NCBI GenBank assembly: GCA_977016875.1
Contig: CDRNST010000051.1
Coordinates: forward strand, 3,038,001-3,102,000
Origin: Pavona decussata
Lineage: Eukaryota
Direction of reading: 5' to 3'
DNA length: 64,000 nucleotides
The notes under the pieces are model-generated. The model was not told where the DNA came from. It saw nothing but the letters and a program-made list of their open reading frames with translations, and searched no databases. Made by a program: the position numbers and the translations under genes. Shown here in pieces: positions 1-64,000 of the stretch (within the stretch, counting starts at the first letter, position 1; every line of letters begins with the position of its first letter).

Positions 1-2525
1 TCTATGATGAAAAGGTGTATAAACAGTGCACAAGCATACCGAGGGTGGCGTTTTTAAGAAAGGCTTTTCTTTAAGTTACGACATATACCGTGACGCTGTA
101 GCAACGAAAGATTCTTTTTCCATAACTCATTTTGAAACCAGGAAAAGAATATGCGTGATTCGGCTTTTTTTCCCTTTTCTGTACACGGTGTGTCATCGCT
201 GTTCGAGATAATAGTATTTTTATATGCCGTAAGAATGACAATTTTCTTGGCATGCAGATTCTTTTGTATATCTTGTTTGACCTTTTAGTTTCCGTGTTTG
301 TAATTTTGCATTAACGCATATGATTTTCAGAACTCCCTGCACCTTTTTACCCGTAAAGGTTGTGTATTTTAAAACTAATTATTTAAATCGTCCCTGCAGA
401 AGTCACCTGTACTAGTTGAGAATAAAAATCTGCTAAAGGAAGAGCACTCCTAAACGACGTTGGTGTGTGGTTCTGCGTGGACCATAAAATGCCCCGCACC
501 GAGAAGAAATGTGTGAATTAAAGTGCTAAGTAATTTGTTATAATGTGTTAAATGCTTACTAAAATTCCAAGAAAGTTTACAAACGTTAAATGCAGTGTAA
601 ACTAAACACAACTCAGCGGAGCGGGACACGACAAAGCAAAAATTCCAGCAGAGTGCATTACTCATTTTGACAGTGATAGATTGTTTTTCTTATTGCGATA
701 ATTTCCACTCCGCGCGGTTCGAGTTTCTATCCTTTATCTCTGGTTCATCTCTCTGAGATAGCAGCCAAAACAGAAATGCTCCAAGGTATTCCGTGTGGCT
801 GACACCACGCATGCACGATTAATGACCAGTTGTTTTCTACCAGTTGAACATTTCTCCAATGCGGATACATTGTGCGAGGAATAGTTTCCACTGGATGTAT
901 ACATACGAATGATCGTTTAAACAAGCGCTTAATTGCTCTATTTCCACTATTCAAGTAAACAGACTTGCATGGTATGGCCTAGCAATTGAGCACTCGGCAT
1001 CTGCGTTAGTTGACTGTAATTGGTTGATAAGGTCTGATCGAAATTATCAATATCACCCCTTATGGAGGCCTTCCTACACAAACAAAGAAACAAAACAATT
1101 ACTTTCTACTCTGTTACTGAAAGTTTTTTTAATGCGTCTGTGCGCGCACCCCGACAACCTCTAGAAAAACGAAAGTCCAATCAGTCATATAGCGTATTAA
1201 TTGTAAATTGCATTTTAACTTTTAAATTTAACTCGTTTTTAAACTATTAATATAAATTTAACTTAAATACACGAAGGCCTCCATTTAAACCAGCCCCGAT
1301 GAATTGGAAATTTCCTGTTAAAATATTTGGTTAAATAAATAAAAAATTACTAACACCGCGCGCAAATCGTAAAAGCAAACAGATCTCCCGTTCCTTCGGA
1401 AGTTTTAGTTTATGATAGTCGCTGTTGTTTAAACTTAAAAAAGGTTGAATCCATCATGATCACCTTCTAAGCCAGTCGGATGGGAAAAAATGCAAACTTG
1501 TGCCAGCTATCATTCAACCGGCCTTCTGACGGATGCTTAACAAATGCAGTATTAACAAGTTTAAGTTTTAGCCGACTTGCAATAAACAAACTGCTCTCTG
1601 CAGAGAGGGCTCTATTTACGAGCAATATGTCTTTGAAATTTGCTTTTTCAAAACTGATGGTTCTCAACTGAGATAATCCCTGTTTGATAAACCATGAATT
1701 GTTGCAGCTATCCAATCACTTGAAGACTGCCTGATTAAAAATCTTTATAACCGCACGTAAATTGCACAAACTTATTTCGGTTTGGGAGTGTAATGTATTT
1801 TAACCGAGTCAATAAAAGAGCTTAAACAAGTGTCTGACTGCCAATAGCCGTACAAAATACTAAAATATCACTCTTCATGACTCTTTTCAAGAAAGCCGTT
1901 GTCGCCTGCGAGCCTGTTATTGACACTAATTAAGATAAATTGCTACCGGCATCAGTTTAGCACTAACAACAAAAGAGCAAGTCTCAATGCATGGCGCCGA
2001 TCGAATTATCTCGAAATCAGAGCGTACAACGATCGATCTGGACGAGATAACCAAACTTTTTGAGCGGCTTAATTTCAATAATCAACCCTCGAAAAGATTG
2101 GCTTACACTGAACAGATGTAAACGTCAGAACGCGGAGAGCGCGCTGCGCACGAGTGTAAAGTCGCTTGAGAGGGATTTTCAAAGCCACTTCACTCAGCGC
2201 TCTACCGCACAAGCACCTTACTGCGTTCAATAGGTCCTTTTAACACTGATTGTTTTGTTTAAATCCGCTTTGCACGGAACACAGTTTTAATCGTTTGCCT
2301 AAGTGATCGGGGATAGCCGTTTGTATACATTAATTGATCCTTTGTGGGTGGTGCTACTGCAATAGCTCTGGGGCCATTGCTGGTCGATTTGTTGAGGCGA
2401 GATTAGAAATTTACGTTCCACGAGGACTGAACCGCCGCGAAAAGCACATCTCTGGGATTTGCTGAACATTGTGTGCTGAGAAAACACACCCAACAAACTG
2501 AACAAACTCGTTACCTTGGTGGGCG

Positions 2526-3269
2526 ATGGAAGAACTCAACAGTGATAGCTCAGAACTGTCTTCGAGCAAACAGAGAAAGGAGCCCTGCCTGGGGTCCAAG
2601 GCAGAGCGTTTAAAGCCTCCACACTCTTACATTGCACTCATCGCAACCGCGATTTTAAATTCGCCGGGGAAGAAGATGACACTGACAGAGATCAACGAGT
2701 ATTTGGTACAGAACTATGCTTTCTTCAGAGGCCCGTACCAAGGATGGAAGAATTCTGTGCGTCATAATCTGTCGTTCAACAAGTGTTTCGTGAAGATTCT
2801 GCGCGACCCTGCGCGACCGTGGGGCAAGGACAATTACTGGACAGTTAGCTCACTGCACGATTATCTGCTGGCCGATGGGACATTCAGAAGAAGACGGAGA
2901 AGAAAACCCAAAAGAAAGGAGGAGAGAGAGGAGTTAAGTCGCAGCTTGATCGCAGAGCAGATTGTGCCGCGCAACACCATGAGAGAAATTGGCGTTCATG
3001 ACGCGCGAAGAAACATTCTAATGTTGCCCACCTCTTACGAAACAGTCAGAGCGCGGCCTAACGCGGTGCACGCCGCTCGAATATCTTCGACGCCCAAACC
3101 GTTTCATGGATCGTTTTCTATTGAAAGTATTCTGGCGGACGAAAAGACGAGAGCTAAGGAGGTTGCGCGTGCGAGGAGAGGGAGTGGAACATTTCCTGTT
3201 ACAACTGTCCTTAATCCAAACATTGGTATGTTCAATAGCAAGTTTAGATTTCCGGTGTTTGGTTTTTAA
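2526..3269 (+). CDS. FoxQ1: Forkhead box transcription factor, FoxQ1 class (paralog a), single exon, 247 aa
   Basis: Complete forkhead domain [10 protein letters not shown]...[18 protein letters not shown] with the FoxQ1-diagnostic wing-1 [13 protein letters not shown] and wing-2 ADGTFRRRRRR (human FOXQ1 has [13 protein letters not shown]...ADGVFRRRRKR). C-terminal eh1 motif FSIESIL at 3114-3134. Confidence 0.93.
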   Translation: MEELNSDSSELSSSKQRKEPCLGSKAERLKPPHSYIALIATAILNSPGKKMTLTEINEYLVQNYAFFRGPYQGWKNSVRHNLSFNKCFVKILRDPARPWGKDNYWTVSSLHDYLLADGTFRRRRRRKPKRKEEREELSRSLIAEQIVPRNTMREIGVHDARRNILMLPTSYETVRARPNAVHAARISSTPKPFHGSFSIESILADEKTRAKEVARARRGSGTFPVTTVLNPNIGMFNSKFRFPVFGF

Positions 3270-3454
3270 TTTACTATATAGCCTTAAATCAAATCATGAG
3301 CACGCTGAGGTATTTATGAGGGGTATGACTGCGACGTGACTAAGTCAAAAAGCATGAACGATCAAAGTGACAGCGCATGTGACCACTGGCAAGCGTTTCA
3401 TCAAAAGCCGCATTACACACAACAACACACTGAGTAAACATTATTTACGCAAGA

Positions 3455-3460
3455 AATAAA
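3455..3460 (+). terminator. Putative polyadenylation signal of FoxQ1a
   Basis: First AATAAA after the stop codon, about 190 nt downstream. Confidence 0.45.
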
Positions 3461-5154
3461 CGGTCCCAATTTATCGTAAACTTATACAAATCACAAAGTA
3501 GTTTAATTCATTAACAAGGCATCGTCAGTATAATTACATACGCAGTACTAAATTACACTCACCTATCTTCGTGCAGGTTTAGAAGGTCTCGTGGGGAGGA
3601 CTACAGGGTTTACTCGCCATTTTTTTCTCAATTTCGAGCTGAAAACTACAACTTGCATAGAACTCACTTGACCTTGTTTATTATTCTCTTTCCGCTTGTA
3701 AACTCGAGTGAAGGTGGTCCACTTGTTGCTGCTCAGTGGATTGGCCATTAAAACAATGCAAACGTTCATCGCGAGACAAAATCTTTTCACGCTTTAATAT
3801 TTCTCACACTTTAGCGACCTTGCTCGCTTGACAGTCAAACCACAGGTCGTTTTTGGTTTATGTTTCACGCACTATGATCAATAACCAAGGTGCTAAACGT
3901 TTTGTTGTCAGCTAAGGATTCTTCTCTAAACCAGCGACATACGGCCAAGTGAAAGATACCTCAGGAAATATAGTGTCCGTTCTCGATTGACCCAATGCAA
4001 TAAGAAAGCAAGTCAAGGCCTTCAGATAATTTGGCTAATAAAAATTCTGAGTCGTGAACAATTCATTAGATTCGACTTTTTTTATTTCGATTGGGGTGCA
4101 TATTTGAGATCAAAACCACAGCCGTGAATCCGTGAGTACAAATGCAGAAATCCCAACCAAATGAATCAATAACTACCTCTTACACTTTAGCAAGGCGGTT
4201 GGCAAGTTACCACTTATGAGTTATCACAAAGTTACCAGAGGAAAAACACCCAAAACCTCTCGAGGGCCAAATCCGTCCTGCTATAAGTTAACTGGTTACA
4301 AAGTTGCGCAAATACTGAAGCTATAATATAAAGGAAGAAGCAAGAAGCGGCTAAAAGAGACTTTGGCAATGGAAATCTCCAGTCTTGACCAATATCACAT
4401 TATAGACTTTGAGGTTAGGAAAAAGGGTGCGGTGAGAGTAACCAGACCAGATGAAGTGTTTATACATCGAAAGTCCAAACATTTAACCTTAAAATAAACT
4501 GAATTCTCTTAGACTGATGACTGAACGCTCACAGCAGTGTCTTCAGGAGCTAACTGTGCGGATCAGAGTATCAGACTTGTTAAACGTTAACAATTGTGTT
4601 CAACTTACCAACAGAACGAGAGTTAATCGTGAAACAACTACTTCGAGAAGTCAAATCTACGTTGCTTAATCTCGACGGATTGCAGTTTTCTGTCGTATTT
4701 ACAACAAAACGTAATCGTCTTTGGTAAAAAGGCTCGAATTTCTGCGATTGAACGAGATGTATACAACAGCCTATCACCACGAACGTGACTCCTGAAGTCG
4801 TGCGTATTTTTCAAGAAGGTTCTTCAGCATCTGCCGCTACCCAGCGAGATCTCTTACAATACTTAGTACTTTTAATTTCTTCTTTTCACGACAACCGACT
4901 GCTATTAAACTCAGCTTTTAATTTATCCTTTCAAAACCTGCATTAAACAAATCTAAGTGCATTAGGTACCAACACATGCAAGTAATCTTAAGTCATCTAC
5001 CCTCCACGCTCGAGCATTTACCCAAAGGAACCATTTTTCAGTTTATAATGCAACTGCGTTTACATTGATTACAATTAAGGGTTTTCTAGATAGTTTGCTT
5101 GTAACAGCAACCACTACAAACTGGAAAGATTTTAAGCGTAAGAACTCCATTATT

Positions 5155-5525
5155 AAACTTTTGTTTTAAGACTTTAATTGTCAGAAAGACAACCATCTCG
5201 AGCTTTACTGCTGCATGTAAATCCCCGAAAAGCTCTCGAGTTTGTAGCGTTGATGACACAGCTCATAAAAGGCTTTTGTACCGATAACATGCATTTACCT
5301 CATTCACAGTTGTCAGCAAATTCTCAACTCTTCTTTTAGGACTTATTACGATGAAAACTGAGTTGTCAGAAAGACAACCAAGATTCATTCCTGCTTTAAA
5401 TCCCCGCCGAAAAGCACTCGAGTTCTCAGGGTTGATAACACCGCTTAAAGAAGGCTTTTGCCGTTGACAAGCGTTTACCTCATTCAAAGTTGTCAGCAAA
5501 TTCTAAACTTGTTTTTCATGACTAA
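5155..5525. repeat. Diverged tandem duplication, period about 185 bp, just over two copies
   Basis: ttgtcagaaagacaacca...tttacctcattca.agttgtcagcaaattct.aact starts at 5178 and again at 5363. Confidence 0.85.
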
Positions 5526-8109
5526 GTAAATCAGTGTGAATAATTGCTCTCAGACTGGCTTGTTCTTGACGACTTGTAATCAAAAAAGAACAACGAAACT
5601 GACTCTCTTATAAATCGGGTGGTCTAGCCAGCTTAAATCGAAATTATAACCCTACGATAAAGCTGTGTAGTTATAACTCAGATAAAAAAACGCACGTGTG
5701 CTGAGCCTAATGCAAGGCGCACATTTGGGACCTACGGTTTCCAACCATCACGAAGGCCCAAATGACAAGGTCGAATTTCTCCGCCTCAATAAGCGAGAAA
5801 CACGTTACTGATCAACTCAACTATTAATTACTCTCCCTGATCATTCCTTTTACGTTAATCAAGACTTATTCCTCATCTGTGTTCGCAAAAGTAAACTGGA
5901 ATGTAATCTATTTTTGTTTCTTCTCGATCAGGGTCAAGAAGTATCGTCCATTGCTGCCACCCTGCTCGAGCAGAAGCCCAGGTTCCTTTCCCGAGGGCAG
6001 AACACTTATGCACGCCCATGGCTCCGAACACATTCGCCTCCAGTGGATGTGAACTGTGGAATGCTTCTTGCCACTGCTGTCACTCGTGTGCTGCCTCGAC
6101 GCATTTTCATGCTTGTTACTAGCGGATGCAAAGGGGATTGAGTAACGTCAAAGAAATAGTACATTTATTTACAAACTCTGAAGTTCACCTTCAAAGTTTC
6201 CCATGTGCACTTACTGTACAGAGTTAGAAAGAGAAGCAAAAATTCATACAATGACTCTGTGGCCATCCAATATATTGAATCTCAAAGAAATTTGGTTCAG
6301 TGAAAGTTTTATGGATACTTTGTAAAAATACAAACTTTGCAATTTTGTATTTTTTGGCAAGCACCTCCGTAACGTTCAGTATCTTTCACGGTCAGTGCAC
6401 GGTATTAAAAACGGTCACTTTTTCAGTTAAGGAGTTCCTATCAATATAACAAGTTTTGCCTCTAAGAATTAACGTGCTAAACCTTTGAGTCAGTTCTTTT
6501 TGGTTCATGGGATTTATGTACATTCTGTAAATAATCGTGTCCTTTGATTTTGTATGAACATATACTGAAGGGCTGCAAACAAGTGTTAGCTTTAGCGCGC
6601 GTCCACCTCACAGATACTAGTCGACCTTCATCTCGATCAGAAAGAAAATAGAGGCAAAAATTTTCTAAACGCTACCATCACAGACTCAACAGTTACTGAA
6701 AGCCATATTAACTGATTATTAAAACATTTCACTTTGGAAGTAAAAGGGAAACGCCTTTAATACTTCAGGGTTCCTCGGCTGTTGGTTGGCCGGAATTAAA
6801 GAGTTCTTTAAACGGAAAAGGAATCGACATGTTTACCCTGAGGACAATGAAATTCAGAGAGAAAGCTGAGCTTGTACAGTAAATGCCAGACAAAATCTTG
6901 TAATTTTTAAAGTTACAAATAATCTCACCTTGGAATAATTTTAGGCTCGATAGTATTAAAATACAGTACAAATACATTGTTTTAGTATCACTGAGTCATG
7001 TTGTCGAGCGACCGCACGAACAGTAATGTAATCCGCCCCATTTCCAAAGAGACGATCGTAGTGTCTGGCTTAACATTGTAACCATTGCATAAAGTTTTTG
7101 CTACTATATGTTAAAATTCTTTTGATACGCTTATAAATCATTTGTGACACGATAACGAATATTTCAAATCATGCAAATTCATTGCGTGTATCAAAAGAAA
7201 GAATTCATTCGTGAAAATTTCAGGCATGCCACCAGATAAGAACTTCGTCTAGTGCACTCAATACGTTCACGACAATTTTCTAGCAGTTAAGATATTTCAG
7301 TAAGAAACAGAAAACGCCAAAAACTGGAGTATTCTACAGTCCAGAAATTGTTTTCTTTACATAACTTCTAAATATTCATCCAATTAATTAATTAAGGGCG
7401 TTGTCATCAAAACTTGTTTTCTCGAGCAAATATTCCCTTTCTGGAGCGTTCAGGTCCTTTGGAAAATTTAGATACACCTAAGAACTTTACCAACGCAAAC
7501 AGGACTGCATAGATGACTAGGCTACCGTCTAGCACTTTACTTCACCACTTATGCAATGTATTTAGTGTTACCAGTTTCAAAGAAGACATGACGGGTCTTT
7601 ATGGAACTGGTAGTACATGTAAAATGTGAGATTTACATCAGTTGAAAGGTTTGTTGATTATATAAACAAACAAACACAAGCAAAAACAATATTGTGTCAC
7701 TGGAAATTACATGTTGTGATATGATATGTCATTCAGTAGACATTGAGTAATCTATTTGGGACCGAAAAAGAAAAGAAGAAGAAGTTATTTGTTTCAAAGT
7801 CATGTATTGATCTGCACAGATTGTGCACTTTGTTTAGGCGTTTCTTTTGATGATTGTAAGTAATTTAAGGCAGTAAAACCTCGTTTTTACTTGGTCCTAA
7901 ACAATGAGTCAATCCAAAGTTTAGTTCAACATTAAGAGCCTCTCCTCGTGTAAGTCGGAAGAATTAAAGGGCCATGTTCTTAATACAAGGGTTCTAAATC
8001 CATTTAGTTGTTGTCTTTAAGAGGATTAGCACCCTCTTCGTGGTTTATCTTTGAAAAAAGTAACATTGCACACGGGCCGGCACGGCAAGCAACCCCTTCG
8101 ACTCAGTCA

Positions 8110-8310
8110 CACTTTTTGTGGTTTCCCCAACACGAAGCAATAGGAAACATTACTAATTACCCCACCCTTACGTGAGATCAGTGCTATTCCATCGCTGGAT
8201 TATTCTCAATACTCTTTTAGGTTTCCCTTATAGTTCAGTGGTGACCATTTGTACCTGGGTAAAGTGAAGTAAAATTTATCGTCAAAGGAAAAAAAAAACG
8301 CGATAAGAAG
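8110..8310 (-). mobile_element. Highly degenerate SINE remnant (CORE/V-domain-like)
   Basis: Patches such as gaagcaataggaaacattact, ccatcgctgg and accatttgtacctgggt resemble the reverse complement of the SINE body at 38590-38850. Confidence 0.35.
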
Positions 8311-11300
8311 CATCTAATGGATGATAATAACAACCTCTCAGAAATTGAAATCAAGTAGTAACGCGTTGTTGCACAGTGTGGTCACTACAGGATCACATTA
8401 TTCGGAGAGGTGTAAATCTAATTTTAGGTCCAAAGAAATCGGTCAAAATCCAATCAAGACAAGAAAGGCTCTTAAAATTCACTTTTTCGTAATATCGGCC
8501 TCGTGAATAGGGTTTTTTTTTACATTACGGACCCCTTTTTGTTTTGCATCCTAGATTTCTGGTCCCTGATTTCGCCAAAATTGCACATTTCAATCCCTAT
8601 TTCCTCGAAATTCACATCTCGTGCTTTGGGCCAGATCCTTGGCCTGCTAAAACCCAACCCACCAATCCGGATCCCTGCTCCCACATACCCCGCTCCGCCC
8701 CTAGTTGTGACCCTGAGATTTCAGTGCTTGATTTCCAAAGCATGGCGTTGTTCATTCCATTACTACGAAAATACAACAGCTTTCAATTGCCACTGAATCC
8801 ATGTCTACCAACAATATGTAATATACTGTAGCGGGTATACACAAAATGTTACTGATTAGACTTAGAAAAGTTGTGCTTTTCTCAGTTCTAAGCGTGTTGA
8901 CGGGTAAGCGTAGCTCAACAATTTATTTATAAGAGGCCCTCATGCAAGGGTTATATACTTTATGAATGCCTCAAGTATGAAGATAAAACTGAAAAAAACC
9001 ATCGCTTCACCATTTTTCTTCTCAACGTTCATACTTTGATCAGAGGCTTGGACTAAAGCCGGTCTGAACGCTGCGATACGAAATACAATTCATAGCATGC
9101 TTGTTTGCTTTATATTTTGGAAAGAGGAGGCAATTTGCGGGATTTGAAATTCTGTATTAATACTATTGGTCCCTACTGAAAACTGGTACGAACAACGCTA
9201 GAGAAAGTTTCATTTGAGGGTTACCTTGTACGAAAATCACGGCGTAATTTTTTGGTTTTCATTTTTCTCGACCACATATTCAGCATTTCAAGCCTACTTT
9301 TACTTGTGTAAATATTCTAATTAAAGCATGGCCTCTCCTGTAAGTCTCGGTGATCAAGGTACAATTAGATGGATCAACGGATAACGCAGTCATTCACAAC
9401 ATTCAAACTTCACGTCCCCTGATATCGCCGGGCGAGCAGATGGTGATCATATGTCATCTGTTCTTGTCAGCGAGGATTATTCCCTGCTTCTCTTTATCTT
9501 TCGTCCACATACTTCACTAGCAGACGAACATGCAAATTGCTATGTGTGGTCTACCAGCCAAACAAAGCGCGAGATCCGAGCTTTTCCTTCGGACAACGCA
9601 ACAGATTCCGCCATTCCTTCGATGGAGGGCATAAATTACCTGCACACACGTCGAGAAAACCTTCGCCTAAACATATGGCACAAAAGATTTTAAACATGAA
9701 GATAAGATCTTCCAAAGGGTCTTTATGAAGGCTCCATTAGGTCTCGCTCGGTGAAAATCGCTTGATATCAACGTTCTATCACGCAAATTAATTTTCTGAC
9801 AGCAAAAGGTCAAAAGCTTGGAGCACCGGTGTTGTTTGATGATCGTCTGCTCGCTATGGAAGCGATAAGTCGGTTGATAAGTCGATAATTGATGTTTTCA
9901 AGGTATTTTTGGAGCAATATAGTAAGGGAGGTGGGGGTGGGTGGTTAGCAAGGGGTTAAAACGTAACGGAAAGAACTGAAGCCAGTAAAGACGAAAATTT
10001 TCGACCGTTTGCTTTAGGGAACATATTGCACAATATGTTTCTCGAGAAATCCATCAATAAGAACAGGATGATAATAGAATAGGGACTGTTGGATCGTGAC
10101 CAGTGATATACGCGGCTAATCTTCCATTATTATTATAATCTGACTAAATAGTTATTTTGAACATTGTGAAAAGCTGCATAAATGGTAAGGGTGGACACTA
10201 TTGCAGTCTTAAGAATCGAAGTCGACTGCTAGTACATGTAACCTAGTGTATTTCAGAGATTTTTATAGAGATACTGGAGCGTGCGAGAGGCGTGAATTGA
10301 CCACGCCAGCGCCCAATCATAACGGTGGCTCGCAGGCAATAAGAAATTTCCCTTGCAGCGACCACTCTCTTCAACAACTTATCTCCACAGTTCAGCGACC
10401 CTCTTAATGAAATGACGCCGTTTGAATCAGTTCTCACTCAAACACTATTCAGAATCAATCGTAAGCGATCATCTCCCAAAGTGATCGCAACCAAGTAAAT
10501 CGCGTTTGAATAAGGTACTTCCGACAATCTATCATAAGCCACCATCTATTTTTCTCTGCTCTGGCGCTGTGATCGCTAACAAGAGATTTACTGAATTAAC
10601 TGTATCTTTTTTGCCTACCCTATTTGAGACGGACCAGAAGTACATAACAAGATTCTTCTTACGTATTTGTGTTGAGACAAAGCTGCACCTTATTTCAATC
10701 CAAAGAGTAAAACAAATCATACTGTGAAGACAAAATGGCTGACTCGGAGGCCTATTGGCGCTGTACACACCTGTGTACTAAATATAGGGGAGTACAGAGT
10801 AAACAGCTCGGGTTAACTGCCATCTATGAACAAATAACGGATTTCCTCCCTAATATGGTATTAACGGAAGAGTTTTCCCAAAAATATGGTAATTATGTGG
10901 CTATTTAAAAGTCCTGGGAATATCAATGTTGGACTCCAGATAGTGTAACATCATAAAGGCAATTAAATCGGTCCCTTCCAGATGCCGTGTCAAAGAGGGT
11001 TCACTTTATGATACTGAGAGAGCAATGCCGAGGGAAATCAAAGATAGCTTGAAACCCCGTCCAATCCCGAATACGTCCGTTTTTATATTAAACGCTATAG
11101 TGCTATGTGGACTTAAGGATGGGCCGTTTTGGTCCGAAATAGAAGGAAAGTGTTCGGACTTAGGTCTGAAACAGCATTGAGATTTCCAGCTCAAACAAAA
11201 AATAACTTACACCCAGGAAAACCTGTAGGGCGTCTGTAGAAGGGTTTTGGGATATCAGGTAATTCTCGGGATGATTTAAGGGGTAGATTTCCCAACAAGA

Positions 11301-12943
11301 AAAGAGAGCGATATTCATAACTTACAACTGTGGATGGGATTCGGAAAATAACAAGGGGTCCGCCGAGACTCAAATAATTTCTATCAGAGAGGCACAGGAT
11401 TAAGGTTCGAAAATATAAAGCCACAATAGGATGTTGGGATTGAGGAAAAAGTGGGGCGGGGTAAGGGAATTGAAGAATCCTTTTGAGCCTTAACCGCTAC
11501 ACCTGACATTTCTCACGCTGAAGGTAAAATCCAAGGCTTCTAGTATCAATAGCTCATCGTACGCTATCAAAAGCAGTATTGGGGCTACCCAGGCCTATAT
11601 TATAGTCAATACCACCTGAAAAGGCATAACCAGAATAACCACGAACAGAGGGCAGCTGAACGACTCGCAAGCCAGCCTGATGGGGCTGTACCGTCTGACG
11701 TACAACTAGTTAATAGTTACTGCGTGTGGTCAGAAGATTAGTTGACGAATGAGCTTTGTCAGTATTGAAAAGTTTCTTCTGTGCAGCGTCTACATTAACA
11801 TTGCTATTCAACGCAAAAATGACGTTCCGATCCCAAAATAGGGCGTCTCAGGCATACATAATTTCCGTCTGGTATAAGAAAGCCTTTTCAAGTTCCCATA
11901 TCTTCGTATTTCATAAGTGCACAAGTTCACTGATAAAGAATAATTATGATTATCGGGGGATTAACACAGCACCACCGCTAGTCACGTAGCCGCTCAAGTT
12001 TTGTGGATCTCGCTTCACGTTCCAAGAAGAAAATGGGTTAATTTTTAGCACTGCAAAGAAAGGGAGGAGATGAGTAGAAAAGATTTCTAATTCTTGATAA
12101 AAACAATCCCCCGAAAACTCGGCAGTCGTATGAAAACGTTACTATTTCGTGGCTGTTATAGATATAGGATCAGCTAAGTAGTTTGCCATCAAAACATAAT
12201 CTTACATCCTGTTCATTACTGACAGCAGACACGTTCTTCCCTTCAATACGAGATAGTGACGCTCTTTTCCTAGAATTCCTCTAAGTACCAAGTTGCTCGT
12301 TTTTACTTGGGGACAAAAGAAATATTTTTCGTGGGAAAACATACCGTGTAAACGCTGTATCTGTGCGTGTTGAGCGCGTGATGCGAAAGAGGTGTTCAGA
12401 TGACTCCAAAATGAGCGTGCATAAGCGTCTGCGTCATCAGTGTACTGTTGCGCGATCACGGCCGTGAACTGTCAACGAAACGAGCTCGTCAGGAGGCTAG
12501 GGGTAATATCCAGAGCTTAACACCCTCATCCCATCCCGCTTAAGTCCCAGAGCAGATCCATTTGATTTTTAACTCTACTTCAGACCAAGCACCTTAAATA
12601 TATCCTGTTTTGTGGGTTAAAATGGTCAAATCAGTTCCACCCTAAACCCTGCTCGTAAGGGCGACCATACCTATAGTGCATTAATCGTTAATAAGGGTGT
12701 ACACCTCCCGCCCCACTGGGTACCATTCACTGGAAAAAAAAATAATTTGCAAATAATTTGAAATAATGCTGGACTAATTGCTCTAGCCAAGTTGAAATGC
12801 TGACACTGTGTGGTTGATGTCTTTCCGCGACTGCGCACTGATTTTAGTACATACAGTAATACATCTGAAACCGAAGCTGGTTACCTCCCGAGTTGGATAG
12901 TTGTCGGTATTTGTGCCCAAGATACTGCAGAATAAAGTTTAAT

Positions 12944-13680
12944 TAAGGGGGCTGGAGGGTTTTTTTTGGCCGCGCATGCGCGTAGTCTACTTATACCACG
13001 GGAATAGTCAGAAAGCATGCGTCAGCTGAATGAAGAATAACTTTCTATCAAAAGTGGAGCGTGCAGCACACCGGAAGTGAAAATACGGGGTCAAATCGCG
13101 CCAATCGGAGACAAAACCTGCAGAAACGTTTGCTTTTATCTCAAACTTTTGCATCGTCAACCTACCTTGAATTTTTTCTTGCACACAATATTCAGCGTAT
13201 TTTATTTGAAGAAAGTTAATAACCAGTAGAACTTTTTGTAAACGAAAAAAGGCCTTACACCAGGTTTTTTGGGGTCTTCTGGGACCCGGTGATTGCCCCT
13301 TCCCCCCCCCCCCCCCCCAATAAGTCCACGACTATTAAAGCGATGACAATGACACTTGGAGTATAAATATGACGTGGAAATTCGCCATGATGCCAAATGG
13401 CGGCCATCTTGAATTTCATGAAAGCGCCAAAATTAAACGAAAAGAAATCAAAACCACTAACAAACAAAACAAAATGAGTACTATTAGCTGGAAACGTAAA
13501 AAGGTACTTAAGAAAGTAATGTTTCTTTATGTTAAAATGGAATTTAAAAATGACCTGTCAACAACTGTTTGCCACAGTAACATCGAACTCAATAAACTCT
13601 AACGAACCGCATCAAATTGTTCATGGCGTTTGTGCAAACATTAAAAACGTTATTCAGGTTCAAAGTCGTCACGGGTAGAA
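12944..13680. mobile_element. Patch of DNA-transposon-derived fragments
   Basis: TTAA-GGGGGCTGGAGGG start, a poly-C run at 13302-13318 and a ggcggccatcttgaa motif typical of MITE bodies. No paired termini resolved. Confidence 0.3.
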
Positions 13681-13949
13681 ACGTCCCTGGTCTAGATTTA
13701 TTTGCTGAGTTCCGACTGGAAAACTTTTTTTATCATACTGCCAGAACTCTTTCGAAATAAGGACACAGTTGTTTTGTGATTCCTCCTGGGGTGTATACTC
13801 CCCTACATGAGCTTAATGGGTATGTGCGGCGCCAAAGGGTATCGTCTTTGAGACGTTTTGGTTTGAAAGTCTGAAAATGGATATGGATTTTACAGAAACG
13901 GATATGAATTCAAGAAACCAGTCTGAAATGGGTATGATTTTAGAGTCCC

Positions 13950-14106
13950 GGCCCCGGTTGTTCAAAGAGCGGATAACTCCATCCAGTGGACAAAACTCTA
14001 TCCAGCGGATAAATTTATTTCCAACCAATAATTTTTATCTATTGGAATATATGCGTTATTGACCAAGCGTGAGGGCAAGATGGCTGGATATTGGCCAAGT
14101 TCTTTT

Positions 14107-14137
<31 letters not shown>

Positions 14138-15025
14138 AAGGTCCATAAAAACGCAAAAAAGAGAACGAGGCCAATATCTAGCCATCTTGACCGAACAAGC
14201 TTGGTCAATAAAGGATTTCTTACATGGCTTTACCTTCAAGTTAAAACTACAACAACAGAACAAAACTGCTCCACTCGGAAAGAAACTCTTCATAGCCGGC
14301 CGCTTCAACATATATTTTCAGTCCAATTTTTGAAGTCGTGGGAAACAAGGAATCCTAAATTATCTTAGGGCTCTAACTTTATAATGGCTTTAATAACTAC
14401 GCTATGACTTATATACAGTCATTGCAAACCCAGAGAACTTATCAATTTGGCACTCGACTTGAGACAATAAGTTTTACAAAATCAACTATCTAAAATAGTA
14501 CACACAGAGCAGCTCAACGATTCAACTCACATTCATTGTAGCTGAAACAAAATTTTCACTACACCAGGACGATTCCATTCTCTTTCCTTTCCTTTAGGTA
14601 AATGTTGTTGGGATTAAACTTTCGACTTATAATTTAAGGAATCAAACAAGTCAGTATCCGAAAGTTAATACAGATAGATTCAAGAACACTTACGTTAATC
14701 GCCTAATTTTTAAATACAATTTGGCTATGTGAGCGTATTTTAATTGTAAATCACTTAGATGTAGGTACTTTTTACTCAAATACTCAATTGTGACATAAGA
14801 TATGTATTTCTTATCTTGTGAAGAAATAGAGACTTTATTATTATTATTATTTCGATGCAAAGCGGACGGGCAACGGGTAATCCCGAGCGGGCAAGATAGC
14901 TCCATCTTGCCCGCTCGGGCAGCCAATCACAGCCCAGGATTTGACTCATCTTGCCCGCTCGCGGAGCCAGCCATATAATAAAGCTACTTATTCACTGGAT
15001 AAAGTTGTTTTCAGACCTGGGGCCA
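13950..15025. mobile_element. PIF/Harbinger-like MITE, split in two (about 13950-14030 and 14988-15025)
   Basis: Left end ggccccggttgttcaaag with internal tatccagcggataa subrepeats; right end ttcactggataaag...cctggggcc. Termini ggcccc/ggggcc are inverted. Confidence 0.5.
14056..14983. mobile_element. Palindromic non-autonomous element in two parts (hairpin 14056-14211; second module about 14860-14983)
   Basis: Near-perfect 156-bp fold-back: ttattgaccaagc..caagatggctggatattggcc..ttttgcgtttttatggacc pairs with ggtccataaaaacgcaaaa..ggccaatatctagccatcttg..gcttggtcaataa. Second hairpin cccgagcgggcaagat / atcttgcccgctcggg. Joining the two parts into one family relies on recalled coral repeats. Confidence 0.7.
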
Positions 15026-15108
15026 GGTCTGAAAAGGTAATCAGAAAATTACATATAACGGTCTGAAATAGAGTCAGGGCTTGGAGAACCGAGCTGCACA
15101 TTCTAACC

Positions 15109-15170
15109 CAGCCTCGTTCCCAGGGCTTTTCCGTTCTCGTGGGAAGGGAAAAGCCCTGGGAACGAGGTTG
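15109..15170. mobile_element. 62-bp hairpin MITE
   Basis: cagcctcgttcccagggcttttcc and ggaaaagccctgggaacgaggttg form a 24-bp inverted repeat with one mismatch. Confidence 0.85.
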
Positions 15171-15625
15171 ACTTCTACCGGCCAAAAATTCCGAGGAGTA
15201 TCCTTCCCCCATGACTGACACTTTTAGCCTCTCTGGTACCTCGTCAGTAAGTTGGTCGCCATGTTCGTTTTGAAATTCAAAACGAACATGGCACCAAGTA
15301 CTGACGAGGTCTTCCGACGAAACTAGTTTTGTAGTGGCATATGTAAATTGTGTGTTGAAAGTCAGTAAGAGAGGATCCTCTCTTGTTGAAAGTAAGTGCA
15401 AATGAGGTTTCTCCTCATCAAGATGATGTTGAGTAATACTTTCTTGGCTTCGATAAACAAAATTTCACAAAGAAGTTGTTCAAAACATTAACTTACAATC
15501 TGTTTAATTGATGTTCACACAGCCTTTTTAGAACAAAGCGTCTTTAAAATGACATTGCCAAGAGAATTCGGCAAAACCTTAAACGGAAGGGTCGGGTGAT
15601 ACCGCTCTAATTTGATTTGTTTGTA

Positions 15626-15766
15626 TGAAAGCGAGGCTAAGTGCAAAAATTTTCTTATAAAAATTAGTTTTGTTTGCATATGAATGAAAACTAATTTTCA
15701 TTATAAAAACTTTGCACTTAGCCTCCCTTTCATAATGAGGTTTACGGCTACTTGGAAATGGCCTGT
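15626..15766. mobile_element. Palindromic MITE, 5' truncated
   Basis: tgaaagcgaggctaagtgcaaa..aaaattagtttt pairs with aaaactaatttt..tttgcacttagcctccctttca; ends in ggaaatggcctgtt. Confidence 0.75.
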
Positions 15767-17990
15767 TGAAACCTAAAGAAAGAGCTTGTCCCGAGGGTAG
15801 CGGGTCTTCAGTGTCCCGCACTGTCGAAACGTTCATGTTCGCAATTGACTGATTTGGAAAACACAAGACACCATTAGGAAACTTATGCAATATTTCAAAT
15901 TTGCAATAGAGTTATCGGGGAGATATAGTTCTTGAGAACACAAGGATGAACCAACATTTATCGCATTCCCGCACACTGGGAAATTAGCAAACATCTGAAG
16001 AACTTGGTTTTCATCCACGGAATTTATAGTTAAAATAGGTAAGACCAACGGCTGTTCAAAATCCAGTGTCCACAACCTACAACCAAAGAAACAGCGCCCG
16101 TGGTCAAGACTTGGAAAAGTTGCGTATATGAATTACTGTCCTGCGACTTGGCCGAGTTTCAGTGCAGCCGAAAGTTACAGTTTATAGTGATAACGAAACT
16201 CTCGCTATGGCAGGAGGCGCATACTTGATTTGATTACTGCATTCGATGACGATCGCAACTGATAACTGTTCTAACAATACTAAGTTGCACACCTTTCATT
16301 TTTGTTGCGTACCCTGCTATTTCAGACTTGATGAGAGCGTAAAAACCGTGTTGAAAGCAGTTTACTGAGTTGAAGGCCCGGCTTAGGTTCCAACGGGATC
16401 TTTGCTGAGGCGGACTAGCTTCGTTCATTTCTTACGAGGTACGCTTTTACGGGAGTTGGTTGTGAGAGTTTCGCTTTCGGCAGGGAAGAGCTGAAATTGG
16501 TTTTTCCGGCGTGAATTGATTTTCGACACCTTTAGAGCAACCTAAACGTTGATGCAATTATCAGCTCATTAATTTCCTGTTTTCCAAACTTTTAGTTTTA
16601 CCCCTTGGATAGAAGTGATAATTGCAAGGATTAAACCCTGATTAGCTAGCTATACTAAGACAAAACTTTCTACTCTTATCTGTAAAACTGAACAACACTC
16701 AGTTACATTTATGCATGCAGTGCACACAACACGAGTGTTGATCCCCTGGAAGTAGGGGGGAGGTACCAAGTTAGACTTCTTACGTTTTTGTTTTGGTGAG
16801 AAAAGAGCCATGTTGAAAGGCTCGAATAGAACGAGATTATAGTTCAAGTTGGCAGAGATTTAAGGCGAAATGGAAGGAGGGTCAAGGAGAAGATACGATG
16901 GAAAAGCGTCTGTGGGTATTTTGAGTTCGTTCGCATGTTGTCTTTGACCGTGCGAAGTCATTTGGCTGTCAGTAAATATCATTGCGCCATGGGCCCTGAA
17001 TAGTTTGACAGTATAAAGCCATGCCGATTCAATACAAACCGTGTGTCAGGTCTGTATCTGTGTGGCTCGGTCATACGTTATCATAAACTTCCCGGTATGC
17101 GGATTTCGAGTAGCTCAACGCAATATCACCCTTTCTTTCTGACTAAAACTAGACTAGCTCTATCGCGAAGGGAGGATAGATTTAAAAAATCTGCGAGGCG
17201 TCAGTAGAATGGGAATAAATATAGGGCCGCGCTTTTGTCGTATTAAGCTTAAGCTTATATTCCCGTGCATTTTCTCCAATGTTTTCACCAAATATTTCAA
17301 ATCAGGGCACAAGGTTTAAACACGTTCTCATCTGAGTTTTAAATTGACGCTATCCACAAGCTCACCAATGAATGCCTTTGATAATTTACTTTGTACGGAT
17401 AAACAGATTGTGACTGTGGGTAAAGCTTGCATCGAACCAGGACTTCCCGCGTGAACGCCTCCAGGCGTCTTGTTTGATCGGTTACTTCAAAGTTTGGGAC
17501 GGTCAGGGCCAAAAACGCGAACTTGAAAAGAAAAGAACGAAGTTTGTCAGGATTTAGAAGCATTTCTAAACTTCTTGAAGTTGAAAGACGATGCTGTTTT
17601 CTTACAAATAACTTGTTCACCAAGAAAAAAAGCCAAGGCTTCGAATAAAGAAGATAAAGTTTTCCATAAGACTCCCAACCTTCTCAAAGGTTAGGTGAAG
17701 GAAAGAACAATAAAACACATAAAAAAAAAACGAAGCAAGGAAAAAAATGAGAGAGAGTGACAACACGTTAATTCCTTGCATTAAGGTAATATTACGTCAT
17801 TTCTTGTGCCTCCCAAATGAAAACTTTCAATGTTTGAAAGGAAACTTTGCAATCTTGCTACAATGTCTTCGCCAGCGTGGCCGCAATTCACCAAGCCGAT
17901 CGTTAGAAAATGTTTTTTTTTTTTCGCCACTAAACATTTAGCAGTAACTTTTGCCATAGTACGGAAAATGAACGCCCTTAAAGCAGTTAA

Positions 17991-18638
17991 AGGGGCAGTG
18001 TCACCTATTTTAGTGTTCCCGGCTTTGAGTGGCCAAAAAACATACTTCAATCGATGGAATCGTTAAAATTATAGTTCAGTTTTGTTAACAATAACCCTAC
18101 TGGTGCACCGAAAGTAGTACTAGTTATTCCAAAAGCCAGAACGTGATGATAAAATGCATACAAAATTAGGAGCTTAAATAGCAACACAAGGCATGCTCAA
18201 GAGAACAGGCAGAGTTCCCCGCTGGATTTTAATCCTTTGTTAAGTGATGGCGAACGGCGCTTTTAGTCTGATGATGGTATAGTTTATACCGAAATATACC
18301 TGTCACTTGAGATCTTGGTTTTGTTCATTTGTTGTCAAAATTTAAAGACACGATGAATCTACTCGGTCTATCGTTTATCTTATAAGTACTAGCAGTTATG
18401 TTTGGCTGCGGATGGCTAGGATGGAAATGGATTACAACTTGAAAAAATTGGCAAGTTCTTCTTGCGTATTTTAGAGAAGTCGCTAAAAACCAAGTATAGC
18501 TAGTTCTTTCTTGTAGAAATCCCTTAAGAGTTTTCCCCCGGTGTTCTAAAAGCAATTTCATGTTAGCAAAAACGTTTTTCGTGAAATGTTTGGGCAGTTT
18601 TGACCAAAATACAGCAAAATCGCCATGACAATGCCCCT
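17991..18638. mobile_element. Kolobok-type non-autonomous DNA transposon, 648 bp
   Basis: TTAA on both flanks (17987-17990 and 18639-18642). TIRs aggggcagtgtca / tgacaatgcccct match at 12 of 13 positions. A TTAA TSD with purine-purine termini fits Kolobok rather than piggyBac, whose ends start CC. Confidence 0.75.
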
Positions 18639-21600
18639 TTAAAAATGTGCAAACGGGGTCACAGTTTCTGAACTCCGTCCGCGAAAAGTTATATGGTCCA
18701 CGCTCCTGACAGTGGGTCAAACAACTGGGATGCTCACGGACAAAAAATCTTTACTTTAACGTTTCCTTAATTCGCACATCTGACAAAACAATTTCGAGAG
18801 GAAAGAATTGGATTATTGAATAAGGAAAAAGGGTTGAGCGGTGTAAGCCACTTCCTTAGAGTCTGCGGATATCATAGCATGTTAATACGTCAAAAGGTTT
18901 AACTTGTAACTTTGAATTTCCTTTGTGGTTTGCTAAGGTTCAAATGAGCCAAGCTCACAACCGTGTCATTGTTGTAACTGTTTTGATTATTGTATACAAC
19001 ACAGTCAAACGGCTCACGGCAGACACCAAACGGACGGAACCCATCAAAAGTACGCAGTATGCACGGGACACCTAACGGTCCATTTGTTGAACATAATTGT
19101 CTCAGAAATTTGTATTTAATTGCGATGAATATCCAGAGATTCTTGAGAGAAATGTCGCTTAAGCATCCGTATCATGGGAAAATTATGATTTCCTTTGTCT
19201 TCGGAGGGACAAAACTACCGTAATGTGATGCGATCAAACTATCAATTTTGGCCTTAGGGAACTGGGAGAAACTAAACAAAGACGTCTTCATAAATGAAAG
19301 CAGGGGAAATTATAATCTTTTTCGCAAGTTAAAAATGTGCTCAAACCGCAGAATTTAAACAATGTGTACGGACATTCAAAGGATTGGTTTTTCAAATGAG
19401 AAGAGGCACATCAAATTGTACAGGAAAGTTTTAACGTTGTTTTAGAACGATGCACTCGAGCTCAATGATGCCGTTGAAAAATTACTTTTGAAAAGGGAGT
19501 ACTCGGAAATAAAAACTGCGTTATATCGTGCGGGGTTGAGCTGTCGGCTCGGTTTTATACTGAAGAAAAATCATGTTTGGATGGAGGGGTCGGCGATTCA
19601 TTCTATCAGTAATAACATAATGATCAATTGCATTTTAGTTAACTCTTCTGTTATGCTTATCAGAGCAAGTACATTTTTAAAAAGTACGGGTAACTAGTTT
19701 ATATGATTACTGTATTGTGTTTATCGAACTAAACAACTAGGAAATTGAGCGATTTACGACATATTCAACATCGTTTTTTCACCCTCTTTGATTAGATAAT
19801 TAAAATCAGGAAATCCTGCACATCTCCGTTTTCAAAAACTCACGCGAGATTTTTAAAAGCAGGTACAAACCCAAGCTCTTTATCTTTGACTACATAATGA
19901 CTTGCATGCAGTAGCTAAACGTATATCTTGAGGATGGCAGCTGTTCACATCCCGGAAATTTTCTCGGATAAAGATACAAGTTAGTGTAATCCTTTAAACG
20001 TAATCTATCACTGGAAACGGACACCTTGTGTACAATATTGTATTATAAGAAAACATTTTCAAAGAAAATGACATGTTAACCAGATCGTTTACTTATTTGC
20101 GTTCCAGCCGAAAACTTTAAGTTTGGAGTTACTATCCTTCTTTGTTGTAGTTGAGGGCTTACTAAATTTCTGGAATTTGACCACACCCTGAGATCATTCA
20201 CAGCCTGTCGATCCATGTGTTCCGGCTCAGTAGAACGATATAATACCAAATAAAATATAATCTACGTTCTTGGATTGTTCGCACGACGTACTGTATTTTG
20301 ATTCTGGATGTAGTTGTGACAAGATATTGAAATCTATCAAGCTGTGTGAAAGACTCACCGCTTGGTAATAACAATAATAAAAAATCTGTGGTCTAACTTG
20401 CTACTATAAAATACAACCGCTCATATCTTGTGATACCGTAATATCCTGTGGCTGACAAAACATGATAATGGTATATAAAAGATTTCTTCTTAGGTGGCTT
20501 TCTCAGGAATTTGGCCCAAGTCTTCGCAAGCTAACCCTTATCATTTTACCGGAGCTTACACTGACATGCCACTTACAAACTACCAAGAAATGTCGAATTG
20601 TATAAGTTTGGGGGCAGGAGACCCAGAACGAATGTACCAAATTAACTCTCCCCACCCCCACCCCCAGAATTAGCCACCTCTCGGTCAAAAGAAAATACAT
20701 AATCAAGTGCGTTTAGTTTAAGAAATGGATGTAAAAAATCCAATCTTTATTCAAACCATCCCAACAAATAAAGAGCAGAATAATTTCTACGAGTGTTGCT
20801 CGCCTTGTTGTCTTTGGTTTTAGAATTAACATATTAAACTACCCGGATCTTCACTTGAGAAGATGTTAAAAGTTTGATTGGTAACATTCAACTAGACATG
20901 CCGGGGTTCGCTCTTGGAGCAAAAGGAAGCGACCACGAGCGCGTTGTACTCAGTAGTTCTCGTTGTTAGGAAGACATGGATCGTTTCGCAGCAATGTTTT
21001 TCTAAGGATTTGTCCAAAAGAGACTAATATAAATGATCGATAAACAAAGAGAGTGAGCAGCATAGGCAGATTCTGCGCAGGATTTCCGACCGGGATGGCG
21101 TTTATCGTCAATTTCTTCTGCAGGGCGTGGCTGTGGAGAACGTTTAATGCTAAATGCCAGTTAAGGTGTGGGGGATATGGTTCTCGATAACTCGATAAAG
21201 ATAATCGATTTATTTTAAAGAGTTTAATTAACAAGGAGCGGAAATGACGCTTACTTTTCCTTCACACCAGAAAAAAATTGTTAATATCGCTCTATCCTTT
21301 CTTTTAAATCTTTTACTTCCGTGAACGAAATAACGGCAATTTTAATTGTGCAAAACACTAAAAACCGAAAACCATCAAATAAAAGTTCAACTAATTTGAA
21401 AAGCCACACTTAAGGATTTCAAGCACAGACTCAAAAGTTAGAACCACTATCGACAGCTTAATTACAGGAAATGTACTGCACAATAGCTTTCATTTGAATG
21501 GTCGCACTCTTTGCTTGGGTATTCTCTTAATCAACACATCCTTTACCACGTTTGAACTTAAATTTTCCTGCCTTGATACCCCAATTCGAAACTGGAAATA

Positions 21601-22158
21601 AATAAATTTTGTCATATATAAAACGGCATACAAACTGAGCATTAATTAACAAAAACAGGAAGTATTACCGAACAGTATTCTGTTTGAGAGTCCTTACTAG
21701 AACTGTTTTGGTAAGTACACACGGAAGAGATGCATTCATTACCTTTGACTCTAGGCATTGTCTACAATTCAATGAAATCTCTTCATCCTAAAAAGCGAAA
21801 GCAAACATGTATTACGCACTGCTGGGGATAAAGAGGCTAATTGTTAATAATTATTAACACAACAACGCTATAACACCTTCAGTGAAGATGATAAATCATT
21901 TGCTAGACCTATCAAACTCTACCTGTCAATGTTTTTAAAGCTTTTGATTAAAGACAGTTTTCTATACGGCCCACCTTAGAGGTCAGAAAAAAAAAAATGA
22001 TTATCTGGAGGCACAGTGAAACCACAGCTTTAGAACAATTTTACAGAAAGGATTAGTGTAATGACACACATTAGCGGACGAATTAAGAGGCTTAGAGTTT
22101 CATTATACACTTACGGTTTATTTTCTAAACACAGAGAGTGTGTAAACTCAGCGTGTTT

Positions 22159-22296
22159 TTAATTAAACTTGGTGGGTGGTGCACGGGTTATTTTCTGTCG
22201 GACAGTTTCCTGTGTTTTGTGCAATAACAAGAGCATAAAAGCGTCATTTGTGTATTGTAACAACACTATAAACAAGCTGCTTGATCCTCTTAGTTT
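22159..22296 (+). promoter_or_regulatory. Putative core promoter of FoxQ1b
   Basis: TATAAA at 22267-22272 (overlapping a Fox-type TAAACA), Inr-like TTAGTT about 25 nt downstream, and upstream TTAATT...GTGGGTGGTGC motif shared with FoxQ1a. Confidence 0.5.
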
Positions 22297-22392
22297 ACAC
22301 TTCAACTGCGAGAGCACGCATTGCTGTAAGGCTAAGCGCTCCATTAAGAGGTATTTAGTTGTAATCCTTTAGCTAAACAAGGGATTGAAGAG

Positions 22393-23106
22393 ATGACTGA
22401 ACGATCGTTGAAGACCAGAAAGACCAGCCGCCGGTCCGCGACAGCTCAACTGAAGCCGCCACATTCGTACATTGCGCTAATATCCACAGCGATTCTCAGC
22501 TCTCCACGAAAGAAGCTCACGCTCACTGAGATCAACAAATACCTTGTGGATAATTATGAGTTCTTCCGAGGGGCTTACCAGGGTTGGAAAAACTCTGTGC
22601 GACACAACCTCTCGTTTAACAAGTGCTTCGTGAAAGTACTCAAGGATCCTTCGCGCCCCTGGGGTAAGGACAATTACTGGACAGTTTTAGTGGATTTATT
22701 GGAAGAATACATAAGAGAGGACGGTTATTTTAGGCGGCGAAGAAAGCGACAGCCTCGAGCAAAAGGAAAAGTTGAGTCATTTCATGGCAAAGAAGGACGC
22801 GACATTCAGCGGGCGCTCCAAGACGCGGACAAAACGAACTTTGCCAATGACCTTGATGTGACTTCCAGTCCAGACTTATATACATCTCAAGAAGTCCAAA
22901 GCAAGGGAAACATCGATCTTAATAGATTTTCTATCGACAGACTACTACAGGTTGAAGACAAAGTACGAAATGACGAAAGATTTGGCCATCAGATGTTTGG
23001 TGCGGGATTCACGAGATTTCAAGGTATGACATCTAAGGGTATAAAGCAATTATCAACCTTGAAGGACATAATTGAATTATCCCCTTTGCAGACATTTTCA
23101 CGGTGA
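22393..23106 (+). CDS. FoxQ1: Forkhead box transcription factor, FoxQ1 class (paralog b), single exon, 237 aa
   Basis: Forkhead domain with [13 protein letters not shown] and [10 protein letters not shown]. 68 of 79 residues identical to paralog a from LKPP to YWTV (manual count). eh1-like FSIDRLL at 22927-22947. Confidence 0.92.
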
Positions 23107-23676
23107 CGCGTAAGAAAGTAAAGTTGCACAAATAATTCGTGTTTCAAAAGATAAAAAGAAGTAGCAAGGAGATTTCCCACATCATTATTATCGGTCACAG
23201 TTGAATGTTTTGTAAGCGACCAAACTGAGGTTGACTCTCGCTTATGAGGGATTCTAAATACAGTGTTTGACTTGGAATTGATCAAACATAGATTTTCTCA
23301 TCAAGGGGTTGTTACTTAGGAAAAAAGGATAGCTTACAAGAGTTGTCGCTCAAAAAAATTCAAGCGTATACTTTTTACTAAATTGAGATATGTCGCAACG
23401 GAAAGGGGGACATAGCTCCTAGTCCTGTGCATTGTCTGTCGAATTTCAGCCCAACCCAAAAATCCTCGGTGGTCCAAGCATCCTTGGCCAGACTTTTTCT
23501 GGTTGCGTAATATAAAATTCTCTGTTAGCCTTTCAAAAGCGTGTCTTTATCTTTTTTCCCCAAGAAACAAAATGTTCAGTCGGTAATGTGGTTCTCAATT
23601 CACCTAAATGTATCAAGGAAATCCTAAACGATAATAACGATTCAAATATATAAGGGCTCCTGAGTGGTATTTCCCT

Positions 23677-23812
23677 TACTCTTGGTGCTGGAGGTTATTT
23701 TTTCCGCGCGGGAGAGAACCGCGGCCAAGCCGCGTCTCTCCTCTTTATAACCGCCGCTGCGGTTATTTCCTTATTTTGAGTTTTTAGACAACAGCCCTCT
23801 GGAGCCAGGGTA
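23677..23812. mobile_element. MITE with about 17-bp TIRs and probable 9-bp TSD
   Basis: tactcttggtgctggagg ... cctctggagccagggta, flanked by tatttccct / tattttcct. It sits inside a degenerate copy of the cattcaaatgaaa satellite-like repeat. Confidence 0.65.
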
Positions 23813-24877
23813 TATTTTCCTGTAGCCATGGACAAACTTGTGGTTGTAATGATCTTTTAAGTCTGCGAATGAAGCCGCGGACATTCAAATGAAACCATTT
23901 GAACAGTGCTATCCTTTGTGATGAAGTTTTTCAAAACGACCGTTTGCACTTTTATTAAACTTGTGTGCTTTCTGAGGGGGCAGTCTGTGGAAAAAAACCT
24001 GGAATAAAAGTGGCTCCCTGAACCCTGAAAAAGCGGCTGAGTTCAACCGTAGCTTGTTTACTTACAAATCTCATGATATACACCAAGAGAGGATGAAGGT
24101 ACCTTCATCCTTCTTATATACACCAATCATCTGATTGTTCAAATATTTGGATAGTCTATTCATATTATTTGTGTCAACTATCATCTGTGATTAAGAAAAT
24201 ATCATTAATGTCAGCAGTCATGTTATGGGTTTGATTACCAGTGAAAGCTGGTAAAGATTATTCAGGTGCAGTTTTACAAATTATCAAATCTATTAAGATT
24301 TCTTCCCTTAATTAGTTAGTTCTTTGACCTATAACAAACCAAATTAAGTCTTCATGTAATAAAAACCGGTACACTAGAGAGGACAAACCCACGACTACGT
24401 CGGTAGGGATGTGTGGTCCGCAAGGGTATGGTGTTTGAACCGGCTAAATATCTCATAGATTTAGTAGACCATTTGACCTCAAATGGTGTATGTTTGCGCA
24501 ACAGATTTTAACGTTTTGCGTTAAAGGCGGGGGGGGGGGGGGGGGGGGAGTTTCAACCATTTTAGGTGCTAGATCTGAGGTTGGGTTTCCCATTCTAAGT
24601 CGCACCCTCCCCCGGTTTTCTTTTTTTGTTCGAAGTGAACTTTACAGGCATGGAGAAGGGTGTAGAACTTGCTAGAGTAATGAGACTGTTTCAAATCGTT
24701 TTACATAAAGTAACACGTCCGAGCGTGAGCGGAGTGGCCTTCCGTAGTTAAGCAAGGTTGTTAAAACTAATATATAGCTTCTTTCCTGAGCGTAGCCAGG
24801 TACTGCTTGTAATCCATTTGACTATTTATACACATAACTAGTTTCATTTGTTTTTATAGTAAACACAAGACAAGACT

Positions 24878-25087
24878 ATGAACTCCAAAACATTTCTGAT
24901 TATCAACACGATGCTCAAGACAGAAGACGCAGTCCCTTCATTTTCCAGTCCCAAGCGCAAGAGCAGACCACGCCCTTCGGTCCGCCATCTTGGATTCGTA
25001 CGGACTCGCCTTATCAAGGAACACCGTTTCTTCCTTGTGTTCCCAGACGTCAGAGTGCCGCACGTCACTATTACATCTGACTCTTAA
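24878..25087 (+). CDS. Candidate 69-aa microprotein of unknown function
   Basis: True ATG with A at -3, TATATAG at 24771, possible 60-nt 5'UTR intron 24800-24859, basic SPKRKSRPR segment and C-terminal PHVTIT. No homology recognised. Confidence 0.3.
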   Translation: MNSKTFLIINTMLKTEDAVPSFSSPKRKSRPRPSVRHLGFVRTRLIKEHRFFLVFPDVRVPHVTITSDS

Positions 25088-25356
25088 ACTGTGTTAACAT
25101 TGTTGGATTAATGTGATACTTTCGGCCCCTCGCATCTCAATTATTCTTTAGCATAAAAGATGTTGGTTGTTTTTTGTTTACCGGCTAAAGAGTTTCTCTT
25201 TCGGCTATAGTTAATGTTCTACCAAAGGGGCTTCTCCCGTTACAAAACTTCGTTCCTTTTACTGGGTCATCCTTGACAGGCCATGATATAGATTCCATGA
25301 CTAATGATAATTAGTATTGTAGATGACTGCGGTATGCAAGTGAACCGTGACTAACG

Positions 25357-25570
25357 CTGGGTTCGTTTGTTCAAAGCAGGATAAAGAACCTAGGATCATT
25401 ATCAGTTTTCTGAATTTTGAATTCGGTTTGCAGCTCAACTTTGCTAGTTCCTGTAAATTGTTTTTGTCCAACATTTTTGCTTTTGGCGGAATTGCTTTTC
25501 AACAAGAGAAAAAAGACCTTGGTTAACGATCCTTGGTTTGCGTTAACCGGCTTTCGAACGACTGACCCTG
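25357..25570. mobile_element. Degenerate Harbinger-like MITE
   Basis: Imperfect TIRs ctgggttcgtttgttcaaag and ctttcgaacgactgaccctg; the terminus resembles that of the 13950 element. Confidence 0.5.
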
Positions 25571-26490
25571 AGCTACCAAAATGCGTTTTGTTAGAACAAA
25601 ATACTCATACGTACTATGTATGTCCTTTGTAATATTATTATGTACTCAAATAGTTTATCGACACAGGGACATTTTTGGCCCAAGATAACAGTTAACCGAT
25701 TGACAGTAAATGGATGACGATGTTGAAATTAAAGTAAACTAACTAAAATCTTTCTTACAATGATCTAACAGAGAATTTCAAGACGTTATGTTCAACGTTT
25801 ACAAAAAAAAAAAATATATCATAAAAGATGTTTCGACCTAACCATCCAGCTGGAAGCGAGCGGCTTTTTCTTCTTGTTTTAACAGACGAAGGTCAAACAA
25901 TTTTGGGAAAGTCTTCTTTTTTTTAAAAATAAACGTTATACAGAACTTACTGAAAGACAGTGTCAGACTGGTTACGAACAATTGTTATGTTTCTATCCCT
26001 CATTTCCTTTAAATCAATAAATCTTATACTTTCTGACTTTCTGTGTTTGACGTTCTTTGTCAATGCTCTCTAATACCAAAGAGGCAGCTACATTTCTGAA
26101 ACGACTTTAGTGGGGATCAGAAGAATGAAACGAGCTTTTGTCGGCCAAGCAGACTACCTGTTTCCTCACTCTCAAGAATCATGATTTTTTCGCAAGTTCT
26201 TAATTTTTGGTTGTTTGTTTGATTTTTTGCCCGTGACATGCCTTAATGGAAAGTAGGTTTCATTGAGTTTAATCATACAAAATGTAATGGTGCTTACATC
26301 TGCTGATAGAACTAATCTCTTTATTCCAACATGCAGTGCGATTTAGTTCATGCTTCGGTGAAACGTTCGAGTTTAGCTTGTAACTGAACGAGTCAAAATC
26401 ACAATACACCTGATCAATTATAAATATGTATCGAGATCCCGGAAGTAGCAGAGCACACCTCCCTCAAAAGTTTGCTATGGCCCAAGATAA

Positions 26491-26761
26491 GGGAAGGAGG
26501 CATCGAGTGGTTAGGGTTGGGCGCCGGACTTGAAATCCGGAGGTCCCAGGTTCAAGTTTCGCTCTGACCGCTAGATGGAGTTGTTTCTCGGTAACCCCGA
26601 GTTCAACTCTTCGGCTGCACTTGTAAATAGCCAGTTGGTCGGCCTCCTGCCAGTTGGATTTGTAAACCATATTATGTTCAATTTAAATTATTTCTTTGTG
26701 AAGTTTAATGCTCGGCCCCACTAGCACTTGTGCTATAAACACTGCCGAGGGTAAATCAAGG

Positions 26762-26805
<44 letters not shown>
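26491..26805 (+). mobile_element. Full-length tRNA-derived SINE with Nin/Deu-like central domain and (TTA)n tail
   Basis: A-box-like ggcatcgagtgg, anticodon-like stem ccgga-cttgaaa-tccgg, B-box-like ggttcaagt, body gagttcaactcttcggctgcacttgtaaatagccagttggtcggcctcctgccagttgga, then (TTA)n at about 26766-26805. The Nin/Deu label is from recalled consensus. Confidence 0.85.
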
Positions 26806-26823
26806 TTTATAATTACTATTAGC

Positions 26824-26910
26824 GTCTTTGCAGAGGACTGGAAGAATGCTTTAGTTCACCCCTTGCTTAAGAAAGCAGGACTCAAACCCATTAACAAAAA
26901 TGTTCGACCT
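26824..26910 (+). mobile_element. LINE (L2/CR1 group) reverse-transcriptase fragment
   Basis: Translates to VFAEDWKNALVHPLLKKAGLKPINKNVRP, matching the FPxxWKxAxVxPLLKKxGL...NYRP motif at the start of non-LTR RT domains. Confidence 0.8.
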
Positions 26911-29900
26911 GATATTTTTTGTTTTCGATGGTTCATTGTCAAAGCGACTCAATGGAAGGATAAAGAGAGGACTGACATTTAACAAATGAATCTACATTCT
27001 AACTTCTCCTCAAAAGGCGGTAAAGTCGCGATGAATGTCCGAAGGAGAAAAAAATTAATTTATGGTTTCCAATGAAAGAAAAATCGTCTATGAATTCTTT
27101 CATATTTGTAACAACAACAACGAAAAATATTTACACTTGCATATTGGAAGGAGGCTATGTAAGACCATCCGGTTGGTCTTAATCATCCTTCAGGCAGGAT
27201 ACTCATTACAGCCCAATCAAATCATTGGTGCAAAATTATAATTCAGCGAAAAGAAACCGGCATTGAATAAAACTTCATATTTGGCAGAAGAAAAACGAAT
27301 TCCGGCCACAATATTCACGCTCTTTCTGCTATGTGTGTGGCACGTTTTAATGATGAGAATGATTAAAATAAAGTACTGATAAAATAAGCTTAAACTCCAC
27401 CTGGATTAATAATTATAACTACCACAAATATGTCCTGGAATATCAACGTGTACCATGAGGGTGGACTCTGCATTCGCGTTAATAGTAAGTGATTTGACAT
27501 CACCTTACTGTACCAACTATTAAGGTGAATATCTCGCTTACATACGTGAAAAGTGTTTTTATCCACATCGTATTTTTAGATCTCTAGTCATTATGATGGA
27601 ACACTTTATGTTGATGTGTGCAGATGTCAAGTCTTGGGTACATGGTAATAATTACATAATGTATTTTTTGTTTTCAATATATCACAATTAAAATAATGAA
27701 AACATTCCACTGCCATAAGTGGCGTATGACTGCGAACCACGCCGTTTCCAGAGTAAAACGGTATATGTAAAACAAAAAAGAGTATTATTTATTCGCTTTC
27801 AAGAACGTATCGTAATGTCATTACAATATTTCTGCCTATAAACTGACAAAAAAAAAAAACATGGCTACCTGACTACTGCTAAGCGAACGGTTTACTATTC
27901 GTTGTCATAGTTTAAAATTAACATTTGCGTCCTTTGTTAAACAGTGAGTGGCTTAAAAGCTGTTTATCGGAAACTGGCGGGGAAAAAAGCAGAATCAGTA
28001 AGGACGAGCTGTGGAAAAGTTTTTCTTCATTGGCAAAAGTAGAGATGGAAAGAGAAACGTTTTTCTTATCTTGGAATAGCAGTTTCTAACAAGGCTATAA
28101 TAATTTTTCTCAAATTGTAAAAAAAGGGTGGCGAATAGGATATAAGGGACTTATTTTATTGAGTGATCCAAAGAGCAATGAAAAGGCCCACTCTAAAGAG
28201 GTAAAGAAACGGTCAGATCTCCGAAATTCGCAACAACGGAATCGCAAAAAGAAGAATCACCAAACGATTTGTTCAGCTGAAAACGGTGCAAGAGTGGATG
28301 GAGGAACACTATTGCGAGGAAAACAACAATGGTGATAAAGAGAGCAACAAGTTCAGAGAAGATGAATTAAAAAGATCAGTATTTTTTCCCATATCGGTAA
28401 CATAACAAGTCAGCCTACTTTTGCAGTAACGCCTTATGGAAAAACAACAGGTGCCACGAATCCTTCCTGTGGTAAACAGCCACCAGAAGCCAGATAAACC
28501 GATACGGAAGTAACCAGTTACGATGCGGCCGTCTCAGTCAAAGGGAATTTAAAAAGAGAAATGAGGACCGGGTGAAACACCAGCGTTTATTTTTAATAGC
28601 CACATTCCGGACAAAAATAATCTAATGAGTGTGATTGAACAAGATCCTGGCAGCCCCTTTAAAATCCCAAAAGACTCAAACGATGACATGGAAGGACTTC
28701 CAGTACCTGATGAAACAGCAACCCTACCTCATCCGGAAAATGGAGACATGCACCATTAACTACATTTGATAGATTCCATAAAAAAAAACTTTAATTTTTT
28801 TTTTTAATTTAAACGTTTTTAAATCTTCCTGGTAAACGGACTGAAAACGCAACAAAGGCTCAAAAATTTCAAGTTATGTGCATCTTTTTAAGGTAGTCCT
28901 GGGAAAAAAAGGCTTCTTATTATTTTCCTGGCTGGCAAAAACATGATAACCCACCAATTTGCTGGGGAAAAGGGGGAAAGTAAAAATTCATGGCTTGCAG
29001 TAAGGCTCTATGGCGCAGATCCTGGCTGCCTAGTGCATTTAAGTCTACGGCTAGCTGGCTCTGAAGAGCGGATAGAACTTTCCCACGAGAGAGAGAACAC
29101 TCGAGGACTCTCAAATAATCGTTAGGGCTAATAACAAATCAATTTTAAACATTTTCTCGTTGAGTACTCCTGTTCAGATAACTGTACACAGTGCTGGCGG
29201 TAATCGTTCTCACCTTCGTCTGTTTCCGAGTCGTCAAAATCTACCAAATTCGTCGTTATATTCTTTCGAAATTCGAAAACGTTACTTCTTCAAAATGCCC
29301 AGGACTTTCATTCTATCCTCATACATTTTTTTGCATCGCCTGAAATTGTCTCTCTTCTTTTTTTTCTCCTCTCCTCCTTGGCATCCTGCAGCAGTTTCAG
29401 AATTTCGTCGCTCAGCGATTAGTGCGACTGCTGCCACTCCTTCTTTTTTTTCATAAACATTTCAACATCTTCTTCCTAATCTCTTTTATTCTCTTTAAGC
29501 TCTTGCGCCCCGTTACAGATGACATTGAATTTTTTCGAAGATTCCCCACGAAGAGTCAGAAATGCTTCGACTACGCGTCAAATGTATTCCCAGCACAGCC
29601 AAAGAGTTAAACGTACCGTGTATCCTTTGCAAGTACCATGAACAACGTGGAGATACTACCAAATCAGAAAGCGCAAACGGATAACATGAATAGTTGAGGC
29701 TTTTTCGTGGTATAAAGTGAATATCCTACTTTTGACTTGAGTTTCTTGGTATAAGCATTGTTTTCAAGGCACGAAAGATATAACACGTAAATGTAGTCAG
29801 TAATCTCAGTCCGGAACACTAAGGACAACATGGCCGGCTAAGACACGTTTGTGACAACAACTATGGAGTGTTTCAAAAAATGCTGCCCTTTTATAAAAGG

Positions 29901-30215
29901 AAAAAGTATTCTATCCTAAAATCTTTCAGCTGAACCCAAGCGTCTCTATTAAGTCTAACCTGTGCGACTGTTACGCGTTGTTCCCAATAAGCCGTGCGCC
30001 CCTGTTTTCCCGCTCTTTGCGCGAAATGGGTTAATGCCTAGAGTTGCGGTAGCGGCTGCACGTGCATTTTCGCACTGTTCTATGAGTAATATCAGTAGAA
30101 ATAAACGATTTGAAATGTGATGGTCACACAACCAAGCTCCGCGGTATGGCCAGTACCTTACACGTGCGCACAACCATATCATCAGGGAGTACTGCTGCGT
30201 TACTTGAGCAAGAAG

Positions 30216-30410
30216 ATCCCAGTCTATCTCAGTGACAAGATTGAGATGGTCCAGAAAAGAGCTTTGTGTATTCTTTTCCCAGAAACGTGCTATAGTGATG
30301 CTCTCTCCTTCTGCAACATCACTCGTCTCGATACTAGAAGAGGCGAATTATGCCTCAGGATGTGGCACAACACCAGAAACCACCCAGAATCGCGCTTGTA
30401 CCATCTATTG
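30216..30410 (+). mobile_element. LINE (L2/CR1/Daphne group) ORF2 C-terminal fragment
   Basis: IPVYLSDKIEMVQKRALCILFPETCYSDALSFCNITRLDTRRGELCLRM...PESRLYHLL matches the post-RT LExVQKRALRII...YxxAL...LxxRR signature. Confidence 0.8.
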
Positions 30411-31295
30411 TACCATCGCTCGCTAGCAAGACAGAGCTCGTCACAACTCTTAGGTACAGGGATCTCGCCAACTGGAACTCGACGAACAGCAGAGCATAGA
30501 CAATCTTCTTCAGTCCAGCATAGGTTATTCAGCACTGCGTTTCTAACCTCGATGTAAACAGGACGTTATCTTGAATATAACCACGATGTAACCGATTGAC
30601 AATTGTAAGCCTTTTGCTTATAAACTTACTGATTACAAAAGGTTAAAGTACGTTCTTTTGTTTACAAGACTTGATGAAGCAACATCAACGTAATATCACG
30701 AGCACAAAATAGAAACAGTTACTTAAGAATATATTACTTTCACGTGCGCTTAATTGTTGAGAGTTCCTCATAAGGAGAGTACTTTTCCGGACTATATCCG
30801 TAATAAAGGATACTGAACTTTGATTGCGGAAACTGAGCGTACATCAAAAGAATAGCTGAGTCATAAGATTACAGGACAAAGGTTAAGGACTCGCGTGATC
30901 AAGCAAAGTACATGAGCCACGTACCATGTACTCTTACACGTGTACAAGCCACCTGTTGAACTAGAATAAATTAAAATAAGAACTCTTTGTTTGAAAACCC
31001 TATGCTGGTTTGAAATATAAAGGAACAATTATAAGCGAAAATTACTTAAGATAAACGGCTAAATATGAAGCAGCAAAAGCGAAAACAAGTAAAATATCGA
31101 GCGATGAAACACATCAAATCGGTTGTTAATGCGACCGAGAATGTCCATTTCTCGTGTCCACATGCTGAGTTGATTAAATATTCCTTTCAAAATCTCGGAG
31201 CTATTGTTACTACCTGATTATGTATTCTATTCCAAATGAAAAGCTATTGAAATGCGATTGCTAAACGTATTAAAGTGAAACGCGAAATCTCTCGT

Positions 31296-31525
31296 AACAC
31301 TTTATTGATACTCCCCATAGGGGTTTTTCAGTGACAATTTGCAATACATAAATAAATATTAAAAATAATAATCAGATCAAGTAATTAATATACGCTTAAA
31401 ACTATTCAAACACTGGCTAAGCTTAATTTCAGATGTTAGGTGTCTACGGTAAGTTATTCCATATATTAACAATTCTATAAGAAAAGGATCTCTTCCCTGT
31501 TTTAGTTTTAAATAATGGGATATTA
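31296..31525 (-). mobile_element. 3' end of an L2/Crack-type LINE
   Basis: Minus strand reads NIPLFKTKTGKRSFSYRIVNIWNNLP, then SEIKLSQCLNSFKRIL in a second frame, then a 3'UTR gtcactgaaaaacccctatggggagtatcaataaa. Confidence 0.75.
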
Positions 31526-31947
31526 TTGGGTTCAGAATGACAAGAGCACGAGAAGAGAGAAAGAAGAGAGCGGAGAGAAAAAAAAGGCTACACGACCTTG
31601 ATTGTATTTCTGAAGGACAAAAAACCATCTGCACCGCACTCTTAAAGAAGTATGACTTGAGCGGGCTCGTTTTAAAATCCAGCCATATATCATTTGTGAC
31701 TGTATCAACCGTCTCACTTAATACGTGTTTTCCATTTATTCTTTTAGCTCTGTGGTTTTCCCAAGGCTTCCTCACCACTTTAAATTTAGTTTTTCTTTCC
31801 TCTTCATATTTTTTGTAACTTGTGCGTGGAGAAGTAAAGAAATAACATAAAAAATGTGATCTGAAAAAGGGTACCGGAAAATTATATATTTGTTCCGAAA
31901 CAGAGCCACACACCCCCATCAAACATTATGAGGTGTACTGATCCAGG

Positions 31948-32448
31948 GCGATAGAGAAAGAAGGCAAGAAAGTTCAGAAATATGCTGCTCTGGCCATTAA
32001 ACCAAGACCTTGTGGAAGATGAAATTCCTCAAAATAACCGCAGTAGTAATTGGACCATTTGGAAGTTTCTAACAAACTGGGGCAGAGGAACTTGCAGAGT
32101 AATTTCTTCCACTGAATTTGACCTGCTCTTTACTCCCATTAAAAGGACACTGTCATAGTCGGTTATATTTCGTTGTAAGAAGAAGTAGCGAGGGGAAAGC
32201 ACTTGGTTGACTTATTTCAGTTTCTCAACCAAACAAAATAAAATCAATCCGATCCAAGTTCTTTTGACAAAAACAATCTGGCTCCAACACTGGAATAGCA
32301 ACAATCAAGACGTCTATGCTTCTTGGAAAGGCCCGAATCCCCAGGAGGGAAGTTGGGATATGAGGTTACTTGTTGTAACTTAAGCCAGTGGACAGAATCT
32401 CCGGCAGAAATGCTGTGTTAAATGTGTATAGTCGTAGTAACAATAGTA

Positions 32449-32519
<71 letters not shown>

Positions 32520-32556
32520 TAACAATAGTAATTAATAATAATTTTTTATTTATTTT

Positions 32557-32587
<31 letters not shown>

Positions 32588-32600
32588 TAATAATAATAAT
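31948..32600 (+). mobile_element. 3' remnant of R4/Dong-clade non-LTR retrotransposon ending in (TAA)n
   Basis: AIEKEGKKVQKYAALA / TLWKMKFLKITAVVIGPFG / IKTSMLLGKARIPRREVGI* resemble the REL-endonuclease C-terminus (EKExEKxxKY..LW..VVIGALG..LLGTARILR). A short 3'UTR and TAA tail follow. Interrupted near 32110-32270. Confidence 0.7.
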
Positions 32601-32701
32601 AATGAAGAGGGGCAAGGTATGTTCATGAGCAGGCATTTGTTTGCCAGATACCCCGGATGTGAGGGCCGCAGTTTATACTGTGTAACATGTGTATAGTAGT
32701 A

Positions 32702-32733
<32 letters not shown>

Positions 32734-32745
32734 TATAATAATAAT
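32448..32745. repeat. Two (TAA)n microsatellites within a local tandem duplication
   Basis: (TAA)n at about 32448-32602 and 32703-32745, each preceded by atgtgtatagt and followed by about 70 bp gaggggcaaggtatg..catgagcaggcatttg.ttgccagataccc..gagggccg.agttt. Confidence 0.95.
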
Positions 32746-32967
32746 GATGGAGAGGCAAGGTATGCACATGAGCAGGCATTTGCTTGCCAGATACCCAGGT
32801 GATAAGAGGGCCGTAGTTTCTACAATAGTTCATATGGTAGCTCAAAGTTTGGTGTACGGGGAATTGTACTTTTATAATAGAAAAAAGCCGCGATCATAAT
32901 GGTATGTATAATTTGCTTTGATTTCTTTTGTATTTGAGGGCAATTCAGTTATGAAAGGTTGCTTATA

Positions 32968-33109
32968 GGTGGTTTGCAACCAATCCCTAGAGATCCAGAA
33001 CACAATGGTGTGGCAGCCATGTTGGATGACAGAACCTTTTGTCTTGTCATCCAACATGGCCGCCATACTGTTGTCTTTTTGGATCCCCAGGGATTGGTTA
33101 CAAACCACC
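32968..33109. mobile_element. 142-bp palindromic MITE
   Basis: ggtggtttgcaaccaatccct..gatcca pairs with tggatc..agggattggttacaaaccacc; inner gccatgttggatgaca pairs with tgtcatccaacatggc. Confidence 0.85.
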
Positions 33110-33139
33110 AAAAGCTGCTAAAAATGAAAATACCCTGGA

Positions 33140-33840
33140 TGAAGGACTGAAGGGAAAGTGTCATACGCGAACAGTGTCGGAAAGGGGTACTGAACAAGTC
33201 ATGCAGAGACTCGCTGTCACGGGATTGGTTAAAAAAAAAAGCACCCTGAGGAGAAAGACCGAGGGGCTCTTAACAGTTGCACAAGACCAGGCCCTTTGAA
33301 CAAACTGCATGAAAATGTTGCACACGTTATTCTCTGGAATCTTCCGTGCAAAGAAATGTGGTATATATGATCATTCTCCAGAGGCAGTGATGGAAAATGA
33401 CAGAGTGAAGGTGTTGTTAGATTTCAGGATGTAGACAGATCACCATTTAGCTCACAATAGACCTGATATTGTTGCTGCTGAAAAAGAAAGAAAAAGTGTG
33501 CTCCATTATTGATGTCGGGAGTGTCCCTTTGATCCGAGTGTGATGGACAAAGAACAGGTGAGAAGATTGAACATTATTGGGACTTAAAGTTCACAAGATC
33601 TGGAACTGCAAAACTATACCTGTTATCCCAGTTGTGAATCGCGCACTTAGGACAGTGAGTAAACATCCGAAGGCGTGGGTTTAATAGCAGGATAGGTACA
33701 CCTTGAATCATTGCTTTGCTTCAGAAACCTTGTTTGATGGGCACAGCAAAGTTCTTGTAAGAACCGTAGACACCTAAGGCTATGGGATATAGCTTGATAC
33801 TCTATACCAACGTATGGTGTGAAACATAAAATAAATAAAG
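33140..33840 (+). mobile_element. Degenerate R4/Dong-clade retrotransposon 3' portion (REL endonuclease)
   Basis: LRRKTEGLLTVAQDQAL*TN; YDHSPEAVMENDRVKVLLDFRM*TDHHLAHNRPDIV (RPD core of the PD..D nuclease); IWNCKTIPVIPVVNRALRTV; LLQKPCLMGTAK. Multiple stops and frameshifts. Confidence 0.85.
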
Positions 33841-33947
33841 GTAAAATGAAGATCAAAGTACATGCTAATCCCGGTTATTAAATCCTGCTGTGAACAAATC
33901 ATTAAGAAATATTTAAAACGTCATTGTAGGTGGTGGTCAAAAATCAC

Positions 33948-34142
33948 AATAGGCTATTTTCACGATGGTGTCACTTTACTACAACTACCAGAATCCTTCG
34001 GGTCTTGTATCTAATGCAAATTAGAGCTATTGTTACTTACTAGGATTATTAGTTTTCAACACCTCCAATGAAATGAAAATGAAAAAACCTTATGAATTCC
34101 GATAGCTGTAGTAAAATGACTCCGTCATGTAAATGGCCTATT
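33948..34142. mobile_element. MITE with about 50-bp imperfect TIRs
   Basis: aataggctattttcacgatggtgtcactttactacaactaccagaat versus the reverse complement of the right end, aataggccatttacatgacggagtcattttactacagctatcggaat. Confidence 0.8.
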
Positions 34143-37100
34143 AATATTTTAACAACTAAACCCCTGATCCTCTTTTTACAATGATTATGGAAAATCACGG
34201 CTCGATGATATTTTGCAGGTAGGTTTATTTCTGCCCTCAAGGCATTTTCCTCGTTCGCCGATAAATGTTCTTATAATTAGTGCAAATCTGTTCTACTCAA
34301 AGTTTGACACAATTAATGATTGGCCGGTTTTACGAATAGCATTCAGTTAACAGTCTGTTAATCAATCGGTTAAATTGAAAATACTGTGTATTGATTTCAA
34401 CTCACTGCAATAAGTGAAAAACTGCCCTGGAACGCTGCCGAAGTAACATAGATGTATTCGACATAGCAAGAATTATATAACACATGACCTACAAATTCGA
34501 TGGTCCACAGATGGCGCGATGGAATATTTCCCGTAATGCATCTCGAGAATAATCAGTGCAAAACGAAAAAAATGGTCGTGGTTTGTCGACTTTGTCAGAA
34601 ATATACTTACCTGTAAAGGCATTAATTGTGTCAAACTTTGAGTAGGGCACATTCGTACTAATTATAAGAACGTTTATCGCCGAACAAGGAAAAAGCCTTG
34701 AGCGATAAATGAAGTGTTGACTAACTGAGGTTTTAAGGCTAAGAAGTTTATTGCTTTGTAACTTTACCCTACTTAGGTATACTGATATTATCATTTGGCA
34801 CGATACCTAGTCGGAATGACTTTGTGGTATGCAAATAAAGCAATTAACATTATACGGACAAGAAATCTTTCCACAGAACATTCAAACTCTCTTTACTTTT
34901 TGTCAATCTCGATTAAAATACCAAATAAATATAACAAAATACCACCTGTGTTCTTGAAGGTGGGGGAGACCCCACGGAATTTCAACCCTAGAAACAGTAG
35001 TTCAGACCAACATTTGTGAATCTTGTTTACAATTTCAAGCCAAACCCTTAAATCTTTTCCCTCAGTTCAAGCCAAACTCTATATCCAATTACAGAGTAGT
35101 GTGGGCTAGTAGGCAAAACAAAGCCTATTTTGGACAAAAATGGTCGAGCCTATACCGAAAGTTTCAGACCAAAAACAGGTGTTCAAAAACTATAGTACAC
35201 CCCCTACTTCAAACCAAAATGAGCAAAATCTATACCCAATTTGAGACCACAGCGGTTCAAAACCAAGACCCTTTGTTTAGGTTATTTAGGGCAGTGCACA
35301 CTCCAGTAATTAAAACACTACACGGTATTTGGATCACTCAAGACGATTACGAGGGATTTGTTCGCCTCCACACATGCGAACACACCTGATGGCAATTAGA
35401 AGTTGTTTAGTCCATTTAGCGTCTTAATTAAAGTATGTTTTCAAAACATAACTGTGTTTTGAAAAAGAAAACTCCAGAAAGAAAATTACTTTTTAAGCGA
35501 AACAAGGCCTAATTGGGGAATTCGGTTACACCATACTGTGCTTTATTGCTTTTCCAGCTAAAAAGAACAAGCGCAAAAAATCGTTATATCTTGGACTCAA
35601 AGAGATACCGAAAAGAGTAGGATTTCAAATGATTTAAACTCCCTAATTTCTTGCGTCGGACACGATGGAGCCGTTGGCATTGTTTTTATCAAAACAACTT
35701 TTTATCACCAACTTTACCACTGCCTTCTGATCCTTGCGTGCACGAAACAGGTACAGTCATAGGTTTCGATTGCTGTGAGCGTTTGAAAGTTTTACACTAA
35801 GTTCCTAACGCACTGCAATTGTAACTGGCTATTAGCTAATTAATGAGGATCTAAAGAAATCGAGTAAATCGTGACGTGCGGAATCAGCTGCAATGTGGAG
35901 TACTTTGAAACCGCATAGAGTAATGGCCTTGCATGTTAAATGATTTATAAGCTCATCATCAGGAATGAGGAAAACTAAAACAGGGAACTTTGATCCAGCC
36001 GAAACCCCTGTGGCCAAACTGATGGTCATTTGCACTCAATCAGGAGTCTCTCAGACGCCCGGCAAATTGCATAGAATTTGTTTGAAGAAATTTGCCCTTT
36101 GAGCCGCGATTAATTACGATCTGTCCTCCATGGCTGATGGCAAGAGTGCTATGAATGACTTACAAGGTGCGCCTTAGTTATCTTTTTAGGCAATTTTCCA
36201 CGGCACTGCACATGCTGTGACGACGAATCTATGGCTCCTCAAGGGCTACAAGTGAAGGACCATTTTGTCCAATTTAACCCAAGAAAGGACCAATTTCTGT
36301 CTCTAATTACTTATAATAGGTTCATTTATTACTGGCCGTGACAAGCAAAGACTGAAGGTTACCCCCTGTAAGGTCTTCGTTCGTGTCTAGAAGAGATTTG
36401 GGCGGGTGCAAGGAATGGCTACGAAGGCTACCTTCCATGAGATGGAGTCACGAGTCCGCTCTATAGTGTAGATGAATTTGATCACACCCATCGTCTATTT
36501 ATGATCTTCGGGGCGCTAAGCTTATCATGTAACGAGCTTCTGACTCAACTTGCGTCGACCAAAATCGTATTCCCATTTACAGTGGCCTTTCCTAAAGCAT
36601 GGATTCTATCCTACCCTGGTGCTCAGGGAGCTCCATGCACTTGAAATCTGTAGGCCCGTTCCCCCCTCCCCCTCAAAAGTACCTGGATTTGTTATACAGC
36701 CCGTCTGTGTTTGAGTCCTTGATAAGCCCCCTACCAGTTAGTTTTATAGATATTGTTATATTTCTGTTAATTTCTAAACTTATTCTTAGCTTATAACAGA
36801 TGAAGAAGCACTTGGTGGAGACCATGTTAAAGATACATATTTTTTATTGTTAGCCATGTTCATATGCTCAATTTTCAGTTTAGTTTCAAAGAACAGGAAT
36901 TAGCGAGAAAGAAAAGGAAACCAGCCTCAGCTGAAGTACAGCAAAGCGTTACAGTTTTATGTTTTATTTACGTGAAAGGGCTACCATTTCGTTAGAATTT
37001 GGTGTGTGAAAGGGTAAAGGATTAAAACTCCAGGAGGACTCCCTCAGTATGAAACTATATTTAGACCCCACCCCTCGGGCGGACGCCCAAGGTGGCTTGA

Positions 37101-37458
37101 AAAAGTGGCGACGCTGTGCAGCTGGCTGTTCGTTCAAAAACTTTGGTTCATAATATCCAGAAGCGATTCATTTATGAGCAAAGTACTTAGATACAAGTTT
37201 GGCCCTTTTTATGACCGAGAAAAGGGGAAATCTGTTTAATATTCTTCAAAAGTAAGCAGCTATCAATTATTATTACCAGTTTTACCATGCAGCGTCTACT
37301 AATTAGTCAGTAGTGGTCGGTAAACTACCACTACATGTTTCAAGCTACTGGAAACCACAAGTGAATCTAGCTTTCTTCGCATGACCGCTGTTACTAGGTA
37401 GTTAAACTTAATCCTGTACTAAGCAGTTAGATTTTTTAATCGCGGGTTCAAATCTTCA

Positions 37459-37640
37459 ATACCGTAAACTTCTAAATATATGCCCCTCCAAATATAAACC
37501 CCAAATCTCAGACGCAAAAATCCTTCCAAATATAAGCCCATTCGTTGTTTGTCTAGCTGTTTTAGGATGTTTCCTTATGAATATAAACCCTTGAAAGGAG
37601 TCCTTGAAAGAATAAAGCCCCGGCCTTATACCCCGAATAC
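37459..37640. mobile_element. Tc1/mariner-like MITE remnant
   Basis: TA-CCGTAAA start and repeated aaatataagccc/aaatataaaccc subterminal motifs; right end eroded. Confidence 0.45.
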
Positions 37641-38589
37641 CGAAAAAAAAAATAGTTGGATAATTGTCACTGGAGGCTGTGGTTGACAAGTTGTTGAGCA
37701 CGTTTCTTGACTCCACGTGGTGACAGCTGTTAGAGAATTTCCGAACATATGTTTCAAACCTGCATGAAGAAACACGTTCTAAAAATCATGCATGTGATTT
37801 GTAAAACATCTCTATTTTTGGAAAGGGACATGACACCAAACAGCTGCTTTCAAAAGAGTGTTTTTGGTAATGATCACCGTTTGACCTTTTTCTTGTATTT
37901 TCATAATAGTTTCATGTTAAAAAGAAAGTAGACGTTTTCTCAGCAAACAATACACATTCGGTGCTGCTGTTAGAGTTCATGTCTACGTCACGGTAGACGT
38001 CTTTAGAAGTAGTTTGGTTCAGTTTAATTTGCGTCTGCCACCACTGGCTTAGCTTATCTCTTGAGGCGAGAACGAAGGCAATGTGAGTCTAGGCAAATTT
38101 GGGCGAGAATTAGGGCGACCATAACTGATAAGGTTGAAAAAAAACAACAACTTGTACCTTAGAAGGGAACTAACATCTTGGAGTCTAGCGGAATCAAAAT
38201 CAAGGCAACAACCTAATCAAGGCAATTTTTCTATAAACATTTTATGTAAAGAGCAGTTTACCTTCCGCGGGGAAGAAAAGGGAACTCCGTTATGTAAGCT
38301 ATATTTAGGTATGTGCGACCCAACAGGCTCTGGCTTTTGTGTCAGTTTCTTATGATTTTGACAATTTTGGTCTGAATTAAGTTATGTTTTTCCTACTGGT
38401 CAGGCTGAAATAGGGCCGATATAGATATTAGTTGTTTTGGCCTGAAAAGGAGAAAGGAGTTTTAAACAGTTAGGTCAGAGAACCACAAGCTAATATGTTC
38501 TGATAAAGAATATATTTTGGTTCAGAAAAGCCGTTCATTAATATCTGCAGGCAAGTCAGATAAATAATGACTGCAACCATATGTCGCAC

Positions 38590-38850
38590 GTGAAGGAGTA
38601 GTGCTGCAGTGTGGTTGAAGGGTCACTAGTTCGAGCGAGGTTGCATTGGTCTCTGTATTGTCATATCGTTTCCTTAGACAAGAACTTTACTCCACACTGT
38701 CTCTCTCAATCCAGCCGCATTGGGCAGAGTAGCATGCAAAACACTAGCATCCTATCCATGGAAGGGGAGGCTGTTTTATGCTATAGAAACTAGGTTAATC
38801 TTCTGCCATTTGGCCCACCGAGGCTCGAAGCACGACATAACTTTTTTAAT
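38590..38850 (+). mobile_element. Degenerate tRNA-derived SINE (CORE/V-domain-like)
   Basis: B-box-like agttcgagc, then gtttccttagacaagaactttactccacactgtctctctc, actagcatcctatcca and tgctatagaaac. A second, more eroded copy lies at about 38970-39190. Confidence 0.6.
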
Positions 38851-41800
38851 GTCCACATGCTGTGTGACTGCAACCGTTATATTGTGACTACTTAGGCTGA
38901 ATACTACCTTCTAGTATTTGGTTCGAACTGTCTTAACACCAACTGAATTCTCTTTCAAGCATTAATTGGGGGTGCGGTGGTTAACTTTCACCAGCTTGGT
39001 GATACAAGTCCTCTACGGTTCGTGCCGCCATTATTTTGTTTCCCGCTAGACAAAACCCTTTGCTTCACTTTATCCGGCCTCAACTCTTCACTCTGGTTTA
39101 TCGAATTGTTATAGCCGTTAAGATACCTTAAAGTGCCCTTTATTGGGGGGAACTAGCATCTCATTCAGGAGTAAGAACTTATATGCTCAATCAATAATTC
39201 TAGACAAAATGACTGGTTCCATTATGACCATTATAACGGACATGTTCGATACTACAGCCGGTTTGGTGCCGGCGTTAGCTGATGTCATTTTCATTAACTC
39301 TTTTGTCAGAAAACTTCAGGGCGTCCGCAATATAGAGGTGTCCCAGTTCACAAGAGAGAAGCTGAGTGCTGGTCCTGTATAAGCCAGTGGAGACTAATTC
39401 ATGGTAATTGAGTATATAAAACAAGGATTTTAAGCTATAGTCGAACAAAAGAAAGACGCTCTCATAAGCCCTCACTAAACCAAACCCACCAGTACGTATT
39501 TGAAAGAGGTCTCATAGAAATTCTACATGTTGAAATGATAGCGCAGCTCTAAGATATTTTTTAGCCTAGGAATGTTTTGCTACACAGAAGGGCAAATCTT
39601 TTTATGGAAAGGAATTCGACGTATTCTGATATTTCAGCACCCTTTTAGCTTGACCCTTTCAGTTATCCCCCCCAACCTTGTCTACGTCTGTGACAACTGC
39701 GTCAGAGCACTTCATTGCAATACAAACAGTTCAAAGTACGCGGTCGATAACTGCAGGTAACAGGAGATACCAGCTAACGACGCTATTCAAGGCTAAACCA
39801 CTGCTGCGTGCCAGATTTTCATCGAATCTAAGCCGCAAAGTTGTGGAAAGTTCTACGTACGAGGTAGAAACAAAAAAAGTAAAATGCGCAGAAAAATTAA
39901 AGAACTGCTCAAACTATCAATTGCACCAGAACTAAAATTATCGGTGGCGTTAATTATACCCCGGATGGAATTTTGGAATGGAATTAAAGTACACACTCAC
40001 TGCAGCTTGTTTGTATCCCACATGAAAGTTAGCCTGGAAGTTACATAAAGAGAGAAAAAGTTGGCACAAATTGAGGAACTTTGTATTTTCTGGTCGTGAT
40101 GGGTTTAAAATCCAACTTTAACCTGCATTGTAGATATGCAGTAGGCAGGTGCAGATTATCCAGCAATCCGACTTAACCCCTTTAAAGCCCCATTTTCAAC
40201 AAGCATATTCTGCTTGCTGTTGGACATATTCAGTTTTATGGTGCCAAATGAAAGAATTTGTTTATTCATCACGACATTCATTACCGATCTTTACTTTTCT
40301 TCTCATGAACTGCACGTCAAGTATTGAAAATGAAGGGAAACGTTAGACGCTGGCCACTTCTGGGGCTCCTTTTGGCAAATGTTTCCAAGTGCCACAACAC
40401 CTTCGGAACCCAACAAAGCCAATAGGCACATAGAAAGTCATATTCTATTTGTAAAATTGGTCCCTGTACTAACAACATTGTATATACTAGTTGTGAAGTT
40501 TTAAGAACTTTTCTGTGTGTATTTAGGGTTTTCGTACGCAAAGAAGTATCGGTAAATGTACCACCAGTCGCCATTTTTTTCGATACAGTGGATTATGTTC
40601 CTTTAGCCAGAAGAGTCAAGCCGATAGCATTTTTGCGAGCAGCTGGACAATTTTCAAAACATAGACAACTACAAAAGAAAATAATGCACGTTAAGTAGGC
40701 AATATATCCATGAGTGGCGTAATCTTAGTTATGTCGATCTGAAAATCCTTAAAAAATAACCCCCTTTATGTTTTTATAACTTTTGTTAAGACAACGTTCG
40801 TAGGATTATTTAGCCACTAAAAATATTTATCTACGCTCGCTCGAGCGTTAAATACTCGTCTGATTTAAATGGAATTTAGAACAATAGCTTTAAGCCTAAG
40901 AAAAAACTGTCATGGATTACAAAACAGACCTTGCGTTTTAAAACCATCATTGAAATGGATTGCAAATATTTATTTGAAAACATTTAATTTGCGCTTGGCT
41001 CGCAAATTCAAAACGTCCCAATTTGCAAGGTTAATTTCGAGCACTCGGTGTCGTAATCGACTATCACTGGCAAGAAAAGATGATGACATTTTTTTGTAGC
41101 CCCGAAACTGTGTTGTTATGTGCACCAAATTTTTGTACTTAAATTAAAGATGTGTATGGCAGTCAATACGCGAACCACATACTGAAACTGGCGTTAGTGA
41201 GGAATAAATAAATGGTTTGCGTTAAAGTTGAATGTGTCCCTTCTCAAACTTACGCCCTTTTACAGCTTCCTGTGATTCAATTGAAGTCGTCAGGGGATAC
41301 AGAAAACTGTTCATTAAAAGTGATAAAATGTTGAAGTGGCCGGAGGAGGAGGGACACTGCTTTTGGTTTGAGCTTGCGAAATAAAGTTATCGAAATTTCA
41401 CTGTTAGTACTGATTCTGTTTTACTATCCACTCTAGTTTAGCATGAGACGAATCCAGTTCAAACACGCTGACCAAGCCCCAACAAATCTAATGACTGAAT
41501 AGAAAAGTCGTAGCCGAAGCCTGCAGAGACACAGACGTACAATTTTTCCGTGAACAGAGCTCGGCCGGGAACACGTAGGAGTGCTAGCACTCCTAACTTG
41601 TACTTGGTATAATTTTACAAGAAGGAATTCAGTACACTCATGTCAGCAACTTTCACAGTTTGACACACATAACAATCACTCCAATACGCCCACGACTCTT
41701 CTGTAAATGTGTCAGTAGTTTTTTCATCAAGGGAGTCTACCACACCCTTAAATGGGATCCACGTGAGAGGTATCCATCAGTTCAAGTGTTGACGGTGTGA

Positions 41801-44800
41801 GGGGGTGTTCTGCAAGAATCCGGAAATAGCTCATCATGCTCTAGCCACGAGTTCTCACCGAGCTAAAATAGATGGTTTTTAAACTTCCTATTATGGTTGC
41901 CGAGAGCAAGATAGGTGTTGGCTGTAATGATGGCGAAGCAAGAATTAAGCGAGGGGTGGGTCTCTTTTCAAAAGATTTAGCTCTTTTATAATGGCTTAAT
42001 TAAACCGGCATTCAATGTAGAACGGACATGACACAAGTGTATTCAAGCTAAAGCTTTTGACCAGCTACTTTTCTGTGGTTCTGTTTATTGTGTTGTAAGG
42101 TAGGTCGGACTTTTGAGAAGGGGTAAAATCCAATAGGGCATAGGGTGACCATTCAGTTGGAAGCTAACAAGTTGTAGTATTGCGTGAATATCCTGGACAG
42201 CAAATTTGTCCTCTCCTGCTCTTCTGTGCAGGAACAAAAAACATATTCAATGGCTAAAAAAGTTTTCTTAGTATTTTAAAGTAGGATTGCAGAAATTTTC
42301 GTGGCAGAATAGTTACATTCACTGTCTAAATTTCGTGGCATAGAGAAATTACTTTGCGCTCAATTAGTGAAGCTTAAATAAGCCGGTAAAACGTCTGATA
42401 GAAAGATAAAAGCTATCAGGCAAGGAATTTAGAAGTACCACATAACTGAGTCAACTGAAGTGATTCCAAGATATCTTTTTGATGAAGCCTTCTACCGCTC
42501 GCTATCAAACACCTTTATTAAAACGATCTAAACACTTGCCCTTGAACTGCAGCTGTTGCAAGAGAAGTCAGGTATTGACGCAAATGATCGTAAATCGCCT
42601 TAGCGTTTGACGCGAATGGGTAAGACGTGAAGTGAGCAGCACTCTCAACTCACAAAGATAAGAGATCAAGAGATCGAGGGCGGATGCGATAAACATCACC
42701 AGCCGATCTTTCAGCTTTTGAAAAGCGGCCTTTTAAAACGTTGAAATGGGTGCGCAGATGTGTTAAAAGTAACAGATGATAGAGTGTTTTGTGTTCGATT
42801 GCTTCCTGTGTCCGTTAAGCCGCACGTGGAGCTTTTATTCCATTACACGACCCAACTGGAAATGTGGGCACGGCAAAAGCTGTGCGCACATGTTTTCAGA
42901 TCAACATAATGGCGCCTCGCTTAAAAACCCTGTTCTGTGTTCTGATCTTAATGTAACACGTGTTCAAAGAATAAGGAACCACCGAGATTTTATGGGCAGC
43001 CATTGTGATAACGCTGTACCACACAATGGAGTTGAGTGACATTTGATATTCTCCAAGGCTCCAAGAGAGGCATTTTGCTTGTTTTCTTTGCGAGGAAACC
43101 GTATCTGCATCTAGAGTTACCTTCGTGAAAGGCTAATTTGTCAAAGGATTTAAACCCTAATTGATGCGTTAGCCGTAACCTTTGGCCTGCTTTTGTGTTT
43201 GTATGACTAATAGTCAATTACATCGGAGGGTGATACTTAACGCCCCAAGACATCCTTTTTTGCCATTAAACGTCCCATAACTTTTTACTTTACAAAACCA
43301 GTGAAGGGTGCAGCAAATCGGGACAATTGAGTAAGTAAAAGAAATACATCGAAATATGCTGGTTACTAATAAGTCACTGCAAATGAAGATAGCAAGCAGC
43401 TATCGCAATTCACCAGCGTTATCTCATAGACTGGTTTTGGCGCAAGCCGAACCATTTACTTGCTCCTAATGCGAATGCCACCCACCAAACAAAGATAACA
43501 ACCCCAGCCGTACAGTAATTGTTCGAACATCCGCCGGTTCCCTCCTTTAATATCGAGAAGTAATTTTACCTAAATAAAATTGTAAACGGCGATGAATAAA
43601 ACAAGATGCGCGCGGTTGAACGTGTCAGCGGTCAACTACTAAGTGAGGATTTGTCTAAGACGATGCGAGAATTTAGCTTTTGCCATCGATTTTATCTCGG
43701 AAGGTCTAGAACAGGTTGAAGCAAGCGCAGCAATTTTCGAGCCAGAAATAACTACTGCATCTTTCATCTGCCAGATTAATTGCTGGCGGTTTTCTGGACG
43801 CTGTTACGAGCTGTCATCTGCGTGTAATCGTATAGCTTTAATTATGACCACAAGACAGAGGAACGCGTTCCATGTATCGCGAAAACTAATTTTGCGTTAT
43901 GTTTTCTTGACTGAAAGACAGCTTGAGCCAACTTACAGTAGGAGGTCTCTCAAAAGGTGTTTATAAGCTTAACGGCAATCGCGCGAACTTTCGCAGTTAC
44001 AAATATTTTTTAACTCACAATTGACAACAAATTGTGTAAATGAGTAATGAAGTGTTTCCTGAATGGTAAACGATGGTTGATACAACCGAAAATGAAATAA
44101 AAGAGCACTGATTAGTTTAAAATTTGGAAAAAGAATAGTTCTTAGTCCTCGACTTACGCTAACACCGAGAAAACAACAGCCAAATGGATGCGTTCTTACG
44201 TCTTCTACTTAGCAATGAGGGCTGTTTATTATCACAAAAACTTTAGCCATCGAAGTAATTAAGAGCAATTAGGGACACTTCTAATAGCTACACACAGAAC
44301 AGGAAACAAGACCTTCGCGAAAGGCATCGTAAACTCCTCGAGAGCGAAAACTCCTTGTCGAGATTCTCTTCACTGATCTTATTTGACAACGAGCAAAATA
44401 GATATCGGGGTGCTAAGTTGGTTATACTGTTTTTGTAGCACTTTGAGTCATGTTTGCTTAACAAATAAACTTGGCACAAATCCTGTCCGTTCGGTTTTCC
44501 CAACTTGACACTGTCATATCTTGATGCCGTATACAAACCAACAGTGATGTTTGGACGCGGGAAAAGATCGGGTTTGAAACGAAGCATTCGCAAGTACCAA
44601 TTTTTATCGCGCCGACAAAAACAGTTAGCAAAGATCAATTAGTTAAACACCGACAATTTTCCAACTCATTACTAGGAGGAGCCGACAACTTTGGAAGCAC
44701 AATGTGTTCTGCGAGGCGCGACGTTATCTCAAAATATGTATCTAATCTACCCGTTTACAGCGACCGGACGACAGGCCCGCATTAACTGCGGCGGATAACA

Positions 44801-46064
44801 AAACGCAGGCACTAGCTGGCAAGGCGACTAACCGTGACAAAACCGGGAGCTTTCCGAATAAATTTAGCCGAGGTAAGCTGGTTACAAAAAGACTTTTCAA
44901 AGATTTTCATTGTTCTTTAAATCATCCTTGAACTGGATCCCTCACAGGCCACGATAACAAAGCATAGTTAACACCAAGAGCAGAAAGTTGACTTCAGTAA
45001 TAAAAAGTCTCCTAATATCTAGTTCACTTTAGCTTGCTTTTTCACGTATTCTACCAACAAAAAGGAGAGATTATGTATTTTACTGCTCAGAATATAATTT
45101 TGGTAAATGTGCAGAAAAATATTCTGTGTGGTCAGTTCAAACGATGAATATAATGCAATGGGATGATTCAAATCCTTCAAATTCCTAAAGGGGATGACTT
45201 CAGATTATTCGCAGCCATTAACTTCTTACAGGTTAAAAATGTCCCCGGGTTCCTTAAGATGAATTCCACAAAACTGAATCATCGGTAACAACAAAAGATT
45301 TTTTAATGGACTGAAGCTTTTCATTTTCTGAAATACTATAGCAACGACTTTTTAATTAACTCCGACGGCGAAATTTTGAACTATGACGCAAACACTAGGA
45401 CCTTGATTTGTGTTTGTACTTCTTTTGATTTTGTCGGCAAAACTATCTCCGCAGCGTTTAAATTTTACAATGTATCAATTAAATGCCAAAACGAAAACAC
45501 TTAGAGGAAATGCACGATTCAGTTAACTGTTTGATATCAGTAAATACGGTTTCAGTCAAAACGTTATAAAAAGAACCTGATGGAATTCTATAAGTCTATT
45601 AGATATAAATCTATCCCTATCATGGTAAATTAAGTCGAGACGAAAGAATTTCCTAAGATAAAAAAAATTCGAAGAGCCTTGATAACTACAAACCAACACC
45701 GCAATAATAAAAAGTACTGAGGATAAGTTATAAATAGTCTATTTCAAGAATTCTCTCACAGGCGCAGTTGTAGGTACGTGGCCGATGTGTATTGCAACTC
45801 ACTGGTTTATTTGCTTATTCTCAAATAAAGAATTGCATTCACCCATTACTTATGTCTCCAGTCTTCCTTTACGTTGAAAGTAAAACCACAGACGGCTCGC
45901 TCCGAGAAGGAGATATTTATTGACTTCTGCTGGAGTTTTTGTGCTTTAAAATTTTCAGTTGTGCACTTCTAGAGTTCAATTTCGACTCAAATATTGCGTC
46001 GGTTGTCGATATCCAGCTAACTGGAGTTTTGGCCGGGTAAAATTCAAAGTGTCAACATTGAAAT

Positions 46065-46720
46065 GAAGTCTGTACAAGGTGCTTTTAACACTTGAACCTT
46101 TTGATGAAATCCTAATAAAATGAGACTGAGGTACCTTATTGAACACTACTATCCTCTGGTGCTGTTTAGTAACCTGTGCGAGGTCAGTTCCAACGCATCC
46201 CCTATAGCTGAAATTTAAAAGAGTCAAACTGACTAGTCAGTGGTACTTTCCTGTAATATTGTTTACTACGCTATTACGCTGTACAAGGTCGTTCTAACTT
46301 CTGAGCAAACTCCAAAAGTGTGAGCAGTGCAGCAAACGAAAATTATTCGGCTTCATGCACTTTCCCGAATGACTGCCGAAATGTGCTGCTCAAGCCAGGC
46401 TCGGCTGGTTCTAACTATTGATTATGTGAGTAAAATACCTAAGTGTTGGCCCATTCAAATGGAAGCCACTTAGCAGTACTTTTCTCCGATGCCGGTTGTT
46501 CTTCGATATTTTGAAAATTGACATTTTTTGTTTGGTGTTACTTGTAAGCTTGAGCTCCCTTTGAGAAGAAAGGGTTACTGACTCCAAGAATAAGACGTGT
46601 ACTACGAGTTGATCGTATGTTTCTATCTCAGGGTTTAGTCTTTGCGTGAAATCCTTTAAGGGCCATCACTAGATTTAAATTGAAGCCACTGAGTTGTGCT
46701 TTCATTCAGTAGTGTATTCA
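46065..46720 (+). repeat. Decayed array of a roughly 90-bp satellite-like repeat
   Basis: Recurring ctgtacaaggt, gttctaact, tgaaatcct, ccattcaaatg.aagc and agtacttt. Single units also at about 21465-21510 (minus), 23815-23920 and 42040-42175. Confidence 0.6.
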
Positions 46721-49245
46721 GACATTATGATGAGGTGAAGGTTAAAAAGTTGAAAAGAGAATCCGCCACTTCAGATGAGTGTCGACCCAGTAAAGAACAC
46801 TGAACAATTTCAGTGAAATTAGCTCGAAAACATGTAATGAATTCAGATCAAAGAAATACCACAATAGATTGTGTGGCACCGTTTCAGAAGATTTTCGCAA
46901 GCAAGATATAGATATGACGCATGTATTGAACTATCACGAGTTGTGAACTGAGGAAGTACAAATATTTAACATTTCCCGGGGTAAAACAACAACCTCAATG
47001 AGAGTACAGTTTATCAACAATTTCTTTTATCACGAAGAAAACGTTATTCTAGTTATTTAATATTGTCGGCGCTGTGTTGTGTTCAAAACCTGAAAACAAC
47101 TATAACTTGAAGATATCAGTTCGGAATCCAAGTCCTTCTTGCAGTGTATAACATCAGTAGATAAGTCACTCAAAATCAGGCGCTCTTGTCCAAATCGCAA
47201 TGTATACTAGTCCCCTTGAGAACCTAGAAAGAAATTCCAAGAGCTTTTTCGAGTCCTTTGGATCGCCATTTGGAGAAGGCAAAATTCAGGGAAACTGGAC
47301 GTAACTGAGTAAATTAAAGAACTGATTTATTTACAAAAGGAATGAATTAAGTTTGTGGTCTAGATGTGTGACTTGACACGTAAAGGAACCACTTCATCTT
47401 AGTTGATGCATCGATGGACTGTCGTAGAATTTAGCACCACAGTCTGAATTTCTCGAAATCTCGGGTCTCGTTTCAAACAAGTTAAGATCAGGAAAAACCG
47501 TTAAGCAGGATTTTGGGTCGCGACGAAGGATTACAGCAACTTACAGACGAACAAGACCGATTTGAACGTGAGCCCAGGGAGTGGCACGAACATGCAGAAA
47601 CGTCAAATCACTCCAGCCCTTTAAATTGGCACGTAGCAATGGCCTAATCATGAAATAACATTTTATTTTCATAAATACACGCTAACAAACTGTACAAAGT
47701 ACTGTTCAATGGCCGCTTTATTTCACACGGTCACACAACAGGGTTTCGACCAGACTCAAACTTCGAAATAAAATTGACTTGACCCTGGCATTGAAGGGGC
47801 TAAATAGTCAAATACGATGATTATAAAATACAAACGCTTTGTATAAAGCAACTTGTTTCTCTCTGTCTTATTTCAATGAATGAATTAAGATATAACGGGA
47901 TTCTACTTCTACAGGCTACATATGTCGTGTGGTCTATTTGCGCTATTTTGACGTTTCTTTAGAAACATATATGGTTGTCTTTAATCTTACTTAGTCCTGT
48001 GAGGTTTCCAAGCTTGAATTACAGACGTGAGCACAATTAAAATGTAGTACAGAATACCCAAAAGTTCACATATTCCATTCCCTTAAGACGTTATCGATAA
48101 AGAAATGAATACAATCTCAGAACGGAGATTCAGTTGGAGAGAGCATATCCGTTCCTTGAGGAAAAAATAATAAACACAATCTGACCACTTCCCCATGTAC
48201 TTCCTTCGCTGGTAATGTTTCCATGGAAGTTCTAAAAACGACTAAATGAACATACATGCGCTTCGCAGTGTGAAACACGCATAATCTGTTCCTGAATTGA
48301 CGACTACAACTGTGGCGAAACAGATTTCACACGCGCAAAATAGGTACTCAAGTCCCGCACGATGATAAACAAACGTTGAAGTTTAGCCTTATTCAAGTTT
48401 TCACCGACTTGAATCTCGAGGTTGAAATCAATAAAGAAATGGTATGGCGGTAGTGGCGAGAAGTCATTATCGAGAAAATGGGTGCAGTTGTTTTGCGTAA
48501 ATGATCGGAAGATTTGAAGTCAAAGTTGTCTGCGTTATCTATCTTCTGATGCCTCCCCACCCTACCGTTACGATGCCAAGATTTCGTAGCAAAAGAACAA
48601 AAAGAAATATATCATTCTCAATCTAAAGTTTCTAAACGAGCTCTAGCGTTCCAATGTGGAAGCAATCAAATATCTTGGTTTGCCGCAAGATATTGTTGAT
48701 GAAAAGTTTGGCCGCCTTATCAAGACTTCAGCAAGTGGTTAAGGGCACGCGTCCCATTACGACCACACCGAGCGCAGCGCGATTACGAAAACTAACAAAG
48801 GCTTTTTTTCTCTCACTGCTGTTTCTTGCGTGAATGTTTTTCACCCCAAAATTCAAAAGGAATTGCCCCTTCCTGTTGCTTAGTTGCGATACAGAGACAC
48901 GAACTATAGGATTACAGTAGAGGTGAAACCAATAAAGAGATCTAACTGCGACTTTAAGCTTTTAATTCCGTTGTTGGGGACTTGTGGAATTTCTCACGAT
49001 TTCCCCCTCGGATTCCTACCTCGTTGCTGGCGCCAAGATACTCTTCGCTGGTTGAATTATTCGAAAAACCCTTAGTTGCTCTTATGGAGTTAAGGTTTCA
49101 AGGGTTGGAACAACTTGGGGAGATAAGGGCACAGGTCTGAATCTGACCTAAAATGGTGCGTGATTGCATAGCTAATCCAACCAGTTCATGCACTTCGGGC
49201 GAAAACCTAACAAACTCCACATGACGATCATCGAATCTTTGAGAA

Positions 49246-49251
49246 TTTATT
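49246..49251 (-). terminator. Putative polyadenylation signal of FoxC
   Basis: First minus-strand AATAAA I found downstream of the stop, implying a 3'UTR of about 1 kb. Confidence 0.35.
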
Positions 49252-50212
49252 GTGTAAAAAACTTTATGTAAATCAGGCACAACTAGTCTGCTAAGTGGTG
49301 CGAAAAACGTGGGAATAAAAACACCAGCACGTTCACGTACACAATGTCTAATTTGTCGTTTAAAAATTTAATCGCTTTTGCCTTTTCTTGGGATTTTATA
49401 CAAGAATAAATCAGCTTGGAAAATACAGCTCTACATCATTAAATATCGAAAAATCTTTGAACTGTTTGTACACTTAGTCCTAAGCGCTAATTTACATGGC
49501 CTTTCCTATGCTTGCTCTCAATAACAATCACAACCATAATTGCTGGTTTAAGTTTGATTAGAAAACAAAGCCGTCTTTGGAACGAGATTTTTAACAACAC
49601 CTTCGCATTGACTGACTACTTTACGATTTGCATGGGTTTTGAGACTTATTTTTGCCAAAATTGAAAACACAGATAAATTAAAACCACTTATTGCGTGCTG
49701 TTTTTCGTGACTGGATTGCGGTCTGTAAAAGCGGGTTTGATGACGAGCTATTTAGCCAGGTACGACTAGTTATTCTCTCATACTGCGAGCACGGTGGGTG
49801 ACACAGAAACACTTGTGGTGAGCGAGTTGAATGAAAACAATGGTTGTTGCCCTTAAGCCTCACTAAAAACAAACTTCACCGGTACACAAATCAACTGTCA
49901 AACTACTTGGCGCTAAAAACGAAACTTCGAAATTACTGGGGGAAAAGACCAGCGCTTAGTATACTTACTATAATTGTTCAGAATTTTGATAATATCTCCT
50001 CAGTTATCAGCTATTCTAAATAACATCTCGCCTACAATAATCTTTCTTTTTTTGCACACATCTGTCCTGAGTGTTCAGCCCAACTTGGCAAACTGTACAA
50101 AAAAGCTAAGCAGCTTTGTAAAAAAGTTTCCGTTCCTTAAAGAGATGTGCTAAACCTCAAGGTGTCCTGTATCAGTTAAGCATGACTACTCTTAACTGTG
50201 TTCAAAGACTGA

Positions 50213-51655
50213 TCATAGAGTGTACTGAGGCACTGGCGCCGCAGCTGCGTGATAAGAGGCACTAGTACTCCCAAACTGACCTTGACTTGCTTGCATGGTC
50301 GGTACAGCAGCTTGCCCACCGGGAGCGATCAGTCGCTGCGACTCAAACATCTCGCGCACATTCGGGAAGCAGTTGGTGTGAGCGCTGGTAACCGGTGGCT
50401 CACTGCCTGAGTAGCTTGAAGAAGAGTACCACTGCGCGGGTCTGGATGCTGTGGGTTCATACTCGGCTGTGTATTGCGAGTGATGTTGGCGGTGCACGGG
50501 TACGTCTTCTACGTGCGGATTCTGGGTGGCTTGCTGATTGTAGTGACTCAAATGGGGTGAATATCGGCCAGGGACCATAGGCGGGTGCTCGGAACTCATC
50601 TGAGTTTCGTACCGGTGAACGTAAGCCCTTCCATTGGGCGTGTTAGTACTGGCGTAGGAGGGCGAGTGGCAAACTGCATATGGTGTGCCAGAGTAGTTGC
50701 CACTGCCTTGTTGCCCGTTTTGCGGATAAGAGGGGTAGTTTAACGTGTAAGCGTTCTCGTAAATAGTACACGGTGGAACCGTGGGGAAGGATGGCGGCGT
50801 GGTAGCGCCTTGATTTTCGCTGATTTCACCAGGTGAATTACTTGATTGTATCTCACTGTCCTCGGAGCTTACCATGCACTCTCGCTTGCAGGACGGTGGG
50901 CTGGCCTTCGAGGTGGGCACTTTATTCTCTGATTTTGAGGACTCTAGAGATTCGGAGCGTGCGGTTTGCGTGCTAGCTGATAGCGTTTCACGCTCTTTAG
51001 CTTTTTCTTGCGGAACGGAAGTTGTTGTTGGGCTTTCAGAGCTTGTTGTCTTTGTGTCGGCGGAAGTGTTGTGGTCCTTTTTGTCTTGGATCTCGGCGCT
51101 GTTGCTGTTCTCTGATAGCGCCTTGTCCTTCTTTCTGAAGCGCTTTCTCCTTCGCAGGTAGCTTCCATTTTCGAACATGTTCAAACTCTCGGGATCAAGA
51201 CTCCAGAAGCTTCCTTTGCCAGGCTTCTTATCGTCTCTTGGCACTTTTACGAAACACTCATTGAGAGAGAGATTATGCCGAATCGAGTTCTGCCAGCCTT
51301 GTTTATTCTCCCTATAGTACGGAAATCTGTCCATGATGAATTGATATATTCCGCTTAGTGTTATTTTCTTCTCTGGCGCGCTCTGTATAGCCATGGCAAT
51401 GAGCGCAATGTACGAATACGGCGGCTTGACCATCTCATGTCTCTGATGTGGTACATGTTGAGCTCGCGGGATAGGAGGATAAAGGCGATCTTGCCTCGTT
51501 TGATACTGTCCGTGTGCGGGATACACGGGGAAATGAACTGAAGAATAAGGGGACGCACCGGCTCGGTAAAATTCGTAGCCTTGATTTCCATACATTGGCG
51601 TTATCATGTTGCTGTTAGCGGCAGCCGAGTTAGTAGGATAAGGGTACATGGACAT
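50213..51655 (-). CDS. FoxC: Forkhead box transcription factor FoxC, single exon, 480 aa from the first ATG
   Basis: [104 protein letters not shown] is nearly identical to the FOXC1/2 forkhead domain. FoxC C-terminal motif VREMFESQR is present. The ORF track starts at a GTG (51658); the first ATG is at 51655. Confidence 0.96.
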
Positions 51656-51835
51656 CACGGCTCTTGTAATTTACTCCGAAGATGCCCGCTTTGAACCTGG
51701 ACGTAAATGATTTGATAAAAGCGTCGTTGCATGCACTTTGATTGATATCTGGCTCTTTGCTCAAGTCACGCGCTAGATAGACACACTGTAATACGATGTA
51801 AATTCGTTTGTCGCCTCTTGATCGAATTACACCAG

Positions 51836-51880
51836 TTATATATCTTGTCGGTTATGCAATTTTTCCGCGCCAGCCAATCG
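51836..51880 (-). promoter_or_regulatory. Putative FoxC core promoter
   Basis: Minus-strand TATATAA at 51836-51842, about 180 nt upstream of the ATG; C/EBP-PAR-like TTATGCAAT at 51852-51860; CCAAT box at 51874-51878; CpG-rich context. Confidence 0.55.
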
Positions 51881-54800
51881 CAGCGAGCGCAGCTATCTGA
51901 AGGCCACACACAGTCACTCACTCCATTAGCCGAACGTACAGAGCGGTCATTTCATTTGCGCTTTTACCTTTCCAACCAATTGCATTATTTCTGCTGTCAA
52001 CACCATTTCAACAAGTAGCAATTGTTCAGCTTATGATAGGTGTTGCTGCCAAAAAGTATTGGAGCGGGGGCGACATGCCACAAGGGAAGTACTAATTGCC
52101 TGTAACGGAGTACGCGCTCAAAGCGCAAAACCATGCGTGCGTATTTTGAACCAGCCAGTACAGTCAAGACTATGATTTACAAGAGTCCACATTGCAAATC
52201 GGTTTTTAAGGGACGCTGGCGATTTTTGTTTTGTTACTTTTATGCTAAAAGGAGACAATAGAGAACCATCTGGAAATCTGACAAGGAAAGTAGTGAATAC
52301 CCGTAACATGTGGGATACATAGGTCTTAAATACCCATAGCTGATCCCTGGTCGATTAATTATAGGTTTGAATTTGTCTACAAAAGGATGAATTTACAGGG
52401 GAAACCCTGAAAAAACAAGAACTTAACTATAATTGTCGCTTGATGCGAAAGAAAACAAAGGTGACAAATTCAAGGTTTTGCAAGTGTCACACCACTCACT
52501 TAGAATGAAAATCAAGAATCGGGCAGACAGAAGATTATTGGGCACCCGGGAATTTAATAGACTCATCACAAAATCGGCTTTTGATATGGGCTGAAAATAA
52601 TCAGGAGTTATGAGACTATCTGACGCAGGACATAATGCGTGCTAAGATCTGTGAGGTTTGATTCGGCGGTTTTTTGACACAACTGTCAGTAGGCGTGACT
52701 GTCCGAGGGCTTATCTACCGCGATAATGAATAGTAGATTAGCATAACTCCCAGTCAGCACTCACGTTTCGCTGATTGACTTATGGATAGCTTGTCAGATT
52801 CTTATCACTCCCTTTGTGTTTTTCAGCGCGTTCGATTTCTGGAGACTTAAAAGATAGTAAATTTAGCGATACTTCCTCATAAGAAGCCCTGTGGATGAGT
52901 TGTTTTGTCAAAGCAAATGTTTTTTTTAAGCCTCTTTTTGCCAGTGATGTTTTAGAGCGGATACATCGAACAAGTTAGAGCGCGTAATTAACGTTGGCCT
53001 AAAACTTGTGGGGTTCGAGCAAAGGTTGGGTCTGAGCTAAAAATACGCGGGAAACCGAAAATAGCATCCTTCATCCAATTATTGCTAAATCCTTGGCTGA
53101 CAAAAGCCATATGCGCTTAGAAAAAGGACTGGGAGCGCAGTTTTCGAGTGAAATAACACACGAGAGAAAAAGAATTATTTGCAGCACCAGGGATGTTGGT
53201 AAAATTCAACACAGGGTGTTTCGCAATTTTGTTTCAACGTTGCACAAGGCTCGAATGGTTATGCGTCAGTCCCTGCGTAGGTTCACCTGGGTTAGTATGT
53301 CATCAAATGGGGTATTAGTATCAGTATCATACCGCAACAATGAGGCATTTTGGCATAGCACGGAACGCTACAAGCATAGCAATTATCAAACGTGATAGCT
53401 GTAGACAAAGAAAGGTCTTGGGGTCAAGAGCTGATGGTGGTGGAACGTACCTTGTTTTGACTATTTGGATAAGTAAAAGTTTCCTTCCGATGATCGAGTT
53501 TTTCCGTTTAACACCTGGCTAGCAGTGGCAGTGGTGATGTGAAGAGACATGAAGGGTATGAAGGCGCATTCACAAAGCGCCAGTTATATTCGGAACTTCA
53601 CGACGCGTTATTGTATTAAAAGACATACAAGCTATCTCATGTAGTCTGCTCTAGTTTCAGCTCGGAAATAGCCCTGATGCGGTCTTTGCTTTTAACCCAC
53701 CACAATGGATTGCTTGAGTTTTTCAGATACTTTTCGAGTTCGAATCATTCAATGTGGTGTTCTCATTTACCCATTATACTAGAAAGCGTTATCACTAAAA
53801 GGGGTTACGGTTGTGCTTTGTGGACCGTGCTGTAACAGAGAAATAATGTCTCTTCGCCCATGTAACACCTTGTTACACCTGTATTCGAAAGGTAACAGCT
53901 TTTGAAAAAGTTATGGAGAAATGGGGAAGAGATCACAGGGAGTTTAAGCAAGAATACAAAGGACTTAAAATTTACGGTGAGTTAGTAAAATTGTGAACTG
54001 CTGAAAAGAAAAACTCGATCACGAAAACAACAACAACAACAACAACAAAAAAAAAACCCGTCAAAGAGCTAGAGCTTAACTGTTAAATCAAAACTTTCAC
54101 TTTGGTGGCAAAAGAGAATAGAGACAGCTGTGACCGAGAGGAATGCGAGAGCAAATGAAATCTGTCTCGAATTCCAAGAGATCACGAATAAAGCTGTCTC
54201 TGGAACACACGGCTCAGTTTGGTAATCCTTCCTTGACGAACTTCCAGCTTTCTCGATCACTGAACACTGAGCCTTCTCAATCTTCTTTTGATATTAAATT
54301 TGTCCGTCTCGGATGCATACCTGGCCTAAAAATAGCTGATCCTGGATCGGGAAATAGAGCGTAAAAAGTCCCTGGAAAAGCCGGTATTCGACAGTCTAAG
54401 AGATTATTACCGTCAGTGTTTATTTAAATCTCGTAAAGTGAGGGACGTTGCGCATACTTTCATATGCTTCGCTTGCAGGTGTGGAGAGTCCTAAACAGAT
54501 CCACAACTAGCTGTGCCAACAGCTGCACACAAATTAAAGACTGTCAAGTCGATTTGAAGAGTTGTATTACATCTTTTCGCAACAAATTCCGAAAACTCGG
54601 ATTCATAACTAGGAAATATTAAGTGGCAAAGGATAACCCTGAATACTTCTTTTCGAATTTCCTGATTGGAATAATCTATAAATAGGGGATGACTGTATTG
54701 TCACGATATTCACTGGCTCTAATCGAAAGATCTCACTTTCAGTACATGGCAAAACTGATCACGTACGTGAATACCCTTGAAATGAATGACAAAGAAACGC

Positions 54801-57669
54801 GACATACTCTGAACAGATTGGACAGAGAGGCGTTGTTTTTTCTTTTGGAACGCTTCCCGGTCCTTTTCAGAAGACATCGCAATTTGAAATATTTTGGTCT
54901 CCACAGCAACAAGAAAGTGCAACTTCCCAAGTCACGTCCCGTTTGTAAAACGCACGAAACGACACGAACAAGGTTTCATTAAAGCACGCGAAGACAGTTT
55001 GTCTTCTCCTTGAGTACAAAGCAACATCTCTCATAAACTGTTCTCAAGAGTATAAACAACAGTTCAATGCTTGCAGTTAAAACACGAATTATTCCGGCAG
55101 TAGTGCAAACTGACCTTTACTTTCCGTTCATAAAGGGTGGCCACTTGTTTGCCTCTCACGCCAATTGTTCATCTACATAATAAAGTAATACAACGTTATG
55201 CGTTGGAGACGCGAATTCTCCATTCCACCAACCGTGGGAAAATAACACCAAAAAGTTCCCACAGCCCACTATTCCCAATAGATTAACTGAAGGTTTTCGT
55301 CAATATTGACATTTTTTACGGTGCAAAAATTGGGGGGAGGGGGGTAACTTAGAAGTTTTGGTCTCGAGTTCAATAGTTCCCAGTGACCCGTGCTATACTT
55401 AAAACTATTTCAGGCGTTTGTCTCCGTTCTCAGCCGCGTATTATAATAGATTTTTCTAAGTCACTCGCTAAGCTTAAGACGATTTCAGTCTAGAAATAGA
55501 TTAGGCTGTTTGTTTGATCTGTTGCCTGTTTTACTTAACCACTTTCCTAAAACAGCAGCAAACAGATCACAACACAGAGGCAATCAATCACTTAGGCTCA
55601 ATTTAGACTCAATAGCTCGGATTTTTCCTTATTGAGAAAATGTCAATATGGATTGAATGTACCGTGGGAAAATAAACCAGAAGCCGATCAGTGAATTTGT
55701 TTTGAACCTCTTTCGTCCTCATAACTCAATTAAACCTTCACCTTGCTGTTTGACGCAGAAGATTTGTTAAATATTTGTGTCGCTATAAACCCAATTGTTT
55801 ACAAGGCAAAAATGTACTCTGGGGCTTCTTGTGAGTGCCCCTTACAAACGAACAGTCAAACTGCTAAGCTTTCGAGATCTATGTCAATATTGTTCTTTGG
55901 TGTCAAGACGGTTTTACTGTCATTCCTTTTCAATCAAAACAGTGCCAACGTTCAAATTCCACTTTAAAATTTTCCATCTTAAAAACTATTGAAAGCACTA
56001 GATTCCTACACATTTTTATTGTCAGGCTCCAAAGCGTCAGCTTTACTGGTCACACTTTGGTGCTCGTTCAAGAAACTCAAAAACTAAAATCTTTACGTAA
56101 TGACCCAAGGTTAAAACTGTTTTCTTAAAGTTTATGTTACAGCAGCCCCCGTCACCAAGCTTACTGATACACGCTTAAGATACTTGTTTGTAAACTTTGG
56201 GGACGTAACGCAATAGTTTACATTAGAACAAAGAGAAAAAGCAAGCGGGGTCTAACATTCCTTCCTTACAAATTTCATACTTCTCCTTTCAAGAGAGCTC
56301 TAAAAAGAAATTTCCAAAATGTTGGAAACAATAGCACAACAAGAAAGTACTCCAGCGAAGAACCTTTATTCCAAATGGTGAGCAACATCTTAATTCTCCT
56401 TACCCTGATGTCTACTTGATCAATAACTATAGCAGTATGGAGAAAATGCATGTTGGTATTGGGCCGATTATAAGGTTGATAGGCGACCGTGAAAACAGTA
56501 AAAATCGTCTATTTTTTCCCGTATATGGCATCTTCATAGCACAAGACCTATAGCACTCGAAAGTTAAAAAAAAGTGAATTTAATCCACGTATGATCTTAG
56601 GGCTGAAATTAGAACCAGAGAAAATAACTGATTTTTATTCTTGCGATTCTCAGGGTTAGGCGGTTACTAAGCTTCGGAAGGTACCGTTAAAAAGGGGGCA
56701 GGTAATATACTAAAGCTAGTCTTAAAAAGCCTGTTTTTAGCATTTCTGAACGTTTGATTATTTAAACGTGAGCCACCCCAAATGCTTCAAACCGGTATGA
56801 AAGTTTAATAACCAAGGATTCTAAGCACACAACCCAGCTATAAGTGTTAAAGCTTTTCCTCAAGTCTCTAAGTTCTGAAATTCTAGAAACTGGCATTCGA
56901 GGGTTCCGCAGGCCCCCTTCAGAGGTTTTTTTTTTCTACGAAAGGGCGCCCAAAAGCAATTTCGACTTCTCACCGATACAAAATTTAACAATAAATGACA
57001 AAGTGGTGGTATAAAATTGATATTTTGTGATGCGGAACTTTTTAGAAGTTGCTTTGAAAGCAGATTCAATTTTTGTGTGGCGTTTCAGGAGTGTAGTTCG
57101 GAACGATTTCATTTTGCGCCACGTTTGACGTGTTCCGATGCAAATTTTATGCGAGAATCCCGCGGGATCGATCCCGCAATGTCGCACTCTAGAATAAACA
57201 CCGGCTAACGTTGGTCCTTTACTCACCCTTGTGGTGCAATAACGCTTGGTCACCAGACGCAGTAATCAGCTTTTTGTTAAATTCTCGAGAATAGATCTCC
57301 GAGTTGGCCTTTTTTATATAGAACCGTCATTCTTGCCGCGTAAAAACGGCAGGATAAAGAACTGATTAATACTTTCCGTCATGTCATATTTCATTCATTT
57401 TCACTCTCACTCAGGGGTAACGCAGGATGTCTCATGCCATCCAGTTTCCGGAAAAGGCGCAGTCTGATCACACGTGGTGGGAAAAAACTGACGAAGGAGT
57501 CAAAAAACCAAATTAGCTCTGTTGAACGGTGGTACGGCTGTAATTTGAATTTGATAAGGTAAAAGGAATGGTAACTATCCAACTAAAAGCTTTGAGTTAC
57601 GGATAGCATTTTCCTGTGGAGTATGTATGATTGAAGTGCTCAACTGATATTTTGGTTAAAATTTTGGCC

Positions 57670-57785
57670 GCTTCTTAACTAGCATTTTCACCTTGAGCTT
57701 CAGTTCAGTCAAGATTTGAGAACGCAGCTCAGCTTCTTAACTAGCATTTTTCACCTTCAGGTAAGATTTGAGAACGCAGCTCAGC
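57670..57785. repeat. Short tandem duplication (about 62 + 54 bp)
   Basis: gcttcttaactagcatttt(t)cacctt...aagatttgagaacgcagctcagc occurs twice. Confidence 0.9.
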
Positions 57786-57887
57786 CGAATCAATAAATTT
57801 TCTCAATATCACTATCGTCACAAACCGCCAGCTAAAGTAAGCCGGGTCAGGGTGGCGAAATAGGCTCTAGAGCTGCCCAGCTCAGCA

Positions 57888-60384
57888 GATCCAACTGACG
57901 ACTTCCGACAAATAAACAGTATGATACCCTTCCTGCCATAACAGATGGTTGTCGGCTAAGTCGATTGCACCTTAAAACTAAGAGGATGGTGTATACAAGA
58001 ACTTTAAAAACCGCGCTATAATATTTTCTACATTTCTGTTGATTGTTCGCTGATGAACTGTGAATTTTGCCATGAAGGCAAATCAAGGTTTTCTTTTGGT
58101 TTTCCTATTTGCCGAGATGGCCTCAAGAATTGAAGATGTTCTGAACGTTGCTACTGAACTTAAGCCATACTTTTATAACTTTGTTTTCTTTTAATTAAAC
58201 CGGATAAGGTGATACGCTGAGTTCATTATAGAAAGAAAACAAATCGATCTATTTTCCAATGAGCTCTGAGAACATCAAGGAGTTGATCATATCCATGACA
58301 CTGACACAACGTAACTTGAGAAACCATATAACGCGAGATAACTGGAAAGTTTCAGCAAAAATTGCGTCCAGTCGAATTAAACGGATCTGTTTTTAATTTA
58401 CTGACTCGGGTCCCATTTCTTTACTTCTTTCTTATTATCGCGTTTAATCATTACTTTCAATCTAAAATTTCCAACAGTTTTTCAGTTTTCTACTGACTAT
58501 TCTTTATAATCTTCTTAATGTGGCTAACACTAGCTCAAACTATTTGCGGCAGTAGTGTAGTTTTGCATCCCATTAGTGCTAAAGTCTTGAAAGTGTATTT
58601 GATAATGAGACTACAGTGAAAGTCACTCCCATCCTCTTGTTATGATGAAATGAATAACGTCGGGTGTGTATTTTTTGACATAAACGATTGTAAAAAAATG
58701 CAGTGTTCTGAGACGTTACCTCCAAGCGTGTATGGGTCACACAGCAAGACACCCGTAAACTGAACCATTTCATTTCTGTAAACGTGCAGGCATCAAGAAT
58801 TAAGTTAATTTCCCATGCGAAAAATAACCGCAAAGATCGCATTGAAGTAAGTAAGTCTGACTTACTGAACGTCTAAAAAGGAAGCAATTTGCACTATGCG
58901 TAGATCTCTTTAGTGACGGCACGCAACTCTACAAACAGAGAAGTTTCCGCAAGTAAGAAAAAGAAACTGCCAAAAACTATGTACATATAACAATTCCTTA
59001 GCAGAGAACATAATTTGCACTTGTTTTTTGGTCTGATGAAAATTATTCTTACGAAAGAAAAAAGGGAATTTTACCTTCGAGTTTTAAGTTGCGCTCCAAA
59101 GCAGCAACGGAACCTACTTTTTTTGGGAATATCAACGCGTGAAAAAAAAATTAAACCGCCGGCTGGCCGACAGGAAAATATAATCCAATAAAAAGAGCCG
59201 TTTTAGCGAGACTGCACCAAATTTAGTTAATACGAACACAAAACCCAAGTGTTCTACGGAAGTAGGTAACGTTACTCTGCGGATTATATCACACAGTCAT
59301 GAAGACCCCCAGATAAATCAGTGAACACTATAGCGTACAATACAAAGGATACCACGCTTGTCAAATGTATCAGCTGGAGCAAGAATTCACATTGTTTCAC
59401 GGAAATCTGCTATGAAATAGATCTGTTGTTTTATCGCGTATCTGCGCCGGGGTTATAGAGCTGACAAGGCGCAGAGATAAGGATTTGATTGCTGTGCTTA
59501 GCCCGATTTTTCCGTCCTCAGCTAATCACAAAACTCATCAGACGGCTTAACCTCCGAATGTAATGTACATGTTTTTGAAATTTTCACTACGAGAACATTG
59601 AAATACAAAGCACCATTGAGAAGTATTGCTCAGTGGGTTTCGCTTGAAGGGCTGTACTTTGGTATTTTAACCGCAGACTGGAAAGTTCGACCTCACCAAC
59701 ATTACATGACTCAACAGTTTGAATCCAGAATGCGCTAAAGGGTAATTACATCCATCTCATCCGATCTGCGATCCTCTTGAACTTATTCCAAGCTACTAAT
59801 TTCCGCAGGGAAATTTGCTATCGTGTTAGGTTTTCTCGCTGAAAGGTAGCTTGTTTGCTTTGCTAATCGTCCTCTTGTAAACTAAAGTTTTTCATAACAA
59901 AGCATTCAACTATGAAAACACATCGTAATTATGGTTTAAGGGTCATACAACTCGGAACGATTAATAAGTGCCACTGCGCGATGACGGCTCATGCCCGTGT
60001 GTTGAATAAATACAATACGTTGCCCGAGGCTAGATTAGATTCAGTGCGATATCCTAGTGAAAAGTGGGCCGAGAAAATACCTTGAAACTTCCTTATTCGA
60101 GCGCGGTAGTGATGACCTCCAAGAGTCACCCACTGGCATGCCAGCAGTGCAAGCCAACTACATCAGGTAAGCTCAGGATTGAACTGGGTTTATTCAGTTA
60201 AGTTACTGAAGGGATTAAAACTAAAAATCAGAGTTCATCAGTTGTGCAGGGGTAAAGCGGCGGTAAGCGTTCCATACGATTGTTACCCTTATCAGTCAAG
60301 GTCACAGAAGTAAAGCAGCTCGGCTTTCGAGTGATCCAACTGACTACTTCCGACAAATAAACAGTACGATACCTTTCCTGTCAT
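57888..60384 (+). repeat. Dispersed 52-bp direct repeat (57888-57939 and 60333-60384)
   Basis: gatccaactgacgacttccgacaaataaacagtatgatacccttcctgccat versus gatccaactgactacttccgacaaataaacagtacgatacctttcctgtcat, 4 mismatches. Confidence 0.9.
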
Positions 60385-61905
60385 GAATATTAGAAGGCAG
60401 AGATAACGAATAAGCTGAAAGCCAGACCCAACACAAGACTGAGCGACACAACAGACCCATTGGTTCAGTTATCTATTTCAAGAGCCAGTACTCACACTTA
60501 ATCTTGCCAAAGTAACACCTAGGAACAAACTTATAAACTTTTCTGACGCTTAAGAATTTAATTGCAGAATTAACATGTCAGTTTAAGCCGTAAACTTGGC
60601 AGCTACGGCGAATTCAACTATGATAGAAGGCAAATGAGTCGTCATAAAAAAACAAGACCACTCGATAAACAGATCCACTTTTGGTTCATTAATCAAGGAA
60701 ATGCGCAGATCATTACTCGTGTCTCGACATATGTTGATGAGGCGGGCCAAGCCAGTGAAAGAGTTCAGCAATGAGGCATTCATAAGCGCTGAAGACCATT
60801 CACTGCGATTAGGGAAAGACAAGTACCGCCAAAGTGTTTCTCGCGATCCGATTGGTTAACTGTCCGTTATATTGCACAAAACTAATGAGTATTAAACGCG
60901 GAAAACCGCCCGTCTGATTTTAAAGGATTTCCCTTTTCGCAAAGGATTTCCCTGTTAGAGCTTGACTGATAAAAGTAAAAACTATAACCAAGCGCCAGTA
61001 CTTTATAGAGATTTGTACTTTGACGAAGTAAAACCCTTAACAATTGAAGAGTGGTATTCACACCAAAGCTGCTTCTAGCCAGTACATGTCAAACGATAAC
61101 CGTGATACCAGTTTCAGTTATCCGAAGAGATAAAATAACGAGACTTGGACCAAGATTCATTATATTATCTCTTGGTTACACCTCATACTAAATGTATGAT
61201 ACGAGAGATCAAAAGCGATAGTAACAAGAACAGCGGTTTTTTTGTTTGAAGGGATCAGGGCTCGGGATGTAAAAATTTTGGGGAGATCAGGGATCAAAAT
61301 ATTCCAGCTGCTTAGCCAGCAACTAAAAAAAACCCCAAATTCTTCTTGCAAGTCTTTTGCTAAACTACTCTGCAAATTAGAGCTAGACTTTCCAACTAAT
61401 CGTTTAAAACGTTTGTCAGGTCATTTCCAGCTTGCAGATTTTTATGTCAGCTGAATGAACTGAAACCGTTTTAAGCTAGTATTTGCCCATCAGACCAAAA
61501 AAAATAGCATCCGGCCTAGTGAAACAGACTATACCTGCACGGTTACCACTGCAGGCAATTGTATTGATGTTGCATGGCTTGCTTATTTGCTGTGCATGCA
61601 GGGAATAAAATAAAATGAAGTGAGTATGATAACAATTTGTTAGCTAATTTGAAATGAGATGACATGACAAAAGGACATAAAATAAAAATATACAGACAAA
61701 ATGAAATGAAAAATTCCTGTTAACTATGTTACTTTTTCAACCAGAAAATGGACCTTCAAACTTATCAATATAAAGTTATTTGTTGTAATTCTAATGAAGT
61801 CAATAGATTGATAACATTATCAATTTTAGTGCGTTTATTTTAGTTAATAGCACAAGTTAAATGTTAACTTAGAAAAATAAAGAAATGTTTTAGATTTCTC
61901 CTTGA

Positions 61906-62051
61906 NNNNNNNNNNNNNNNNNNNNNNNNNNNNNNNNNNNNNNNNNNNNNNNNNNNNNNNNNNNNNNNNNNNNNNNNNNNNNNNNNNNNNNNNNNNNNNN
62001 NNNNNNNNNNNNNNNNNNNNNNNNNNNNNNNNNNNNNNNNNNNNNNNNNNN
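61906..62051. other. Assembly gap (146 N)
   Basis: Run of n characters. Confidence 1.
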
Positions 62052-63775
62052 CTTGCAATAATAATTTTTATTCTTACCTTCTCAAGTTCAGTAAAGAAAC
62101 AGCAATATCAAACTAGTGAAAATAAACAATTAGAATTGGAGGTAAACTGTAGTGTACAGGAAGGGGTACTGACTATCCTAAATCTGTTCCACTAAATAGT
62201 CAGATGAAATGCAACTTTGAAAACAAAATTGTGCAGCGGAAAATTTCAACGATGAATTTGTTAATTTTGTTGCTTAGTACAGACGGAAGAATCAGTAGCT
62301 GCTATTTTCCAAAAAATTACTGTAGAACTGAAAAGGTTTCACTAACACACTTAATAGCTTACCTAATGTAATAGTGTCTCCAAGGGAATTTATGCATTGT
62401 TTCTTAATAATGAAGATCAACCACTGACTAAATGTTGTCTAGATATACACACAACTGGCAGAGTTCCATATACATGTAACTCAAAATAGACCACACTTAA
62501 TGACAGTTCTTGTTGTTTCCTTAACACACAAAAAATATCAACAAACTATAACAATCATCCCTTCTTAAAGAATAAACAAAACTAGTATATTATGAATAAG
62601 AAAGAGGCCACAAAGGGGATCCTTGATAGAACATTGATGAAACTGATCCAAAGAACTGAACCAAGGATCTAAACATCTGAAAGCCATCTTTGAATTGACT
62701 GCAAGTTAGACGTTAATTCTGTGTGCCTAAAAACAAAGGAATGCACTTCTTCACTTAATGTATACCAAATCGAGGATGTGAAAAGTGCATACACTTAATG
62801 AAAATACCTCCAAGATGATTACTATCTGTTGGATGAACCACACACACGAACTCTGCTAACTTTTGCAGTATGCAAATTGTTGCACATAACTTTGTGGAAG
62901 TTACGCCGTTGATGTCAGAATCTAATGCAGAAAGAATTCTGAACATCAATCATCCAACAGAGGTTTTATGTGTTACAATTAGTGAGGTATTCTCAGGAAA
63001 AGAGAATACTTCTTGTAACATGCACCATGTGAGCCGTGTGATATCTCCATTCACTAGAATAACTCACTAATCTGATTGGTTATTAGCAATATAATTGGCA
63101 TCAAATTGGAGAACATGCAGCTTTGATGTCCAATTACATTACTTTAACTCCTGTATTCTTCAATGTGTTCCTTTTTCACTGAGAAAGAAACAACCTCTCA
63201 AGCAGCAGTTATGATCAAGCTTTTGATAACACTTCAGTGTCCCTGCTATGCATCAACAATAACATTGGTTGATCACTTACTTCACTGAGTATTATTACTA
63301 TATGAGTGACAGATAACTTATTGATCATTCCTTTTAAAGATTGTAAATTCAAAACGTTGGAAGCATAACATTGTGCATACTAAAAACACAAAAGTTAGTT
63401 AAATTGTATTCAGTTTGCAAGTGAAATATATAAAATGTCATATATTTCAATTTGTCATGTTCATGAGAACTCAAGGAAATATTCTGAGTCCCTGACAGGA
63501 ATATAATCCATTGTAGTGTACACAAAATATGCAGCTTTATATGAAGTACCTAGGCACAGAAGAATGTACAGGATGATGACCAAAGCACGGCTGATTAGAG
63601 ACGGAGTTGTTTCTTAATGCCTGTGATAATCCACTTCAATTTGTTTAGACGTTATACAACATTGAAGTACACTACCAATGGCCTCAGTTTTGTACACTGG
63701 TTAGATGTTTTGATGAGCTAGGTCACCTAGCTTGGTTAAAAAAATGTATGCAATATATATGTACGAGTTATCACA

Positions 63776-63887
63776 TACTGCTAGGATTGGATCCATATTG
63801 ATATTTTTTTGTTTTTGTTTTTACGCCTGTCCCTTCCATTTTAACATGTATAATGGCCGTACTGCTAGGATTGGATCCATATTGATA
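63776..63887. repeat. Exact 28-bp direct repeat
   Basis: tactgctaggattggatccatattgata at 63776 and 63860. Confidence 0.9.
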
Positions 63888-64000
63888 ATTTTTTTTTATA
63901 ATGATGATGATTAATGGCCACTTGTATGTTACAAATTATTTTTCTTTTTTCATTTAAAGGGATGTGGCAATTACTAAACCACTATAGACAGACATAATTT

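Follow-up and report, generated by a model that had tools for sequence, protein, structure and literature searches.

Fox gene clusters in bilaterians and in a coral

The FoxQ1-FoxF-FoxC-FoxL1 cluster is a textbook example of conserved gene linkage. It has been described from bilaterians (Mazet et al. 2006 and Shimeld et al. 2010a,b, cited through PMC8918179 and PMC9539403), such Fox clusters are quoted at 20-300 kb (PMC7859237), and the literature that we found treats the cluster as a bilaterian feature linked to mesoderm and gut patterning. The human order is FOXQ1-FOXF2-FOXC1-GMDS (PMC9597995), and Irimia et al. 2012 (PMC3514665) show foxc1b-gmds to be a microsyntenic pair of ancient origin. 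No clear FoxF has been reported in cnidarians (PMC9269926), and the term FoxC does not occur in Zimmermann et al. 2023 (PMC10719294). The literature found describes bilaterians alone, whereas the present locus is cnidarian; our search returned no paper that describes cnidarian FoxQ1 and FoxC as linked, although Shimeld et al. 2010a,b lay outside it and an earlier description is possible.

Here we describe a locus in a scleractinian coral that we regard, with good confidence, as a conserved Fox neighbourhood and the cnidarian counterpart of the bilaterian cluster together with GMDS, minus FoxF and FoxL1. As in the bilaterian cluster, at most tens of kb separate FoxQ1 from FoxC, the 49 kb that they occupy fits the 20-300 kb range, and the arrangement is conserved in related genomes. 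Unlike the bilaterian cluster, the coral locus has no FoxF or FoxL1 on its contig, carries two copies of FoxQ1, and has FoxQ1 and FoxC in convergent orientation.

Three forkhead genes on one contig

The window, by which we mean the whole stretch of 64,000 nucleotides that was analysed, contains three Pfam Forkhead ORFs, at 2526 (+), 22393 (+) and 51655 (-), which together span 49 kb or ~0.008% of the genome. Of the 43 forkhead matches that a scan of the whole 602-Mb genome found, these three are the sole ones on their contig (C51, 5.70 Mb), so three Fox genes within 49 kb is far beyond chance; by the estimate of ~30 genes x 100 kb / 602 Mb, the chance of any second Fox gene near FoxC is ~0.005. 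The gene order on the contig is GMDS(+), a Cupin_8/JmjC gene(-), FoxQ1a(+), FoxQ1b(+) and FoxC(-). Since the best named protein matches come from Desmophyllum, Montipora, Acropora and Stylophora, all of them stony corals, the host is on protein similarity a scleractinian coral and not a bilaterian, and it probably belongs to the complex clade; an earlier reading of the sequence alone (the sequence-only reading) had already proposed a probable cnidarian, perhaps a coral.

That reading had also seen no other recognisable protein gene between the Fox genes, and we found none either: no Pfam family matched any of 10 ORFs (99-146 aa) in the spacers and flanks, and the conserved spacer blocks described below are noncoding. 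In Desmophyllum, no gene is called within the 10-kb flank downstream of the FoxQ1a orthologue, nor within 10 kb on either side of FoxC. To call the spacers gene-poor, as the same reading did, goes too far, because gaps of ~16 kb and ~25 kb (the latter between FoxQ1b and FoxC) are not obviously gene-poor in a 602-Mb genome.

Gene structure and class assignment

The minus-strand gene is FoxC, as first proposed. Its ORF (50213-51658, -; Pfam Forkhead E 1.5e-40) has its true ATG at 51655, giving a single coding exon (50213..51655, -) of 480 aa, and the NCBI models of FoxC are single-exon in three species. The protein is 86% identical to Desmophyllum OS493_018724 and 51% identical to Nematostella FoxC. 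Its named bilaterian matches are mostly FoxC1/C2/crocodile, and in our tree it falls in a FoxC clade (97/80) with the FoxC of Xenopus, Latimeria, Branchiostoma, Saccoglossus and Euperipatoides, as sister to Nematostella FoxC (99/93).

The two plus-strand genes very probably each have a short second coding exon, judging by homology and splice sites. The FoxQ1a ORF (2526-3269, +; 247 aa, Pfam Forkhead E 1e-29) runs past a canonical donor, G/GTATGT, at 3226; coding exon 1 (2526..3225, +) encodes the forkhead domain (aa 30-109) and the eh1-like motif FSIESIL. The putative exon 2 (5932..6122, +; phase 1, 62 aa plus stop) encodes a Cys/His-rich tail ending in HACY, was found by tblastn with the C-termini of the spliced NCBI models P0139 (Desmophyllum, E 8e-17) and P0142 (Montipora, E 2e-16), has an acceptor with a pyrimidine tract and CAG, and corresponds to the last exon annotated for Desmophyllum (L036:14022-14204). 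Similarly, the FoxQ1b ORF (22393-23106, +; 237 aa, Pfam Forkhead E 1e-29) overruns a canonical donor, G/GTATGA, at 23024, with the forkhead domain (aa 21-98) and the eh1-like motif FSIDRLL in coding exon 1 (22393..23023, +); the predicted exon 2 (24860..25080, +; phase 1, 72 aa plus stop) was located with the C-terminus of Acropora P0203 (tblastn, E 2e-14) and follows the acceptor TTTTTATAG/. The spliced models were examined one exon at a time, and the trees were built from exon 1 alone. The sequence-only reading of three intronless forkhead genes within 49 kb is therefore right in positions, number and span, and for FoxC in the lack of introns, while the FoxQ1 pair is probably two-exon.

Both plus-strand genes are of the FoxQ1 class on sequence criteria, in agreement with their original naming. 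They belong to a cnidarian clade (99/100) nested within a 100/100 clade that includes seven bilaterian FoxQ1-like sequences (5/7 named FoxQ1 or FoxQ1-like), with the bilaterian FoxQ1 of Xenopus, Sparus, Branchiostoma, Patiria and Asterias; FoxC, one FoxD3, one FoxK and all 21 other intact Fox domains of this genome fall outside it. The tree held no FoxF, FoxL1, FoxB, FoxE or FoxI reference sequences, so the assignment rests on the paralogues of the same genome (of which an exact name look-up named one, FoxL2-like, Montipora), on the classes with structures in the PDB and on the hit lists. In the PDB ranking, rat HFH-1/FoxQ1 (1kq8) came first for both genes by 30-40 bits over FoxD3, C2, H1, A, G1 and L2, with 146 bits against <=105 for other classes in FoxQ1a and 135 against <=103 in FoxQ1b; as a control, paralogues were cleanly labelled FoxA and FoxD by the same ranking. 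The named bilaterian matches of the two genes are almost all FoxQ1, with no FoxF or FoxL1 name among them. A feature search of the ESM Atlas with FoxQ1b gave FoxL3 and FoxH1 clusters at 0.92-0.94, and was set aside as not class-discriminating.

We consider it unlikely that the two genes are not strict FoxQ1 genes and instead derive from an ancestor of FoxQ1 and FoxF (or from another class), with FoxQ1b perhaps the positional counterpart of FoxF. FoxQ1b does sit between FoxQ1a and FoxC, where vertebrates have FoxF (PMC9597995), NCBI names its Acropora orthologue 'F1-like', and the absence of a clear cnidarian FoxF from the literature and of FoxF sequences from the tree would fit such an origin. 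In a quick tree, in which the cnidarian FoxQ1 backbone is without resolution, the FoxQ1b-type sequences do not join the coral FoxQ1a type, but the FoxQ1b-type branch is long, so this placement may be an artefact. Against this origin, both genes share a 100/100 clade with bilaterian FoxQ1, and among the 120 best matches of either gene no protein is named FoxF while many are named FoxQ1. In addition, both proteins have an eh1 motif C-terminal to the forkhead domain, with invariant F-S-I..L columns, that agrees with the FoxQ1 motifs listed in PMC1939712, in which eh1 is reported absent from FoxF. Because this Groucho-binding motif is found in both, the two FoxQ1 proteins are most likely repressors.

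Linkage in other cnidarians

FoxQ1 and FoxC are linked in five further cnidarian assemblies, and tightly so in 4/5. In Desmophyllum (MU825883.1), the FoxQ1a orthologue(+) at 1.629 Mb and FoxC(-) at 1.679 Mb are ~46 kb apart and convergent. Another coral assembly (ERZ25071792) has FoxC(+), FoxQ1b(-) and FoxQ1a(-) within 39.7 kb, in the same order and in convergent orientation, and in another hexacoral (ERZ26695794) FoxQ1(+) and FoxC(-) are 99 kb apart and again convergent. The octocoral Dendronephthya has FoxC(+) and FoxQ1(-) 32 kb apart and convergent, with two unrelated genes between them, a SAM-domain gene and an adaptin gene, homologues of which we did not find in the 102 kb around the coral cluster. 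In Nematostella, FoxQ1 and FoxC are on the same chromosome, 3.6 Mb apart and divergent. The comparison across anthozoans suggested by the sequence-only reading thus finds linkage common to scleractinians, another hexacoral and an octocoral, and loose linkage in Nematostella.

The recurrence of this order in independent assemblies makes it exceedingly improbable that the cluster is an assembly chimera, a risk that had been raised for the locus. We found no point in favour of a chimera; the sole assembly gap in the window (146 nt, 61906-62051) lies outside the cluster, and in noncoding sequence the collinearity with Desmophyllum runs across both ends.

In sea anemones the Hox and NK 'clusters' are reportedly dispersed, which is said to be a result of Zimmermann and colleagues from 2023. 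Nematostella FoxQ1 and FoxC, which share a chromosome at a distance of 3.6 Mb, resemble this pattern, while the corals and the octocoral, unlike it, hold the Fox pair tight. The distance and divergent orientation in Nematostella, and the two genes inside the Dendronephthya pair, mean that the constraint on FoxQ1-FoxC adjacency is not absolute.

GMDS lies beside the coral cluster

To the left of FoxQ1a we found GMDS, a multi-exon gene with five exon matches at C51:3,010,371-3,016,659 (contig coordinates), ~24 kb from FoxQ1a and ~72 kb from FoxC, with the Cupin_8 gene between it and FoxQ1a. Two of its exon ORFs matched only GDP-mannose 4,6-dehydratases in the PDB, the human enzyme included. The position of GMDS beside FoxQ1 and FoxC is a new finding here. 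It resembles the vertebrate FOXC1-GMDS pair, or genomic regulatory block, in the closeness of GMDS to the Fox genes, and differs from it in that the coral GMDS is on the FoxQ1 side with the Cupin_8 gene intervening, while human GMDS is on the FOXC1 side (PMC9597995). Conserved synteny of a developmental gene and a bystander, here Fox and GMDS, was seen in this genome alone; GMDS was not located near the Fox genes of other cnidarians, where the available loci extend no further than 2-10 kb from those genes, so its lack there is no evidence of absence.

A search of the flanks for FoxL1, FoxF and GMDS, as the sequence-only reading had proposed, therefore recovered GMDS and neither of the other two. 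There is no fourth forkhead match on the 5.7-Mb contig that could be a linked FoxF or FoxL1, and the gene between FoxQ1a and FoxC is by tree, PDB ranking and hit list a FoxQ1-class gene with eh1, not FoxF. FoxL1 was not found next to FoxC, either among the three forkhead matches of the contig or within 10 kb of Desmophyllum FoxC, where no gene is called. Domains of the human neighbours IRF4 (IRF) and EXOC2 (Sec5) were not on contig C51.

The human FOXQ1, FOXF2 and FOXC1 genes are all on one strand. This differs from the convergent anthozoan orientation and, with GMDS on the opposite side and FoxF and FoxL1 absent, might suggest that FoxQ1 and FoxC came together twice, once in Anthozoa and once in Bilateria, through chance or convergent rearrangement. 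We hold this to be very improbable, given that in a 602-Mb genome one given gene would fall within 100 kb of another with a chance of ~3e-4, that a third common neighbour, GMDS, within 80 kb makes chance far smaller, and that FoxQ1 and FoxC share a chromosome in Nematostella too.

Conserved noncoding sequence in the spacers

In parts of the spacers and upstream of FoxC, the window contains noncoding blocks that are conserved in Desmophyllum. In the FoxQ1a-FoxQ1b spacer, one block (9434..9913) is 79% identical over 481 nt. The FoxQ1b-FoxC spacer, which lies downstream of FoxC, has collinear blocks at 41698..49954 (for example 42589-44073, 44299-44935 and 47418-47591) with 74-84% identity, and upstream of FoxC a further collinear series at 51923..60135 (for example 51923-53539, 54138-55933 and 59369-60135) has 69-79%. 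All these blocks match equally in all six frames and are therefore noncoding, and the two blocks that were checked, 42589-44073 and 54138-55933, are both single-copy in the genome. Around FoxC, about half (50%) of a 21-kb stretch aligns collinearly with Desmophyllum at 70-84%; the sole yardstick for this level, in place of a neutral control, is the lower figure of 15-20% near FoxQ1a and the Cupin_8 gene. Conserved noncoding sequence alone is what we see here, and the shared regulatory block that the sequence-only reading proposed is not demonstrated.

Upstream of FoxQ1a there is a promoter-proximal conserved element (2251..2352, +) that aligns by blastn with Nematostella L032:9729-9822 (71% over 102 nt, E 7e-6) and also with Desmophyllum. 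It contains forkhead-site-like, TAATTG and TGGGTGG strings.

Age and retention of the neighbourhood

The FoxQ1-FoxC neighbourhood is probably older than the cnidarian-bilaterian split. The linkage across scleractinians, another hexacoral and an octocoral, together with the GMDS neighbour, makes a pre-bilaterian origin the most parsimonious reading, which is also the age that was first proposed for it. FoxQ1 and FoxC, which are clade-I forkhead genes, probably arose by tandem duplication before that split, and their convergent adjacency would then have been kept in most of the anthozoans sampled. FoxQ1b would be an additional tandem copy of FoxQ1; among the named matches, its near-full-length orthologues are from stony corals only (Stylophora and Acropora).

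The adjacency was probably retained with the help of FoxC and FoxQ1 regulatory DNA in the spacers, where the single-copy conserved blocks occur, and slow rearrangement of anthozoan genomes may account for part or all of the retention. That inertia is the whole explanation, with an old tandem pair that has yet to be broken up and neither shared nor interleaved regulation to hold it, is quite possible, though we lean against it. The 3.6 Mb between the two genes in Nematostella, where neither gene was lost, the unrelated genes inside the Dendronephthya pair, and a FoxQ1-FoxC spacing that ranges from 21 to 99 kb are all consistent with inertia. On the other hand, the convergent orientation is retained in five assemblies from Hexacorallia and Octocorallia, single-copy noncoding blocks are conserved against Desmophyllum in both spacers, and FoxQ1, FoxC and GMDS remain neighbours in vertebrates, all of which count against inertia alone. 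A bolder version, which we think rather unlikely, is that GMDS-FoxQ1-FoxC was already a regulatory block with interleaved enhancers before the split and served as a 'nursery' in which one spot gave rise to new Fox genes again and again, with FoxF in the bilaterian stem and FoxQ1b in corals arising independently, each out of a FoxQ1-like copy placed between the FoxQ1 and FoxC genes.

With FoxQ1 and FoxC 3.6 Mb apart, Nematostella, the usual cnidarian reference, conceals any ancestral linkage. Given the tight FoxQ1-FoxC pair in corals and an octocoral, and GMDS beside it in at least one coral, part of the neighbourhood is probably pre-bilaterian, and if so, FoxF and FoxL1 would be either later additions or cnidarian losses. 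The compact locus of 50-80 kb, with its mapped conserved noncoding blocks, may offer a non-bilaterian test ground for long-lived regulatory blocks.

Three linked forkhead genes and their classes

In the Pavona decussata assembly (602 Mb, 1180 contigs), the window occupies positions 3,038,001-3,102,000 of a 5.70 Mb contig (C51). ORF listing and Pfam forkhead matches confirmed the three forkhead genes where the sequence-only reading had placed them: FoxQ1a (gene A, 2526-3269, plus strand), FoxQ1b (gene B, 22393-23106, plus strand) and FoxC (gene C, 50213-51658, minus strand, with the real ATG at 51655). Forkhead matches number 43 genome-wide (602 Mb) and only these three are on C51, so the cluster has no further Fox gene within ~2.6 Mb in either direction. 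Positions 61906-62051, ~10 kb upstream of FoxC, are a run of 146 N, either an assembly gap or a mask. We also noted a trinucleotide repeat at 32555-32845, and its minus-strand ORFs, which read as poly-Tyr or poly-Leu, were rejected as a gene because they are simple sequence.

The assignment of A and B to FoxQ1 and of C to FoxC was borne out by the tree, structure matches, eh1 motifs (the Groucho-binding motif) and named matches. In a careful ML tree of the forkhead domains of 24 intact Fox ORFs from this genome, A, B and C included, with named FoxC and FoxQ1 proteins, gene C fell inside FoxC (support 97/80) as sister to Nematostella FoxC (99/93). Genes A and B were in a cnidarian clade (99/100) nested within a 100/100 clade of FoxQ1-like proteins from Xenopus, Sparus, Branchiostoma, Patiria, Asterias, Diadema and Paralvinella, which none of the other Fox genes among the 24 ORFs joined; the weak point of this FoxQ1 assignment is that the tree held no FoxF or FoxL1 reference sequences. 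Among all solved structures, the best match of both was rat HFH-1 (FoxQ1, 1kq8), at 146 bits for A and 135 bits for B, versus at most 105 bits for the next classes, FoxD3, FoxH1 and FoxC2, and two control paralogues from elsewhere in the genome were labelled cleanly as FoxA (L004, 245 versus 166 bits) and FoxD (L005, 207 versus 154 bits). Both genes encode an eh1-type motif C-terminal to the forkhead domain, FSIESIL in A and FSIDRLL in B, nearly identical to the motifs of sea-urchin, Ciona and amphioxus FoxQ1, and eh1 is reported to be absent from FoxF (Yaklichkin et al., PMC1939712). No protein named FoxF or FoxL1 was among the 120 best matches of A or B, while many were named FoxQ1.

Coral matches of A and C also bear out the cnidarian host, which these protein similarities indicate is a scleractinian. 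Gene C shares 84-91% identity with coral proteins that carry no species name; the figure is 86% for Desmophyllum pertusum OS493_018724, 78% for a fragment from Acropora cervicornis and 51% for the Nematostella FoxC. Named matches of gene A are from Desmophyllum and Montipora, together with a Nematostella protein labelled "forkhead box protein Q1" and a Dendronephthya one labelled "Q1-like". The host probably belongs to the complex clade: in a quick FoxQ1 tree, A and B were placed beside Montipora and Acropora and not with Desmophyllum and Stylophora (SH-aLRT 80, 88), and an unlinked FoxL2-like ORF of this genome is in the same 90% cluster as Montipora.

Exon structure

All three genes had been read as intronless, which holds for FoxC, a single exon in the window and likewise in NCBI models from Desmophyllum, Nematostella and Dendronephthya, but probably not for the FoxQ1 genes, which, judging from homology and splice signals, are likely to carry an intron. 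Spliced NCBI models of the A type (Desmophyllum, Montipora, Nematostella, Dendronephthya) and of the B type (Acropora) have C-termini that are absent from the window ORFs, and tblastn placed these C-termini at 5916-6119 (E 8e-17) and 24868-25077 (E 2e-14). Canonical donors are found inside the ORF tails (G|GTATGT at 3226 in A, G|GTATGA at 23024 in B), and the second-exon pieces are preceded by pyrimidine-rich acceptors, in phase 1 in both genes. The predicted two-exon models are 2526-3225 + 5932-6122 for FoxQ1a (plus strand, ~296 aa) and 22393-23023 + 24860-25080 for FoxQ1b (plus strand, ~283 aa).

Linkage in other cnidarian genomes

In Desmophyllum MU825883.1, the A orthologue (1,629,202-1,633,408, plus strand) and FoxC (1,679,098-1,680,543, minus strand) are ~46 kb apart. 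The coral-like assembly ERZ25071792 has the mirror image of the window, FoxC(+), B(-), A(-), in a 39.7 kb span, and ERZ26695794, a more distant, hexacoral-like assembly with a FoxC 51% identical to ours, has convergent Q1(+) and FoxC(-) 99 kb apart. In the octocoral Dendronephthya, FoxC(+) and a Q1-like gene (-) are convergent and 32 kb apart, with SAM-domain and adaptin genes in between. Because of these arrangements, a tight convergent pair is common to Hexacorallia and Octocorallia. The linkage is thus tight in corals, the hexacoral-like assembly and the octocoral, but it is not universal in Cnidaria: on Nematostella OW051997.1 (16.1 Mb), FoxC (~1.56 Mb, minus strand) and FoxQ1 (~5.155 Mb, plus strand) are divergent and 3.6 Mb apart, and this arrangement is apparently secondary. 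The recurrence of the linkage in other assemblies rules out an assembly chimera.

Spacers and noncoding conservation

If the predicted second exons are counted, 16.3 kb separates A from B and 25.1 kb separates B from C. No Pfam family was found in ten spacer or flank ORFs of 99-146 aa. In the Desmophyllum annotation, the 10 kb downstream of A and the 10 kb on each side of FoxC are free of called genes, and the locus tags leave space for one gene at most between the A and C orthologues.

We compared two Desmophyllum loci with 102 kb of C51 around the cluster by blastn, and the conserved blocks were collinear. In the 21 kb surrounding FoxC, roughly half of the sequence aligned, at 70-84% identity, versus ~15-20% around FoxQ1a and the neighboring Cupin_8 gene, a contrast between regions of one locus and not with a matched neutral control. 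In tblastx, the blocks match all six frames equally, while in real exons (FoxC, FoxQ1, Cupin_8) a single frame dominates, and each of the two blocks tested occurs once in the genome. Both spacers thus contain constrained noncoding DNA; that it forms a regulatory block shared by FoxQ1 and FoxC, as the sequence-only reading proposed, is so far a hypothesis.

At 2251-2352, immediately before FoxQ1a, is a promoter-proximal element with conserved counterparts in Desmophyllum and Nematostella. It contains forkhead-site-like strings (TGTTTTGTTTA, TGTA[A/T]ACA), a homeobox-type TAATTG and a TGGGTGG, which we take to resemble a Gli/Zic-type site. The stretch chosen upstream of gene B (22090-22240) aligned poorly to it.

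Other forkhead loci

A FoxD-class gene (L005, 207 bits to FoxD3/Genesis) has a second, fast-evolving forkhead gene (L015) 8 kb away (C78:2,399,914-2,408,211), and this pair could correspond to the FoxD-FoxE linkage noted in published work. A further two forkhead genes (L002 and L003, C176:171,960-196,920), separated by 25 kb and not on the contig that carries the FoxC cluster, are of a class with no PDB representative; their best structure match is FoxC2 at ~158 bits, just 4 bits over FoxL2 for L003 and 16-17 bits over FoxD3 and FoxG1 for L002, and FoxL1, FoxE and FoxB are candidates. Divergent forkhead genes form three tandem arrays, on C4 (L011-L013), C188 (L023-L025) and C338 (L020, L021 and fragments). 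The array genes fall in a single 100/100 clade, with identical domains in two C4 copies, and look like a lineage-specific expansion, possibly FoxQ2-like.

Neighboring genes and comparison with bilaterian clusters

A minus-strand Cupin_8/JmjC gene, with exons at C51:3,024,679-3,024,849 and 3,033,051-3,033,227 (window ~-13,300 to -4,800), is head-to-head with FoxQ1a and is also the left neighbor in Desmophyllum (L036:1-1300). Further left is a multi-exon GMDS gene on the plus strand (C51:3,010,371-3,016,659, ~21-28 kb before the window begins). Two of its exon ORFs matched only GDP-mannose 4,6-dehydratases in the PDB, the second with the human enzyme as its best match. Of the flanking genes proposed for a search, GMDS was thus found, but FoxF and FoxL1 were not, there being no other forkhead gene on C51. 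IRF and Sec5/EXOC2, flankers of the human cluster, are absent from C51.

A FoxQ1-FoxF-FoxC-FoxL1 cluster is on record for insects, chordates and spiralians (PMC9539403, PMC8918179), with quoted Fox cluster spans of 20-300 kb (PMC7859237), and no clear FoxF is known from cnidarians (PMC9269926). In humans the genes run FOXQ1-FOXF2-FOXC1-GMDS, and GMDS introns contain FOXC1 elements (PMC9597995). Irimia et al. use foxc1b-gmds to illustrate ancient microsyntenic pairs (PMC3514665). The coral locus resembles the bilaterian cluster in its Q1-C linkage and GMDS neighbor, but it lacks FoxF and FoxL1 and has a second FoxQ1, and its GMDS sits on the other side from that in the human order.

We found no description of FoxQ1-FoxC linkage in any cnidarian in the literature searched, although an earlier report is possible. 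The core interpretation stands: the coral FoxQ1-FoxQ1-FoxC cluster is real, and the most parsimonious reading is that Q1-C linkage is older than Bilateria. The most useful addition to what was first observed is the GMDS neighbor.
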